Assembly: GCA_963921275.4 (NCBI GenBank)
Contig: OZ001293.3
Span: 544,001-608,000 of the forward strand
Origin: an uncultured Hormoscilla sp.
GTDB taxonomy: Bacteria > Cyanobacteriota > Cyanobacteriia > Cyanobacteriales > Desertifilaceae
Reading direction: 5' to 3'
Length of the DNA: 64,000 nucleotides
In this document: one piece after another, positions 1-64,000 of the stretch
Layout: each line of letters begins with the position of its first letter
Numbering within the stretch: position 1 is the first letter of the stretch
Translations under genes and position numbers: made by a program
Notes under the pieces: generated by a model
What the model saw: the letters and a program-made list of their open reading frames with translations, nothing else
Database searches by the model: none
What the model was told of the DNA's origin: nothing

Positions 1-124
1 TTCCCTGCACTACCATAAATTTTCCCACCCGCATTTCTTCGACTGAGACATCTGCATGCAGTCGCACTTCTAATCCCTCAGACAAAGACCCTTGAATTAC
101 TGATCCTAGTGGCTTGTTTGTCAT
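1..124 (-). CDS. 5' end of HerA/DUF87-like ATP-binding protein (continues off window)
   Basis: Manual translation MTNKPLGSVIQGSLSEGLEVRLHADVSVEEMRVGKFMVVQG resembles the N-terminus of cyanobacterial HerA-like ATPases. Confidence 0.65.
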   Translation of the reverse strand, partial: MTNKPLGSVIQGSLSEGLEVRLHADVSVEEMRVGKFMVVQG

Positions 125-248
125 TTTTTTATTGCTAATTGAGAATTGAGAAAGGCAGATTTATTTATTCATGTCCATAGCGCGACTGCGTTGCGCGATC
201 CCAAATGCGCAATCTTTCATTCACCATTCTCAATTTTTCATTCACCAT

Positions 249-1040
249 TTACTCAATCTCAATTGATGTTGGTGATGAGTTGCTAGATGCTGTGGGTGAT
301 AAGGGTTGGCGATAGTTGGCATAGAAGCGATCGCGCCAATTAAAGAAAGTTTCGTACATGGTATCATCTGCTAAACCGGGTACGCCTTTACCTTTGAGCC
401 TTTCGGGCATATCCAGATATGGTCCATCTGGGAATTTAATATACATACTCAACCCTGCTACTGCGAAATCTGCTAGTGTTGGGGTGTTGTTTACGAGATA
501 GGGATTATCTACTAATAGCAGACTCAGGGCTTCTAGGTTTTGCTTGAGAATGTCTTGGGCTGATTTGACCTCGTCAGGGCCAGCACCAACCCCAAAACCA
601 AGAAAATCCAGCAATTCCCTTGGTATTGCTCCTACTATACCTTTGAGCAAGTCGGGCGTGGCGCTGGGCAATACAGATGTCCGCAGGTCTTGGTTTTGGC
701 TCAGGCCTCCATATAGGGCTTTACGACTTAATATCCCTAGGGATGAGTCGGCCCATTCTTCCATCATCAAACATAGTCCTCGTTCTCTGGCGTCCGTGGG
801 TATTATTGGTTTATCTGGATATTGTCGATCGAGATACATGGCGATCGCCGTTGAGTCGGCCACCACTGTGCCTCCATCCTCGATCACTGGCACCTGCCGC
901 TGACCGGACATTTGGAACACTTCTATCTGCCCTACCCCCGGGGTTACTTCTATTTTCCGGTATTCCAGCCCCTTGTAATCTAGAATCAGCCGCACTTTCT
1001 CGCAGTATTCCGACAGCTCAAATTGGTACAACTCTATCAT
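249..1040 (-). CDS. Glutathione S-transferase family protein
   Basis: N-terminal thioredoxin-like fold (LYQFELSEYCEKVR, QVPV, DSTAIA) and C-terminal PTLADFAV motif. Confidence 0.9.
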   Translation of the reverse strand: MIELYQFELSEYCEKVRLILDYKGLEYRKIEVTPGVGQIEVFQMSGQRQVPVIEDGGTVVADSTAIAMYLDRQYPDKPIIPTDARERGLCLMMEEWADSSLGILSRKALYGGLSQNQDLRTSVLPSATPDLLKGIVGAIPRELLDFLGFGVGAGPDEVKSAQDILKQNLEALSLLLVDNPYLVNNTPTLADFAVAGLSMYIKFPDGPYLDMPERLKGKGVPGLADDTMYETFFNWRDRFYANYRQPLSPTASSNSSPTSIEIE

Positions 1041-1295
1041 TTTTTCTCTCCCGATCGTCCTGACTGGTGTTCTTTACAGTTTTCTGTTGGCCCCGCCCCT
1101 AGCAGAATGCTGACCGACTTATTCGGGCAGGCTTGGGCCATTAGCCGTTCACTCTAACATTTTATCTACATTTCCTTTCCTTAAGTAAATGTTAAATTCA
1201 CTGAAAATTTGCCTGAGTATTCGAGGGGAACTCCAGTAGGCTGCCTCCAGACTGCGATCTGTGGCAGAATCGGAATGGTTGAGGGAAGCAGTCTG

Positions 1296-3100
<1,805 letters not shown>

Positions 3101-3254
3101 TGTTGGTGGGGAGTGATTTCCACACGAGAGTTGCTCCCGCAGCCTTGGAAACAGGAGCTGATGCCGCTCGAATGAGTCGGTCCTTCATAAGAAGTAGCTG
3201 TAACAGCCTTGGTCTTGGGTGGAAGCTACACAAGCGAGACTTGGAGTCAATGGT

Positions 3255-3359
3255 TTATGTGGGTTTCGGGGGCTGGAGGAATGCAATAAAGTCAGCTACT
3301 TCTCGCTGTGCATCCAGGGGTAAGGCGGTAAATTGCTGCCAGATTGTTTCAGGTTCCAT
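3255..3359 (-). pseudogene. DUF2281-like small protein, truncated
   Basis: Manual translation MEPETIWQQFTALPLDAQREVADFIAFLQPPKPT*. Confidence 0.5.
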
Positions 3360-3459
3360 CGTTCTATGCTCGTTGATTATAGACAACTCTCTCTACTTCT
3401 ATGATAATGCTTCTTAGCGATTCTGACAAGGGGCGATCGCATCTTCCAACGCCCGCACC

Positions 3460-3682
3460 TGATCGCCCTTGTCTTGTGGCGTGAGGAGGGGCGTGATGGT
3501 GGGAGCCATCGAAACCGAGTTTCTGCATCAAATCTCGCTCTCGATGCCAAAATTATCACAAAAACCCGGTTTCTGGGTCTTAGGGTTCGGGGGCGTGAGG
3601 GTGGGAGCCATCGAAACCGAGTTTCTGAGTCAAATCTTGGTGGAGATGGAAAAATTATCAAAGAAACCCGGTTTCTGGTCTG
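3460..3682. repeat. ~220-bp REP-like repeat built from AGAAACCGGGTTTCT-type palindromes (copy 1)
   Basis: Direct near-copy at 4043-4266; core palindromes recur near 36673, 38676, 49794, 50861 and 61347. Confidence 0.8.
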
Positions 3683-3739
3683 GTCGCCCTAGTGAGTTGA
3701 TACGGCATAGTTTTGGGGTTGAGACTCTAAGGAGTACCC

Positions 3740-4026
3740 GACCTTATTAGATGTGAATTGTTCTATCCATGAGCGAATATCCGCTTCTGGATGTAGGTAC
3801 TCTAATGGTTCTACTTGCAAGTCTACACCAGCAGCTAGTCCCAGCAATTCCAAACTTCGGAGTCCTCAACATTTGGATCTTCCGCCATTACCCAGGTGGC
3901 TGCCCAGTTAGATACTGCTTCCCGATCGGCTGTACCTTGGAGGATAGCCTGCAACTGATTAACGACCTCAGCGACGGTAGGTGGTGTTTGAATTTCAAAC
4001 ATGGTTGTGTTTTCGTTCATGGACAA
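3740..4026 (-). pseudogene. Small hypothetical protein, apparently frameshifted
   Basis: ORF 3835..4026 (EVVNQLQAILQGTADREAVSNWA) with coding-like continuation in another frame. Confidence 0.4.
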
Positions 4027-4042
4027 TGTTAGTTAAGATACC

Positions 4043-4266
4043 CGATCGCCCTTGTCTGGTGGCGTGAGGGGGGGCGTGATGGTGGGAGCCATCGAAACCG
4101 AGTTTCTACATCAAATCTCGCTCTCGATGCCAAAATTATCACAGAAACCCGGTTTCTTGGTCTTAGGGTTCGGAGGGCGTTCTGGTGGGGGTTGAGAAAC
4201 CGGGTTTCTGAGTCAAATCTCTCGGTGGAAATGCCAAAATTATCAAAGAAACCCGGTTTCTGGTCT
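4043..4266. repeat. ~220-bp REP-like repeat (copy 2)
   Basis: Near-identical to 3460-3682. Confidence 0.8.
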
Positions 4267-4584
4267 GTTACCTCTTGCCATACTCTTGAGAAAATCCCGT
4301 GCCACTCGCAGCACGTCTGAGGAATATTGTCTGCCAATATCTGTCCCGGACTCGATGTGTTGGCGGAGTTCCGCTGCTGTAAATGATTTGCCGTTGGCTG
4401 TTCGCAAAACTACTGTATCGGCGGGCACAACTTCACTCACCAGTCTCGCGAATACTTCCTGACTGATACTCCGCGCCACACTCTCGACTATAGCTGTGGC
4501 TTGGATTGATAATAACTCACTAAGTCCTGTTAAAAATTGCCGCAATGAGGGCGATTGGGCGGCTGCTCTGGTAATATCGGGCAA
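4243..4584 (-). pseudogene. C-terminal fragment of hypothetical protein
   Basis: Protein-like 113-aa ORF with no clear start; its end runs into the REP repeat. Confidence 0.4.
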
Positions 4585-5079
4585 CAGCAGAGTACTTATT
4601 ACTTCCTGCCCCGGGTGTAATTAAAAGTGACACTTAGGCATTATTAACCGGTCCGGGAGTTCTACCTCTGTATGACCGGTGGGATCAGAGTTCCGCCGGT
4701 GATGGCCGCACGGTGGATGGAACAACTCAAATGGTGAATTCTGCCTTGATTGCTCGATTTTTTTACCCTTATGTTATATAATTTTATTTATCAGTTTACT
4801 ATGGAGCTAAAGCCCTATATGTCTGAATTCATGAATTATGATGAAACGGTTGAACGTTCCCAGCTGCGCTTCTGAATTAGCTCTAAGATTGCAGGCTCAT
4901 CCCAATATATCGGCTCGTGTTTTATCTCTGTTATATCTTGTTTAAAATCCGGATAATAATTGTGAAACAGCGAGCGGTACGGAGTTAAAAATTGTCTCGG
5001 AACTCCAAAAACTGGGAAATGATGCTCTTCAAGGCCAAAGAGAAAAAAAGCCTTAGCTTGTGAAAAATCTAATTCGATG

Positions 5080-6020
5080 CAGAGAAAAAAGCAACTATAT
5101 TGGCATAGCCTGTTGGGAACTATCCAAGTGATAGAAAAAACTTTTATTGGCCTCAGTTTTTCGACCGTTTTCATCATCGGCCCAAATGTCGGGGTTATTC
5201 TTTACCATTACCAGGAGCAATTACGAATTTGGGAGTACCAAAAAATTACTGAAAAGCTACAAGAACATTACGGTATAACTGTGCCGTTCGGCACAAGCTA
5301 TCATTCAAAAACATGCGGTTAAAGTATCTCAAAAAACAGCAGAAAAAATTCCCGATAGAGATGGAGTAGAGCAGATAATTGCAGGAAGGGATGGCACGAT
5401 GATTCCAATTGTAAAAACGACGAAGGATGATAATAAAATTATTGCTCGCCGCCCGCTCTTGTTGGAGGATGCGAAGCTCGTCTATCACTTGTGCAAATTC
5501 CTACCCAGAAAAAAACAATTATTGTCGGTACAGTAGGTACCGTAGACGAGGCAGGAAACCAATTACTGCATAGCGCTATTCGGGCTGGGATAGGTGACAA
5601 TACTAAAGTTCATGTGATCGGAGATGGAGCCAGTTGCATTGTTAATCAGGTCATGCGCTTGCGATTGAGAACGTGCTAGTAGCGCTTAATCATTAAAAAC
5701 AGGATAAAGGCGCTTAAGTTTGATTCTAGCAGAGCGCGGTGGTGAACTGCCAGGAGATGGTTATGGGCGTTTCGCGCTCGTATTCCAGGCAGCCAGTTCT
5801 CAAAAACAGGCTTGAATACATGAACGTGCATTGGTGCGATTGATGCTGATTTACCAATTGGCTCTGGAAAAATTGAGAGCGCACATCGTTATGTAATTCA
5901 AAAAGGTTTGCAATTGACAGGTCAGGAGTGGACCGTTGAAAACGCGATCTGATATGTTAGTTTTAAGGATATTAAGAGTTAATAATGATTGGCAATCCTA
6001 TTGGTTAAATTTGAGCCAAT
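5080..6020 (+). mobile_element. Degraded ISKra4/UPF0236-family transposase
   Basis: Fragments LQEHYGITVP, DGTMIPIV, VHVIGDGA and PIGSGKIESAHRYVIQK spread over several frames. Confidence 0.75.
5677..5820. mobile_element. IS-end fragment nested in the ISKra4 remnant
   Basis: CTAGTAG..CTTAATCATTAAAAACAGGATAAAGGCG.TTAAGTTTG is near-identical to 61658-61740. Confidence 0.6.
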
Positions 6021-6129
6021 AAAATTCGTCCCTTACCCAAGCCATAGTTATTGAGACTCTCATCTTCTCGACATCAGTTTTCTGCCATGATAGCGCTCTG
6101 AACATATACTGCACTAGGTCATAATTTGA

Positions 6130-6965
6130 GCTTTGTCAATTATTTGAAAATTCAGAGTTAGCAGAGATTATATCTCTTCTTTGTGGAGACTATGAGCATT
6201 ATGTATCGGATCAGCAATTGCCGATTTAAATGAATCAAAATCTTCATAATACTGGGAAGATAAACATTTCTTTTTTACCCATTTCCACAACCGCTCAATT
6301 AGGCATGATGGTAAATATAATAACCTTGAGTTCTTTAGCTTTTTCCCAAAGCAAATTGCATTTTTGATAGCGAGCATTATCTATTACTAATGAAATTGGC
6401 ATATATTTTTTTTCTGATCTTTTCCAATAGCTCGCAAACCCTTATAGCATTTGGCATCATTTCTTACGGTTATAACTTCCGAAGTAATCGCATTTAATGC
6501 CCCTAAAACATTAAATCTTTTTCTCCCTGATGATGTTTTAATAAATATTCTCTTAAAACATCATAAAAATCCTAGAAATGCGCCCATAATGGGCGGCATC
6601 AACAAAAAAAACGACTCTTTTTCCTTCGGAAGCCTCTAACAGTCTGGGTTCTAGAGTTTTTTCTTTATATTCTTGTTGTATGTCTGGGTCGGCTTTTCCT
6701 GATATCTGTCCTACCTTTCCCATTCCCATCTTTAACATAAAATTCCTGACCTGGCTACGTTTAATCCCAGTTAATTCTTTTTGGCTTCTTTTAAACTTGC
6801 TGGTGGCTGTTTTTCAAATTATTCTCTAATCAAATTTTCAAAATTATTCGCTTTGAATTTTATGTGAATTTAACTGAGATATCCTATCGAAACCACATGC
6901 CAAATATTCTTTAAAATAATCCCGCATTGTATTTTGACATACCCCAGCAAGCCGGGCTATTTCTT
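6130..6965 (-). mobile_element. Degraded IS630-family transposase
   Basis: EIARLAGVCQNT (HTH), VFFVDAAH, SGRKRFNVLGALNA and IERLWKWVKKKCL in broken frames. Confidence 0.85.
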
Positions 6966-7530
6966 TGCACCAGAAACCCATTTGAGCCACCCCAGGTTCC
7001 AGGGGACTGACAAGTTCGCTATGGCCATTAGCGCCCCCCTCTGGCGCTACCGCGATCGGGAACTGACCTGAGGCCATCAGGTTGCGGGCCGATCGCAAAC
7101 CCTGTCTATCTAACTTGCCCCGCTGCATAAAACTGCCCCCCAACCGGGGAAATATGCAACTAGTAAAGTCCCCCGCCCAGATAGGAATGCCCCGATCGTA
7201 GATAAAGTAGCTGTGAACGGGGTATTTTAATGTAAATCCCTGACCCTTTGCCGCCTGGGGCACCGCCTGCCACAGCAGATGGCCCATACAAAAAGCGTCA
7301 TTAGGACTATTGGGATGGCGAAAAGCGATCAGAAAGCGAGTTTGTCCCAGATCGAACTGACGATAGAGGTCTGCTAGCACTTCCACATTATCCGTCTTGA
7401 TCGAGGCGATCGCCATCTTATACTTCAGCCACCAGGGGAGCAACCATTGGGTCCCTCTCAGGACTGTAGGATTAAAAGCTGGCGGAATAAACTCTAAAGC
7501 TGGCTGAACTTTATTTCTTACTGAAGACAT
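6966..7530 (-). pseudogene. Phospholipid/glycerol acyltransferase paralog, truncated by IS630
   Basis: Highly similar to the first ~190 aa of 7684..8664; homology stops at QMGFWC where transposase sequence begins. Confidence 0.85.
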
Positions 7531-7561
7531 AGTGCTGCATCTCAAAGTTTGGTTGATTCAT

Positions 7562-7665
7562 TATAGCGTTTTTTAAGCTGATGAGGTACAGGTAAATTGG
7601 CTATCAATGGCAATGTCAATATGTCCAAGTGCAGGATGTACCTCACGAGGGGAAAAACCGCTATA
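7562..7665. mobile_element. MITE with TATAGCG..GAGGTACA / TGTACCTC..CGCTATA ends
   Basis: Imperfect terminal inverted repeats; related ends at 27685-27777, 51270-51302 and 62070-62165. Confidence 0.6.
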
Positions 7666-7683
7666 GTTACGATCTTAAATTAT

Positions 7684-8664
7684 TCAACTTTCTAGAGCCG
7701 TTTGCAAATCTTGAGTCAGCTGCTCGACAGCTTGACGGCGATCAAAATACTCCTCACAAACGCGGAGGGCGGTATCTAGCAGCGCCTGCAACCTGGCTGC
7801 CATTTTAGCGTTGGGGTCTTCTAGAGATGGAGTAGGAGTAGGCTGTTGATGATAGAACTGATTGTAAAACTTTTCCATCAAAGATAGCAATTCTTCTCCC
7901 GCCCGGAACAGCCTCAGATAAAGCGAGCTAGAGGATGCTTCGGAATGGTAGATCGCCTGCTGAGGTAAACCTAAATCTGCTTCTACTTCGCTCAAGAGTT
8001 TCTCTAACTCCGGCCAAGGGGGAGTAAGGTAACTGTATTGAATGCTTACAGGCACGATCGCCACCTGCTGGGCGCGTCCAGCGGCCTGCAAATCTTCCAC
8101 GCACCAGAAAGCAATTTGAGCCACACCAGGTTCCAGAGGACTGACAATTTCGCTATGATCGTTAGTGCCCCCCTCTGGCGCTATGGCGATCGGAAACTGA
8201 CCTGACGCCATCAGGTTGCGGGCCGATCGCAAACCCAGTCTATCTAACTTGCCCCGCTGCATCGAACTGCCTCCCAACCGGGAAAATATCCAGCTAGCAA
8301 AGTCACCCGCCCAGATCGGAATGCCACGATCGTAGATAAAGTGACTGTGAACGGGGTATTTTAATTTAAATCCCCGACCCTTGGCCGCCTGGGGCACTGC
8401 CTGCCACAGCAGATGGGCCATACAAAAAGCGTCATTAGGACTATTGGGATGGCGAAAAGCGATCAGAAAGCGAGTTTGTCCCAGATCGAACTGACGATAG
8501 AGGTCTGCTAGCACCTCCACATTATCCGTCTCGATTGACGCGATCGCCATCTTATACTTCAGCCACCAGGGGAGCAACCATTGGATCCCTCTCAGGACTG
8601 TAGGATTGAAAGCTGGGCCAATAAACTCTAAAGCTGGCTGAACTTGATTTCTTACCGAAGACAT
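7684..8664 (-). CDS. 1-acyl-sn-glycerol-3-phosphate acyltransferase family protein (possible internal C-terminal deletion)
   Basis: AFRHP, YDRGIP and APEGGT motifs; abrupt EEYF|DRRQAVEQLT junction. Confidence 0.75.
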   Translation of the reverse strand: MSSVRNQVQPALEFIGPAFNPTVLRGIQWLLPWWLKYKMAIASIETDNVEVLADLYRQFDLGQTRFLIAFRHPNSPNDAFCMAHLLWQAVPQAAKGRGFKLKYPVHSHFIYDRGIPIWAGDFASWIFSRLGGSSMQRGKLDRLGLRSARNLMASGQFPIAIAPEGGTNDHSEIVSPLEPGVAQIAFWCVEDLQAAGRAQQVAIVPVSIQYSYLTPPWPELEKLLSEVEADLGLPQQAIYHSEASSSSLYLRLFRAGEELLSLMEKFYNQFYHQQPTPTPSLEDPNAKMAARLQALLDTALRVCEEYFDRRQAVEQLTQDLQTALES

Positions 8665-8697
8665 AGTGATAGTTAGCGATTGTTAATTGTTTATTAT

Positions 8698-9648
8698 TCA
8701 TAATTTACTATCTAATTCCGATCGGCGCGTCCGCCGCTGGATATCTTCTAAAATCCTCCGATTTGTTGCTATCAAATCGGCAACTAAACCAAACATCCAC
8801 AACTGGAAGCCAATCAAAATCAATATTGCTGCTAAAATTAAAGTTGGAACCCTGGGTTTTTCATAATTGGCAAAAAAGAATAACAGCCAGCGAATTCCTA
8901 ACAGCACTCCCGCCGTAAAAGGTATAGTGCCCAGAAAAGTGAAAAAGCGCAGCGGTTTATACAGCATGAAAATTCTCAGGATAGTCAAAATTGACCGCTG
9001 TACGTAACTCGGAATATTCTTTACCAAACGCGAAGGACGCAAATAGCCATTTGTTCTCACGGGTACAGAAGTAATTGCCATGCCCTTTTGTCCCACCTGG
9101 ATAATCATTTCCAGGGTGTAAGTGTACCGATTGAATACATTTAACTGCATGGCTGCTTCCCGACCGATCGCGCGAAACCCGCTGGGGGCGTCTGGAATAT
9201 CTGTATTACTGGCTACCCGGACTACCCAACTACCTAGTTTTTGCAGCAGTTTCTTGAGCGGAGAAAAATCTTTAATCTCGTTAATCGGTCTCGTACCCAC
9301 GACAATTTCTGCCTAACCATATAGAATAGGTGAAATTAGGTTTGGGATATCTGAAGCACAGTATTGATTATCCGCATCAGTGTTGACGATAATATCTGCA
9401 CCAGCTTTCAAACTCGCTTCTATTCCTGCCATGAAAGCTTTCACTAGTCCTTGATTGCGGGCAAAGTTGACTATATGATCGACTCCACATTCTTTGGCAA
9501 CTTCCACAGTTCTGTCAGTGCTGCCATCGTTGATAATCAGCCATTCAATTTTGTCAATCCCAGGTAGCTGGCGGGGCAGTTCTCCCAGAGTTACCGCTAA
9601 AGTCGCTTCTTCATTGTAGCAGGGAATTTGAATAATTAGTTTGGTCAT
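8698..9648 (-). pseudogene. Glycosyltransferase family 2 split by a nonsense codon
   Basis: IIQIPCYNE, DGSTD and TDAD in 9313..9648; same frame continues after TAG (9313-9315) with DAPSGFRA. Confidence 0.85.
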
Positions 9649-9681
9649 GGTTCATTGTAGATTATTCATTGTTATGGAAAT

Positions 9682-9737
9682 TCTCAACTCTCAATTCTCA
9701 ATTCTCAATTCTCAATTCTCCATTCTCCATTCTCAAT
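9682..9737. repeat. Heptamer tandem repeat (AATTCTC)n, STRR-like
   Basis: Directly visible; similar heptamer arrays at 14856-14927, 28810-28835, 29470-29500, 29643-29690 and 51443-51484. Confidence 0.85.
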
Positions 9738-10590
9738 TGGCCATTAGCAATTGAAATTGCCGATCGTCAATTCGTTCGGCTCCTTGCAGAGTTTCAGCAA
9801 TTTCCGATAAAGTCAAAACCGCGTGACCGAGATAGCCATGGGCTTGCAGTTTATCCTTGACTCCCCCTCCTTGGTCAATAAACACGACAATATCTTTAAC
9901 TTCTAATCCCACAGACTGGAGTTTTTCCGCGCCTTGCATGACACTATTACCAGTAATCAGAATATCATCGACCACCACAACCTTTTCTCCCGGTTCGTAA
10001 TGTCCCTCAATCAGCCTTTGAGTGCCGTGCGCTTTGACCTCTTTGCGAGGGAAAATCATCGGACGTTCCATCCGCAGGGCCAAACCAGTGGCGGTGGGCA
10101 AAGATCCATAGGGGATTCCAGCAATGCGATCGAACTCCAGCCCTTGAAGAATTTCAGCGTAGGCTCCGACGATTTGGTAGAATACCTGGGGTACAGAGAT
10201 CATTTTGCGCAGGTCGATGTAATACGGTAAGATCGCTCCAGATGCCTGAACGTGCTCGCCAAAAATAATGCAACCGATGTCATAGAGTTGCAAAATCAAA
10301 TCTAGATGGGGTTGGGGGTGCAACACACAGACATTGGGCACCCACAACTCGCAGGTAGGATTTCCTTGCACGACCAACTGACGTTCCTGATTAATCGATT
10401 CTCCCAGGGAGGCGATCGCCTCACGGGGAAATTCGGACCGCAAAAAGTCCGGCGGTACTGGTAGCAGCAATCCTTCGCCATAGCTATTCAAGCCAGCATT
10501 AAGCATTTGGGATAATTGCTGATATTCTCCCAACACCATAATTAAGCGTTCCGGTGCCGCCGATCGCACGCTCACCAGCAACCTGAGCAA
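9733..10590 (-). pseudogene. Bifunctional PyrF/PyrE-type protein, 5'-truncated (PRTase domain intact)
   Basis: YYIDLR, RKEVKAHG and VVVVDDILITG; only the tail of the decarboxylase-like part (LNSYGEGLLLPVP) is present; no proper start. Confidence 0.7.
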
Positions 10591-10647
10591 GTTCCGATTA
10601 AAATAACCTGGTGTAGCTATCTATCGCGTATATTCTTCCATTCCAAT

Positions 10648-11409
10648 ATGGCCGGACACAGTAAATGGGCAAATATCAAGCGTCAAAAGGAACGAGTAGA
10701 TGCCCGTAAAGGCAAAACCTTTACCAAAATATCCCGCGAGATTATCGTAGCAGCTCGCAGTGGCATTCCCGATCCGGCGGGTAATTTTCAATTGCGGACG
10801 GCAATTGAGAAGGCCAAGGCCACAGGGATACCCAATGAAAATATTGAACGGGCGATCGCCAAGGGTGCTGGCACCTGGGGGACAGAAGGTGAAAGTTTCG
10901 AGGCGATCCGTTATGAAGGTTACGGTCCTGGGGGTGTGGCCATTCTGATTGAAGCCCTCACGGATAATCGTAACCGCACCGCCGCTGACCTGAGAGCCGC
11001 CTTTACCAAAAATGGTGGTAACTTAGGTGAAACTGGCTGTGTCAGCTGGATGTTTGAGCAAAAAGGTGTAGTTGTCATTACTGGCGCGATCTCCGAAGAA
11101 AAGTTACTCGAAGCCTCCCTAGAGGGTGGTGCCCAGACCTATGATTTGAATCAAGCAGAATATGATACATTAATCGCAGAGGTATTCACAGAATTGGAAA
11201 ATCTGCAAAACCTCAGCCTCAAGCTACAGGACTATGACTTTGCAGTCAGTGAAGTAGAACTGCGTTGGATTCCCAGTAATACAATAGAAGTTATTGACCC
11301 AGAACAGGCGCGATCGCTGCTGAAATTAATCAATGCCCTAGAAGATTTAGACGATGTACAAAATGTTACTTCTAACTTTGACATGGCAAAGGAACTCATG
11401 TCTCTGTAG
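10648..11409 (+). CDS. yebC: YebC/PmpR family protein
   Basis: MAGHSKWANIK, YEGYGPGG and TDNRNRT motifs. Confidence 0.95.
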   Translation: MAGHSKWANIKRQKERVDARKGKTFTKISREIIVAARSGIPDPAGNFQLRTAIEKAKATGIPNENIERAIAKGAGTWGTEGESFEAIRYEGYGPGGVAILIEALTDNRNRTAADLRAAFTKNGGNLGETGCVSWMFEQKGVVVITGAISEEKLLEASLEGGAQTYDLNQAEYDTLIAEVFTELENLQNLSLKLQDYDFAVSEVELRWIPSNTIEVIDPEQARSLLKLINALEDLDDVQNVTSNFDMAKELMSL

Positions 11410-11595
11410 GGGCGAATCGTTACAGAGCCCTCGATTGCGCTGCGCGCACACGCTTCGCTACGCGATCGAGAACAGTGGTTCGGGTCATAATAAAGACAGG
11501 TACATATTCCTATGGTTGTCAAAAAAACGAAGCTGCGTGAATGAGTATGGCGGTAGCACAGCTAGAGCAAACTAGATCGAGATCGCAAAAAACAT

Positions 11596-12804
11596 ATGGG
11601 GGACTACGATATCGCAATAGTCGGGGCAGGGATAGTCGGTGCAACGCTGGCTTGTGCGCTGAAAGATTCTGGGCTGAAGATAGTATTGATCGATCTTAAA
11701 CCCCAGGAAGTGGCCGCATCCAAGCAGCAAGCCTATGCCATTACCCTGCTGTCAGGGCGCATTTTATCTGGTTTGGGGCAATGGCGGGAAATCTTACCCC
11801 ATGTCACGACATTTCGCCAAATTAGTCTGTCTGATACTAACCAGAGTTTTGTCCAGTTCCGACCAGCTGATTTAGGCACGGATGCCCTCGGTTATGTGGC
11901 GTCTCATGGGGTGCTGCTGAAAACCTTACAGCAATCCCTCAATCAATCTGATAATATTAGTTGGTTATGTCCGGCGGAAGTATTAGAGGTGGACTCTCAA
12001 GCAGATGCTGTCAAGATCGCAGTCAACAAAGCCGGAGAAAGGCTGTGGCTGCAAACGAGATTGCTGGTGGCCGCCGATGGATCCCGATCGCCCATTCGCG
12101 CCCAGGCCGGTATAGGCACCCACGGCTGGAAATACTGGCAATCCTGTGTAGCAACGACAATTAAACCAGAAAAATGTCACAATAATATCGCTTACGAACG
12201 CTTTTGGCCTACCGGACCCATGGGAGTTCTGCCCCTGCCAGGAAACCGCTGTCAAGTGGTCTGGACAGCCCCCCATGCGGAAGCAAAAGCCTTACAAGAA
12301 CTTGATGAAGCCGAATTTCTGGCATTGCTGGAACAGCGCACAGCCAGTCAGTTGGGGCGTTTAGAAATAGCCGGTCCTCGCGCGCTCTATCCAGTACGGT
12401 TGATGCAGAGCGATCGCTACGTCCAACCCCGCTTGGCCCTGATCGGCGATGCGGCCCATTGCTGTCATCCCGTAGGGGGACAAGGACTGAATATGGGGAT
12501 TAGAGATGCTGCGGCCCTGGCTGAACTGCTGGTCCGGGCCCACCAAAAAGGAGAAGATATCGGGGACATCCGCATCCTGCAACCCTACGAAAACTGGCGC
12601 CAGCGGGAAAACCTGGTCATTTTAGGTTTCACCGACTTCCTCGATCGGATCTTTTCCAACAACTGGATGCCAGTAGTAGCCCTGCGTCGCCTGGGTTTAT
12701 GGATGCTACGCTCTTTTAGACCCTTCAGGTATTTGGCCCTGCGCCTCATGACTGGTTTGGGCGGGCGCACTCCCCAACTGGCGATACTGCTGCGCAGTCG
12801 CTAA
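11596..12804 (+). CDS. FAD-dependent hydroxylase, UbiH/COQ6 family
   Basis: GAGIVG, LLVAADG and GDAAHCCHPVGGQGLNMG; the C-terminus is altered by an SDR-like insert at ~12786. Confidence 0.9.
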   Translation: MGDYDIAIVGAGIVGATLACALKDSGLKIVLIDLKPQEVAASKQQAYAITLLSGRILSGLGQWREILPHVTTFRQISLSDTNQSFVQFRPADLGTDALGYVASHGVLLKTLQQSLNQSDNISWLCPAEVLEVDSQADAVKIAVNKAGERLWLQTRLLVAADGSRSPIRAQAGIGTHGWKYWQSCVATTIKPEKCHNNIAYERFWPTGPMGVLPLPGNRCQVVWTAPHAEAKALQELDEAEFLALLEQRTASQLGRLEIAGPRALYPVRLMQSDRYVQPRLALIGDAAHCCHPVGGQGLNMGIRDAAALAELLVRAHQKGEDIGDIRILQPYENWRQRENLVILGFTDFLDRIFSNNWMPVVALRRLGLWMLRSFRPFRYLALRLMTGLGGRTPQLAILLRSR

Positions 12805-13041
12805 CGCGATTGCACGGACTCCTGTCTGACCCGGCGCTGTAGAATGGCAACAGTTAACAGACTACCGGAGTCTGGGCACATACGAAGCGTCTATATAAAA
12901 GGATCGTCTGAAACCCTCATCCAGTAAGGGATATAGCAGTTTTATCCTCTGGGAACAAAACACCTGTAAAGGTTTCAGCAGTTTTCTTGAATCTTACGCT
13001 TCGTATGTGCCGGAGTCTGCCGATAGTACCTTAATTGTTTT

Positions 13042-13602
13042 GTGATGGCTTACCTCATGCTTTCTGCGAAAATGCCTCCTTTTGACCGGATGTTCGTAGT
13101 AAGCACTTCAGTGCTTCCGATTTTTCCGGAACGGTGCGCGAGAACACTAAAGTGTTTACTACTGTTGCTATCCTGGGCCATGACGATCGCGGTGGCGAAC
13201 TACGCCCTTCCCGCTCGTCCCCAAACGACCAGTCCTAGCAACCAAAGTAGCGCCATTACCCTGCGATCGGACATTCAAGAAGCCAATGCCAAGACCGGCG
13301 TAGTGACAGCTCGCGGTAACGTACAAATCATTTATCCGACGCGAGAAATCAGGGCAACCGCTGCTCAAGCTCAATATTTCAGCCACGAACGTCGCATCGT
13401 CCTCACTGGCAATGTTTATGTTATCCAGTCGGGCAATAGCCTCCGGGCCGAAAACGTCACCTACCTAATTGATGAAGGACGATTTATCGCCCAACCCTTG
13501 GACAACAACCAGGTAGAATCAATCTATATCGTGCCCGAAGCAGACGCGACAGCTGACAGTACGGCAACCCCAAGACTAAATTTGCCAAGTAGTCAACCTT
13601 AA
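13042..13602 (+). CDS. lptA: LptA/OstA family protein
   Basis: ITLRSDIQEANAKTGVVTARGNVQI; lies upstream of lptB; start uncertain. Confidence 0.8.
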   Translation: MMAYLMLSAKMPPFDRMFVVSTSVLPIFPERCARTLKCLLLLLSWAMTIAVANYALPARPQTTSPSNQSSAITLRSDIQEANAKTGVVTARGNVQIIYPTREIRATAAQAQYFSHERRIVLTGNVYVIQSGNSLRAENVTYLIDEGRFIAQPLDNNQVESIYIVPEADATADSTATPRLNLPSSQP

Positions 13603-13750
13603 GATAGAACTACAGAATTGAGAATAGAAAATAGAAAATAGAAAAGGTCGAAGGTCGAATTAGCAATTATACTTTGAAAGGGATTGCGCTGCGCGCACCG
13701 ACAGGCTACCGGTCCTACGCGAACGACTTGAGCGGTAGGTCGAAGAACGT

Positions 13751-13936
13751 GTCATTGCGAGGGGGGGCTCCCAAAACCGTAACTGCGATCAGCACCATAG
13801 TCCGACCCCCCCGAAGCAATCTCCTGCTCAGCACGCGGAGATTACTAGCCCTCCTGGCGTCGGGCAGCTGCGCTAACGGGGGGGTAGCTACTCAAAAAGC
13901 ATAAGGATATCTCAATTATCCCCCCCTCGCAATGAC
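13751..13936. repeat. REP-like element GTCATTGCGAG..GCAATCTC..GAGATT..CTCGCAATGAC
   Basis: Nested inverted repeats; second copy at 36890-37195. Confidence 0.7.
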
Positions 13937-14121
13937 ATATTTACAGCCTTCATATGCGCAGTTTATGACCGTTCGATGTCTCTGGGGTAGTGCGAGGTGT
14001 CCCCCCTTTTGTGCTTTTAGCGCTCCCGGGGGACACCGAAAGCGTCCCCTCTGGGGGACATCCAAAGAGTATAGCAATTAGCAATTAGCCATTGACTATT
14101 ATCCTTTGACTATTAGCAGAT

Positions 14122-14850
14122 GTGAAAATTGGACTGGAAAATATTCATAAATCCTATGGACAGCGCGTCGTGGTAAATCGCGTTAATCTTTCTGTAGCTC
14201 AAGGAGAAGTAGTAGGGCTATTGGGTACTAATGGTGCCGGTAAAACGACAACTTTTTACATTGCTACGGGTTTAGAAAAGCCAAATCAGGGTAAAGTTTG
14301 GCTAGACGATCGCGACATCACTACTGAACCGATACACCAGCGGGCGAAACTGGGTATTGGCTATCTGCCCCAGCAGCCTAGCATTTTTCGCCATCTCAGC
14401 GTACAGGATAATCTGCTGTTGGTGCTAGAACAAACCGGTGTTCCCCGTCGTGAATGGGGTTCCCGTCTATATCAGTTACTCCGGGAGTTTCGCCTGGAAA
14501 AGGTCGCTGCTACCCCTGGTATTCAAGTTTCCGGAGGCGAACGGCGACGCACTGAACTGGCACGAGTCCTGGCCGCTGGTCGCGATCGACCTAAGTTTTT
14601 ACTCTTGGATGAACCCTTTGCTGGAGTAGACCCGATCTCCGTTTCCGAAATTCAAGAAATTGTCCAAAAGTTGCGAGATCGGCAGATCGGCATTCTGATC
14701 ACCGACCACAATGTCCGCGAAACCCTAGCCATCACAGATAGAGCTTATATTATGCGAGAAGGAAAAATACTGGCATCTGGTAGCGCAGAGGAACTCTATG
14801 AAAACCCCTTGGTGCGACAATATTATTTAGGTGATAAATTTAAGCGATAA
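14122..14850 (+). CDS. lptB: LPS export ABC ATPase
   Basis: Walker A GTNGAGKTT, SGGERRR, LLLDEPFAGVDP and ITDHNVRETL. Confidence 0.95.
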   Translation: MKIGLENIHKSYGQRVVVNRVNLSVAQGEVVGLLGTNGAGKTTTFYIATGLEKPNQGKVWLDDRDITTEPIHQRAKLGIGYLPQQPSIFRHLSVQDNLLLVLEQTGVPRREWGSRLYQLLREFRLEKVAATPGIQVSGGERRRTELARVLAAGRDRPKFLLLDEPFAGVDPISVSEIQEIVQKLRDRQIGILITDHNVRETLAITDRAYIMREGKILASGSAEELYENPLVRQYYLGDKFKR

Positions 14851-14931
14851 TTAAAAATGGAGAATTTAAAATGGGAAATTGAGAATGGGAAATTGAGGAT
14901 GGCAATTAGCAATTAACAATTAGCAATCAAC

Positions 14932-16107
14932 ATGATATCTAGTAGTTACAAGGACGCCACTAATCTTCTCAGTGGAATTCTTCCCAGAATTTCGGTTATG
15001 GACCGCTACATAATCTCGGAGTTAGTAGGGCCCTTTTTGTTTGGTGTGGGGGCGTTTTCTTCCATTGGGGTGGCAATAGGATCCCTATTTGAACTGGTGC
15101 GGGAAATCACAGACTCAGAACTGCCGATCACGATCGCCCTCAAAGTCCTGTTGCTACAGATGCCCTATTTCATCTCGCTGGCCCTACCCACTGCGATGTT
15201 GCTAGCAACTTTAATCGGTTACTGTCGCCTATCTAGCGACAGTGAATTAATTGCTTTACGCAGCTGTGGGATAAGTATCTATCGCTTAGTGCTACCTGCC
15301 CTGATCGTAAGTCTGCTCGTGACAGGAGTGAACTTTACCTTTAACGAATTAGTAGTACCTGCCGCCCGTTTTGAGGCCGCCATTACCCTAGAGAAAGCCC
15401 TGAAGAAAGAAAAGCCGAACTTTCGAGAAAGTAATATATTTTATCCCGAATATGGCAATATCAAAAGACCAGATGGAAAAAAAATCAGGATCCTCGCCCG
15501 GTTATTCTATGCCGAACAGTTTGACGGTCAGCAAATGAGCGGCTTGACTATTATCGATCGCTCTCACGGTCAATTAAATCAAATAATAGTATCGCAATCA
15601 GCTGCCTGGAACCCGACAGAAAACATCTGGGATTTTTTTAACGGGACAATTTATCTAGTAGATCCAGATGGTTCCTATCGCAATATCATCAAGTTCGATC
15701 AGCAACAGCTGCAACTTCCTCGGGCCCCCTTAGACTTAGCAGCAAGAGGTCGCGACTACGGAGAAATGAACATTGCCCAGTCGAGAGCCTATCTAAAGAT
15801 TATTCAAACGGGCAGAAATGAAAAGAAAATCATCAAGCTGAAAATTAGAATTCAACAAAGATATGCCTTGCCTTTTGCCTGTGTAGCTTTTGGCTTGATG
15901 GGGGCGGCATTGGAAATACAACAGCGCACTGGCAGGGGGACTGGTTTTGGGATTAGTGTCTTAGCTGTGTTTATTTATTATGTGTTGATGTCCATTGGCG
16001 ATGCCCTGGGGTTGAGTGGCATTATCACGCCTTGGATGGCTGGCTGGTTGCCAACTACTTGTGGCTTTGGGGTGGGCCTATTTCTGTTACTTCGCGCTGC
16101 CCGGTAA
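14932..16107 (+). CDS. LptF/LptG family permease
   Basis: MDRYI and RLSSDSELIALRSCG motifs, multiple TM segments, follows lptB. Confidence 0.9.
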   Translation: MISSSYKDATNLLSGILPRISVMDRYIISELVGPFLFGVGAFSSIGVAIGSLFELVREITDSELPITIALKVLLLQMPYFISLALPTAMLLATLIGYCRLSSDSELIALRSCGISIYRLVLPALIVSLLVTGVNFTFNELVVPAARFEAAITLEKALKKEKPNFRESNIFYPEYGNIKRPDGKKIRILARLFYAEQFDGQQMSGLTIIDRSHGQLNQIIVSQSAAWNPTENIWDFFNGTIYLVDPDGSYRNIIKFDQQQLQLPRAPLDLAARGRDYGEMNIAQSRAYLKIIQTGRNEKKIIKLKIRIQQRYALPFACVAFGLMGAALEIQQRTGRGTGFGISVLAVFIYYVLMSIGDALGLSGIITPWMAGWLPTTCGFGVGLFLLLRAAR

Positions 16108-16413
16108 AGAAGTAAGGGTTGGTGGCGAATAGATGAAGTTGGTCTCCGGAATACTCGGAGGGAAATCTGTAGCTAGAGTATGTCTTCATATCGGGGGGAC
16201 TGGTCCTGCTGCATGGGCATTGATGTAAGATCTGCAAGATGCCTGTGTTGGATAGGCTTCTTGTCTGTTGTTGTAGACCAGCAGTAAATAGGGCTGCTTG
16301 TGATAATATTCTCGATGTTAATGGTAACGAGGCTGCAGAGACTAGACTATATCCGAGCACCGGTCCGATGGCCCACTATCTGGATTTTACTTACTGCTGC
16401 TTATACACTGTGA

Positions 16414-18561
16414 ATGTACACGTTTAGAGAGAATGTCATGGAACAAATAGTCAGACCAGTACAAGCAACTCCGCTGATATCTCCAGCGGGTACGATCGTG
16501 AGCTTTGATCTCGAATATACGACTGACCCGGCTAACTCGGGAACGTCGGGTTTGGGACTGCGATTGCATTGGGACTCAACTCAGCTGACTTTCGATAGTC
16601 TGGAGAATGTTTTCGAGGGTGATTTTTTGGCAACCGGGACGCCGATTGATGATACTGATGATTTGGATGGCGATCCAAATACGGATAGGTTGATTATCGT
16701 TAGTTGGGTAGATTTTACTGGCGGAACTTGGCCAAATGACCCCTCAACTCTGCCAGTGGTACTCTACACGGCAAACTTCACGACATCACGGGATTTTGCG
16801 GACGCGACAACGCTTAATTTTACGGCCTCATCCACATCACCGGGTTTCGAGTTAGTTCCCTCTCCTGTAATTATCCAGGAAGAAGAAGTCTTACCTCCAG
16901 CAATAGTCATGATCGCAGCCCGGGCTACCGATCCTACCGCAGCCGAGGAAGGTGGAGACCCGGGGACATTTACCATCTCCCGTACAGGCAGCGCCACCGA
17001 AGCGCTAACAGTCCAGTACAGCGTGGCCGGTTCTGCTGAGGCCGCAGACTATAGTGCAGAACTGACAGGCACCGCCACTATGGCAGCTGGTCAATCTTCG
17101 GTGGAGATTACTATTACTCCCATTGACGACGATGAACTAGAAGGGCCAGAGACAGTAGAGCTGACCATAATAGATGCAGCTGACTATGACTTGAGTGCTG
17201 AAACCGTGGCCACTGTGACTATTGCAGACAATGAAGATGCGATCGTACCTCCAGCCATAGCCACAGTCGCAGTCCAGGCCACCGATCCCATAGCGGCCGA
17301 AGAAGGCAGCGACCCAGCCACATTCACCATCACCCGCACAGGTAGCACCACCGAGGCCCTGCCAGTCCAGTACAGCCTGACCCGCACTACAGAGACCACC
17401 GGTAGCACCACTGAACAGACCAGCATCGTTATCATACCCGCAGGCCAATCATCAACAGAAGTCGTCATTGCTCCCGTTGACGACGATATACCAGAAGGTC
17501 TAGAGACAATAGAGCTGGCCATAATAGACACAGCCGACTATGATCTAAGCACCGAATCCGTAGCCACCATAACCATCACCGACAACGATGCAAACACAAA
17601 TGGCCGCAGCGAAGGTCCAGACTTGGCCATCAGCATCACAGACGCGCCAGACCAAGCCCGAGAAGCTAATCTGCTGACTTACACCCTGACTGTGATCAAT
17701 GAAGGAGACAGGGCCGCAACCGATATCGTAGTCGAGAATACCTTGCCCTTTGGCTTCCGGACCACTGATATAGGTGCCGGTAACTTCACAGCCAGTCAAA
17801 CTGGTAACGTGATTACCTTCACAGGTGGTAGCCTAGATGCTGGAGCCAACGCCATGCTGACGATCGCAGGTACAGCTCCCACAACCGGCCCATTACCCAT
17901 AACAGTCAATAACCGAGCCGAGGTGGACCCCGATAACGCGATCGCGGAAGGTGACGAAACCAATAACGTTGCCACAGAAACCACCACAGTAACGCCGCTA
18001 GCCGACCCGCTTGAGATCCCGGGCACAGACGGCGACGATCAGCTGATCGGCACCCAAGTCAGCGATCTCATAGAAGGCCGAGCAGGAAATGACTTGATCA
18101 TAGGTGTGGCCAGTGCCGACTTGTTAAGTGGCGGAGCCGATAACGACAACATCTTTGGCCAACTGGGTAACGACATACTCAATGGCGGTTCAGGAGACGA
18201 CACGCTCAATGGGGGTGAAGGCAACGATACACTTAGCGGCGGCCCTGGCAAAGACTTCCTCGAAGGAGGTCCAGACGGTGATGCCTTCGCGCTGCCAAAT
18301 GCCACAGGAATCACCAACATCGATCAGGCAGATGTGATCTTGGCCTATCAGGTAGGTTTTGATACGATCCTCCTGACAGAGGGGCTAACCTTCGAAGACC
18401 TACGTCTGGAGCCAACACGGCTCACCATAGAATTCGGAAGTCAGACATTCACCGCAGAAAGCACAGCCATCATCAATACCTCGTCGAATGACATCTTAGC
18501 AGTCGTTTTCGAGGTGACACCTGACCGGATAATGGACGGTAGTGACTTCGTTCCTGTATAA
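16414..18561 (+). CDS. Secreted acidic protein: cohesin-like domain, 2x Calx-beta, DUF11, RTX Ca-binding repeats
   Basis: GLGLRLHWDSTQL..WPND..LYTANFT, Calx-beta repeats, DLAISITD..LTYTLTVIN and GGxGxD nonamers; likely start 16438. Confidence 0.75.
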   Translation: MYTFRENVMEQIVRPVQATPLISPAGTIVSFDLEYTTDPANSGTSGLGLRLHWDSTQLTFDSLENVFEGDFLATGTPIDDTDDLDGDPNTDRLIIVSWVDFTGGTWPNDPSTLPVVLYTANFTTSRDFADATTLNFTASSTSPGFELVPSPVIIQEEEVLPPAIVMIAARATDPTAAEEGGDPGTFTISRTGSATEALTVQYSVAGSAEAADYSAELTGTATMAAGQSSVEITITPIDDDELEGPETVELTIIDAADYDLSAETVATVTIADNEDAIVPPAIATVAVQATDPIAAEEGSDPATFTITRTGSTTEALPVQYSLTRTTETTGSTTEQTSIVIIPAGQSSTEVVIAPVDDDIPEGLETIELAIIDTADYDLSTESVATITITDNDANTNGRSEGPDLAISITDAPDQAREANLLTYTLTVINEGDRAATDIVVENTLPFGFRTTDIGAGNFTASQTGNVITFTGGSLDAGANAMLTIAGTAPTTGPLPITVNNRAEVDPDNAIAEGDETNNVATETTTVTPLADPLEIPGTDGDDQLIGTQVSDLIEGRAGNDLIIGVASADLLSGGADNDNIFGQLGNDILNGGSGDDTLNGGEGNDTLSGGPGKDFLEGGPDGDAFALPNATGITNIDQADVILAYQVGFDTILLTEGLTFEDLRLEPTRLTIEFGSQTFTAESTAIINTSSNDILAVVFEVTPDRIMDGSDFVPV

Positions 18562-18741
18562 GTCGGACTATTCTAAGGGAGTCCCTACCCCTTGACAGAA
18601 AAAGCGATCGCCTTGAAACCCGGTATGAGCAAAAACCCGGGTTTCAAGTGCGATTACGATGTCTCGGCGATGTGCGATTAATGTGCTCCGCTTAGAGGGG
18701 CGAAGGCTAGTGGTTAAAATACTGCGGGGGATTGCAGAAAG

Positions 18742-20656
18742 ATGGACATAGACCAGAATGGGATAATAGATGCATTGACGGACGGCATCCTGATTCTCCG
18801 CTATCTGCTTGGGATCGGAGGTGATGCTCTGACGCAAAACGCGATCGGCCCGCGGACGGTCCGAAAAATCGGACCAGGTGCGATCCGTTCGGATCCCACT
18901 GATGTTGTAGCGTACTTGGAACAGTTGCGCGACAGTTTGTTGGATGTGGATGGTAATGGGTCGGCAGATGCTCTGAACAGACGGTATCCTAATCATTCGT
19001 TATTTGTTTAGGATCTCAGGTGATGCTCTAGTAGATGGCGCGATCGGCCCTAATGCTACCCGTACTACTACAGAGGCGATCGCCTCCTTCCTGGAACAAT
19101 TTAACAGCCACGCAACAGCAGGAATGATAGAATTCTCTCAAGCTAGCTACAGCGTAGACGAGAATGGCGTTAATGCCACGATCGCAGTGACGCGGTCGGG
19201 TGGCAGCGATGGAGAAGTAACGGTTAATTATACTACCTTGGATGGCAACGCGACAGCAGGAGATGATTACATTAGTCAGGAGGGCGTACTCACTTTTGCA
19301 GATGGGGAAACTTTTCAAACCTTTGAGATCTCGATCGCGGACGATGCGGTGGAGGAGCTTGCGGAAACGATCAACTTGGTTTTGTCTAACCCTGTAAATG
19401 GAGCAACTCTGGGAAGCAACGATCGGGCTATACTTACAATAATAAATAATGATCGGTCCGAGAGTAACGGTTTTAATATAGAATTAGACTATCGGTTTGA
19501 TAGCACGGGATTTTTCGATGACCTCGATCGCCGGGCCGCCTTAGCAGCGGTAGCTGAGATCTGGGAGAGTTTTATCCAAGATGATTTTACCAACGTGCCA
19601 GCGGGAATCTCCTTTGCGGTGGAAAATCCGACCACAGGGGAGACGGAAATGGTTGTCTTGGACGCAGAAATTGACGATCTGCTGATCTTTGTAGGGGCCC
19701 GATTGCTCCCGGGTAATACTAGAGCCCAAGCTGGACCGGATGGCGTGAATGCTGTGGGCAGTATTTTCTCCAACCGACTCCAAGGCAGTAATTTTGAACC
19801 TTGGGTGGGGAGTATGACCTTCGCGCAGGAGGCGAATTGGTTTTTTGACCTCACGCCGGAAACAGATGATGACATTCCTTTCGGACAAAGCGACTTTATA
19901 ACTACCGCTTTGCACGAGATCGGACATATTTTGGGCATTGGTATTGCTGATATTTTCCAAGAAATAGGTGCGGGAGCAGCTTTTGATGGTTTTAATGCCA
20001 TAGCTGTCAATGGAGGCGATCCTATTCCTCTAGAAAGTAATTTAGTTCATGTCCAAGATGGGTTTCTGAATAATACTGTGCTGATGGACCCCAGAATTGC
20101 TGCCGGAACGCGGAAATTACCAACTCAGGTTGACTTGGCCCTGTTGGCAGATATTGGCTATGAAATATCAGGCTTTACAGCTCAAGGGGAAACGCCAGCG
20201 ATCGCCACTCCCGAAGATGACGTCACCATCTTCGGCACCATTATAGCTGATACCATCGACGGTTTGGGTGGCTCCGACCAAATTCAAGGCGATCGGGGCG
20301 ACGATCTGCTTGATGGTGGTGACGGAGACGATCTGATCTTTGGCGAAGAAGGTAACGATACTCTTAATGGTGGTGTTGACGATGACATCCTCATCGGTGG
20401 GGAGGGAATAGATACATTTTTCTTTGCCGCCAACAATGGCGCAGATAGGATCGAAGATTTTGATATCGCTGAGGATGCGATCGCCCTAGTAGCTACGCTA
20501 GGTTTTGCTACCGGACAAGATGTGATAGAAGCAATTACGACACGAGGTAATGTTACTGGTGGAGGACGGTTTGCAGTCGTCACCCTCAGCCCGGAAAACC
20601 AAATCATAATTTTAGCTGATAATGATATTACCGCTGCTAATTTTATAATTGTCTGA
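18742..20656 (+). pseudogene. Dockerin-like / Calx-beta / zinc metalloprotease / RTX protein with a +1 frameshift near 18977
   Basis: Two DxDxNGxxDALTDG repeats, the second split by an extra A (GATGCTCTG-A-ACAGACGGT); HEIGHILGIG; RTX repeats. Confidence 0.75.
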
Positions 20657-20724
20657 GGATAAATAAAAATATTATTTTTGATATTGAATTGACAACAGAG
20701 AGAATATAAGGTAAGAGGTGGGCA

Positions 20725-21666
20725 GTGCGAATTGTTTTGGCGTAAGTCTGAAATATGGCGATAGCCGGGCTGGTTAATACCAGCAACTCTGGTCATCATG
20801 GGGGTTCAATTCCCCTTCCCCCAGGTACGGGGGTGACCGCGTGAGGTGCTGCGGAGTAACATTACCGTGGTGCCTCCCGAGGACAAATGTAGGATAAGGT
20901 CTCAGCCCAGAGACCGACGCCGCATGGCTGCGCCACGCTGCGCGATCGGAAAGAGGCTCATGGTTAGAGCAAGCGAATCCCTGTAAGCATCGTCATCTTA
21001 AACAAGCGAAAAGAGGCTGACACGCTTGGTGCAAAATGCGCACGCAGTCCGCGTATCAGTGGTTGCATGTCACTGATATCGTACCCGAAATGACTGCCGG
21101 TGTATAGGGGAGACCTAAAAGCCTCGTGAAATGATACCAGGGAACGTTCCGGACAAGAGCGGTGCTGTCCAGATGGACAAGTCAGATGTGCGTCCGCGTA
21201 GCGTGCGCGCAGCGCCTAGCGCATGCCCGCGTGGGGAGGGAGGTCCTAAGAAGCTAATGCCCGGGGTAATGCCTGTGGATATGCAGACGTAGGACGGATA
21301 TGGTAAAAAGCTCTAGGAGATAGTAGCCCTCTAAACGTGCTTAACCAGTGGCAACACTAGGTAGTAATGATGGACTGAAATCCTAACCGGGTAAAAAATT
21401 TAGAGGCCCCATACGGGCACCTGTTAGTAAAGAACGGTCATAGTGGTTTTCTAGTTCTCCCCCGTAAACCTTCCGGAGTTAGGTACTCAACTAGTTCATG
21501 ACTGACCATAAAGGGGCTATATTTCATAGGGCAAGGGACAACGGGAGTAATCTCTAGTAATCCTACCCGTGACAAGGGTTTACCAACCAGTAGCCGTGTG
21601 CGGTGAAAGTCGCTCTTCAGGTTCCGAATGGGAGGATTGTCCCGCGAGGGACAGCTCGACCCCGAC
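20725..21666 (+). mobile_element. ORF-less group II intron (intron 2, 942 nt), intergenic, partly degenerate
   Basis: 5' GTGCG; DV AGCCGTGTGCGGTGAAAGTCGCTCTTCAGGTTC (with mismatches) at ~21592; DVI ending CTCGACCCCGAC; DI homologous to intron 1. Confidence 0.88.
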
Positions 21667-23305
21667 CATACTCCCTGTCAACAGAAAATAATTATTAATT
21701 AAATATAGAAGTAGCCGATAAGCGAATGAAACTATAGGAGTGAAAAAAATGGATATAATTTACGGGACGGCTGGAAATGATGCGATCGTCGGTACAGCAG
21801 AGAATGACATCATAGTTGCCAGAGCTGGAAATGACGATCGTGTTTCCCTTTCAAGGAGATGACGATCGTGATTGCCAGCACGGGTAATGACTCGATAGAC
21901 GGTGGCGAAGGTGATGATATCATCAGATCGGGTCCAGGTAATGACCAGCTTGATGGTGAAAACGGTAATGATATTCTCGATGGAGACCAAAACAGAGATA
22001 CATTAACAGGAGGTCCGGGCAGAGATATATTTGTGCTCAGTTCAGGAGAATATCTGATTAGGGACTTTGTTGATGGTGAAGATTTGCTCGGGTTATCAGA
22101 TGGTATAACCTTTAATCAGCTGCTGATATCTACAGGAATTGGTGCTAATGCAGGGGACACGAATATTCTGCGTAACGGTAAAGTATTGGCAAGATTAGAA
22201 AATGTTAACCCCAGGAAGATCGATCGGAATGATTTTACCACGAACCTGACACCAATATCAACACCGACACCGACACGCTGCGCTAACACCGACACCGACA
22301 CACAGCTACGCCTGCGCTATCAAATCCAGGCAGATTAGCATTTTCTCAACCTACCTACAATGTCAGGGAAAATGTACTCACTGCTACAATTACAGTCGCG
22401 CGATCGGGTGGTAGCGATGGTGCAGTTAGCGCAAATTATAGCACTTTCAATGGCACAGCTACAGCGGGATCGGATTATTTGTCTACATCAGGGAGACTGA
22501 ATTTTGCTGATGGAGAGACTAGGAAAACTTTTACCATCTCTATCCGGGATGATAATGTGGTTGAGGGGAACGAGACTGTTAACTTGCTTTTGAGCAACCC
22601 TAGGGGTGGGGGAGATCTAGGGACGCAAAATACTGCTACGATCCCTTCGGGATGCATGGCAAAAACCCCTCAGGCATCGCTCTGACAATTGTAGATGCCG
22701 AACCCATCAGTTCTGGCATTAACATTGGACCAACAGCACAAGAGCAGGAAATGATGGAGATGCTCAACCGGATGTGCTTCGATGTCTGAGGGATGCATGG
22801 CAAAAACCCCTCAGACATCGCGAACCCATCTGGAGAGTTGGGCATTTTGGTTAACAGTCTTAACCCCATCTCTTCACCAGATCCGGATGTCAACAGGGTG
22901 CTCAATTTCTTTAATGTTGATGGTAATCTATTGGCATCCCAGTGGAGCAGTCTGACCCCAGCACCCCCACTTGCTTGGTCTGAAGAGCTGCACGATGCTG
23001 CTAGCGGTCATGGCCAGCAGATAATTGCTTGGGATCGACAGTCCCATCAACTCCCTGGCGAGCAGCCTTTAGGCCAGCGGATTGCTAATGCTGGGTATAA
23101 TAATGTTTCTGGCTATGCTGAGAATATCTTTGCTTTCTCAGAGTCGGTCTTCTACGGTCACGCTGGGTTGGCGATACTGCTGCGCAGTCGCTGCGCGAAC
23201 GACTGGGATGACAGCTTGACGGGGATCCAAAACCCGCCCATCGATGCCTTCCGGACGCACGGCGAAAACCCGGAAGGCATCGCACCGTAATATTATGATG
23301 AGCAG

Positions 23306-25061
23306 GTGCGATTCGTTTAACGTAAATTTCACCGGTGATAACCGGTAAAAGGGACCGCTAGCAGGGTAACACAAAACCCTGACAACTTACAGATGATGGT
23401 GGTGAAAGCCCACCCCTCCAGGTGTAGGAGTGACAGCACATTCCCGACGGTAGCGATGGCATCAATCCGTAAAGCGGGAATGAAAGGCGACTGGTAGCCT
23501 ACACCGGTCCGATACCTGAGGGGTTGCCTGCGTTGCATCCCGAAGGCATCGAAGCCAAGCAAGTAGCCATGATGAGCATAAAGCAAAGATTTGCAGCGTC
23601 GTAACATAAAACCAGTGAAATAAGGCTGACGGCCCAAAAGGGAAAGGATACAGGTCGCTGGCGGTTCTGCTCACCGACCAGTAAGCACCGACAACAAACC
23701 CGGCGTAAGGAATCCATCCTTAGCTACAACTAATCACCTGTAGGAACGAAGTAACCTGATCATGTACTCTCTATCGAGTCGGTGCGATTCGTTCTAGCCT
23801 AACGTGGTCAAACACGGAACGCTAGCCCGGTTTCATTAGCCGGGAACTCTGACCGCATGGGGGTTAAATTCCCCTCCCCCCAGGTACGGGGGTGACACCG
23901 GTCCTCGGTGCTACGAAGCGACATCATCGTGGTGCTAAGCGAGGACTCAAATGTAGGATAACTGGCAGCCTAAGCCGGTGACGCCGCTAGGAAAGATATC
24001 CAAGGTTAGAGCAGGCAAACATGTGCAAGCCTCGTTATAAGGAACCAGCGAAATAAGGCTATATGCGCTGGCCTAAAAAGGAAATGGTAGCTAGTATTAG
24101 TTTTAGACTCTGGCTAATATAGTACTCAAATAGCTCCCGGGGTATAGTGTGGACCTAAAGGTATCGCGAAATGTTGTTAGGGAACGAAGTAACCTCTCGT
24201 GTGCTGTCCATCAGGACAAGTTAGATGTTAAGCGCAAGCCACGGGGGGAGGGATGGCCCAAGAAGCGAATGCCCGGGGTAATTCCTGGGATAACATCTAC
24301 AGTAATGTAGATGATGCTGGGTAGCCAGCGCTGACGTGGGTCGGTGATACTAGGAAGCTGCTGGAATGAGTAATCCTAAAAAGCCACGGAACTAATCCGA
24401 AACGCAAGTGGAGGATAAGGTATGGATAACTGGTAAAACTGACTTGAAAATGGTGATACTAACGGTTATCAGAACAACCACTCGCTAAACCAGGAAAGGG
24501 AAGAAAAGACAGGCGGCAAGGGCTAACGGAAGTAATTCCTATTAAGTCTACCTATGAAAAGGGCCTAGTACCCAGTAGCCGGATGTGGTGAAAATCGCAA
24601 GTCCGGTTCCTCAAGGGAGGGTCGGGAAGCGATTCCCGGCTCGACCCCATCCATAGCCACCAAAGGCGCAACCTCTGCCTTCATCAGGCAGGTCATGATT
24701 AGGAAGGATTTCGTGGAGAAGCAAACGCCTATCTGTAATGGACAGGATAAGCCGACCACGGTAATGTCAAATGTGAAGTTGTAAGTAGCAGTAAAAACCT
24801 TATGAGCACGGTAATCAAACCAATGAATGAATGGAGGACAACCCCCCCTGGCGAAAGCTGGAAAGGAAAGTCTTTTGCTTCTGAGAATTTACAGAGCGGC
24901 ACAACGTGGCGACAACTGCTACGATGTAAAAAAAACTGCCAGCGATGGTAGTCGCCGTATCCATGACAGGGATGGCATTACTGAGGAGCCGGATGAGGTG
25001 AAAAGCAGATCGTCCGGTTCTGAAGACGAGACGGGGTGGCAACACCCTGGCTTAGTTTAAC
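23306..25061 (+). mobile_element. ORF-less group II intron, outer member of twintron (887 nt without the inner intron)
   Basis: 5' GTGCG; EBS1 CTGCTC pairs perfectly with exon end GAGCAG; DV GAGCCGGATGAGGTGAAAAGCAGATCGTCCGGTTC at ~24986; 3' end TTTAAC; removal gives in-frame AG|G. Confidence 0.9.
23782..24650 (+). mobile_element. ORF-less group II intron, inner member of twintron (869 nt)
   Basis: 5' GTGCG; DV at ~24577-24609; 3' CTCGACCCCAT; near-identical to 29872-30740. Confidence 0.93.
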
Positions 25062-25466
25062 GAATTACCGGGAGGTGGGTATTGCGGTCCTACCCGAAAA
25101 TAACTCCAATACTAGCGTCGGTCCCCTGGTGGTTGTCCAGAATTTTGGCTCGCGCTCAAACAACGGCCTACCCTGGTTGTTGGGAGTAGTGTTTGCAGAT
25201 GCTGACGCGCGACAATTTCTACGACAGCGGCGAAGGACTAGGGGGCGTTAATGTCAACATTAGCGGTTCCAATGGTTCCTTTTCTACCAGGACTATGACT
25301 GCTGGTGACTATCAGCAGCAGGTATGGAGTTATTACTCAAGTTGTCAATATCGGGTTTGATAATACTAAACTTGACCTAATGGTTTACGGGGCTCCCTAC
25401 AAATGGTAAAGACTGTAGTCGTCACTACAAACGGCCTCTCACGCTGTCCTCTAGGTAAGACTCGCC

Positions 25467-27317
25467 GTGCAACCCGTTGACTTTACTACCCTAACTGCTG
25501 CTTGTGCTGAACTGCGCGATCGCATGCTGCCCGCCAGACTAGAACAAGTCTATCAGCGCGATCGGCACAATCTGGCCCTAGCATTGCGTACCCTGAGGGG
25601 CCGAAATTGGCTAAATATCTGCTGGCATCCCCAAGCCGCACATATATGCATCGGCGACCCACCGCCGAAAATCCCCGATACCTTTACCTTTAGCGACCAA
25701 CTCCGACATCAACTGCATGGTCTGGCCTGGGTGGCCATTGAACCAGTCGCCCCTTGGGAAAGGGCCTTAGACCTACAATTTGCCAAGCGTCCGGGAGAAC
25801 CAGCCCTCTGGCACCTGTACGTAGAGATCATGGGCAAATACAGTAACGTAATTTTAACCAATCAGCAGAACCAGATCGTCACAGCCGCCCACCAGGTAAG
25901 CGAAGAAAAATCCAGCGTCCGTCCCATTCTCACCGGTCAGCCCTACTCACTGCCACCAGCCCTGACTAATCCTATTCCCAATTTAAGCGAATCTCCCCAA
26001 CACTGGCAAGAGCGAGTGGGATTAGTTCCCGGACAGTTGTGGCGTCAACTGCTCAAATGCTATCGCGGACTGAGTCCAACCCTGGTAAAATCAATGGTCG
26101 CAGCAGCGGGGTTAGAGCCAAATCAACCTACCGATACTCTCACAGATGTAGAGTGGCAGCAATTGTGGAAATGCTGGCAATTCTGGTTGCAGGCCCTAGA
26201 AACAGCGCAATTTCATCCGGGCTGGACAAAAGAGGGATATACTATCATGGGTTGGGGCGCAACGGCACCAGTCCCTTCTACCCATGAATTGCTCGATCGC
26301 TACTATACCAGCCAGTTGAACCGCCAGGAATTCACCCAACTCCGCCATCAACTCCTGCAAAAACTCGATCGCCTCTTAGAAAAGCAGGGTCAAAAAGCCC
26401 TGACATTCTGGGAACGGTTACAGCAATCGGACTCCGCCGACGAGCATCGTCAACAGGCTGACTTGCTGATGGCCTACTTGCAAGAATGGCAACCGGGAAT
26501 GACATCCATTTCCCTGTGCGACTTCCAAACAAATGTACCCATTACCATTCCCCTAGATCCCAAAAAGAATGCTATCCAAAATGCTCAATCCCTTTACAAG
26601 CGTCACCAGAAGCTGAAACGGGCCCGCAGTGCAGTTGAACCATTATTCAACCAAGTGAAGGTAGAAATTGAGTATCTCGAACTGGTGAAAGCTACCGTCT
26701 GGCAACTGGATAGCTACGAGGCTAAGGAAGATTTACAAACTCTAGCAGAAATTCGCGAAGAGTTAATCGGTCAGGGATATTTGGACAAGTCCGAACAGCC
26801 CCGCCTTCGATGCCTTCGGGATGCTAGCGGCTGCGCAGCCGCTGCGCTAACGCAAAAACCTACGATGCCCGAGGGGAGCGCTAGTCGCACTACCCCTCGG
26901 GCATCGCTCAGGCATCGACGCCATACTGATACTTCTGTTCCTTATCGTTTCCAGACACCCAGCGGTTTTGAACTGTTAATCGGTCGCAACAACCGGCAGA
27001 ATGACCAGATCTCTTTTCGGATCGCCAATGACTATGACCTCTGGTTTCACACCCAAGAAATTCCTGGTAGTCACGTGCTCATGCGGTTACAACCTGGTAA
27101 ACTACCCGATGACGTGGATTTGCAATTTGCCGCCGACCTGGCAGGGTATTATAGTCAGGGACGCCAGAGCGATCGGGTGCCGGTGGTGTACACAGCCCCC
27201 AAGCATGTTTATAAACCCAAGGGCGCCAAACCTGGTATGGTCATCTACAAGCAAGAGACTGTCCTCTGGGGGCGGCCCCAACAGGCGAGCGGGCGAGCGG
27301 TGATTGAAAAGATATAA
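25467..27317 (+). CDS. rqcH: NFACT/RqcH (FbpA) ribosome quality-control protein with a 36-aa in-frame insert
   Basis: MQPVDFTTL, EIMGKYSN, NAQSLYK, GRNNRQND and WFHTQEIPGSHV motifs. Confidence 0.9.
   Translation: MQPVDFTTLTAACAELRDRMLPARLEQVYQRDRHNLALALRTLRGRNWLNICWHPQAAHICIGDPPPKIPDTFTFSDQLRHQLHGLAWVAIEPVAPWERALDLQFAKRPGEPALWHLYVEIMGKYSNVILTNQQNQIVTAAHQVSEEKSSVRPILTGQPYSLPPALTNPIPNLSESPQHWQERVGLVPGQLWRQLLKCYRGLSPTLVKSMVAAAGLEPNQPTDTLTDVEWQQLWKCWQFWLQALETAQFHPGWTKEGYTIMGWGATAPVPSTHELLDRYYTSQLNRQEFTQLRHQLLQKLDRLLEKQGQKALTFWERLQQSDSADEHRQQADLLMAYLQEWQPGMTSISLCDFQTNVPITIPLDPKKNAIQNAQSLYKRHQKLKRARSAVEPLFNQVKVEIEYLELVKATVWQLDSYEAKEDLQTLAEIREELIGQGYLDKSEQPRLRCLRDASGCAAAALTQKPTMPEGSASRTTPRASLRHRRHTDTSVPYRFQTPSGFELLIGRNNRQNDQISFRIANDYDLWFHTQEIPGSHVLMRLQPGKLPDDVDLQFAADLAGYYSQGRQSDRVPVVYTAPKHVYKPKGAKPGMVIYKQETVLWGRPQQASGRAVIEKI
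26809..26916. mobile_element. Composite hairpin mini-element insert (42+24+42 bp), in frame in rqcH
   Basis: Outer GATGCCTTCGGGATGC..GGCATC holds a 24-nt SDR-like piece and a 42-nt GATGCCCGAGGGGAGCGCTAGTCGCACTACCCCTCGGGCATC. Confidence 0.85.
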
Positions 27318-27432
27318 TAGGGCTAATTTATGCTTTAGCTAACATCAGATAAAATCTTTTTATGTAAAGTTCAGAAAATTTATGTAAATTTTTATGACAA
27401 AAAATTAGTGTATGTTGCTACAATATATTTAA

Positions 27433-27543
27433 GGTGATTCCCGGAAAAGAAAATACCTGGATGAACTCCAAAGCACGACGGTACCCGAGAGGAAAGCCAA
27501 ACCTGCATGTCGGATCTTGGTACCTTTTTTTTCAGAAATCACC
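27433..27543. mobile_element. 111-bp MITE with TAA target duplication
   Basis: TIR GGTGATT../..AATCACC flanked by TAA; absent at the homologous site in the duplicate (~62410). Confidence 0.8.
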
Positions 27544-27915
27544 TAAGAGAAAAAAAAGTTAAACATTTACCCGCCTACGCCTTGGGAAGCGCAGTTCGGG
27601 TTTCCTCTCTCCGACAACTGATCGACAACTTTGACCAAGACCAGCGATAATATAGCTGGTCTTGGTTTATTGTGCTTGACATGAGGCGGTTTGCATTCCG
27701 ATGAGGTACAGACGCACATTAGATAGCCGGTGAAGACTAGATATGGATGTACTCCACGAGGATGAAAACCACTATAAATGCGTTGACGGGAGCGCGATCG
27801 CCTCTCATACTGTTATAATGGCTACAGTTGCGGAGCTCCTGGTCAAAATCCCTATGTTGACCGAGCAAAAACACCTGTAACGAGCAAAAAGCGTCAGTAG
27901 ATACTATAGAGTAAA

Positions 27916-28641
27916 ATGATCAATCAATATACAAATATTACTGAGTATTACGACTTGTGGGTAAATTCTGGTTACTACGACTACCAAATCCTCGCTTCCG
28001 AAGCACACTCAATTGTGGGGAATGGTCGTGAGGTGCTTGAGTTAGGCGTAGGAACGGGACTACTGGCAGAAAAGTACATTGAGATTGACCCAACATGCGA
28101 GTTTACGGGAGTTTATTTTACTGCATCCATGCTGGAGATTGCCAAGAAACGGTTGGGAGATACATTTAAATTGATAGAAGCAGATGCTGTAACAATGGAC
28201 TTAAACGCAACCTTCGATGTAGCGATATCTAATGGAGGAGTGTGGGGAATTCTGGATTTGGACGATCGCGATCGATGGGAATTTGGAGGCCACGTTCCCA
28301 GCATTGAAGCCAACCGTCAAGGGTTAACAAACTTAGCTAACCACTTACGAGAAGGAGGATTATTATTGTTACACCTGCAAAAATCACACGAGGACTTTTA
28401 AAAATCCCTACCTAGGGGAATTATTTATTCCCAATTTGTAGAAGAAGGAGAAGATAGGAGTGAATATCATACTTTTTATAAGAATTATAGATTTAAACAA
28501 GATGGAAAAATAATAGCTGAAGAACAGCTATTATTTACCTGCTTTAAACCAGAGATTTCTAGAAAGATGTTAAGCGAAGCAGGATTTGATTTCCAAGACA
28601 CCAGTAATGGCGATCGCTTTGCAATTTATCAAAAGCGGTAG
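27916..28641 (+). pseudogene. Class I SAM-dependent methyltransferase split by TAA at 28399-28401
   Basis: VLELGVGTG motif I; the frame continues after the stop (KSLPRGIIYSQF..FAIYQKR*). Confidence 0.75.
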
Positions 28642-28663
28642 TAAACATATTACCAAAAGAACA

Positions 28664-29447
28664 ATGGGGCAAAGTATTTGGAAATCAACTTTTCTGTTTG
28701 CCGCGAAAAGTATATGGGCAAAGAATTTGCCTCTGAAAAAAAGATTTATGCAGAATTATAATATTCGATGGCGTTGCACATTGAGGGATGATAGCAGCCA
28801 ATTGTTGAAAATTGCTAATTGCTAATTGCTAATTGCCAAGAGTAAATACATCTATTCATGACCAAAAATGACTATCTGGATTAACCTTTGAGTATTAGCA
28901 ATTAGCAACCTTATCATCCCGTCGTTGTGCAACGCCTATTCGATGACTATTTCGATTCAGCTTAGCTGACGAATTAAACCTTTGCCACCAGATGCAAATA
29001 GCTATTTTTCATCACGAACTACACCTATTCGGGATGAAGATACCTGATGACTATGACCAGTTCTCACTCTATATGCAAGTTCTGAATTATGACGCTGTTG
29101 TCGGAACTTACCGAATTGTTCTTCCTAACCCCTCTCTCGGACTACCCATAGAGGAAAGTGGGTTTGACATCAAGCAGTTCGATCCTCATAAGGTCTGCGA
29201 AATGTCACGTCTCGTCCTGCTTAAAGAAAAGCGAGGTAAAATTCCCTTTAGCAAAATAATCTCTTCTGCTTGTAGGGTCGCCAAACAGCATGACGCTTCC
29301 ATTCTATTGGTTGCGATTCTCCCTCGCAATTTTCTCCTATTTAAAAGATATGGCTTCTCACAAGTGGGGCCACCACTCTCGGATCCTTCTGTTGAGTCTA
29401 TTGACACAGAAGAAGCAGTCGTTATCCCAATGCAAATACATGTTTGA
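28664..29447 (+). pseudogene. GNAT-fold N-acyltransferase (AHL-synthase/N-acyl amino acid synthase-like), N-terminus interrupted by a MITE
   Basis: DDYD, VVGTYRIV, LPIE, CEMSRLV and KRYGF; ORF 28992..29447 is the intact part. Confidence 0.65.
28770..28936. mobile_element. 167-bp MITE with 8-bp target duplication
   Basis: TIR GGCGTTGCACA/TGTGCAACGCC; TATTCGAT at 28762-28769 and 28937-28944. Confidence 0.88.
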
Positions 29448-29694
29448 TGGGTGCATCTCAGAATAAAAAATTGAGAATGGAAAATTGAGAATGGAAAATT
29501 AAGAATTGCCCCATTTTTTATTAGTCATTCGCAATTCGCAATTCGTAATTAGCTATTTTCCATTCGCAAATACAAAAGTGAGATGATCCCTCTTTTATTT
29601 CTCTATTTCAGCAATAATCAGAAAGGCCAGCTAGTAGTTAGCAGACAACTGACAACTAACAACTGATAATTGACAACTAACAACTGACCAAATA

Positions 29695-31100
29695 TTAATG
29701 TAGGTCTGATTGCCAGATGCAGATGTAGAGGCGATCGCGCTTAGTTTCCCACTTAATGATGCCTTCAAGGGGACCGAGGGTAAAGGAGTAGTGGGCGGCG
29801 TCTCCTGGGTAGTGCGACTAGCGCTCCCAGGAGACACCGGGGGACTGGCGAGTCCAAACCTGTTGGAGTCCGTGCGATTCGTTCTAGCCTAACGTGGTCA
29901 AACACGGAACGCTAGCCCGGTTTCATTAGCCGGGAACTCTGACCGCATGGGGGTTAAATTCCCCTCCCCCCAGGTACGGGGGTGACACCGGTCCTCGGTG
30001 CTACGAAGCGACATCATCGTGGTGCTAAGCGAGGACTCAAATGTAGGATAACTGGCAGCCTAAGCCGGTGACGCCGCTAGGAAAGATATCCAAGGTTAGA
30101 GCAGGCAAACATGTGCAAGCCTCGTTATAAGGAACCAGCGAAATAAGGCTATATGCGCTGGCCTAAAAAGGAAATGGTAGCTAGTATTAGTTTTAGACTC
30201 TGGCTAATATAGTACTCAAATAGCTCCCGGGGTATAGTGTGGACCTAAAGGTATCGCGAAATGTTGTTAGGGAACGAAGTAACCTCTCGTGTGCTGTCCA
30301 TCAGGACAAGTTAGATGTTAAGCGCAAGCCACGGGGGGAGGGATGGCCCAAGAAGCGAATGCCCGGGGTAATTCCTGGGATAACATCTACAGTAATGTAG
30401 ATGATGCTGGGTAGCCAGCGCTGACGTGGGTCGGTGATACTAGGAAGCTGCTGGAATGAGTAATCCTAAAAAGCCACGGAACTAATCCGAAACGCAAGTG
30501 GAGGATAAGGTATGGATAACTGGTAAAACTGATTTTAAAATGGTGATACTAACGGTTATCAGAACAACCACTCGCTAAACCAGGAAAGGGAAGAAAAGAC
30601 AGGCGGCAAGGGCTAACGGAAGTAATTCCTATTAAGTCTACCTATGAAAAGGGCCTAGTACCCAGTAGCCGGATGCGGTGAAAATCGCAAGTCCGGTTCC
30701 TCAAGGGAGGGTCGGGAAGCGATTCCCGGCTCGACCCCATCCGAGTTGGAGTTCCTGATTTATCTGACAGCCGGACATAGCATCGAAGGTTTTCAGCACC
30801 TCCTGAAAATCAAACTCAGTCACAAAGGAAGCTTCGGTTTGGCGAATCACTCCAGAATTGCCATCAAACAGGAAGCCCAAGCTGACTCGATCGCGAATCA
30901 GTTCATAGAAAACAGCATCTGTATGGGCCAAATAGCCTTTCTCAGTCCCAGTTGGAACGCCAAACATGCGCAGGACATAACTTTTGTGAATTCCTGGTTG
31001 AAATCATGGAATTCCTACGCCGATAGGCATCTGACGACAGACCTGTTCGTGCATCTGCCAAGGAGTTAGTTGCAGTAATGAAGTTTCTTCTACAGGAACT
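29695..31100 (-). pseudogene. Remnant of a conserved cyanobacterial C-terminal domain (often kinase-associated), interrupted by an antisense intron and a hairpin element
   Basis: ..VSLGFLFD..IRQTEASF..QLG|LQQVWTRQS[42 bp]HYSFTLGPLEGIIKW..RLYICIWQSDLH*. Confidence 0.6.
29872..30740 (+). mobile_element. ORF-less group II intron (869 nt), second copy of the twintron inner intron
   Basis: Same length as 23782-24650 with about 3 substitutions seen; DV AGCCGGATGCGGTGAAAATCGCAAGTCCGGTTC. Confidence 0.93.
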
Positions 31101-31172
31101 ACTGCCAGAAAGAAACTGATTAGAACTGATATCACATTGAGAATGCCCCATTAGCAAGTTAGCAGTTCCCAA

Positions 31173-31832
31173 TCACCCTGCTGCCTGACGCTGCTGTTTG
31201 AGATAGGCAAAAACGGACTTATCGCCAATGTCAGGGGGGATGGCTTGCAGGGCCTTGCGCAGGGCAAACACTACAAACCCGACTGCCCAGGTAGCTAGCA
31301 AGACTCGTTCTGCCATGACTGGTAAGACGCCGGTCAGATGTCCTAACAGCAGAATTGGTACTAAGGGAGTCAGCAACTTGGTTTCCAGGCGTGAGAAGCA
31401 AAAGGCTTCCTTAAAGTAAATTCCTGTCAAGGCGGCGAAAGTGAAGCCGATGCCAAATAAAGTGGTTGGGTGGTTGTAGACAGTCAAGGCCAAAGGTTCC
31501 CTGAAGAACAGTACGTACCCGATCGCGGCCAGGACTCCGACGATCCAAAACAGCTGTAGCGCGCGGTGCAGTACTGCCAGATAGATGTGAATGGTAAGTA
31601 AGCTGACGCCTAGGGCTAAACAAAACACTGCATAGAGGGGGGTGATGGCCTTAATAACAGCTGGGGTGCCTCCTTGCCACAGCACTAGGGTACTACCGAT
31701 GGCAAAGCAGAAGGCGGCTATGTTTAAGCCGGTGCGATAGATAATCACGCCCGATCGATCGGCCTCTGTAATAGTAAAGGAGCCAAACTGACCTTGATAG
31801 ATTTCTGGTTCCGATGCTTGCAACTGAGTCAT
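31173..31832 (-). CDS. DUF2301 membrane protein
   Basis: YQGQFGSFTIT, IHIY, FKEAFCF and DIGDKSVF motifs. Confidence 0.85.
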   Translation of the reverse strand: MTQLQASEPEIYQGQFGSFTITEADRSGVIIYRTGLNIAAFCFAIGSTLVLWQGGTPAVIKAITPLYAVFCLALGVSLLTIHIYLAVLHRALQLFWIVGVLAAIGYVLFFREPLALTVYNHPTTLFGIGFTFAALTGIYFKEAFCFSRLETKLLTPLVPILLLGHLTGVLPVMAERVLLATWAVGFVVFALRKALQAIPPDIGDKSVFAYLKQQRQAAG

Positions 31833-32638
31833 AGCTTGCTAGTTGAGATGTCATGAAAATTAACTTCTATCTTATCTTTCCAGTCTAGCTGCAGTTGAGA
31901 TTGAGCATTACCTCCATTGACAGCAATCTCTACCCAGCCATGACTTCCTACCAAGGAGATCGCCTCTAGAGGCGGGCTGTCTGCATAAGTATTGCTACCC
32001 TTAATCACCTGGTTCTCTAATTTAATATACCACTGTTTTGCCCGAACGCAGCTGCCGGGAATATTGGTGATTAAATTACCAAAATGGTCGATATACTGAA
32101 TGCAGCCTGTGATGCTGGTTTCTGTGTGAGTACATGCAAGTAGGGGTAACTGGACTAAAGTTTCTGGGTCGATCGGGTTTCCCAGTTCAACTAGAGGGAC
32201 GCCGCTGGCCAGATGGGCCCCTACGGGGGCGAAGATATCTCTACCGTGAAAGGTACTGCTAGGTGTGGGCGTATGCCAATATTTTGGGTTTGTGAGTTCG
32301 ACCGCTGCTAGCACGGGATTTTCCGCGAGAATGCCGCTGAATAGTCCGTTATCGGGTCCGACCAAATAACAGTCCGACAGGAAAATGGCGATCGCCCTCC
32401 TGCTACTCCCCACTCCGGGATCGACAACAGCGACATGAACGGTCCCGACGGGAAAATAGGGCAGGGCCTCACGCAAGCAGAACCTGGCCGCGAGAATGTT
32501 CTGGGGAGGAATGTTGTGGGTGATATCCACTACTTTTAAACTGGGGTTAATCCGGGCAATTACCCCCTTCATTACCCCTACATAGATGTCACTCAAGCCA
32601 AAATCACTCAGCAAAGTTAAGAAGTGGCGATCATCCAT
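31829..32638 (-). CDS. SAM hydroxide adenosyltransferase / chlorinase-fluorinase (DUF62) family
   Basis: LLSDFG, VVDPGVGS, GPDNG, TFHGRDIF and DHFGN motifs. Confidence 0.92.
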   Translation of the reverse strand: MDDRHFLTLLSDFGLSDIYVGVMKGVIARINPSLKVVDITHNIPPQNILAARFCLREALPYFPVGTVHVAVVDPGVGSSRRAIAIFLSDCYLVGPDNGLFSGILAENPVLAAVELTNPKYWHTPTPSSTFHGRDIFAPVGAHLASGVPLVELGNPIDPETLVQLPLLACTHTETSITGCIQYIDHFGNLITNIPGSCVRAKQWYIKLENQVIKGSNTYADSPPLEAISLVGSHGWVEIAVNGGNAQSQLQLDWKDKIEVNFHDISTSKL

Positions 32639-32810
32639 TAACTTATTTTACCTTAAACAAAAAACTATTTTACAGCATGTTTATATAATACCATTTTGGC
32701 AAAACAATGCTACAAGAGGTGGCGATCATCCATTAACTTATTTTCCTTTAAACAAAGGACTATTTTACAGCATGTTTATATAATACCATTTTGGCAAAAC
32801 AATGCTACAA
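32624..32810. repeat. 95-bp tandem duplication covering the DUF62 start and upstream region
   Basis: 32624-32715 is nearly identical to 32719-32810. Confidence 0.9.
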
Positions 32811-33089
32811 TTAGTTTCAGTATCATCTTTTTAGTCGGTATAACACCGACTGATCGCGCACTGCGCAGCGGAGGGTTCCCGGAGCGTGCCAGCCGTGCGC
32901 TATCGGCCTTTAGGTTTGAACCGGAAGGTGTCGAGTGGGTAGTGTTCAGGAGATGTCCCCGAGGTAGTGCGGTTAACGCTCGCTTTTATCCGCCCGTAGC
33001 GGAGGGGGCCCGGAGCGTGCGCACCAGAAAAATCGGCGCTCCCGGGATATACCTCGACCCCACCGGACATCTCGGGACCACGATAAGTA

Positions 33090-33120
<31 letters not shown>

Positions 33121-33303
33121 GGACAGCAGAAAGCTTGAAATTACCACAGAGCAAGGGTTATAGTATTGTTGAGTTAAAAATAAAATCTAAAAATAATTAT
33201 GCCCTACTACTTACACCTGGTGGCGGGTGAAGTCCTCTTTATGCAGAGGTTGAAAGCAGCCACAGTTCCGGTCTAGCCTGCCGACATAAAAGCCGACTTG
33301 GTT

Positions 33304-33459
33304 ATATAGTAAGCGTGACATGTCAAAGGTAAGGGTGACATGCCATATAGTAATGGTGACATACCATATAGTAATGGTGACATGCCACATAGTAATGGTG
33401 ACATGCCACATAGTAATGGTGACATGTCACATAGTAATGGTGACATGCCACATAGTAAG
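33304..33459. repeat. 21-bp tandem repeat GTGACATGCCACATAGTAATG, about 7 copies
   Basis: Directly visible; no spacers between units. Confidence 0.9.
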
Positions 33460-33897
33460 AAAGTACTTCTATGTTGGAGTATGTTTCAGTGTAGGGGTGC
33501 GCCATATATGTCTAGATATAATAAAAAGCTGGACAGCTGCGGCCCTTATAGATAAAGGACGTATCTAATTTTGATCATCCTGAGATAAAATGCTTAGATC
33601 GGCTTTTTATGACTGCCAGACGGGTGTAGTCATGGGTCAGTTAGTTTCAGGGGCAGCGGCAACTGTAGCATTGTTTTTCCAAAATGGTATAAGAGGCAGA
33701 AACTGGAGTTTGCGAAATGACAGCTGTGCCCAAGGTAGATTCACTTAAGGAAAAACCGAAAGGTTCTCATGAAATCCTTATGAGGCATCTACTATGAATT
33801 ACAAATTTATCAAGAATTTAACCGCTTCTAAAAATCTCTGCATATCTAGGCAAACAGCCCAGCCACGCTTTGATCCAAGTCCACAGTGTAACTTCGC

Positions 33898-35390
33898 TTA
33901 ACTAGAAGTGCATTTACGCTTGGTATGGTTTCCCCTGCAAGCGGGATCCACCAATTCCTTGACCTCTAGTCCCCAGTTAGAGACGCTATAAAAAGAATGT
34001 CGATTCTTAATCTTAGTGCAAGACTTTAGCAATTTATTCAGTTGATACCAGAGGCTCCATACGTGCTTTCCAGACTTCACATCTAGATAGGCGGTTATGG
34101 AGCTTGGTAGTTTTTCTGACAATTTCATTCCTCGCCTAGCCACGGCAAGAGCCGCAGCCTCATCGCTAGCCAATCCATACTGGCGAGCAAATTTAATCAA
34201 ACCAATCAGGCTGGTGTAAGCGGGATTTATTTTTAGTAAATAAATCACTCGGTTACTAAGAATACTTTCAAGTAGCTGGTAAAAGCGACTGTAAGCCCAG
34301 CCAGAAAGCATTCGAGCATATTTACTACCACATTCTCTCAACTGCTCTTTTTTCCTAGAAAAATCTAGATTTTCGCAGATGATTGGACATCTCCGTTAGC
34401 CAAAGTTGCCAATTGCAAGCAAGCATTGACAATCTAAGCATCCTGCTGACCGTGAAGCCATCCCATTTGCAGTGGAATCTGACCTTTGGCTTTCATCCCA
34501 TCTGGATCTACATACGCCCATCCGATCGAGCCGGGGTTCATGTCAATCCCGATGCAGCCGTAAGCTGAATGTTGCGACACGCGCTTAACCGGCGTTGGTG
34601 TAAATTGTACCGCAGCATTCCATTTACCATGCTTTCGGTAAAAATGCCAGCTTTTTGCTCCTGCCTGCGACAGTCTGTTTATTTTCCGATCAAACCCACC
34701 TAATTTAGTCGTGACATACTTACCAAACCGGTCCTTTAAGCAAGCGGGAACTCTAAACTTTATGTACTCTCCATTCCACTGGCAAACCTGATTTACCAAT
34801 TTTTCTGATGAACTGCCGACTACGAAACACTGACTGTGGGGCACTTTCACCTGAATAGGTTTTAATTTTAGATAGCTTATTTTTCGTTCTAGCAGACAGG
34901 ATTTCCGCTTCTTTTGGTGAATTTGAAAGCGTAAGTGCTGCCAAGAAGTATTGCGGTACTGTAACGAACTGGCGAGCGGGGATGTGCAGCCTGTCTTAGA
35001 GTGCTGCCAGTCTTTCTGACTGTAGAACTTCCGGGCTAATTTTAATTTTCTCTCAGCCTTGCGAATCCATTCTTGAGTTGATTTCAGCTTACCTTGCAGT
35101 TGCTTTATATGGTTTTGTCTACATTCTTTGGCTGACGATACCTGACCAATCGCATCTGCGATTACGCCGCCAGCATGACGCTTATTAATCAGGTAAGTCT
35201 GCTGCAAATGAGTATTCCATTGAGATTTATTAAAAGATTCGTTACTACACAGATGATTGACCGTCTCGCATACGGCTTGACGGTAAATGAGAGCATAAGA
35301 AGTCAAGAACATCTCAAATTGCGTAAATCCAAGGAAGTTCAATTCCTCTGCTGGGGTAGGTAGTCCTTTAGTATAGGTGAGAATAGCCAT
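33898..35390 (-). mobile_element. IS200/IS605-associated TnpB-related nuclease pseudogene
   Basis: RuvC-like GIDMN, ICENLDF, INPAYTS and SDEAAALAVARRG; TAG at 34434 plus a frameshift near 34390. Confidence 0.8.
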
Positions 35391-35563
35391 ACTATGATTA
35401 TACCCGCTTGCAGCAGATAAATTACATCCAATTATCCAATTATCTCGGCATAATACTAATATTTGCCCAGATATACCGATAAATTTGGTAACTGTTACTA
35501 GCCCCCTTCAGCTCGGAAAACTGCTGCGATCGCGGTCGGTTTAGCCAATACTGTTCACGCTGG

Positions 35564-36332
35564 TTGACCATTGGTTGGCCAACCCTGTCCCTAGCAGAAT
35601 CTGGTCTACCAGCGGTCGATGGACTGCCAACAAGACGAGAAGGAGGTGGCGCCCGCAGTATTTGTGTAGGCGGTGTTCAGCAGATGACTGCACTGGTGCC
35701 GAGCATCAATTTGGGCAAAACAATATCCAAAGATCCTACCTTCTTTGTCTATATTCCACCTAATAGGGCCCAGGGAGCAGAGATTGGTCTGATGGATTCT
35801 GAGGGTAACCAGATCTATAGCACTATTATTGAGCAGAATGTTGACTCTGGTGTGGTGGGCTTTAATCTGCCCGATCTCCCAACCCTGGAAATGGGTAAAA
35901 ATTACCAGTGGTACTTTCAGTTTATTTGTAATGATGACCTTGGTGCTTTTGTAGAAGGGTGGGTGCAACGAGTCGAACTGAGCGATCGCCTCCAGAGTCA
36001 GTTGCAACAGGCGGACTCACGCCAACGGGCCGAAATTTATCAACAAGAGGACCTTTGGTACGAGGCCCTGAAAACTCTGGCCGATCGCGTAGCGTGGCGC
36101 AGCCATGTTGCGCCGCTTGCATCCGTTCGATGCCTCTCGGGGCGAGGTGTCTCCTGGGAGCTCGATGTTTCCCGGGAGCGCTAAGCGCACTACCCAGGAG
36201 ACACAGGAGCGCTAATCGCACTACCAGAGAGGCATCGACGACTCAACCCTAGAGGCCCAATGGGAAGAACTCCTCACACAAGTCAATCTAAAACATTTGG
36301 CCCAACAGCCCGTTGTCAACACTGCTTTGTAA
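35564..36332 (+). pseudogene. DUF928 protein disrupted by a 22-nt SDR-like insert and a 108-bp nested hairpin insert
   Basis: RREGGGAR, PTFFVYIP, YQWYF, VEGWVQRV and LWYEAL; the C-terminus TLEAQWEELL lies in another frame. Confidence 0.8.
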
Positions 36333-36377
36333 GCACCCCAGGGAAAGTAGATCCCTTTTGTTGGCTTTGATGCTCCG

Positions 36378-36405
36378 GAAACCACCGGTTATAACCGGTG
36401 GTTTT
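36378..36405. terminator. Intrinsic terminator-like hairpin
   Basis: AAACCACCGG-TTATAA-CCGGTGGTTTT. Confidence 0.6.
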
Positions 36406-36415
36406 ATTAATTTTT

Positions 36416-36429
36416 GTAACCATCGCTAC
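36416..36429. promoter_or_regulatory. NtcA box GTA-N8-TAC upstream of pirA
   Basis: GTAACCATCGCTAC, with a TATCTT -10-like box at 36450. Confidence 0.7.
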
Positions 36430-36500
36430 ACAGTTTTTCCAGAAAGGGTTATCTTAGAAGTATGAGCCTTAATTAAATTTCGTCTAAAAAAAAGTCCACC

Positions 36501-36653
36501 ATGAACATGAATCGTCAAACCAGGAAAAAACTAGCCCAAGTCCATCAAGACAACCTGCAAAAGAACTTACAGCACCGGCTGGAAGTCGCCAGAACCAAAG
36601 GGGATGAAAACTTAATTCGGATGCTAGAGGCGGAAGCTAACTACTTCAGCTAG
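36501..36653 (+). CDS. pirA: PII-interacting regulator of arginine synthesis PirA (Ssr0692-like), 50 aa, not in the ORF track
   Basis: MNMNRQTRKKLAQVHQDNLQKNLQHRLEVARTKGDENLIRMLEAEANYFS; upstream NtcA box. Confidence 0.75.
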   Translation: MNMNRQTRKKLAQVHQDNLQKNLQHRLEVARTKGDENLIRMLEAEANYFS

Positions 36654-36799
36654 AACGCTAGAGCATCGGTCAAGAAACCGGGTTTCTGTTACCAAAACGT
36701 CAATATAAGTGCTATTCCTGACGAGAAACCCGGTTTCTATCTCATCTTGACCGACTCTATAGTCCATGTCAGCCGGTGTCAATTAATTTAACCGGTGCA

Positions 36800-36832
36800 T
36801 AGCCCACCCGATCGCTTCTCGGGTGGGCTTTT
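36800..36832 (+). terminator. Intrinsic terminator
   Basis: AGCCCACCCGA..TCGGGTGGGCTTTT. Confidence 0.65.
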
Positions 36833-36889
36833 GGCGCGATCGCCCCGTCCCAGAGGCGATTACTATCAATACTTCTCGGTTAATAACTT

Positions 36890-37195
36890 GTCATTGCGAA
36901 GGGGGGGAGTTTAAACCAACATTGTGAGTATCTTCGCTTATATTCCCCCCGAAGCAATCTCCCCGACGAGGTAGGAGATTGCTAGCTGCTGCGCAGCGGC
37001 TGCACGAACGGGGGGGTTAACTCAATTGAGAATAAGTTAATCGCTACTTCTGTGTTCCCTGCTGCTGCGTCTCCTGGGAGCTTGATGTCCCTCGGACGCA
37101 CGGCGAAACCCGGGGGACATCATCTGAGCACTACCCAGGAGATGCAGCGAGCTACTCGCACTACCCGGGGAACACAGCCCCCCCCTCGCAATGAC
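36890..37195. repeat. REP-like GTCATTGCGA..CTCGCAATGAC element carrying nested hairpin mini-elements
   Basis: Homologous to 13751-13936 with extra inserts at ~36985 and ~37050-37175. Confidence 0.7.
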
Positions 37196-37285
37196 AAATG
37201 TCCCAGCCGTCTTGCTTAACCGAAAAGTATTGCGATTACTATTGTAATTAATATAGAATTAAATTGGCAGTAAGAGGAGGAGGGG

Positions 37286-37906
37286 ATGTCAAAGATAGCA
37301 GTTATCGAACCAGAAAAGTCTTATACATTTGCGGAATACTTTAAGTTGAACTGCGAACCAGACGATCTTCTAGCTTATTTTGGCTATGGGTACAAGGCCA
37401 AATCACTAACGTTGCCGCAGTCAAATCGGGAGTTAAATCGGTTAGAGAATCTGAAACAGCAGTTAGAACAAAATTTACCATACATTAGCCTGAGTAGTGA
37501 AATGGCAAGGCGAGAGTTTTTAATTGCTCCCGTGTTGATGGAGGTAATTTATTACACGAAAGCGCGAGTGAAGGTGGGGTATTCCTTAACCGTAAGCGAA
37601 CAACTGAAAGGAGAGTTAGATTATTATTTAAAATCCCAAAGTCAGTTACTGGTGATTGAAGCAAAAAATGCGGATCTCCAACGGGGCTTTACTCAATTAG
37701 CCGTGGAATTAATTGCGGTTTCGCAAGCGCAACTAGCGAAAGGAGACATACTCTACGGTGCGGTTTCCGTTGGGAATATTTGGCAATTTGCGGTTTTACA
37801 TAGTCAAGAACAGCAGGTTGTACAAGATCTAAATTTGTATCGGGTTCCGGCAGATTTACAGGAGTTGTTGCCAATTATAGTTGGGATTTTGGAACTGGAT
37901 TTGTAG
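37286..37906 (+). CDS. Hypothetical PD-(D/E)XK-like protein
   Basis: EMARREFLIAP, GELDYY, VIEAK and LYGAVSVGNIWQF. Confidence 0.7.
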   Translation: MSKIAVIEPEKSYTFAEYFKLNCEPDDLLAYFGYGYKAKSLTLPQSNRELNRLENLKQQLEQNLPYISLSSEMARREFLIAPVLMEVIYYTKARVKVGYSLTVSEQLKGELDYYLKSQSQLLVIEAKNADLQRGFTQLAVELIAVSQAQLAKGDILYGAVSVGNIWQFAVLHSQEQQVVQDLNLYRVPADLQELLPIIVGILELDL

Positions 37907-37972
37907 TAGCATAAAATTTAGGATAATCCCAACTTGGAATTAAGATTATCCCTGTGCAACTGACTCTACTAC

Positions 37973-38569
37973 TTACTCAAGTCCACTCCGTAAGATCCCC
38001 AGAATCTTGCCAACATTATTCAGAAAATACTCATTTAAGTCTATGGATATCGTTTGTTCTTCAAGTTTCAAAAATTTCCAGTTAGTTCCTGTCGTGACTG
38101 AGCCATAGATGGTTTTAATTTCATTTTATTGGCGCTGATTAAATAACTGAGCTGCTAACATTTCGGCCATGCATTGCCCTAAGCCTGATTTAATGTTATC
38201 ATTTTTTGCTTCCACAAGAATGATAACGGGTGCTTCAATTAACAACTGTTCGGGAGAACGACTAATTAGAAAGTCGCAACGTCCATTCAAGCCTCTTTCC
38301 AAGTCAACATTAAAGTCTTTGCCTGAAAATAAGCTGATCTGACCCGTCAATTGTGTCTTGAGTTCAAATAAGATGGGGACAATGATAAATTCCGACCGGG
38401 ATTTTTCCGTGTCTATTGCTAGTGCTAAGGGTATATATTTTTGCAGCGCTTGTGCCAGAAAATCGCTGTACTCTATCTCGGGAATATCTGCAAATATCCC
38501 AAATTTATCGGAAATTGTTATGCCAAAGGTGATTTTGATTTCCTCTATGCTAAATTGACTGTATGACAT
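37973..38569 (-). pseudogene. Related PD-(D/E)XK-like protein split by TAA at 38126
   Basis: EKSRSEFII, GRCDF, VEAK and QCMAEM; the frame continues [13 protein letters not shown]. Confidence 0.75.
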
Positions 38570-38739
38570 TTGACTGCCTCTCTATTATCAGGAATGGGCG
38601 ATCGCCTCCTATATTGTAGCACATAAATCAGGGTGCATCTCACTTTTGCTGCTGGCATATTCGCTCCGGAGGCCAGAAACCAGGTTTTGACAAAAAACCT
38701 GGTTTCTTAATCCCAAATTGAGATGCACCTCATAAATCA

Positions 38740-39227
38740 TTTGAAAACACCTGTCATGATATTAATAGTTAAACTGTCTCCATCGAGGGTTTTAATCACC
38801 AGATATTTACCAAACACGGACATTTCTATTCCCTGGTCTGGTAAGTCCTCACTAAATCGGATAGAACCACCTGGGTTAAACAGCAGCACTTCCTCTTCCG
38901 TCAGTACCGCTGTTACCCGATCGAGCGTCAGAATTTGTACTATAGGTTGTTAAGGGTAGTGCAACTAGGAGGCGACCGCTTTGCAGACAAATACAGGCTA
39001 ACTGTTGATCTACGCCGATCCAAACTGTATTTTGTTCCTCCCATACTTGAATTATCGGCTCTAGTGAGGAACTGCTTCGATATCTCCTGTTGTGCTCTTG
39101 TCCCAGGGGACTCGGCACACAGGAGATATCGCCAACTCATTCCGTAACTACCCAATCTTTCTCCCAAGTCTAAGATAGCAAATTTGTGAGAATAGTCATG
39201 GACAATTATCTGCCTCACTCCCTCCAT
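38740..39227 (-). pseudogene. Hypothetical protein, frameshifted
   Basis: Overlapping ORF fragments 38940..39227 and 38876..39118. Confidence 0.4.
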
Positions 39228-39261
39228 AAGGTTGAACTCTGATTCTTTAATGCTTTCAATT

Positions 39262-39700
39262 TTATCCTGACTCCTGTTTATAGATTAACACTACGATCGA
39301 AGTTACTTGAGGCTTGACGGATAGGTCACCATTAGGATAAAAGTATCTAACTATGATAGCACTCTTAACTTCACTACCGCTTACTTCCACTTTCCTGGAT
39401 ATGTTCAGACCGTATTTGGTCAGTTTTCTTCCTTTCTGGATTTCTGGAGCATTTAATCTTTCCTGAAATATTTCGCTTGAGACGTTCTCTACCATCAGCA
39501 GCTTCGTCAATCCCTAGTAAATTCAAGTTTTCTAAGTTATCCGAGGATCTCCTGATATTTTTGGTGCTAGATGTAACCCTACCAAAAAAGAAGTCAAATT
39601 TACTTTCTTTGACGGTAAACCCTTTCCCCTCAATGTTCTGGCACAATTGAATATTTACTCCCTACATAAATTATCTCTTATCCTCATCTTACTACAGTCG
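39262..39700 (-). pseudogene. Hypothetical protein, frameshifted
   Basis: ORF fragments 39374..39646 and 39262..39510 join near 39475. Confidence 0.45.
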
Positions 39701-39997
39701 ATGTACTTGCGATATCGCCCTGATTGAGGCGCTATCGCGGCAACATCGTGGGGTTTTGAGTTGTCTGCATTTACTATCGCCATTTGGACAAATATCCTGT
39801 AGTTAACTACCCTGACTGTGTCAGCCAACTGGAAGCCTTATACTTATCTTACCATCGGATCGCTCAATTTTCAACCCCGCATTTTTTCCTCTATCTGCAC
39901 CGGATGCTGAGCCTCTAGAAACGGTCAATTTTACACTACATAATACTGCATTGTACCACATGATGCATACAAGACGCTACAGAAATGCTCCACCCGA

Positions 39998-40795
39998 CTA
40001 CTCTTTCGTCAGCAAAGGTTTAACATCGTGAAAGTGATTATAATCAATGTGTCGATCGCCATCCTTGCCCGTATACAAAACATCCACAAATCTCATATTC
40101 CAAATAATATCGGAGGCCCCATACAAATGACGAGCATGGATAGTCTGGGAAACTGTTTCATCCAGCCCTGTCATGAGCGCGATAATCTCCGGATTCCACT
40201 CAGCTAAATTCTCCTCTGTCACCCCATAAAGAGGACTGGTTTCGTCAATTTCATGCATCGCCATCCAACTGATAGTAAGAATGGGTGTCTGAGAACGAAC
40301 TAACTTAAGATCGCACAGCCGACGCAAAGAATGACCCTCCGACGTGACTTCTTCAGGCAGTACGATAGTAACTCGCAGTTGAGCTTCCACGATCCAATTA
40401 TTGCGCTGGTTAGCTATCCGAAACATCAGAGTAGGTATGCCATTGTAAGGACAAATAACTGCCACCCGACTGAACAGCACTCTCGCTGAAGGTTTTGAAA
40501 ACCGGGCAAACATCAGCGCCGTAGCGTTTGCGAACCCTAGCAGACCGAACAATGCCTCGAACGTTACCAACAGATGCGTGTAGGGTGTGGTAGGATACAT
40601 GGAACCGTAACCGATAGTTGCCATAGTCTGAATACTAAAAAAGAAAGCATCCTTAAAGTTACCCGATTGCGCATTGGCTATCCCATCTCCTCCAGCCAAG
40701 TACGCAAGGGCAAACAGAATGTTCGTCACCAAATACAATAGACAGATTAGCCCCAAAAACTCCCACCAAGAAATCATCAGCAGCCAATGGTACAG
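39998..40795 (-). pseudogene. KirBac-type inward-rectifier K+ channel, N-terminus lost
   Basis: FFFSIQTMATIGYG selectivity filter, FARFS and PTLMFRIAN; sequence begins abruptly at LYHWLL. Confidence 0.8.
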
Positions 40796-41689
40796 AAGTG
40801 GAAGTGGGGTAACCCCAGCCGCACGAACGATCGAAAGCTAGAGTCCTTATTTTTCAAGTGCTTTGATACCATGCGGGACTTACTCGATCGCCTGCAAGGA
40901 CCATTTGGCTTGCGAGATGAAGAAGCGAATCAAGTGATGCTGTCCGCGGAGCCAATCTTTGGCCAACTCCAAGCTTATCTAGAGAGTTTAACGGGTAGGG
41001 TTGCCGAACAGCCAATCAAAACAGATGCTGCTTCGATGTCTCTGGGGAGCTTGATGTCCCCCGGACGCACGGCAAAACCCGGGGGACATCATCTGAGCAC
41101 TACCCCAGAGACATCGCCACCTAAGCCAGATTTTGTGACTCAGGTAACGGCGGTCCTCAGAGAGATGTTGCAGCTGTTTAAGCAAAAAGCTAATCCTGCT
41201 AATCGTCAACAGCTGGAACAATTATGTAGCAGTCTCCTCAATCTGGGCGAAGATACGGAAAGCTGGCAAAATCTAGTACAAACGGCTCAGACTGCTATTG
41301 CTAATCCTAACTGTCCCTATCTCACCCTGGCTCCCCTGGTGATTAAGGAACTCAAGCAGGCAAGCGAACAACTGCAGGCTGGCCAAGCTAACCAAATCGC
41401 TCCTTCTAAAAACTTGCAACGCATAGCGGATAATTCTCCTTCTCAGCGAATTATCCTAGTTGTCGAACCAAAGGCAGCCGCAGAAACTCTGGTCAAGGCT
41501 TTCAACAAAAAGCAGCTATCACAATTTATGAAGGCGCTACAAACAACCGCTAAAACCCTCGACACCTCCCCATCACCCAACGTCCCCCGGTCGGGAAAAG
41601 TCCCCCGGGGCGAGGCATCCCCCGGGAGCGCTATTCGCACAAAAAGGGAGACGCCTCGCTCGACATCCCCCCAGAGGGAGACGCGCTAA
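40796..41689 (+). pseudogene. Hpt/CheA-like protein fragment, 5'-truncated, with hairpin inserts
   Basis: DRKLESLF..LQGPFGL and VLREMLQLFKQ resemble cyanobacterial Hpt-domain proteins; 81-bp in-frame insert at 41035-41115. Confidence 0.6.
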
Positions 41690-41845
41690 CCGCATCACCC
41701 ATCAGACATCATAACCACACCACCCGTCAGACATCATAACCACACAAAAAGGGAGACATCACCATCACACCACCCAGCGCAGTCCCGTAGAGGCGAGCAG
41801 GCATCGCAGCAAAGTAGTCTGTTGTCAATTGTCAGTTGTCAGTTG

Positions 41846-43171
41846 TCACCATTCACCAAAGGTGAGGGCTTGCCCCCGGACTTCTTTGCGCAAATTGCCG
41901 CGATCGTAGGCAACTTGACCGCCGACAATGGTCACAACGGGCCAACCTGTCAAGTTCCAACCTTCAAAGGGACTCCAACCACATTTGGTCAGGAGTTCCT
42001 CGCGGCGTACTGGACGATAGCTGTTCAGGTCTACCAGTACCAAGTCAGCATCATAGCCCGGGGCAATGACGCCTTTATTAGGAATCTTGTAGGCTTTCGC
42101 TGGTGCCAGTGACATCCAGTGAGAGACTTGGGCAATGCTACAACGCCCCTGCATTGCCTGAGTCAGCATCAGGGGTAAAGATGTCTCTACTCCTGGCATG
42201 CCCGAAGGAGAATTAGGATATCCTCGGGCTTTTTCCTCTAAAGTGTGGGGGGCGTGGTCTGTAGCGATCAAGTCAATTACCCCATCTAGCAAGGCTTGCC
42301 ACAGGACTTGGTTGTCCTGGGGAGTGCGCAAAGGGGGATTCATTTGAGCCAAGGTGCCAAGCTGTTCGTAAGCGCTACTATTGAGTAGTAGGTGTTGGGG
42401 CGTTACTTCTGCTGTCACCCAGATGGGCTTATCCTGACGCAGCAATTCTGCTTCGACACCGGTAGACATATGTAGAATATGCAGGCGTCGCTGGTATTTC
42501 TTCGACAGCCCCAGGGCCTGAACAGTCGCGTTCAAGGCTGCCTGTGAGTCCTGTATTTGGGAATGAACCGCTGGGTTAGTCTCGCCCACAAATAACTGCC
42601 GGCGCTCGGATATCCGGGCTTGGTCTTCGGCATGTACAGCGATCAGCCGCGTGCCAGTAGCAAAGATTCTCTCCAGCACCTCGGACTGGTCAACCAGGAG
42701 ATCGCCCTTCATGGACCCCATAAAAATTTTAATTCCTGGCGTGGGATTTGCGGAGAGCAGATCGGGGGAACAGGCTGACGTTGCTCCAATAAAAAAGCCA
42801 TAATTGACTAAGCACTTCTGTTGGGCCCGTCCCAGTTTGTCATCTAGAGTGGACTGGTCTGTTGTCAGTGGGCGTGTATTGGGCATCTCCAAAAATGAAG
42901 TCACGCCCCCCTTAGCACAAGCACTGCTAGCTGTCAATAGGTCTTCTTTATGCTCTAGACCTGGTTCTCGGAAATGCACCTGGGGGTCGATCGCACCTGG
43001 CAACAATGTCAACCCCTCGGCGTCTAGAACCTCCTCAGGGACGGATCCGAGATCCGGGGCGACTTGGACAATTTCTCGATCGCGGATCCCGACATCCCCC
43101 ACCAGGAAATCACCAGTGGGTAATAGTATCCGTGCCTGACGAATCAACAAACTAAAAGGAGTAGCTGACAT
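41846..43171 (-). CDS. pyrC: Dihydroorotase
   Basis: DPQVHFREPG, EMPNT, VHAED, MNPPLR and ATDHAPH. Confidence 0.9.
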   Translation of the reverse strand: MSATPFSLLIRQARILLPTGDFLVGDVGIRDREIVQVAPDLGSVPEEVLDAEGLTLLPGAIDPQVHFREPGLEHKEDLLTASSACAKGGVTSFLEMPNTRPLTTDQSTLDDKLGRAQQKCLVNYGFFIGATSACSPDLLSANPTPGIKIFMGSMKGDLLVDQSEVLERIFATGTRLIAVHAEDQARISERRQLFVGETNPAVHSQIQDSQAALNATVQALGLSKKYQRRLHILHMSTGVEAELLRQDKPIWVTAEVTPQHLLLNSSAYEQLGTLAQMNPPLRTPQDNQVLWQALLDGVIDLIATDHAPHTLEEKARGYPNSPSGMPGVETSLPLMLTQAMQGRCSIAQVSHWMSLAPAKAYKIPNKGVIAPGYDADLVLVDLNSYRPVRREELLTKCGWSPFEGWNLTGWPVVTIVGGQVAYDRGNLRKEVRGQALTFGEW

Positions 43172-43265
43172 GGGAGAAGGTATTGCTCAAATTCATTACC
43201 GTTAATTGACTATACTTGATCTGTAAATAATTGTCAATCTTACTGATATATCCCCAAAATAGAAC

Positions 43266-43940
43266 ATGACTTCTGTGAATAAGCAAGATATGAAGGAAAA
43301 GCCGGCGAACAATAGTGAAAACCCTTGGATAGAGGGAATAAAGACGATCGCCATGAGTGGAATTTTGGCTTTTGGGATTAGAACTTTTGTAGCGGAAGCC
43401 CGTTATATTCCTTCGGGGTCGATGTTGCCAACTCTACAGATAAACGATCGCCTGATTATCGATAAGTTAGGTTATCGCTTCAGGGATCCGCAACGGGGAG
43501 ATATTGTGGTATTTAAGCCGACAGATGGACTGCTTGAGGACAATCCCAATCTGAAGGATGCTTTTATTAAGCGGGTGGTAGGTTTACCGGGAGAAAAGGT
43601 AGAGTTGCGCCAGGGAAAGGTCTATGTAAACGATCGCCCCCTGGCGGAAAAATATGTAGCTTCTGATTTTAACCCAGCTGCACCTGTGACGGCCTCATCG
43701 ACACATCAGCGGACGCAAATAAATGTCTGCCCACCAGATAAGCGGTTCCTCTCCCAACCAGTCACTGTGCCGGCCGACTCCTATCTGGTCATGGGCGATA
43801 ACCGCAATAATAGTTATGATAGCCGCTGCTGGGGGTTCGTGCCCCGCGATCGGATTATCGGCAGGGCGATCGTCCGCTTCTGGCCGTTTAATCACTTTGG
43901 TCAACTGGATGAGTCCTCGATATATCCCACTGAAAAGTAA
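43266..43940 (+). CDS. lepB: Signal peptidase I
   Basis: [20 protein letters not shown] and [12 protein letters not shown]. Confidence 0.95.
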
Positions 43941-44253
43941 AATACTGAGTGTTATTTTGACTTGAGAGGATAGTGCGATCGCTTTTTAACTGGGAAAATG
44001 CGATCGCGCTCTGTGTTCGTGGTAAGGGATCTATTATCCAATTATAACAACTGCGGTAGCTACGTTGGTCTTTGTTGAGTGGTTTATCTCTAATCTGGGT
44101 TGAATATATGTTACAGTTAAGGGATTACTTACTCTCTGGTAAGGTGGAAACTGTATATCTACCTCCTAAAGGGGGAAGTTTACTGGCATCCTGTCTTTTG
44201 CTGGCTTCTGTTTTGCTACTATCACTTTATCCGCCTGTACAGGAGAACCGGTT

Positions 44254-44395
44254 ATGACTTCATCAAACAAGGAAATTGTCACCCTTGATGTTGGTCCCAA
44301 TTTGGTGGACTGCGTTGGCGTTGTTCCCCAGAAATGTATGTTGGTGCGCGATGATCGGGATTTTACCTATTTCTATGAGGCTATTGAACAGTTGT
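44254..44395 (+). pseudogene. DUF4377-like fragment
   Basis: VGPNLVDCVGVVPQKCMLVR..FYEAIE. Confidence 0.45.
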
Positions 44396-44449
44396 CAAAG
44401 ACTCCCGCTACCCCGTAGAAGCGCTAAAGCGCTTACTACAAACGGCTTA

Positions 44450-45688
44450 TTACAAATGGACAACGCGCCCCTGTAATTTGCGCCCTAACCAAGGCGTATT
44501 AGCAGCACGAGATTTCAGAGTTCGATTCTCAACAGTCCAGGTTTGTTGAGGGTCAAATAGCATAAGTTCCGCTGGTTCTCCTGCTGATATGACAGCAGGT
44601 TTCTGCTGCAAACATAAGGCCGGATTTGTACTCATACTCCGCCATAATTGAGCAGCTGATAATTGCCCGGTTTCTACCAAACTGTGCCATAATAACGGTA
44701 ATGCTAGTTCTAACCCGATCGCCCCTGGGGGTGCTTCGGCAAAAGCTACGGTTTTTTCCTCGTAGGTATAGGGACTGTGGTCGATCGCGATCGCATCGAT
44801 TACCCCATCCCTGACTCCGGCAATTAAACTCTCCCGATCGACCGGGTTTCCTAAAGGCGGTTCCAAGCGCAAATTCGGGTCATAGCAATGAGTGGCGAGA
44901 TCCTTCGTATCCAGCAACAGATGCATCCAGGTAGTGCTAGCTGTCACGGGCAATTTGCGAGTCTTAGCATCGTAGATCAGTTCCACAGCCCCAGCAGTAG
45001 AAACCCGCATCACATGCACCCCCGTACCAGTATATTCCACCAATTGTAACAAAGCCGCCAGGGCAATTGTTTCCGCAATTGCTGGAGTTCCCGGTAACCC
45101 CAAACGTAGAGAGAAAATTCCCTCTCGCATCACCCCATCTGCCGCCAAACTGCCATTATTCGGCCACAGGGCCACGGGCTTTTTTAAAGGCTGCAAGTAT
45201 TCTAACAAACGTCTGAGTAGAGCCAAATTTTCCACAGGCTTACCATCAGCAAAACCTACCACTCCTGCTGCTGCTAACTCTGCTAATTCAGTCATCTGTA
45301 ATCCTTGGATCCCCAAAGTAAGAGCCCCCCAGCAATAGAGATGGGGGGCTCTTTTTATCAATGCCAAAGCACCCGGGTTATCCACTGGCGGCACCGTATC
45401 TGGTAAAATGGCAATTCTGGTAAAACCCCCCGCCGCCGCCGCTGCCATCAGAGACTCTAAAGTTTCCCGCTGCTCAAACCCAGGTTCTCCAGAATGGCTG
45501 TACAGGTCCACTAACCCCGGTCCCATTACCAGTCCCCGGCAATTCTTCACCTTCTCCTCACTTGGGTAGTCCGTAATTATTGGGGCAATCTCCTTAATAT
45601 AACCCTCTTCTATCAGCACATCGCCTACTCTATCCGTACCCGAAACTGGCTCAATTAAACGCAATTGTTGCAGCAGTAATTCACTCAT
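44450..45688 (-). CDS. Dihydroorotase-like protein (PyrC'-type; metal-binding His pattern degenerate)
   Basis: DLYSHSGEPG, GGFT, PPLG and IAIDHSPY. Confidence 0.85.
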   Translation of the reverse strand: MSELLLQQLRLIEPVSGTDRVGDVLIEEGYIKEIAPIITDYPSEEKVKNCRGLVMGPGLVDLYSHSGEPGFEQRETLESLMAAAAAGGFTRIAILPDTVPPVDNPGALALIKRAPHLYCWGALTLGIQGLQMTELAELAAAGVVGFADGKPVENLALLRRLLEYLQPLKKPVALWPNNGSLAADGVMREGIFSLRLGLPGTPAIAETIALAALLQLVEYTGTGVHVMRVSTAGAVELIYDAKTRKLPVTASTTWMHLLLDTKDLATHCYDPNLRLEPPLGNPVDRESLIAGVRDGVIDAIAIDHSPYTYEEKTVAFAEAPPGAIGLELALPLLWHSLVETGQLSAAQLWRSMSTNPALCLQQKPAVISAGEPAELMLFDPQQTWTVENRTLKSRAANTPWLGRKLQGRVVHL

Positions 45689-45830
45689 TATCGCTAATTT
45701 TCAATTGTTACCCTTTCTTCCTCTCGTTCTTCTCGTTCCCAGGTAGAACCTGGGAACGGTCTTCTGAGGCTCCCGCCTCCAATCAGCGCAGGAGTGCCGA
45801 GTCAAGATTGGAATATATGGTATTACCGTA

Positions 45831-45911
45831 CCATTTCTAGCATCTGGTGGGCGGTGCCCACCCTACATAAATTGCCATTTCTAGCATCTGGTGGGCGGTG
45901 CCCACCCTACA
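45831..45911. repeat. Direct repeat with REP-type GGTGGGC..GCCCACCCTAC palindrome (2 copies)
   Basis: CCATTTCTAGCATCTGGTGGGCGGTGCCCACCCTACA occurs twice. Confidence 0.8.
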
Positions 45912-47289
45912 GTGCTCCTGCTGCTGTTTGGTCGAGAATACTGCCACTAATGTGGGTAGTAATATTATGAGTTTCTAGCACGGGTTTTCCTTCCAGTCCT
46001 TTGGGGTAATCTATCACCGTAACTGCACAATTTCCCTGCTTAAATTTCCAGAAATGCTCTGGAGACAAGCCAAACAATTGGCAGAGAACAGCTTTATTGA
46101 TCGCGTCGTGGGCAACCACTAGACCTATACTGTTAGGGGGCGCCGATTTAACGATTTCATTCCAAGCTGCCATTCCCCGTTCCCAGACCTGCTGCAAGTT
46201 TTCTCCCTCCGGCATTTGCACCGTTGCCGGATCAGTTTTCCATTGCTCTAATTGACCTGGAAACCCTTTTTCAATTTCTGCTTTTAACTTCCCTTCCCAC
46301 AAACCGTGACTTATTTCTCTGAGTCCCTCAGACAGTTGCAGCTGCAATTGTGGGTGATGCTTTCGATGCCTCTCGGGAGCGCTAATCGCACTACCCGAGA
46401 GGCATCGGAGAATAATTTCTGCTGTTTCCTTGGGGCGTAACATGGGACTAGAAAAGGTAAAATCAATCTTCACATCTTTGAGAAACTCCCCAGCTTTCTG
46501 GGACTGTTGGCGCCCGGTTTCATTCAGCGGAATATCATTCCATCCCTGAAAGCGTTTCTCGCGGTTCCATTGTGTTTCCCCGTGACGCACTAGCAACAGT
46601 CGGCAACCCCGATGTCCTTCTCGCGGTTTGGGGAAACTCTCTCCCATATGAGATGTGAGATTCATCGATTCTAGCTGCACTGCTTCGCCCAAATCTCCAG
46701 CAAAATTCAGCACGCTGATGCTGCAGTTAGACTGCTGGAGCGAATGGTAGTAAGCTTGTGGAATTTCCACAGCGCTTGCCAGCAAGCAACGGTTAATGCC
46801 GTTGTGCGCCACTACCATAATTGTCTTGCCTTGATGGCGAGGCAAAACTTCCTGCCAGAATTTCTTTGCTTGCTCGTAGAGTGCTAAAACTGGATAATGT
46901 TCTCTGTTTCCCTCTGGTTCGGGTACTAGCATGTGAAATTCATCGGGACGTTCCTTCCAGCAGCGGTAGTCGGCGGCAAATTTTTCCTTTACCTCATCCC
47001 TGAGCATTTCTTCCCAGAGAGGCAGGTCGATCTCCCTCAAATTATCTACCTCACGCAATTCCAGCGATGGCTCTAAGCAGGATGCGATAATTTCTGCCGT
47101 GCTTTTCGCCCGTTGCAGAGGACTACAGTAGATGGCATCAAAGCTGAGACTCTTCAGGGCCGCACCCACTTTGCTGGCGTCGGCACGACCTTTTTTCGTT
47201 AAGACTGAATTGTCACACCGGCCCTGAATGCGGCCCTCAATATTGTAACTGCTTTGACCGTGACGGACTAGAATAACGCGAGTAGTCAA
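45907..47289 (-). CDS. Two-domain histidine phosphatase (phosphoglycerate mutase family) with a 42-bp in-frame hairpin insert
   Basis: Two RHG motifs (LVRHGQS, LVRHGET); insert at 46365-46406. Confidence 0.92.
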   Translation of the reverse strand: MTTRVILVRHGQSSYNIEGRIQGRCDNSVLTKKGRADASKVGAALKSLSFDAIYCSPLQRAKSTAEIIASCLEPSLELREVDNLREIDLPLWEEMLRDEVKEKFAADYRCWKERPDEFHMLVPEPEGNREHYPVLALYEQAKKFWQEVLPRHQGKTIMVVAHNGINRCLLASAVEIPQAYYHSLQQSNCSISVLNFAGDLGEAVQLESMNLTSHMGESFPKPREGHRGCRLLLVRHGETQWNREKRFQGWNDIPLNETGRQQSQKAGEFLKDVKIDFTFSSPMLRPKETAEIILRCLSGSAISAPERHRKHHPQLQLQLSEGLREISHGLWEGKLKAEIEKGFPGQLEQWKTDPATVQMPEGENLQQVWERGMAAWNEIVKSAPPNSIGLVVAHDAINKAVLCQLFGLSPEHFWKFKQGNCAVTVIDYPKGLEGKPVLETHNITTHISGSILDQTAAGAL

Positions 47290-47534
47290 GAGTTCTCTCC
47301 TCCGTATTTTGCGCGACAGCTGGATTTACATATGCAACGCCAATATTTTACCCTGTCTGGGGCACTGGGAGCTTGATATTCTTACTACTCTGATGGTTTC
47401 ATCGGTATCCAGAAACCCGGTTTTGCCGGAATTACCGGGTTTCTTATACGCAGTCCGCAGCCCATGCGCTATTCTTTCATTAATATGCTCCCAAGGCACT
47501 TGCTCCCATATAATGAACCGCCATCGGGTGATCG

Positions 47535-47884
47535 CTAAAACCCAAAATACTTGCGCAATATAGCCTTCGCCTGGTGAGCGTAGTTCAGTTTCCAGTTGAC
47601 CCAACTGTTGTACCAGTCTGACTTTATCGAAGGTCATTGGTTCGACACAGACTAACAAACTATCTACCGATAAACCATTTTCTGCCGATGATGGTACGAC
47701 CACCACAGCCGGAGAAATTCTAGGATCGTTCGGACTGGTTGAGGTAAAGGGCAAAACAGTCACCTTGGTGCGCTGGGCATTATACAGAAGCAGAAATTAC
47801 CAGGGCTGGACGTGCGCGTGCGAATTTCCGTGCCTACTGACGGTTCAAACCTGACTATCCAGATACTTCCTAATCCATAATCGC
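47535..47884 (-). pseudogene. PemK/MazF toxin, frameshifted with start lost
   Basis: IWIVRFEPSVGTEI, RPALVIS (other frame), VTVLPFTS and TFDKVRLVQQLG. Confidence 0.8.
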
Positions 47885-48141
47885 TCTTGCGGTGTCCCCT
47901 GGGAGCGCTACTCGCACTACCCAGGGGACACCGCTCTGCCATTCTTCATCCCAGCCTAAATCTAGTTCATCAACCAGTCTACAAGCCTCCGCTAGGGCCT
48001 TGTCTTCCTGCTGCTGCCGCCATTGTTGCAAGAGAGATTCAATCAAGGCGCTACGGTTGTCTACCTTTTGGTCTAGGTATGCCAGCAAGTCATCGGGCAT
48101 GGGCGGCCATTTGCTACGATGAGTCCTACTTTGATTAGCAT
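47870..48141 (-). pseudogene. CopG/RHH antitoxin with a 42-bp hairpin insert
   Basis: PDDLLAYLDQKVDNRSALIE; lies upstream of the mazF remnant; insert at 47891-47932. Confidence 0.7.
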
Positions 48142-48215
48142 AGCAATAAAAATACGGCTCTGGGGCGCTTTAGCGCCACACGATCAAACTGAGCACTACT
48201 ATTGACAACAGACGA

Positions 48216-49769
48216 ATGACTATCAAGCGGTTTATTTTAGGTGCCCTCACAGTTTTGGCTCTGGCCCTAGTTGGTCTGTCTCTGTACAGCAGCTGGAGTC
48301 AGCCTCAGTTTCAAGGTCGTCTGGAACTCTATGAAACTAATCTCTTACTTCAAGCTAGCGAGTGGCAAGGCGGTTCTGACGATGGGCGTGAGAACTCTGT
48401 ACGCGATCTACTGCTAGGGTCCGGCGTGACTGAAACTGCCTTACAACAGTATCTCGATGCCCGCGATCGGGCCCAGTCCTTACTAGACCAACTCCAGATG
48501 CAACTCCCACAGTCCGCCGATCCCAGCATCCCCGGGCAAATATCTCAGCTGCACAATGAGATCGATCGACTGAATCTGCGCCTCGGCATTTTACAGATAG
48601 CTACCGATCAAACCTTCGATGCCGTCGGGGTGTCGCGCTACTCGCACTACCCCACGATGCGCGAAAAATCGCGCATCGAGGCCGCAATGGATACCTGGGA
48701 CAATTTATCTGACTCTTCAAGGTTGGTTAATACTGCTATCCTCTTAGAGGGACTTTGGAAAGATCCTCCTCGCTTCCCCGCTGATACTGAGCTCCAAATT
48801 AACGAACAGTTGGACGGATGGTTCCGCTATCAAGCTTTATTGCGACTTTATCAATTACAGAAACGCCAGGACTTATTTGGGGCCCTGTCCGCTGCGGAAC
48901 AAGAAGTGGCCCAGGAAGTTTTTTTCAAGTTAGTGCTAGCTAGCGGTATTCAAACTTTAGCCGCAGTCTTGGGGACAGGATTGTTAATTTTTATTCTGGT
49001 CCAGCGGCTGCTGAAAGGTAAAGAATCCCTCTGGACTCAGAATGTCGATCTTTCCTGGTTCGCCCCTTGGGATCTAGAGACGATTTTGCAGGTACTTGTC
49101 CTCGGGTTTTTCTTTGTCGGACAAATTCTTATCCCCCTGTTCTTGCAGTTGCTGCCCATCAACGAAGCTGCTGCTGGCGCTACCACTCAGGCTTTTTATA
49201 TTCTGGTAAATTATCTGCTACTCGCTTTGGGGGGCTTGTTAGTATTAGTGCTATCTGTAAAGCAATTTTTACCCTTGCCCAGCCCTTGGTTTCGTTTTGA
49301 TTGGCTAGAATATCAATGGTTAGGATGGGGACTGGGTGGCTTTCTGGCCGCCATGCCTTTGGTGATTGCCGTATCTTTGATTAATCAGCAGTTCTGGCAA
49401 GGACAGGGGGGCAGTAATCCCATTCTGCCTCTCGCTTTGCAGGGTCGCGAACCCTTGGCGATCGCCCTTTTCTTCTTGACTGGTTCGGTAGCTGCACCTA
49501 TCTTTGAAGAAATCATCTTCCGAGGATTTCTCTTGCCCTCTTTAACTCGCTATTTTCCCCTTTGGGGGGCGATCGCCTTTTCGAGTCTCTTGTTTTCTGT
49601 CGCTCACCTCAATCTCTCGGAAGTCCTGCCCCTGATGACTTTGGGCATGGTGCTGGGGTTCGTTTATACCCGATCGGGCAATCTCCTAGCTCCCATTTTA
49701 CTCCACAGTCTCTGGAATGGCAGCACCTTATTCACTCTCTTTCTCCTCGGCAGTGGTGCCAATGGTTAA
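48216..49769 (+). CDS. CPBP (CAAX/Abi) intramembrane metalloprotease with a 60-bp in-frame insert
   Basis: APIFEEIIFRG, FSVAH and LLHSLWN; insert at 48618-48677. Confidence 0.92.
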   Translation: MTIKRFILGALTVLALALVGLSLYSSWSQPQFQGRLELYETNLLLQASEWQGGSDDGRENSVRDLLLGSGVTETALQQYLDARDRAQSLLDQLQMQLPQSADPSIPGQISQLHNEIDRLNLRLGILQIATDQTFDAVGVSRYSHYPTMREKSRIEAAMDTWDNLSDSSRLVNTAILLEGLWKDPPRFPADTELQINEQLDGWFRYQALLRLYQLQKRQDLFGALSAAEQEVAQEVFFKLVLASGIQTLAAVLGTGLLIFILVQRLLKGKESLWTQNVDLSWFAPWDLETILQVLVLGFFFVGQILIPLFLQLLPINEAAAGATTQAFYILVNYLLLALGGLLVLVLSVKQFLPLPSPWFRFDWLEYQWLGWGLGGFLAAMPLVIAVSLINQQFWQGQGGSNPILPLALQGREPLAIALFFLTGSVAAPIFEEIIFRGFLLPSLTRYFPLWGAIAFSSLLFSVAHLNLSEVLPLMTLGMVLGFVYTRSGNLLAPILLHSLWNGSTLFTLFLLGSGANG

Positions 49770-50279
49770 TTCGCGATCGCCTTCCACTTGCAAGAAACCG
49801 GGTTTCTACTATAGATTTTGGTCTTTTACCAAGGTTGACTTATAGAAACCCGGTTGCTGTCCCCTGATGCGGGCGAGCGCCGGTCAAAAACTCGCGATTT
49901 TTCGGACCGTCCGCGGGCCGATCGCCGGTTTCGATCGCGGTGCGATTAATTCAGGCAGGAGCGTCTTGAGGGTCTATACTTAAATTTAGACCCGAGAATT
50001 TTTTGCCTAGTCCCTAGTCCAAGCAACAACTTCAAGAAATTTTTATAGTCAGGAGTAGTTATATATAGATAAAAACTCGATTTTTAATTTTCAACAATAA
50101 ATTGTTAATTGCTAATTGCTATGATAGAATATCAGCATGATTAACCTTAATATGTTCGGCTGTAAACTGACGACTGACTGGCTAGACGCCAGTTATACCA
50201 ACTGACCACTCACAACTAGCGATCGAGTCTAACTCGTCAAGCTGATAATGCAATAATTATTTGCAGATGTTTTTTGGCA

Positions 50280-50780
50280 ATGAATGAGTCCATCAAGCCT
50301 ATTCAAAAAATTCTCTTTGGGAGTCCCGGCACCGGCAAAAGCTATAAAATACGACAAATTGCTATTGAAAAGTTAGGCATTGAAGTCGATCCAGATAGCC
50401 AACTCCTTAAAAATACTGTGAAAACCGTATTCCACCCAGAGTACACTTATGCAGATTTTATGGGAAAATTACTGCCTTTAACTCAGGGAAATTCTATTAT
50501 ATATAAATTTTATCCCGGTCATTTTCTGCAAATATTAGGGATGGCCTATAAGGGGTTCTGAGAATATTGAAGAAATAAAAAATAGAAGTGTTAGAAAACA
50601 GTTTGTATATGAATATTTAATTCAAAAACATATTCAAAGTAATCAAAATCATTTGAGTCAATTAAATATTATGAGTGACTTTTGGATACCGGGCTATAAG
50701 CAAAATTATTCGATAGAATATTCGATCGAAAACAAGCAAAAATTTATGGACGGATATATCAAGCTTTGCAGTTTAGATTT
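50280..50780 (+). pseudogene. McrB-like AAA+ restriction subunit fragment
   Basis: ILFGSPGTGKS and VFHPEYTYADFMG; stops after ~93 aa; AT-rich. Confidence 0.7.
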
Positions 50781-51478
50781 TGAGCGTCTTGCTGAGACAT
50801 ATTTATCTTAGCCAATATTCACTCTCTTCATCCTCAATTGTTGTTGCTTGTCATTTTGCTAGAAACCGGGTTTATACCATAGCCTTTGGGATTTTACCAA
50901 GGTTGAATAATAGAAACCCGGTTTCTGTCTCCTGGTCCCAGCGATCGCTCCTGCTACGGGGCCAGTCACAGAGAGGCGATCGCCTCTCTGTGTATAAATT
51001 GGGGTTTTGCTTTCATCTCATCGTTTGTCCGAAGAGATTAATAACAGTAAGTTTGTTATTAATGTTTTGTCCATCCTGTAGGTCTTCGCTGTAGAGAATA
51101 TCGCAACCAACTTCTAAGGAACTGGCAATAATGAGGCTGCTGTGTACCACGGGTAGTGCGGGTACGATGTTCCCCCTTTTGTGCGATTACGATGTCTGAC
51201 GGGTAATGCGATTAATGGGCCATGCAGTCTGGAGCTTGTTTTTGATTTGGGTAGATGGTGGTTGACTGAGAGGTGTACCTCACTAGGGTGAAACCCGCTA
51301 TAATACCATTCTCTCGTTCCCTGACGAAGGCAGAGAACGTCTTCGGGAGGCTCTGCCTCCTGACAGAACACGAGGCAGAGCCTTTGATCATCGTTGCTAG
51401 CTAGAAACTAGCAACGATGGAGCGCTTTCATATCTCGTTCCCATTAGCAATTCACAATTAGCAATTCACAATTAGCCA

Positions 51479-52405
51479 TTAGCCATAAAATTCCGGCTTC
51501 AAATCTCTTTCCATCAAGGCTTCCACAGCCTGTTGGGGCGTGATTTGATTATTCAGCAACAGATACACTTGCCAGGAGATGGGCACGGAGATTTGCTCCC
51601 GACGGGCAATATCAATCAGCACATTAGTAGTATTAACACCTTCGGCAGTACTCTGCAATTCTGCTAGGATTGCTTCTAGAGTTTTCCCCTGTGCCAAACC
51701 GTAACCAACCCGATAATTGCGACTGAGAGGGCTGTTGCAAGTTGTCAGAAGATCCCCTAAGCCAGATAATCCGAAAAAGGTTTCTCTTTGACCGCCTAAA
51801 TGGGTACCGATGCGAAGGATTTCTGTCAAGGCGCGAGTCAGGAGGGCCGACTTTGCATTGGCGCCCAGCTGCATGCCGTCGCAGACTCCAGCAGCGATCG
51901 CGATCGTATTCTTGAGAGTCCCGCCCAACTCGGTCCCCAGGGGGTCTGTACTGGTATAAACGCGAAACTTTTTGGAAGCAAAAACCTGTTGTGTGGCCAC
52001 AGCTGCATGGATATCTGTACTAGCAACAACAGTAGCAGCAGGCAGTTGCTGTGCGATCTCCTTAGAGAGATTTGGTCCAGAAAGCACTACAATAGGACGA
52101 TCGGGAAAGTTATCTTGCCAAATTTGGGCAGGAGTGCGCCTGCTGTGGGGGTCTAACCCCTTAGTAGCCGTGACAATTATCGCTCTTAGAGGGAGTCCGA
52201 TCGCCTGTATTTTGGTAGAAGTAGCAACAACTGCTGTCATCGGGATAGCAGAGACAACAAGAGAGACATCAGCTAAGACATCATGCAAACTGTAGGGGCT
52301 GCGGCGGGACCAGAGACGGACATGATGACCATTATCGCTAGCCAACTTAGCCAGGGCCGATCCCCAAGCCCCGGCACCGAGAATTGCCAGAATTAATTTC
52401 TTCAT
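51479..52405 (-). CDS. gpsA: NAD(P)H-dependent glycerol-3-phosphate dehydrogenase
   Basis: GAGAWG, ATKG, LSGPN, ELGGTLKN and GLGDLLTTC..SRNY. Confidence 0.95.
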   Translation of the reverse strand: MKKLILAILGAGAWGSALAKLASDNGHHVRLWSRRSPYSLHDVLADVSLVVSAIPMTAVVATSTKIQAIGLPLRAIIVTATKGLDPHSRRTPAQIWQDNFPDRPIVVLSGPNLSKEIAQQLPAATVVASTDIHAAVATQQVFASKKFRVYTSTDPLGTELGGTLKNTIAIAAGVCDGMQLGANAKSALLTRALTEILRIGTHLGGQRETFFGLSGLGDLLTTCNSPLSRNYRVGYGLAQGKTLEAILAELQSTAEGVNTTNVLIDIARREQISVPISWQVYLLLNNQITPQQAVEALMERDLKPEFYG

Positions 52406-52698
52406 CCGTTTGTAATGCCGGTTTGTAGTAAGGACTTTAGTCCTTACCTTATAATTCCTAATGCTGATATGAATACACCATCTCACTTCCTGGTCTCTTG
52501 TTGCTGTTTCCCCTGGAATGGACCATCCGCTTTCAAAGTCCTGTCAGCTATTGGGACGAGCGCTACTACGGACGAGAGTTTAGCCAGTTTGAAGCTATTT
52601 TAGACATTTATATTGAAAGCTTAACAGACAGTTTGGTGCATCTCTATTCCAGAAACCAGGTAACTCTTAACTTACCTGGTTTCTTAATTTAAAAGTTA

Positions 52699-53229
52699 CT
52701 ATTTAGGAGACTTCAAGTAATTGAGCATTGTATCTGCATCAGAAACTTCAAAGGGGTCATCGAGGGCATTGTCAGCAAAACCGGGCTCAACAAACATCTT
52801 TTCAATGGTGCCATCATTAACTACCATTGAGTAGCGCCAAGAACGCATCCCAAACCCGAGATTATCTTTTTCCACCAGCATCCCCATTTTCCGAGTGAAC
52901 TCACCGGAACCATCGGGCAGAAGGAAAATATTCTCCACCTTTTGATGTTTTCCCCACTGAAACATCACAAAGGCATCGTTAACGGATAGACAAATCACTT
53001 CATCTATTCCTAGTGCCTTAATTTCATCATAGAGTTCTTCGTAGCGGGGCAGATGGGTAGAAGAACAGGTGGGCGTAAAGGCACCGGGCAGCGCAAACAA
53101 TACTACCCGTTTCCCACCAAATACCTCTTGGGTGGTGCGGTCTTGCCAGCGAAAAGGATTGGGTCCGGCGACTGATTCATTTCTGACCCTTGTCTTAAAT
53201 AACACGTCTGGTACTCGAGCGTTATACAT
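52699..53229 (-). CDS. Type II peroxiredoxin (Prx5 family)
   Basis: [23 protein letters not shown] and RSWRYSM. Confidence 0.93.
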
Positions 53230-53391
53230 TGTTTTACTTTGCTCTCGTTGGATATTCATCAACATCCCCATTATACACATGAAGCGGAAATTAATGCAAG
53301 TAATTTCTGAGACATCGCAGGAAGGTTGCCCTCGCAGCGGAGGGGGCCCGGGGAGCGTGTAGCCTGGGAACGGGTTCGGCCTTCATAATTA

Positions 53392-56166
53392 CTATAGTTC
53401 CCACAACAGCATTACATCACCCCCAGATAACAGAAACTTACCATCGGGACTGAATGCTACACAGGTCACCCAGTCTGTATGTCCCTGAAGTAGTCGCAGT
53501 TCTCTGCCACTCGCCACATCCCACAACCGCACGGTTTTATCCCAACTCCCAGAGGCCACTGTCGTGCCATCGGGACTGAAGGCTACACTTTCCACATAGG
53601 ATGTATGTCCCTGAAGTAGTCGCAGTTCTTTGCCACTCGCCACATCCCACAACCGCACGGTTTTATCATTATTCCCAGAGGCCACTGTCCTGCCATCGGG
53701 ACTGAATGCTACACTTAACACAGAGTCTGTATGTCCCTGAAGTTGTCGAAGTAAACTGCCACTCGCCACATCCCACAACCGCACGGTATTATCCCAACTC
53801 CCAGAGGCCACTGTCCTGCCATCGGGACTGAATGCTACACTGAACACATAGGATGTATGTCCCTGAAGTAGTCGCAGTTCTTTGCCACTCGCCACATCCC
53901 ACAACCGCACGGTTTTATCCCAACCCCCAGAGGCCACTGTCCTGCCATCGGGACTGAAGGCTACACTCCACACAAAGAATGTATGTCCCTGAAGTAGTCG
54001 CAGTTCTTTGCCACTCGCCACATCCCACAACCGCACGGTATCATCCTCACTCCCAGAGACAACTGTTCTGCCATCGGGACTGAATGCTACACTTAACACA
54101 GAGTCTGTATGTCCCTGAAGTTGTCGAAGTAAACTGCCACTCGCCACATCCCACAACCGCACGGTATTATCCCTACCCCCAGAGGCCACTGTCCTGCCAT
54201 CGGGACTGAAGGCTACACTTAACACAGAGTCTGTATGTCCCTGAAGTAGTCCCAGTTCTCTGCCACTCGCCACATCCCACAACCGCACGGTTTTATCCGA
54301 ACTTCCAGAGGCCACTGTCCTGCCATCGAGACTGAAGGCTACACAGGTCACCCAGTCTGTATGTCCCTGAAGTAGTCGCAGTTCTCTGCCACTCGCCACA
54401 TCCCACAACCGCACGGTATCATCCCAACTCCCAGAGGCCACTGTCCTGCCATCGGGACTGAAGGCTACACTGTCCACAGAAAATGTATGTCCCTGAAGTA
54501 GTCGCAGTTCTCTGCCACTCGCCACATCCCACAACCGCACGGTATTATCCCTACCCCCAGAGGCCACTGTCCTGCCATCGGGACTGAAAGCTACACTGTT
54601 CACAAGGGATGTATGTCCCTGAAGTTGTCGCAGTTCACTGCCACTCGCCACATCCCACAACCGCACGGTATTATCCCTACCCCCAGAGGCCACTGTCCTG
54701 CCATCGGGACTGAAGGCTACACTGGACACAAGGTCTGTATGTCCCTGAAGTTGTCGCAGTTCTCTGCCACTTGCCACATCCCACAACCGCACGGTATTAT
54801 CCCTACTCCCAGAGGCCACTGTCCTGCCATCGGGACTGAAGGCTACACTGGACACATAGGATGTATGTCCCTGAAGTTGTCGCAGGAAATTCCCCGTAGT
54901 TAAATCCCATAAATAGATATCTCGCTGGCTTCCCAAAGCTAGCAGCTTACCATCAGCACTGACAGCGCTGCAGTAGGCAAGAGGACAGTCTATCTCCCAC
55001 AGCGCCTCGCCACTACTAAGATCGAACAATGCTGCGCCACCCGTAGCACAGACTACTACTAACTCATCATTCAGATAAATCACATCCGTGATACTTCCGC
55101 GCCCCAGTCGCCGCACCATCCCCTGTGCTTTCAGTTTTGACAAGACAAAATAGCCTCGCAATGTTCTTACATCCCCAGAAAAAGACACCCTCGGCGGTGG
55201 CGAAGGTATTGTTGGCGCAGGCGAAGGTCCAGACTTCCCAGACACCGCATCACCCCACCATTGCCCCACGCTGCTAGGGCGTTCTTCCTTCTCCAAAGGC
55301 AAGGCTTTTTCCACCAAACTCTGCCAGGGTTCTGCCAAAGAAGGTTCCCAGTTTGTCCCCATCATCCGACTCAATGCTGGTTCCGGCAGCGTCCCCGCAA
55401 TCATTTCATGCAGCATCATCCCCAATTCAAAAATATCGCTTTCCGCCCCCACAGACTTTCTGGCAATTATTTCCGGTGGCGCATAGGTCTCGGTAAACGC
55501 CCGCGTACTCTGAGTGCGAGTCATACCCGTCCCTTGCTTCGCCGCCCCGAAGTCTATCAAAACCACCCGTCCTGCCGGAGTCAGCAAGATATTGTCGGGC
55601 TTCAGGTCCAGATGATAGACTTCCGCTTGGTGAGCAATTTCTAAAGCATCCACCAGGGGTTCCATAATTTCCGCCACCCTTGTCGGGGGCAAAAGCTTGT
55701 CAGGTTGGGCGTCTAAGACTTGCCGCAGGGTCTCCCCGGCTATTAATTCCATCACCAGATAAGCAGTGCCCCGTTCCGTGAATAAATCTTGCACCCGTAC
55801 TAAGCTAGGATGGTTGAATCGCGCCAACATCCGCCCTTTCCGCTTGAACCGGTCTAACCAACCTTGGAATATATCGGCTTGGTTTTGGGGGACGGTAAGG
55901 TTCCCTGTAGAAATGTGGCGATGGACAAGTTTTTGGGGGTAATATTCCTTGATCGCAACGGGTTGTTCTAAAATAAGGTGACAGGCGCGGTAGGTGATGC
56001 CAAACCCACCCCGACCTAAAGCATACTCGATCTCATAAGTATCCTTGTCCAAGCCGGTGCCTGGAAAGAGTACGTCTCGCAGCAGGGTCGGCAAATGGAT
56101 GCCGCATTCCGTGCAGTATTCAACGTTGGACGGGATCTTATATAGGTGGCAGTTGAGACAACGCAT
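53392..56166 (-). CDS. Zinc-ribbon / Ser-Thr kinase / WD40 repeat protein
   Basis: Two CxxC motifs, GRGGFG, AIKE, HLDLKPDN and DFG; 12 near-identical WD40 repeats. Confidence 0.92.
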   Translation of the reverse strand: MRCLNCHLYKIPSNVEYCTECGIHLPTLLRDVLFPGTGLDKDTYEIEYALGRGGFGITYRACHLILEQPVAIKEYYPQKLVHRHISTGNLTVPQNQADIFQGWLDRFKRKGRMLARFNHPSLVRVQDLFTERGTAYLVMELIAGETLRQVLDAQPDKLLPPTRVAEIMEPLVDALEIAHQAEVYHLDLKPDNILLTPAGRVVLIDFGAAKQGTGMTRTQSTRAFTETYAPPEIIARKSVGAESDIFELGMMLHEMIAGTLPEPALSRMMGTNWEPSLAEPWQSLVEKALPLEKEERPSSVGQWWGDAVSGKSGPSPAPTIPSPPPRVSFSGDVRTLRGYFVLSKLKAQGMVRRLGRGSITDVIYLNDELVVVCATGGAALFDLSSGEALWEIDCPLAYCSAVSADGKLLALGSQRDIYLWDLTTGNFLRQLQGHTSYVSSVAFSPDGRTVASGSRDNTVRLWDVASGRELRQLQGHTDLVSSVAFSPDGRTVASGGRDNTVRLWDVASGSELRQLQGHTSLVNSVAFSPDGRTVASGGRDNTVRLWDVASGRELRLLQGHTFSVDSVAFSPDGRTVASGSWDDTVRLWDVASGRELRLLQGHTDWVTCVAFSLDGRTVASGSSDKTVRLWDVASGRELGLLQGHTDSVLSVAFSPDGRTVASGGRDNTVRLWDVASGSLLRQLQGHTDSVLSVAFSPDGRTVVSGSEDDTVRLWDVASGKELRLLQGHTFFVWSVAFSPDGRTVASGGWDKTVRLWDVASGKELRLLQGHTSYVFSVAFSPDGRTVASGSWDNTVRLWDVASGSLLRQLQGHTDSVLSVAFSPDGRTVASGNNDKTVRLWDVASGKELRLLQGHTSYVESVAFSPDGTTVASGSWDKTVRLWDVASGRELRLLQGHTDWVTCVAFSPDGKFLLSGGDVMLLWEL
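53400..54890 (-). repeat. 12 x 126-bp WD40-coding tandem repeats
   Basis: Unit QGHTxxVxSVAFSPDGRTVASGxxDxTVRLWDVASG. Confidence 0.92.
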
Positions 56167-56369
56167 AGCTGTAGTGTAGGTTAGTAACCGGTTCTATTCT
56201 TCACCATTATATTGTATGGAGTCTTTTTCGACAACCCGCCTTCCCAGTCTCCCGGCAAGTGGTCAGAACTAGGTAATTTTTCCTAGCGGTACTAGTACTG
56301 CACTTTTTATACATCGAAGCCGACTCTGGGCTTTTTCTTTAAATGGCGTTGATAGAAATATTTTATCCG

Positions 56370-56607
56370 GAAATGACTTGCTCATTTTCAAGAGTGACTC
56401 AGTCATTCCCGGGAAAAATAATTTATTTCCAGAACTAACTATTTATTTCCTGGAGTGACTGAGTCATTCCACTGAGTCCGAAAGTCATTCGGTGGCGGCA
56501 AAAGGTTACTCCTTGGTGGACGTCAGCACCGCTTTGGCCGGAGTAAGCACCGCCTTAGCGGGGGTAAGCACCTCTTTGGCGGGAGTAAGCGCCTTGGCCG
56601 GGGTAAA
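56370..56607. repeat. Degenerate ~21-bp tandem repeats upstream of the kinase-WD40 gene
   Basis: GAGTGACTCAGTCATTCC-like units followed by GCACCGCTTTGGCCGGAGTAA-like units. Confidence 0.6.
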
Positions 56608-56679
56608 ATCGCCGAAAAAAAACGGAGAAATATTTCGCAGCATCATGCTTGCCATGTGATATTATATTGGACAGCCGCT

Positions 56680-57312
56680 TTATTGAAGAGATCGCAACTG
56701 CTGCCAACGCTGCTGAACCTGGGCGATCGTAAACACAGCCTGAAACTGCAACCCATCTGACTGATAAAGTTCAGCCCCCCCCTGCTGTCTGTCTATCAGG
56801 GCAATTACCTGGTCTACAATGTAACTGGCATGACGCAGTCGTTCAACGGCTTTCATAGCAGATTGTCCAGTAGTAACAACATCTTCTAATACTACTACTT
56901 TCGCTCCAGGGGGCAGATGGGGTCCTTCGATATAGGCCATCGTGCCATGTCCCTTAGCCTCTTTTCTGACAATTAGGGCCGGTATTGGCTGGTTTTTATA
57001 GGCAGAAACAACGCTGACTGCCGTGACGATCGGGTCAGCACCCAGAGTCAATCCCGCCACAGCTTGGGTAGTCCCCGGCAACATGGATAACAACAACCGT
57101 CCAACAGCCAACGCCCCTTGGGGGTGCAGAGTTACCTGCTTACCGTTGATGTAATAACTACTACGCAGTCCCGAAGAAAGGACAAAGTCTCCTTCTCGAT
57201 AAGCCAGCTGGCAGCATAAATCTAGCAGCAGCAAGCGTAAGTCCAGTAGATCTGTAGTAGCTAGTGATCCATTTTTGGGAACCTGATAAAGAATTTTAGA
57301 AGTTATAGCCAT
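56680..57312 (-). CDS. pyrE: Orotate phosphoribosyltransferase
   Basis: FVLSSG, YINGK, RKEAKGHG and VVVLEDVVTTG. Confidence 0.93.
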   Translation of the reverse strand: MAITSKILYQVPKNGSLATTDLLDLRLLLLDLCCQLAYREGDFVLSSGLRSSYYINGKQVTLHPQGALAVGRLLLSMLPGTTQAVAGLTLGADPIVTAVSVVSAYKNQPIPALIVRKEAKGHGTMAYIEGPHLPPGAKVVVLEDVVTTGQSAMKAVERLRHASYIVDQVIALIDRQQGGAELYQSDGLQFQAVFTIAQVQQRWQQLRSLQ

Positions 57313-57409
57313 GAGCTTAATGCTGAGTGTGGTAGATATAATAGTACGTCAGAGCAGAGCACAAACATAATGTAGCTCAAGTTTAGCCATAATTGATAAA
57401 TCAATAATA

Positions 57410-58339
57410 ATGCGCTATACTATTGAGAGTCGATTTCAAGGAACCTTCCTAGGGGCAGCTGTCGGAGAGATGTTGAGCAACTTCTACACTGGCCGCTCTT
57501 GGCACCAGGTCAGTCTCAACTGGTGGGATTTAAATATCGATGAAGGCCAACAAGACCAGTTGTTACCTGGATGGGGAAGCCAGGCTGTGAGTGGGTGCAA
57601 AAGCTTGATTGCCTATGGTCGGGTAGAGGGAAATAAGGTGGTGGATAATGAAGCTACGGCCAATGTTCTACCAGTCGCCCTATTTTTTCACGAAGATGCC
57701 GCCAAACTGCGCCGGAGGCTCAATCAACTTGCGGCCAGCAGTAAAGAGACAAAAGATGGCTCACTGGCAATTGGCTATTGCTTATTGCAAATAGCCCAAG
57801 AAAAGCTCGACCCCTCTACGATCGTTCCTCAAATCATAGCTTATCTCCAGTCGGACGGGGCGATCGCCTCATCACTGGCGCAAGTGCAAACCTTGCTAGA
57901 GATGGGGGCTAGTCTAGAAACAACCAGTTATATGCTCTCAAATAGTATCGGACTAGCGTTATACTGCTTTCTGAGTACTCCAGAAGATTTTCGTCTCTCC
58001 GTTATGCGAGCCTTGAGGATTGCTAGAGTCCAACCACAACTGGTCGCATCTCTGACTGGGGCAATGTCAGGAGCCTATAATAGTCTTGCGGGTATCCCAG
58101 TCTCATGGCGCATCGCTATAAAACGCCCTCTGACTGCTGAGAAGTTCCTTCTTCCTTGCTGGGGCGTCACCTCAGCTGCGGAAATTGTCCAACTAGCTAC
58201 TAACTTATTCGCAGCTTGGTCAGGTGCCTTATTGCCAACCCATCTGAGCACTAAATCACCTCAAAAATATGCTGTTGCTGCACCTCAGGTAATGCGCCCT
58301 CACGGCTCGACGGACCAGATAAGTAGTATAACCTCCTAG
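57410..58339 (+). CDS. ADP-ribosylglycohydrolase family protein (catalytic acidic residues look degenerate)
   Basis: SRFQGTFLGAAVGE, ALYCFL and GAMSGAYN..GIP..W. Confidence 0.75.
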   Translation: MRYTIESRFQGTFLGAAVGEMLSNFYTGRSWHQVSLNWWDLNIDEGQQDQLLPGWGSQAVSGCKSLIAYGRVEGNKVVDNEATANVLPVALFFHEDAAKLRRRLNQLAASSKETKDGSLAIGYCLLQIAQEKLDPSTIVPQIIAYLQSDGAIASSLAQVQTLLEMGASLETTSYMLSNSIGLALYCFLSTPEDFRLSVMRALRIARVQPQLVASLTGAMSGAYNSLAGIPVSWRIAIKRPLTAEKFLLPCWGVTSAAEIVQLATNLFAAWSGALLPTHLSTKSPQKYAVAAPQVMRPHGSTDQISSITS

Positions 58340-58732
58340 GAGGTCAACTCTCAAGATATGTTAGGTTAGAGGAAATGCTCAATCCCCGATAGCCACGATC
58401 AGCCTAAAATAGGAGAAGGGCCAGGGCAGACCAAAGGCATCATCGTTCATCATAGTGAGGGGTCAGATACTATGTAAATTGACGCGCTAGCATTAGTCAT
58501 TGTTAAGTAAAAGGAGGATTGGGTAAATGGCAAGAAATGACAATCAGTAGCTCCTCTCTCGGCTCAGGGCGGTCAGCTATGATAAAAAGTTGATACATGT
58601 GGTATTTGCTGTTGCGCAGTAGCTCACCAAATCTCAAAGCTCAAATCCTTCGAACGGCAAAGGATATCCCGGAGGCGTAGTCAGGAAGGTTTGATGGTGA
58701 AAAATGCTAAAATAAAGGGTTGCGGCTGTTAA

Positions 58733-61276
58733 ATGGGTGCTAAAATGAAAACAATTCAGGATTTGACACGCCAGGTAGATCGGTGGTGGCGAGTGTACTT
58801 CACGGAAGCCCCGCGATCGCGCCAACCAGTGCGAAATAAGCTGTGCTCTAAGAAGAGTAAAGTGCCAGGGACTGGAAAAGAAAACAAAAAACAAACCAGA
58901 AGCAAAAAAAAAGCCCATCCAGGGGCAGTATTGGTGCTAGCAGTGGTGTCGCTGACGAGTACAATAGGCTACCGCTTATACAACGCCCCGAAACTATCGT
59001 CGGAAACGATCGCCCCAGAGACGATATCGGCTCCCTACACGGCGGAGATACCCGATCGCCAAGCTACGGAAGCAAAGCGCCAGCGAGAGCGTACAGGTGC
59101 CATCCCGGTCTTGATGATCGATGAAGTGGTAAATAAACAGGTTTACCAGAAGGTAGAGGAAATTCTGGACCAGGGAAATGAACTGCGACGGCAGGCAGGT
59201 GAATTTCCCTTCGTGGGGCCAGAGTTGCTCTCGTTCGACACCCAGCAGCACCTTCGTCAAGCCCAGGAGTGGGAGTGGCGTATGGTACTGCAAGGGGTAA
59301 ATAAAGCCCCGACAGAAGAGGAATCGCAAGAGTCGGCGACCTTGTCCCCAGAGGCAGTAGCAGCTAATAATAGCCAAGCAGCAACAGATGAGAAAATATC
59401 ACGCACAGAGCAAGATCAAGCGATATTTGAACTGCGATCGATCGAGCAGTCGGAAAAGTCGGAAAAGTTAAAAGCATTGCTTGACCAGATAGCCCAAGTG
59501 CGTCAGGGTTACGCGCAAGCATTAAACGAGATTAAAGCGCTCCAGGTAAAAGATCGAGCAACAATATACGATGTTAAACTGCTGGAGATGTCCGATGCAA
59601 CTTGGGACCAAACAGTTAAAGGCATCCAGGAAAGCACAAGGAGGATGATGGCGCAAGGGATCCCCAGAGGATTGTCCGATAATCTGCTCAGAAAGGCGAT
59701 CGCGTTACATGTGTCCGGTTCAGTGCCAGAGTCCACAGCAGCTTTGGCGATGAAACTGCTGCCGAGGGTGCTAAAAGCAAATCTGATTGAAGATGCTGAA
59801 AAAACCAGGCTACAAGCAGAACATGCAGCTTTATCTGTCGAAACAGTGGTGATATCAGTCCTGGAAGGTGAGGTGATTGTGGAGGCGGGCGATCGCATCA
59901 CCAGACCAGAATTTGTGGCGATCGATTATTTTGGCTTGTCTCAGCGGCAGGTAAACTGGAAAGGGTTGCTGGGGTTTGGCATGCTGGTAAGTGGGGCGAT
60001 CGGGGTATTTTGGGTGATGGAACGAAAGTTTCACCCGGGAATGCGCCAGCGAGACCAGCTATTAGTGTTGTTACTGACTCTGACTGCGCCATTGCTGGTA
60101 GTTTTAAATTTGAATGCTGCTAGCTTGCCAGTAATAGGGCTGTTGATGGGCAGTTTTTATGGTTCAGCCCTGGGGGTGACAGTAGTCGGACTGCTGAGTT
60201 TTGTATTGCCGATCGGCATGGAAATAATTAGCCTGAGTGATTGGCTAGCGAGTGTCGCCGGGGGGATACTGGGGGGTTTGATGGCCGGGAGAATGCGATC
60301 GCGAGAGGAATTTGCACTGTTAGGGGTAGCAGTGGGATTGACTCAGGGAGTTGTCTATCTGACGGTCACCCTCATTATCAGCGCCGCAGCTTCTGTAGTC
60401 TGGCCGCCGTTGCTAGTTGCTGCTGGGATCCGCAGTCTGGGAGGCTTAGCCTGTAGCATTATCGCACTGGGTTTGAGTCCTTATTTGGAACATGTGTTCG
60501 ATTTAGTTACCCCGGTGCGTTTGGCAGAGTTAGCGAATCCGAACCGCCCCTTGTTGCAGCGCCTGGCCTCGGAAGCCCCAGGAACATTTCAACACACCAT
60601 GTTTGTGGCGACTCTGGCGGAAGCAGCAGCCCGAGTTTTGGGTTGCAATGTGGAATTAGTGCGGGCGGGGACTTTGTATCATGATATCGGCAAGATGCAC
60701 GACCCGTTGGGGTTCATTGAAAATCAAATGGGCGGTCCGAATAAGCATGATGAGATTAAAGACCCCTGGAAGAGTGTAGAGATTATCAAAAAGCATGTCA
60801 GTGAAGGATTGGTAATGGCTCGCAAGTATCGGTTGCCTAAGTCCATTGAGGGGTTTATTCCAGAACATCAGGGAACGATGCTGATTGCCTATTTCTACTA
60901 TCAGGCGAAGCAGATGGCAGAAATTGACCCTAGTATAGTGGTGCGGGAGTCGGATTTCCGCTACGATGGTCCGATTTCCCAGTCCCGAGAAACGGGGATT
61001 TTGATGCTGGCTGATTCCTGTGAGGCCGCCCTGCGATCACTCAAGGATGCGACCTATCAGGAGGCGCTGGGAATGGTGAATAAAATCCTCAAAGCGCGTT
61101 GGCAAGACAATCAGTTGGTAGATTCAGGGTTAAAGCGAGAGGAAATGCCGATAATTGCGGATATTTTCGTGCGGGTCTGGGAACAGTTCAATCACAAACG
61201 CATTGCCTATCCGAAAGGGGCACTAAATTCTTCCCTCTCTAAAGAGAAGAACCGCGAACCTGTCTGTTCTAAGTAA
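58733..61276 (+). CDS. 7TM-HD/HDIG phosphohydrolase (PgpH-like)
   Basis: EAPGTFQH, YHDIGK, FIENQ, EHQGT and MLADSCEAA; TM block. Confidence 0.9.
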   Translation: MGAKMKTIQDLTRQVDRWWRVYFTEAPRSRQPVRNKLCSKKSKVPGTGKENKKQTRSKKKAHPGAVLVLAVVSLTSTIGYRLYNAPKLSSETIAPETISAPYTAEIPDRQATEAKRQRERTGAIPVLMIDEVVNKQVYQKVEEILDQGNELRRQAGEFPFVGPELLSFDTQQHLRQAQEWEWRMVLQGVNKAPTEEESQESATLSPEAVAANNSQAATDEKISRTEQDQAIFELRSIEQSEKSEKLKALLDQIAQVRQGYAQALNEIKALQVKDRATIYDVKLLEMSDATWDQTVKGIQESTRRMMAQGIPRGLSDNLLRKAIALHVSGSVPESTAALAMKLLPRVLKANLIEDAEKTRLQAEHAALSVETVVISVLEGEVIVEAGDRITRPEFVAIDYFGLSQRQVNWKGLLGFGMLVSGAIGVFWVMERKFHPGMRQRDQLLVLLLTLTAPLLVVLNLNAASLPVIGLLMGSFYGSALGVTVVGLLSFVLPIGMEIISLSDWLASVAGGILGGLMAGRMRSREEFALLGVAVGLTQGVVYLTVTLIISAAASVVWPPLLVAAGIRSLGGLACSIIALGLSPYLEHVFDLVTPVRLAELANPNRPLLQRLASEAPGTFQHTMFVATLAEAAARVLGCNVELVRAGTLYHDIGKMHDPLGFIENQMGGPNKHDEIKDPWKSVEIIKKHVSEGLVMARKYRLPKSIEGFIPEHQGTMLIAYFYYQAKQMAEIDPSIVVRESDFRYDGPISQSRETGILMLADSCEAALRSLKDATYQEALGMVNKILKARWQDNQLVDSGLKREEMPIIADIFVRVWEQFNHKRIAYPKGALNSSLSKEKNREPVCSK

Positions 61277-61657
61277 GGGTTCGTAATAAGCACGAAGCGT
61301 GCTTCCCAGGCGCGAAAGCGCCTATAATATCGGTCAAGTATTCTGAGAAACCGGGTTTCTACTTAGCTTTTCAACGATATATAAATGTTAGTTCTAGTGA
61401 CCAGGGTCTCCCTGGTCACTCCCGGTTGAGGCTCTTCCGGTGTCTCCCGGGAGCGCTACTCGCACTACCCGGGAGACACCGGCTCCTGGCCTACCGTTCC
61501 GGAAAAATCGGAGGGCGACTGTTTTTCCGCACTCACGAGAGTAATTACCGAGGCTGCTTTTCTCATTCACAGGAGGCAGCCGCTTCCCAGGACTGAGTAT
61601 TCCCAGGGAGACCCTGGGAACGAGGGTAACGAGGGTATGGTTCTACAGCGACCAAGC

Positions 61658-62070
61658 TCTAGTAGACCTTAATCATTAAAAACAGGATAAAGGCGTTTAA
61701 GTTTGGTTCTAGCAGAGCGCGGTGGTGAAGTGCCAAGAGATAGTTTTTCTTGTGGCGTTTCGTGCTCGTATTCCAGGCCGTCAGTTCGGATTGAAGAGTG
61801 GGAAGGTCCTCTATTCGCTGCGCGAGGCACTGGCCTGTAAGTGCGGCGAGTTCAATTTCGGCTATATTGAGCCAGGAACCCTGTTTGGGCGTATGATCGA
61901 TTTCCAGGCGGTTTACTCATACGTCTAGCTTCCTGTGGTGGAAAGGTTTTGTCCGTTCGTATTTCTCCGTTCGTATTTCTCTTCCAGAGAGCTTCAAATT
62001 ACCACATAGCAAGGGTTATAGCGTTGTTGGCTAAAATTTCAAATCTAAAAATAATTATGCCCTGCTGCTT
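61658..62070. mobile_element. IS remnant(s)
   Basis: Left part matches 5677-5780; 61986-62070 matches 33128-33212. Confidence 0.55.
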
Positions 62071-62289
62071 ATAGTGGTTTTCATCTGAGTGGAGTACATC
62101 TATATATTATTCACCGGTGAGCTAATGAGCTAATGTGCCTCTGTACCTCATCGAAATGTCAACCGTCTCATGTCAAGCACAATAAAGCAATACCAGCTGC
62201 TATCCTCATCACTGGTCTCGGTCCAAGTTGTCGATAAGTTGTCGGAGAGAGGAAACCCGAACTGCGCGTTCCCAAGGCTACAGCGGGTA

Positions 62290-62388
62290 AGGAATGAGGA
62301 TTTAATAACCTGTCAAATTCCTCTAAAATGATCCTGTGACAAAACTTTATGGCTTCTCGGATGAGCATCTTGTTTAATCCTCGTTCCC
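62290..62388. mobile_element. 99-bp MITE
   Basis: TIR AGGAATGAGGATT/AATCCTCGTTCCC; absent from the homologous site at ~27567. Confidence 0.7.
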
Positions 62389-62526
62389 AAATGTTTAACT
62401 TTTTTTCTCTTAAATATATTGTAGCAACATACACTAAATTGTTGTCATAAAAATTTACATAAATTTAAGAAATATTACATAATTATCTATTATAGAATGT
62501 TAGCTAAAGCATAAATCAGCCTGATA

Positions 62527-63995
62527 TTATGTCCAGTCACCGAGCGCCCGAACGAACGCCTGTTGGGGCCGCACCCAGAGGACAGTCTCTTGCTTGTAGA
62601 TGACCATACCAGGTTTGGCGCCCTTGGGTTTATAAACATGCTTGGGGGCTGTGTACACCACCGGCACCCGATCGCTCTGGCGTCCCTGACTATAATACCC
62701 TGCCAGGTCGGCGGCAAATTGCAAATCCACGTCATCGGGTAGTTTACCAGGTTGTAACCGCATGAGCACGTGACTACCAGGAATTTCTTGGGTGTGAAAC
62801 CAGAGGTCATAGTCATTGGCGATCCGAAAAGAGATCTGGTCATTCTGCCGGTTGTTGCGACCGATTAACAGTTCAAAACCGCTGGGTGTCTGGAAACGAT
62901 AAGGAACAGAAGTATCAGTATGGCGTCGATGCCTGAGCGATGCCCGAGGGGTAGTGCGACTAGCGCTCCCCTCGGGCATCGTAGGTTTTTGCGTTAGCGC
63001 AGCGGCTGCGCAGCCGCTAGCATCCCGAAGGCATCGAAGGCGGGGCTGTTCGGACTTGTCCAAATATCCCTGATCGATTAACTCTTCGCGAATTTCTGCT
63101 AGAGTTTGTAAATCTTCCTTGGCCTCGTAGCTATCCAGTTGCCAGACGGTAGCTTTCACCAGTTCGAGATACTCAATTTCTACCTTCACTTGGTTGAATA
63201 ATGGTTCAACTGCACTGCGGGCCCGTTTCAGCTTCTGGTGACGCTTGTAAAGGGATTGAGCATTTTGGATAGCATTCTTTTTGGGATCTAGGGGAATGGT
63301 AATGGGTACATTTGTTTGGAAGTCGCACAGGGAAATGGATGTCATTCCCGGTTGCCATTCTTGCAAGTAGGCCATCAGCAAGTCAGCCTGTTGACGATGC
63401 TCGTCGGCGGAGTCCGATTGCTGTAACCGTTCCCAGAATGTCAGGGCTTTTTGACCCTGCTTTTCTAAGAGGCGATCGAGTTTTTGCAGGAGTTGATGGC
63501 GGAGTTGGGTGAATTCCTGGCGGTTCAACTGGCTGGTATAGTAGCGATCGAGCAATTCATGGGTAGAAGGGACTGGTGCCGTTGCGCCCCAACCCATGAT
63601 AGTATATCCCTCTTTTGTCCAGCCCGGATGAAATTGCGCTGTTTCTAGGGCCTGCAACCAGAATTGCCAGCATTTCCACAATTGCTGCCACTCTACATCT
63701 GTGAGAGTATCGGTAGGTTGATTTGGCTCTAACCCCGCTGCTGCGACCATTGATTTTACCAGGGTTGGACTCAGTCCGCGATAGCATTTGAGCAGTTGAC
63801 GCCACAACTGTCCGGGAACTAATCCCACTCGCTCTTGCCAGTGTTGGGGAGATTCGCTTAAATTGGGAATAGGATTAGTCAGGGCTGGTGGCAGTGAGTA
63901 GGGCTGACCGGTGAGAATGGGACGGACGCTGGATTTTTCTTCGCTTACCTGGTGGGCGGCTGTGACGATCTGGTTCTGCTGATTGGTTAAAATTA
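62527..63995 (-). pseudogene. rqcH: Second, inverted rqcH copy; identity to copy 1 breaks at 63996
   Basis: Reverse complement of 25849-27270 with about 2 substitutions seen; last 5 nt of the window (ACCTA) differ from the expected CGTTA. Confidence 0.75.
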
Positions 63996-64000
63996 ACCTA

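Follow-up and report, generated by a model that had tools for sequence, protein, structure and literature searches.

Do the short hairpin-forming repeats dispersed in the DNA of Hormoscilla, a sponge-symbiont cyanobacterium of the Gomontiellaceae, behave as mobile elements, and by which route could units this small spread into genes and into one another? The question arises from a 64-kb stretch of an uncultured Hormoscilla sp. (GCA_963921275.4, contig OZ001293.3, positions 544,001-608,000, forward strand), hereafter the window, in which a sequence-only reading had pointed out eight hairpins of 42, 39 or 40 nt. Their sequences and lengths are as that reading gave them, and the window holds further copies (Table 1), among them nested clusters, a degenerate array and a class C hairpin.

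A genome scan for the hairpin family found at least 77 loci in reference genomes. All 77 loci among the matches listed belong to four Hormoscilla MAGs, the host group being Gomontiellales, and among these matches the family has so far been seen only in Hormoscilla. The window and the at least 77 loci listed yielded 84 exact class A cores, which were reduced to 56 copies with unique flanks. In total, ~214 kb of DNA were examined, the Hormoscilla genomes measuring at least 6 Mb.

Hairpin architecture and stem variation

The class A core GGGAGCGCTANTCGCACTACCC, with up to three mismatches allowed, is matched nine times in the window, where 0.00 matches are expected from 100 shuffles, and the class B core is found five times, against 0.13 expected and with none of 100 shuffles reaching five. 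Across the window only two Rfam matches reach the gathering thresholds, both to group II introns and none to the hairpin family, and between 46300 and 48000 nothing falls below E = 2.

Each element is one long hairpin composed of a common foot and an exchangeable apical module. In the foot, a leader close to TTC precedes GAT/GGT/TGT-GTC-YCYY, which faces its complement across the stem. The apical module reads GGG-A-GCGCTANTCGC-ACTA-CCC in class A and GG-A-YGCAYGGCR-AAAAC-CC in class B, both with the same layout of stem, 1-nt bulge, inner stem and 4-5-nt bulge; class C carries a longer module that is different from these two. The sequence-only reading had set A and B apart as two classes, a division that falls with their common leader, stem foot and architecture: the “TTC + GATGTC” foot is shared by A, B and C, and it is the apical modules that differ. 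Class C, represented in the window by the copy at 39079-39130 (-18.1 kcal/mol, z = -7.6), also occurs at loci L018, L027 and L052.

That stems vary between copies yet stay complementary, as had been proposed from the window, is borne out by strong covariation, the changes being compensated. In an alignment of 49 near-intact copies from the window and the loci listed, pre-filtered from 68 non-redundant copies to at most two stem mismatches each, so that the percentage paired is inflated, 13 of the 19 pairs changed on both sides; the inner stems are invariant in this sample because the search pattern fixed them. Doubly changed cells numbered 140 against 41.0±6.1 in shuffles (0/500 reaching 140), and the covariation score was 0.423, whereas shuffles gave 0.138 and slid partners no more than 0.102, comparisons in which kinship among copies can beat shuffles even without structure. 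Left arms took 30 distinct forms among 37 near-intact copies from the same set of window and loci.

It is from copy to copy, and not in place, that stems diversify. Between orthologous copies there are 0/300 stem differences, against 16/1200 (1.3%) in their flanks. At least 14 loci have the hairpin sitting within a ~250-nt MITE-like repeat, the same position of which is occupied by different hairpin stems; there, the stems differ by 29.6% and the adjacent MITE sequence by 14.1%.

Folded as DNA, the hairpins reach z = -5 to -9. The minus-sense strand, which uses a G·T pair, folds at -21.9 kcal/mol versus -19.2 for the plus strand, and the copy at 22781-22819 at -15.1 versus -13.3 kcal/mol, respectively. 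Mismatches in near-intact copies (8 C·A/A·C vs 2 T·G, p = 0.11) give a weak hint of strand. Orientation in the window, likewise a weak hint, is 12 vs 3 loci (p = 0.035), a figure drawn from a single 64-kb window and confounded by gene strand.

Filled and empty sites, inside and outside genes

The copies are true insertions, present or absent between close relatives. Four filled/empty pairs were found at the DNA level. Two of them (L073/L012 and L072/L076) are clean 45-nt indels whose flanks are 97-100% identical, except for 88.6% downstream of the L072 insert; the other two are reciprocal cases between the window and the orthologous locus L055, the class A copy at 47891-47932 being absent from L055 (net 45 nt with junction substitutions in the pairwise alignment) and the window being empty at a site that is filled in L055. 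The variant at 23511-23550 is likewise absent from a related stretch of L020 (~75-79% identical, paralogous or orthologous), where an imprecise alignment shows a gap of ~41 nt.

The inserted unit is not the 42- or 39-bp hairpin itself, as had been supposed: in the clean filled/empty cases, the net insertion equals the hairpin plus 3 nt, i.e. 45 nt in class A, 48 nt where the variant hairpin measures 45 nt, and 111 nt with the 108-nt composite in rqcH. All clean cases lie in stop-free frames, and the constant “+3” may be due to the mechanism itself or only to survivorship in coding DNA.

The proposal that copies sit between C and G describes 38 of the 56 unique-flank copies of the window and the loci listed, with G at +1 in 52 of 56, but it is not universal. 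Among stand-alone intact copies of the same origin, C is found at -1 in 29/32 and G at +1 in 31/32, and the flank logo (n = 32) gives -5 C16, -4 C16, -3 T17, -2 T16 and -1 C29 before the hairpin and +1 G31 after it. A CG target, or a 2-bp CG duplication, does not follow: C^G spans only three of seven empty sites (one at the DNA level, two protein-inferred), in three protein-inferred cases the flanking C comes with the element, within the TTC leader, and a target origin of this C finds no support. Junctions take the forms TTC[hp], GC[hp]G, A[hp]GA and [hp-1]GACA (hp, hairpin), and no single cut-and-join rule fits all seven. The three clean DNA cases have no constant target-site duplication, their placement ambiguity being 0, 1 or 2 nt, and no fixed target word stands upstream of the seven insertion points (TGCC, ATGC, ATCG, TGCT, AACC, CGCC, CTCT/CTGT).

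Copies do lie in frame in apparently intact genes, as had been claimed for histidine phosphatase, CPBP and rqcH, and alignments of these three host genes with orthologues reveal insert-free sites; the aligned orthologues from distant cyanobacteria lack these peptides. The histidine-phosphatase insert encodes 15 aa (RCLSGSAISAPERHR) that are absent from the close orthologue P0002 (89-92% identical) and from eight other cyanobacterial orthologues, a 17-aa version being present in P0001; in the AlphaFold2 model, it forms a low-confidence loop (301-313) while the rest is confident. P0242 (94-98% identical) and 8/9 other aligned proteins lack the CPBP protease insert (21 aa, FDAVGVSRYSHYPTMREKSRI), of which P0241 has a 16-aa version. 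The rqcH copy, taken at first for a single class A element, is a composite of three: a class B hairpin whose apical loop holds a small palindrome of the GCTGCGCAGC type (net 24 nt) and whose 3' side holds a class A element (26864-26905). Neither the Hormoscilla orthologues P0121-P0123 nor seven other cyanobacterial proteins have the resulting 37 aa.

Self-BLAST pairs 25849-27433 with 63995-62409 (97.9% over 1590 nt), the flanks of both composites being identical; the class A hairpin at 62939-62980 was rejected as an independent insertion, and the two composites represent one insertion within a ~1.6-kb inverted duplication of rqcH.

Related genomes also carry in-frame copies in glyS, arc6/ftn2, rodZ and others, and the genes hosting copies are functionally unrelated. 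In the window and the loci listed, 16 of the 56 unique-flank copies lie within stop-free spans of at least 240 codons; these use four of the six frames, 10/16 being read in the hydrophilic ..PGSATRTT.. frame. Lengths are divisible by 3 in class A (42) and class B (39) hairpins but not in nested B (38), the 23511 variant (40), class C (52) or the intergenic 13975-14062 cluster (88).

This last cluster falls beyond the span of the sequence-only reading. Elsewhere in the window, the copy at 29797-29838 has one T·G stem mismatch and lies 28 nt upstream of an 877-bp group-II-intron-like repeat, and the copy at 61439-61480 lies 163 nt downstream of a 7TM-HD gene (58733-61276).

Table 1. Hairpin elements, composites and one empty site in the window (bits: covariance model score).
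Position	Strand	Feature	Context or remark
13975..14062	-	Nested degenerate class A cluster, 88 nt	Apparently intergenic, upstream of ABC-ATPase gene at 14122
22640..22678	+	Class B hairpin, 39 nt	Left arm mismatched
22781..22819	+	Class B hairpin, 39 nt	Perfect stem; overlaps start of ORF 22793-23290
23243..23281	+	Class B hairpin, 39 nt, loop variant ACGCACGGCG	3' end of ORF 22793-23290
23511..23550	-	40-nt variant hairpin	Same foot, B-like loop reversed
26809..26916	+	108-nt composite	In rqcH (25467-27317, plus strand); adds 37 aa (111 nt)
29797..29838	-	Class A hairpin	Apparently intergenic (no ORF of at least 80 aa across); 68.1 bits
36129..36236	+	Nested rearranged cluster, three class A copies, 108 nt	3' end of DUF928 gene (35564-36184)
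37051..37176	+	Three-level nest, 126 nt	Class A > class A variant > class B
39079..39130	+	Class C hairpin, 52 nt	TTC leader, GATATC foot, longer different apical module
41035..41115	+	81-nt composite, class A variant with apically grafted class B (41053-41090, 38 nt)	In frame, ORF 40787-41689
~41560..41800	+	Array of degenerate nested hairpin remnants	3' end of ORF 40787-41689
46365..46406	+	Class A hairpin, 42 nt (44 with closing C·G pair)	In histidine-phosphatase gene (45907-47289, minus strand)
47686..47687	.	Empty site, GCC^GATG	Orthologous L055 filled: 45-nt class A = GC + 42-nt hairpin + G
47891..47932	+	Class A hairpin	Apparently intergenic, between ORF 47326-47763 and CPBP gene; 73 bits
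48618..48677	+	Degenerate class A derivative with small GATGCGCG/CGCGCATC hairpin	In CPBP protease gene (48216-49769)
61439..61480	+	Class A hairpin	Perfect 15-bp stem including flanks; 72.8 bits
62928..63035	-	Same composite as in rqcH (class A 62939-62980)	Second, inverted rqcH copy; segmental duplication

Nesting and possible routes of spread

Elements also occur within one another. The cluster at 36129-36236 combines whole and half elements, its inner copy (36161-36208) scoring 49.7 bits with the covariance model. In the nest at 37051-37176, a class A element is outermost and encloses a variant at 37066-37146 (81 nt), which itself encloses a class B hairpin at 37084-37121 (38 nt); 37060-37136 is 91% identical to 41026-41105 by self-BLAST. 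The composite at 41035-41115 folds as one almost continuous hairpin (-30.2 kcal/mol, z = -8.7), and the array at ~41560-41800 contains a covariance model match at 41611-41658 (24.5 bits), its content being unlike that of the orthologous locus L062. Three of the four kinds of nesting junctions lie at or beside the host hairpin's apical loop.

The reading that we favor, with a probability of roughly 0.55, is that the family consists of lineage-specific, non-autonomous mini mobile elements, akin to small dispersed repeats (SDRs) or REPs, which are mobilised in trans through recognition of their structure and filtered by selection in genes. An enzyme encoded elsewhere would read the folded single strand by its foot and bulged geometry and not by the letters of the stem; recognition of shape would explain why stems differ between copies but stay complementary. 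Integration would probably take place into transiently single-stranded DNA, a target suggested by the position of the nesting junctions, and the complementary strand, owing to its better folding, is probably the active one. Selection would then purge the genic copies that bring a frameshift, a stop or a disruptive peptide, thereby leaving hydrophilic loop insertions of 14-17 aa in otherwise intact genes. Mobilisation in trans and the single-strand route are what we infer only, since no mobilising enzyme was identified. As had been stated from the sequence, none is coded in the window, the 66 ORFs of which include no transposase family; the 125 ORFs of the at least 77 loci include a single transposase, IS1, and no Y1_Tnp/HUH enzyme of the RAYT or IS200 type was found among these 66 and 125 ORFs (~214 kb, from genomes that measure at least 6 Mb).

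Spread through RNA, in which the hairpin would be transcribed within a host or MITE-like carrier RNA and reverse-transcribed, e.g. by a group II intron reverse transcriptase, appears unlikely. Such a route has reportedly been proposed for the SDRs of Nostoc. It would agree with the compensated stems, which are compatible with selection on folded RNA, with the lack of a target-site duplication and of a transposase nearby, and with the group II intron domain V/VI matches and intron-like repeats present in the window. A G·T (G·U) wobble tolerated on one strand, with one such pair in the inner stem and the 8 to 2 excess of C·A/A·C over T·G mismatches, points the same way but does not separate an RNA from a DNA route, because DNA hairpins also tolerate G·T. 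The RNA route is opposed by the scanned ORFs of the window and loci, which include no reverse transcriptase, by the lack of a poly-A-like or primer-like tail, and by the occurrence of genic copies in both orientations relative to their host genes (12 forward, 4 reverse of 16).

A bolder form of the mobile-element reading, which we hold to be less probable than the RNA route, sees in these repeats a hitherto undescribed class of ultra-small modular mobile DNA: a 45-nt unit made of a 3-nt leader and one bulged hairpin, with a single-stranded, possibly circular intermediate driven by an enzyme that would read shape and not sequence. Such units would favor single-stranded loops as integration sites, those of their own relatives among them. 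Both arms would be re-matched at every round, so that stems could drift freely yet stay perfect, and a circular form would account for a constant inserted length combined with a varying junction phase. If true, the symbiont, an obligate one, would have a natural means of generating 15-aa loop insertions in its proteins.

Less probable again is an origin without transposition, by recombination, template switching, gene conversion or a repair process capturing abundant hairpin oligonucleotides at breaks, with selection keeping multiples of 3 in genes. Heterogeneous junctions that show 0-2 nt of microhomology and lack a fixed target duplication would fit such events, as would the common half-elements and chimeric arms (more than two stem mismatches in 19 of 68 non-redundant copies) and one nested case with a net insertion of 43 instead of 45; the differing stems at one MITE-like position could mean conversion or replacement. 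Sloppy repair, however, predicts scattered lengths, whereas the clean cases are all exactly hairpin + 3 nt; the flank consensus is strong and asymmetric (ccTTC[hp]G); and identical stems recur at unrelated sites, TGTGTCCCCCGGG for instance three times, as expected when a source element is copied.

Very improbable, lastly, is a host benefit of the hairpins as regulatory or mRNA-stabilising RNA structures, protein-binding DNA sites or peptide linkers, with spread being secondary: their high stability, the perfect conservation of stems between orthologous copies (0/300 against 1.3% of flank changes) and the repeated use of a hydrophilic reading frame are outweighed by presence or absence from strain to strain in the same gene, the unrelated functions of host genes, the use of four frames and both orientations, the histidine-phosphatase insert being modelled as a disordered loop, the lack of a terminator T-run and of an Rfam family match, and the degenerate arrays, which resemble decay.

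Comparison with known small elements

If confirmed as mobile, these hairpins would count among the smallest elements for which presence or absence directly attests recent mobility, and would be a second cyanobacterial case of the SDR phenomenon, outside Nostocaceae. The “hairpin + 3” rule, the foot with swappable apical modules and the change of stems between copies jointly constrain the mechanism, and the responsible enzyme should be findable through co-occurrence across Hormoscilla genomes. The symbiont genome tolerates repeated insertions of 14-37 aa (glyS, arc6/ftn2, rodZ, rqcH); the inserts could be used as strain markers for uncultured sponge symbionts, and they cause annotation and alignment artefacts.

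The Rickettsia palindromic elements, RPE-1 to RPE-10, are ~100-150 bp long and belong to an alphaproteobacterial intracellular parasite, according to PMC10969869. As described there, they resemble the Hormoscilla elements in being in-frame palindromic repeats in unrelated functional genes, with a peptide apparently compatible with the fold; the Hormoscilla inserts differ in their 45 nt (15 aa), their cyanobacterial symbiont host, their compensated variable stems and their nesting.

REPs and REPINs, according to Di Nocera et al. 2013 (PMC3733652) and Quentin et al. 2018 (PMC6006769), are mobilised by RAYT (TnpA_REP) Y1 HUH transposases and include GTAG-tagged REPs in cyanobacteria. The likeness lies in short high-copy palindromic hairpins, a proposed recognition of the folded single strand, non-autonomy, G·T pairs in the stem, and some copies inside genes or other palindromes. 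The Hormoscilla elements are without the terminal unpaired GT[AG]G (or CGTC) tag and have a leader close to TTC, GTAG occurring in their hairpins only internally, in the apical part of the complementary strand; their perfect stem, at 13-15 bp, is much longer, and their apical parts are modular; at least 16/56 copies are genic, three intact window genes being hit, whereas REPs are mainly extragenic; and no RAYT was seen in the ~214 kb examined. IS200/IS605 elements and their non-autonomous derivatives (see also PMC6006769) likewise do without the usual terminal inverted repeats and target duplication, use bulged hairpins for recognition and prefer single-stranded targets, and a strand bias is possible in Hormoscilla. 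Theirs are two different subterminal hairpins and an insertion 3' of a fixed tetra- or pentanucleotide, whereas the Hormoscilla element is one hairpin with a varying junction phase and no fixed target word. IS-derived MITEs differ by their terminal inverted repeats and fixed-length target-site duplication, which the Hormoscilla junctions lack.

A close parallel is drawn with SDR1-8 of Nostoc punctiforme and relatives, reportedly described by Elhai et al. in 2008 (Genome Res 18:1484) and said to have units of 21-27 nt. Both are very small dispersed cyanobacterial elements that encode no enzyme themselves; dissimilar families with one predicted secondary structure and compensatory changes, self-nesting and embedding in mini-transposons are features of SDRs that are also found in the Hormoscilla elements. 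The latter, however, are hairpins of 38-52 nt (net 45 nt for class A) as against the 21-27 nt reported for SDRs, belong to Gomontiellales and not to Nostocaceae, outside of which, according to PMC5861425, no SDR-like repeat had been found, do not lie in HIP1, and frequently occur in frame in housekeeping genes. These hairpins resemble known miniature repeats, yet the family and its unusual insertion rule seem undescribed.

Modular hairpins in the window and in other Hormoscilla loci

The hairpin mini-elements of the window form a modular family that is real and recently active. Classes A (42 nt), B (39 nt, with variants of 38 to 40 nt) and C share a common outer part, namely a leader with the consensus TTC and a foot of the form GAT/GGT/TGT/CGT-G-T/C-C with its complement, and are set apart by their apical module. 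The module of class A reads GGG-A-GCG-CTANT-CGC-ACTA-CCC, and that of class B, GG(G)-A-YGC-AYG-GCR-AAAAC-CC(C), follows the same layout; its Y..R positions are T..A in two, C..G in four and C..A in two of eight copies, a pattern that could merely represent two subfamilies. Position N of the class A loop is occupied by C (23), A (12), G (11) or T (10). The complementary strand of class A forms a 14-bp stem with one bulged T, then a GANTA loop closed by a 5-bp inner stem with a G·T pair, at -21.9 versus -19.2 kcal/mol for the other strand, and all tested elements gave folding z-scores of -5 to -9. A known RNA family was ruled out by Rfam, which at gathering thresholds returned only two matches in the window, both to group II intron domains, and none below E = 2 in the region 46300-48000. 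The two matches (domain V/VI, 30664-30740 and 2558-2635) lie at the end of an 877-bp repeat found at 23776-24652 and 29866-30742 (99.5% identical), with a third copy at 1802-2635 (~79%); no reverse-transcriptase ORF was detected, and the copies look like ORF-less group II introns.

Direct inspection bore out the positions and lengths of all eight copies listed in the sequence-only reading. The class A core GGGAGCGCTANTCGCACTACCC has nine matches in the window at up to three mismatches, versus 0.00 expected (100 shuffles), and the class B core five, versus 0.13 expected by chance. Scanning for hairpins, searching with a covariance model of 49 copies and reading the window directly revealed further copies (see table); the initial view that lengths are multiples of three does not extend to class C, to a 40-nt variant or to the 88-nt intergenic cluster.

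Hairpin elements and associated repeats (window positions unless loci are named)
Feature	Position	Remark
Class A	26864-26905	within rqcH
Class A	62939-62980	within second rqcH copy
Class B	37084-37121	
Class B	41053-41090	
Class C, third class	39079-39130	52 nt
Nested/rearranged cluster	13975-14062	88 nt, apparently intergenic
Nested/rearranged cluster	36129-36236	
Nested/rearranged cluster	37051-37176	
Nested/rearranged cluster	41035-41115	
Degenerate array	about 41560-41800	
Degenerate copy	48618-48677	
Second hairpin family	3511-4261, 36673-36738, 47411-47444, 49793-49858, 50861-50926, 38675-38707, 52651-52684	
MITE-like repeat	~900-1250	loci L006, L008, L033, L034, L041, L045, L051, L063, L065, L075; also L014, L058, L069, L077

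The gene rqcH (NFACT) occurs twice in the window in inverted orientation (25849-27433 versus 63995-62409, 97.9% identical over 1590 nt). The duplication takes in the 3' flank of the gene, the ORFs are open in both copies, and the second copy leaves the window at its end. Identical flanks and the duplication of the gene show that the class A elements at 26864 and 62939 represent a single insertion later duplicated along with rqcH.

An exact-pattern scan (GGAGCGCTANTCGCACTACC) of one genome per species retrieved at least 77 loci matching class A (hereafter numbered with L), and among the matches listed all were in four MAGs of Hormoscilla, a member of Gomontiellales. Parts of the window have orthologues in two of these loci, L055 and L062 (90-99% identity); the best protein matches of the window genes are Hormoscilla proteins, and the plentiful HIP1 palindromes in the window point to cyanobacterial DNA. 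A 48-nt element query found no match among the plasmids of PLSDB. Sixteen of 56 unique copies lie within stop-free spans of at least 240 codons. Ten of them are read in forward phase 2 (..PGSATRTT..), four in reverse phase 1 (RCLxGSAxSAP), one in forward phase 1 and one in forward phase 0, where the frame is open only if N is C or T. Host genes include glyS, arc6/ftn2, rodZ, ycf66 and those for an AMIN-amidase, an HI0933-like oxidoreductase, a GHL10 hydrolase and a caspase-domain protein, among others.

Other repeats accompany the elements. A second hairpin family has AGAAACCCGGTTTCT-type arms and ~35-nt loops, and its copy near 47390-47470 lies within 78 nt inserted with respect to the orthologous L055. 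Small palindromes centred on GCTGCGCAGC occur at 26830, 36988, 63005 and 23167-23200 and in L041, L045 and L061. A WD40 gene of 924 aa (53392-56166) consists of ~126-bp tandem units that are mutually ~90% identical, and a 21-bp unit (GTGACATGCCACATAGTAATG) is repeated in tandem in apparently non-coding DNA at 33304-33458. Short ORFs at 1521-1817 and 9313-9648 have only partial matches, to a protein kinase domain and a family-2 glycosyltransferase, which suggests gene fragments or pseudogenes of the kind expected in a symbiont genome.

Filled and empty insertion sites

Insertion is documented by sites seen both with and without the element. At 47686/47687 the window reads GCC^GATG, where L055 carries 45 extra nt composed of GC, a 42-nt hairpin and G; the window copy at 47891-47932 is missing from L055, with a net difference of 45 nt and substitutions at the junction. 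Clean 45-nt indels distinguish L073 from L012 (flanks 97.8-100% identical) and L072 from L076 (97.2% upstream, 88.6% downstream). The variant at 23511 faces an imprecise gap of ~41 nt in L020, in 75-79% identical sequence, and was excluded from this evidence.

Protein alignments add three sites. Fifteen residues of the window histidine phosphatase, RCLSGSAISAPERHR, are absent from its orthologue P0002 (89-92% identical) and from eight other cyanobacterial orthologues, while P0001 (97% identical) contains a 17-residue version; in the AlphaFold2 model (mean pLDDT 83.3), residues 301-313, overlapping the insert (~295-309), have pLDDT below 50. The CPBP protease has 21 extra residues that are missing in P0242 (94-98% identical) and in eight of nine other aligned proteins, P0241 carrying a 16-residue version. 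In rqcH, 37 extra residues are missing in three Hormoscilla orthologues and seven other proteins. Empty sites lack the arms as well as the core, which rules out insertion of the core alone into a pre-existing palindrome.

In all filled/empty comparisons the inserted DNA is 3 nt longer than the hairpin as measured between the C and the G that flank it, with net values of 45 nt in five class A cases, 48 nt for the 45-nt hairpin variant of P0241 and 111 nt for the 108-nt composite of rqcH. This corrects the insert lengths of 42 and 39 nt proposed at first. The class A copy reported within rqcH is present, but as part of a composite in which a class B element carries a GCTGCGCAGC-type palindrome (net 24 nt) in its apical loop and class A (net 45 nt) in its 3' side. 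Two nested cases un-nested computationally gave net insertions of 45 nt (L003) and 43 nt (L018/L052). All clean cases lie in stop-free frames, so the three additional nucleotides may reflect either the mechanism or survivorship within genes.

The position of these nucleotides varies. The junction is TTC[hairpin] in the phosphatase, CPBP and rqcH genes (inferred from protein alignments and window DNA), GC[hairpin]G in L055, A[hairpin]GA or equally [hairpin]GAA in L073, and [hairpin minus its first G]GACA in L072. Placement is ambiguous by 0-2 nt and a regular target duplication is hence absent; fixed models of 42+3, 43+2 or 44+1 each fail in at least two clean cases. Among 32 stand-alone intact copies the flanks give an asymmetric logo (-5 C16, -4 C16, -3 T17, -2 T16, -1 C29, +1 G31). 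Insertion at CG with CG duplication, as first suggested, is not the rule, since the insertion point falls within a C^G step in three of seven empty sites (always CC^GA; one seen in DNA, two inferred) and the flanking C arrives with the element, in the TTC leader, in the three protein-inferred cases, the G often coming from the target. The step adjoins the insertion point in one further site and is absent from three. HIP1 (GCGATCGC) was rejected as the target, as the copies are not flanked by GC..GC and the hairpin is missing in full from the empty sites. Beyond insert length, CG target and the rqcH copy, the sequence-only reading was largely right.

Stem variation and possible routes of spread

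The 13-bp stem is perfect in 25 of the 56 class A copies with unique flanks and has one mismatch in 11, while ~20 copies are chimeric or nested; the 37 copies with up to two mismatches display 30 distinct left arms. Of 68 non-redundant copies, 19 with more than two stem mismatches were set aside and 49 entered the covariation analysis, a filter that inflates the percentage paired. Thirteen of 19 pairs changed on both sides. Doubly changed cells numbered 140 versus 41.0±6.1 in shuffles, a value reached by 0/500 shuffles, and the covariation score was 0.423 versus 0.138 shuffled and at most 0.102 with slid partners.

Orthologous copies across MAGs are identical, with 0/300 differences at variable stem positions versus 16/1200 in flanks, which rules out in-place hypermutation of the stems. 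Fourteen loci, but not the window, contain a MITE-like repeat of ~250 nt with inverted ends TCTTGCACCATTC / GAATGGTGCAAGA, inside which a class A hairpin always occupies the same position. Hairpins at this same position differ by 29.6% in their stems versus 14.1% in the adjacent repeat, with complementarity kept (10 of the 14 loci compared). Stems hence diversify between copies, not in place. The repeat also contains a tRNA-T-arm-like motif, GGTTCAAACCC; a tRNA or tmRNA origin of this flank was rejected, ARAGORN being negative in loci and window and the flank being the MITE-like repeat itself.

No transposase family was detected among the 66 window ORFs, and only an IS1 transposase among 125 ORFs of the loci, which argues for mobilisation in trans. 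There are hints that a folded single strand is the recognised form and that targets are single-stranded, one being the better fold of the complementary strand via its G·T pair. Most nested copies are located at the apical loop of the hairpin that hosts them: six cases have a [42]G unit immediately before TANTCGCACTA, class B is grafted onto a class A apex, and a palindrome lies within a class B triloop. A stand-alone short-loop class A was considered as host of the nested copies and rejected, its only match being itself nested. On the loop-forward strand, near-intact copies show eight C·A/A·C versus two T·G mismatches (p = 0.11), and of the 15 independent element loci in the window 12 share one orientation (p = 0.035), a bias confounded by gene strand. 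GC skew allowed no inference on the replication strand, as it changes sign inside the window while element orientation does not. Taken together, the hints fit an HUH-type single-strand DNA route; an RNA route of spread, which has reportedly been proposed for small dispersed repeats (SDRs), is less probable. As a speculation, constant length with variable phase would result if a circular intermediate of 45 nt were opened at differing positions.

Comparison with known systems

The family is apparently undescribed so far. Searches of the literature on in-frame palindromic elements in cyanobacteria, on SDRs and papers citing the SDR work, and on Hormoscilla repeats, including PMC6520454, gave no account of it; a literature search by element sequence word gave chance matches only. 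Identity with a catalogued SDR or REP family is unlikely. MITEs differ by their target duplication and IS200/IS605 elements by their fixed target word. Rickettsia palindromic elements resemble the family by in-frame copies within genes, but differ in size and genus. REP/REPIN sequences are hairpins recognised by structure, as those of the family probably are, but have a terminal GTAG tag and an extragenic habit. SDRs, of which SDR5 is said to be inserted into HIP1, differ in element size and lineage, yet share with the family a very small size, a common compensated structure, nesting and carriage in mini-transposons.

Follow-up and report, generated by a model that had tools for sequence, protein, structure and literature searches.

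A probable fossil group II twintron in a broken CAP-domain gene of an uncultured Hormoscilla

A group II intron nested within another group II intron was found at positions 23306 to 25061 of a 64,000-nt (64-kb) stretch of DNA from an uncultured Hormoscilla sp. (the window). The locus is probably a fossil twintron, in which a decayed outer intron was later invaded by a recently mobile inner intron, within a broken gene. Twintrons are not common in bacteria, and those situated in coding sequence are few. The introns and their parts were assigned as follows (coordinates in the window, strand, assignment and basis).

23306..25061, plus strand: outer group II intron, maturase-deleted, IIB-type (alignment of relatives, domain V and VI matches, restored peptide).
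23293..23305, plus strand: 5' exon recognition sequence, with IBS2 TTATG at 23293-23297 and IBS1 GAGCAG at 23300-23305 (EBS complementarity).
23306..23750, plus strand: outer domain I (RNAalifold on four introns).
23510..23551, minus strand: hairpin element in outer domain I (insertion in the alignment; reverse-oriented match to the exon copies).
23755..24703, plus strand: outer domain II (basal helix 23755-23764 / 24694-24703, with the inner intron in the distal hairpin loop of the predicted fold).
23782..24650, plus strand: inner group II intron, ORF-less, 869 nt (near-identical copy, RF00029, domain V fold).
24708..24765, plus strand: outer domain III (conserved block and basal helix common to three relatives).
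24766..24985, plus strand: outer domain IV with maturase remnants (tblastn with Tolypothrix LtrA).
24986..25020, plus strand: outer domain V (sequence comparison, Rfam scores, fold).
25024..25061, plus strand: outer domain VI (Rfam alignment).
29872..30740, plus strand: sister copy of the 869-nt inner element, in DNA that is non-coding or of unassigned coding status (99.655% identity, identical ends).

The outer intron begins with GTGCG at 23306-23310 and its 3' end, ...TTTAAC, stops at 25061. Its own sequence amounts to 887 nt, to which the inner intron adds 869 nt. Both termini (5' GUGYG, 3' AY) align with the ends of the Tolypothrix intron, the 5' end GTGCGATTCGTT is common to the relatives, and introns of Nostoc and Crinalium, in a comparison confined to the 5' end, have the same 5' terminus. 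RF00029, the Rfam model of domains V and VI, matched the outer intron at 26.4 bits (E = 0.034) with the match ending exactly at 25061, and RF04357 matched 24983-25024 at 37.3 bits (E = 7.4e-6; gathering score 53). The boundaries that the sequence-only reading had placed at 23306 and 25061 are those given by GTGCG, the final AAC and this RF00029 match; the Rfam check that it had proposed also ended the inner intron at 24650. The matches to both introns were obtained in E-value mode, below the gathering thresholds, at which Rfam returned nothing within 23306-25061. The Rfam models of domains I-IV gave one weak match only (RF01999, 22 bits, E = 0.21), in the inner intron.

With the inner intron removed, the two halves of the outer intron are collinear with three intact, maturase-encoding introns of cyanobacterial plasmids (L001, L002 and L003). 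Outer positions 70-738 aligned with L001, 68-738 and 741-886 with L002, and 96-738 with L003, and all three alignments ran straight across the insertion point at 476/477. The halves were assigned to one intron because of this collinearity and because the basal helix of domain II is formed between them. The nesting first proposed from the letters is, by these comparisons, real, and a copy of the inner intron with identical ends elsewhere in the window argues for it as well. A complete intron flanked by chance by two unrelated intron fragments would fit the silence of Rfam at gathering thresholds in the interval, but can scarcely be reconciled with the collinearity of the halves with three intact introns, with the helix between them or with the exact restoration of the exon junction; such a coincidence is barely conceivable. 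Misassembly was also considered, with an 869-nt repeat placed here by a mis-join between two intron copies. A near-identical sister copy lies only 6 kb away, the window also holds a 1.9-kb inverted duplication of 92% identity, and the nearest genome match, among those listed, is a metagenome-assembled genome. However, the flanks of the insert are two halves of one domain II hairpin, collinear with the relatives, whereas a mis-join would import foreign flanks, and the two copies differ at 3 positions. An artefact of this kind is very improbable.

RNAalifold on four introns placed outer domain I at 7-445 of the intron, followed by domain II and then domain III. Helix I(i), which closes domain I (23312-23317 / 23745-23750), had standard pairs in 23 of 24 cells, with one change from U-A to C-G. 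In all five introns that were folded one at a time, which differ in sequence, the basal helix of domain II was predicted; RNAalifold predicted it too. Within the domain II loop, the motif GAGGTCGAA of L001 and L003 (two of the three relatives) corresponds to GAGTCG/CC here, the slash marking the insertion point. In the predicted structure the inner intron thus occupies the far loop of domain II; its earlier placement in domain I has to be abandoned, since domain I closes at 23745-23750. The need for inside-out splicing that had been argued is retained in weaker form, because the insertion is in the peripheral domain II rather than in domain I. The hairpin element reported in domain I was confirmed at 23510-23551; it is 42 nt long and absent from L001, L002 and L003. 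Domains I to III from the folds, domain IV from its remnants and domains V and VI from Rfam give the outer intron a six-domain architecture, which is an assignment by secondary structure and homology, with tertiary contacts outside its scope. The DI-DVI architecture on which the earlier claim depended was recovered in the reconstructed 887-nt intron, though the upper helix and bulge of domain V are lost.

The outer intron pairs fully with its 5' exon. EBS1 CTGCTC at 23667-23672 pairs with IBS1 at 6/6 positions and EBS2 CATAA at 23605-23609 with IBS2 at 5/5, all Watson-Crick. The perfect EBS1 match had been noted before; EBS1 sits, in addition, in a hairpin loop whose homologue in the other introns carries their EBS1, and the same alignment columns form the exon-complementary loops in all four introns of the outer family. 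Against their own exons, L001, L002 and L003 pair at 5/6 positions each for EBS1 and at 5/6, 6/6 and 5/6 for EBS2.

Neither intron encodes a maturase, as had been read from the sequence, and the outer one keeps remnants of its deleted maturase gene. When the Tolypothrix LtrA protein (607 aa) was used in tblastn, residues 17-25, 30-41 and then 563-591 were matched in outer domain IV. Two of the remnants are WRKLERKVF (24849-24875) and RIYRAAQRGDNC (24884-24919); the third, C-terminal one (24914-25003) extends into domain V. The outer intron is without a maturase because about 520 codons (about 1.5 kb) of the gene are deleted, and by this comparison it is a deletion derivative with N- and C-terminal maturase remnants. 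No maturase was found within the 64-kb window by tblastn with the same protein, and no reverse transcriptase or maturase domain in the 51 window translations scanned (13 + 38), a scan outside which 20 of the 59 listed ORFs of at least 110 aa lay.

Outer domain V retains the AGC triad and a 9-bp basal helix and has lost the upper helix and the two-base bulge. Its 3' strand reads AGCAGATC, against GTCTCAC in the Tolypothrix relative. RF00029 scored it at 26.4 bits against 59.2 for the closest relative (33 bits lower), and RF04357 at 37.3 against 64.9 bits. Homology to group II domain V is clear, and the bulge, a GNRA-capped upper helix and an RF00029 score of at least 40 bits, by which domain V is recognised, are missing. 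The minimum-energy folds of two intact domains V (Tolypothrix and c1802) were likewise off the textbook fold. Fold prediction by itself does not discriminate, so the argument for decay of domain V rests on sequence comparison and Rfam scores. In domain VI, the Rfam alignment shows an unpaired A at 25054, the eighth base from the 3' end, and the basal stem and its Tolypothrix counterpart are nearly identical. With a 42-nt hairpin in domain I and a non-canonical domain V, the outer intron looks degenerate and may not splice at all; its domain V, which keeps the whole basal helix and the AGC triad, may still allow a reaction assisted by protein.

The outer intron might also splice with the inner intron in place, carrying it in a dispensable domain II tip, which would be the converse of the plant 'zombie' twintrons. 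The insertion lies in the distal domain II loop, outside the basal helix, and the parts of Zumkeller et al. (2020; PMC7049729) cited here report splicing of outer introns that retain an inner intron, itself unspliced, at places of lesser structural relevance. The non-canonical outer domain V speaks against such splicing, as do the host, which is a pseudogene, and the inner intron, which looks intact and recent rather than fossilised; this course is distinctly unlikely.

The inner intron begins with 5' GTGCG and its domain V (24577-24608) folds canonically. RF00029 matched 24574-24650 at 39.2 bits, which falls 0.8 short of the gathering score of 40, and the sister copy at 44.4 bits. The two copies, about 6 kb apart, show 3 differences in 869 nt. 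Their flanks are unrelated except for a short target motif of GAGTC, one variable base and CC (GAGTCC/CC at the sister copy and GAGTCG/CC in the twintron). The RF00029 match and the 99.655% identical copy with the same ends bear out the earlier claim of a complete 869-nt intron at 23782-24650, and they show the inner element to be a discrete mobile unit with its own termini. It encodes no protein and has near-identical dispersed copies, features of ORF-less introns mobilised in trans. EBS1 AGACTC is at 24105-24110, and the EBS2 region was placed tentatively at 24035-24046. Pairing is imperfect at both sites, with 5/6 positions for EBS1 at each and 5/6 and 4/6 for EBS2. Helix I(i) was assigned to 23788-23793 / 24183-24188 and domain II to 24193-24251, both from homology together with one single fold. 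When RNAalifold was applied to the inner family, it recovered the EBS1 hairpin, domain IV and domain V and missed these two. The 5' end of the family is GTGCGATTCGTTCTAGCC, and the window holds several of its copies. A genome collection was scanned with a pattern of 26 bases taken from this 5' end, and among the listed matches was a locus in a Hormoscilla metagenome-assembled genome (L004). It is a truncated relative that covers roughly the first 510 nt and has 78% identity to an intron at position 1802 of the window. A literature search found nothing on group II introns of Hormoscilla.

The host gene was traced by comparison with P0001, an uninterrupted protein of 576 aa with RTX repeats, Calx-beta, CAP and CarboxypepD_reg-like domains (Pfam). 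The pieces and insertions are listed below, all on the plus strand.

21749..25385, plus strand: host pseudogene, orthologue of P0001, eight pieces in three frames (tblastn of P0001 against the window, also the basis of each piece below).
21749-21835, frame 2: host piece.
21844-22275, frame 1: host piece.
22302-22643, frame 3: host piece.
22682-23239, frame 2: host piece, which contains an in-frame stop and 8 inserted aa.
23280-23305, frame 3: host piece.
25063-25218, frame 1: host piece.
25211-25324, frame 2: host piece.
25326-25385, frame 3: host piece.
22639-22679, 22780-22820 and 23242-23282, plus strand: three hairpin elements of the 5' exon, 41 nt each (insertions relative to P0001).

Deletion of 23306-25061 gives an AG/G junction and the peptide HRNIMMSR/NYREVGIAV, identical to residues 447-463 of P0001, which carries SHRNIMMSRNYREVGIAV without interruption across the junction point. 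The Pfam CAP domain of P0001 spans residues 354-482 (41.5 bits), and the junction, at 454/455, is inside it, in agreement with the CAP-type motif recognised earlier. The 5' exon ORF alone scored 20.4 bits against PF00188, just under the gathering score of 21.1. The other lesions that had been suspected in the host are also present: relative to P0001 there are four frameshifts, a deletion of 15 residues (542-556), an in-frame stop and the 41-nt insertions. The gene is a multiply broken pseudogene, and for that reason nothing functional would depend on splicing. The stems of the 41-nt elements are kept through compensatory changes, and the elements may have a role at the RNA level. Presumably they resemble the small mobile repeats of Elhai and colleagues (2008). 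A search of the literature on small dispersed repeats in cyanobacteria found nothing relevant.

A working twintron would lose the inner intron first with the help of a trans-acting maturase, the outer intron would then splice, and a CAP-domain protein would be made. Correct termini, an unpaired A in domain VI and EBS/IBS pairing, all three present in both introns, are in keeping with this course, as is an exact splice junction, and sequential splicing has been demonstrated for the twintron of a Trichodesmium coding gene, as described in the cited parts of PMC4649490. Against it, outer domain V is without its bulge and upper helix, and the frameshifts, deletion, stop and 41-nt insertions would be repaired by no intron removal; we consider it unlikely. 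Expression of the locus through removal of both introns with a maturase from elsewhere, with the 41-nt elements removed or bypassed at the RNA level, is hardly to be expected. If it took place, the gene would be one assembled from many RNA-processing events and no pseudogene, and a bacterial coding gene would rely on a maturase-less twintron and on a new class of tiny excised elements.

The fossil twintron is the reading we favour, and its history may be reconstructed as follows. An intron of IIB type, kin to the plasmid maturase introns of Nostocales and Crinalium, reverse-spliced into the CAP-domain region of a gene for a secreted RTX/Calx-beta/CAP protein, at a site that fits its EBS1 and EBS2. 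It then lost about 1.5 kb of its maturase gene, gained the 42-nt hairpin in domain I and suffered damage in domain V, changes that probably inactivated it. Later, a small ORF-less intron entered the distal loop of outer domain II at GAGTC-N-CC. This insertion was recent, as no more than 3 of the 869 bases differ in the copy 6 kb away. The intron has no reverse transcriptase, and a maturase gene at another place in the genome would have had to serve its mobility and its splicing. Splicing would in principle take out the inner intron before the outer one, and the locus would record the accumulation of mobile elements in decaying DNA. With damage in outer domain V and at least eight further breaks in the host, the arrangement is most likely without consequence for expression. 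An effect of the twintron on the cell is unlikely for the same two reasons. Its interest would lie in the order of events, from an old outer intron through maturase deletion and decay to a very recent inner invasion by a small intron that is still uniform, which illustrates how intron-rich decaying genomes accumulate nested non-coding DNA.

Cyanobacterial twintrons and ORF-less introns mobilised in trans have already been described, and the nesting is of a known kind. The parts of Mohr et al. (2010; PMC2882425) cited here report both in Thermosynechococcus. In T. elongatus, according to those parts, the ORF-less TeI3 introns arose through loss of about 1.5 kb, and remnants of both the N- and the C-terminal part of the maturase persist, a state that the outer intron here shares. 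The TeI3-in-TeI4 twintrons too are found in a cyanobacterium, with near-identical copies of a small ORF-less intron inserted in another intron, and a maturase encoded elsewhere mobilises them, as we infer for the inner intron here. A figure legend of that paper lists the ORF-less TeI3h among the hosts of F3 intron insertion, and by this listing an ORF-less intron within an ORF-less intron has a precedent. In the same cited parts, however, the T. elongatus insertion is in domain IV, between the first two ATGs of the maturase, and those twintrons are outside coding genes; here the insertion is in the distal loop of domain II, within a former protein-coding gene, and outer domain V is degenerate, unlike that of T. 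elongatus.

A parallel in gene context is Tery_4732 of Trichodesmium erythraeum, also a group II twintron in a cyanobacterial protein-coding gene (Pfreundt and Hess, 2015; PMC4649490, as far as cited here). Its host intron was placed in subgroup IIB2, for which the cited parts give 5' GUGCGAUUC as one criterion, besides a stem-less EBS2, EBS3 and IIB-type lambda and epsilon'. The 5' consensus, the only one of these examined here, occurs in both introns of the present twintron, and the outer intron has it in common with Tery_4732. In Tery_4732, on the same excerpts, both introns carry maturase genes, the inner one lies in domain I, and an intact host goes with sequential splicing in vivo; here both introns are ORF-less, the inner one lies in domain II, and the host is a pseudogene.

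A second twintron was found in locus L003 (plasmid pCRI9333.04 of Crinalium epipsammum PCC 9333), whose outer intron and the present outer intron belong to one family (59% identity over 665 aligned columns). Its inner element is an ORF-less intron of 949 nt (RF00029, 62.9 bits) that interrupts the maturase reading frame; once 1807-2755 of the locus is removed, the frame is open again for 547 codons or more. That insertion follows the Thermosynechococcus pattern, and of the two twintrons only the one in the window has its insertion in domain II. The plant mitochondrial 'zombie' twintrons are alike in being half-decayed, with one partner no longer intron-like, on the cited parts of Zumkeller et al. 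(2020; PMC7049729). In those twintrons it is the inner intron that is fossil while the outer one still splices, whereas here the outer intron looks decayed and the inner one looks intact. The present twintron leaves group II intron biology as known unchanged, and adds to it a case with the invader at the tip of domain II and both partners without a maturase.

The outer interval (23306-25061) runs from GTGCGATTCGTT at its 5' end to TTTAAC at its 3' end. Rfam at gathering thresholds returned two group II DV/DVI matches in the 64-kb window, at 2558-2635 (47.0 bits) and 30664-30740 (44.4 bits), and none within 23306-25061. A permissive scan of 22000-26500 gave six matches, including the following.

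Group II matches in the twintron interval, permissive scan
24574-24650, RF00029 at the inner 3' end, 39.2 bits, E=2.4e-5, 0.8 bit under the gathering score
24984-25061, RF00029 at the outer 3' end, 26.4 bits, E=0.034
24983-25024, RF04357 (D5-only model) in the outer intron, 37.3 bits, E=7.4e-6

In this permissive scan the two RF00029 matches stop exactly at the 3' ends named in the sequence-only reading (24650 and 25061).

The inner intron was cut out by script, leaving an outer sequence of 887 nt. This is collinear with three maturase-encoding cyanobacterial plasmid introns, and the alignments cross the insertion point (476/477) without a break.

Outer-intron positions aligned with each relative
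70-738, Nostoc sp. MS1 (L001)
68-738 and 741-886, Tolypothrix sp. PCC 7601 (L002)
96-738, Crinalium epipsammum (L003)

By sequence comparison, the two outer halves are parts of one intron. RNAalifold of the four outer-family sequences placed the domain I closing helix at 7-12/440-445 (window 23312-23317 / 23745-23750), and predicted a further, separate domain (between 454 and 525) ahead of domain III. Helix I(i) has standard pairs in 23 of 24 cells, with one U-A to C-G exchange. A DII basal helix (23755-23764 / 24694-24703) was predicted in all five introns folded singly, with a different sequence each time. Since domain I closes at 23745-23750 and this helix surrounds the insert, it is the distal hairpin loop of DII that holds the inner intron, instead of domain I as first proposed. 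The same loop in the Nostoc and Crinalium relatives is GAGGTCGAA, a sequence much like the target of the inner intron.

The inner intron (23782-24650) is an element in its own right that has been mobile recently. Blastn against the window found a second copy at 29872-30740, 99.655% identical over the full 869 nt (three differences, at positions 662, 665 and 805), and a relative of 72% identity at 1802-2632. The proposed nesting is thereby borne out from both sides: outer halves collinear with three intact introns, and an inner unit with its own second copy. The flanks of the two near-identical copies are unrelated apart from the target motif, which reads GAGTCG|CC for the twintron copy and GAGTCC|CC for the second one. 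EBS1 pairs 5/6 at both sites, with position -1 unpaired, which is weaker than in the outer intron; a tentative EBS2 pairs 5/6 and 4/6. The predicted inner DV fold is textbook (basal helix, two-base bulge, GAAA-capped upper helix), and RNAalifold of four inner-family members recovered the EBS1 hairpin, a long-range DIV helix and DV. A genome-collection scan listed at least one inner-family locus, L004 (Hormoscilla sp. GM7CHS1pb MAG, JACONN010000002.1), where positions 1501-2010 hold a 5' fragment of ~510 nt, 78% identical to the 1802 copy. Unrelated sequence follows the fragment, so that intron is truncated.

Outer EBS1 CTGCTC (23667-23672) forms six of six pairs with the last six exon bases, the perfect match to IBS1 noted earlier, and EBS2 CATAA (23605-23609) forms five of five with TTATG at 23293-23297. 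The EBS1 columns of the three relatives differ in sequence and are each complementary to their own exon (5/6 in each), as are the EBS2 columns (5/6, 6/6, 5/6), which supports the outer assignment. When the 165-aa 5' exon ORF was searched exhaustively against proteins, 964 relatives came up with E no higher than 0.001. Top-ranked was P0001, an orthologue of 576 aa (E=4.5e-59, 89% identity), which reads ...NPPSHRNIMMSRNYREVGIAVLPENN... without interruption across the outer-intron junction. In tblastn its residues 446-454 mapped to 23280-23306 and residues 455-506 to 25063-25218. The junction falls inside its Pfam CAP domain (residues 354-482, 41.5 bits), in keeping with the suggestion that removal of the outer intron rejoins a CAP motif; the window's own exon ORF scored 20.4 bits on the CAP model, slightly under the cut-off. 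As separate observations, ten bases of the 5' exon, ATGATGAGCA (23295-23304, positions -11 to -2), are repeated in the same sense in outer domain I (23569-23578), the only two places in the window where this string occurs, and an AAGCAG within outer DV resembles IBS1.

Neither intron encodes a maturase, as had been read from the sequence. The Tolypothrix maturase LtrA (607 aa) matched the outer intron by tblastn at residues 17-25 (24849-24875) and 30-41 (24884-24919), and the match resumed directly at residues 563-591 (24914-25003). About 520 codons are deleted and both gene ends remain, the pattern described for ORF-less TeI3 introns of Thermosynechococcus (PMC2882425). The same search found no maturase remnant in the inner intron and no maturase elsewhere in the window. 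No reverse-transcriptase/maturase domain was found in 51 window translations (13 + 38), a scan that covered all but 20 of the 59 ORFs of at least 110 aa.

Outer DV retains the AGC triad and a 9-bp basal helix. The 3' strand of its upper helix and the bulge differ from Tolypothrix DV (AGCAGATC vs GTCTCAC), and its predicted fold has neither bulge nor GAAA-capped helix. The Tolypothrix relative scored 59.2 (RF00029) and 64.9 bits (RF04357), against 26.4 and 37.3 for the outer intron. Two DVs that are intact (Tolypothrix and the 1802 copy) likewise gave minimum-energy folds off the textbook shape, so the argument for outer inactivation is built on sequence comparison and model scores, from which the outer intron is probably inactive. 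Its DVI is near-identical to that of the Tolypothrix relative, with an unpaired A at 25054.

Judged from its alignment with P0001, the host gene (21749-25385) is a pseudogene. Tblastn of P0001 recovered it as eight pieces over three frames, and its further lesions are an in-frame stop, a +1 frameshift near 25215, the absence of P0001 residues 542-556, an in-frame insertion of 24 nt (23166-23197; 8 residues) made of GCTGCGC repeats, and three 41-nt hairpin elements. The hairpin element previously seen within the outer intron is also present, measures 42 nt and is absent from the three relatives.

Hairpin family of 41-44 nt
22639-22679, host gene
22780-22820, host gene
23242-23282, host gene
23510-23551, reverse, outer intron
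26863-26906
46364-46407
62938-62981

Their ends are conserved (CGATGCC...GGCATCG), there are two loop types, and the stems vary among copies yet remain complementary. They are inserted in exons, in the outer intron and within NFACT and histidine phosphatase reading frames that look open. In a strict scan six hairpins came up, five of family type (50 shuffled controls: mean 0.12, maximum 1); two degenerate copies fall outside it. These elements may be akin to small mobile repeats known from Nostocales.

Introns total 4401 nt (6.9% of the window). The 72% relative of the inner intron (1802-2635/2636) splits a Ser/Thr kinase-like gene so that DFG stands on one side and the activation loop on the other. 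The kinase frame is restored only with a 3' splice site at 2636, one base past the Rfam match end, and is shifted with 2635; the N-terminal part seems broken near 1454-1521. A fifth group II intron (20725-21666), a distant, partly degenerate inner-family relative that the blastn matched around 20797-21663, lies in the spacer directly upstream of the pseudogene; Rfam at gathering thresholds gave no match to its DV region. It carries GCTGCGC-type repeats, and the motif is also present in NFACT genes. An inverted duplication of 1.9 kb (25849-27777 / 62069-63995, 92.3% identity) reaches the window end and contains most of an NFACT-family gene, hairpin elements included.

In the proposed history, an intron of the plasmid-borne family would have entered the CAP-domain gene at a matching site, then dropped its maturase gene and decayed together with its host. 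A small ORF-less intron, still near-uniform in sequence, would then have reverse-spliced into the tip of outer DII. We infer both the splicing order and mobilisation of the inner intron by a trans-acting maturase encoded elsewhere. The outer intron, if otherwise intact, might not depend strictly on inner removal, because the part of DII that holds the insert is peripheral; Zumkeller et al., 2020 (PMC7049729) argue likewise for plant cases.

Several bacterial twintrons are known, mostly not in housekeeping genes (review PMC4424553). In Thermosynechococcus (PMC2882425), ORF-less F3 introns enter DIV at a point that separates the first ATG of the host intron's maturase gene from the second, and have also inserted into ORF-less TeI3h. 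In the Trichodesmium twintron (PMC4649490) both introns bear maturases, the gene is intact and domain I holds the inner intron; splicing in vivo was shown to be sequential. On Crinalium epipsammum PCC 9333 plasmid pCRI9333.04, a 949-nt ORF-less intron (L003 1807-2755; DV/DVI 62.9 bits) splits the maturase gene of the outer-family intron, and cutting it out restores a reading frame that stays open for at least 547 codons. That twintron is unannotated as such, the record listing two maturase halves as separate proteins. Twintrons as a kind are already known, and the Hormoscilla case adds a further member, which differs from the known ones in its DII insertion, its former coding gene and its decayed outer partner.
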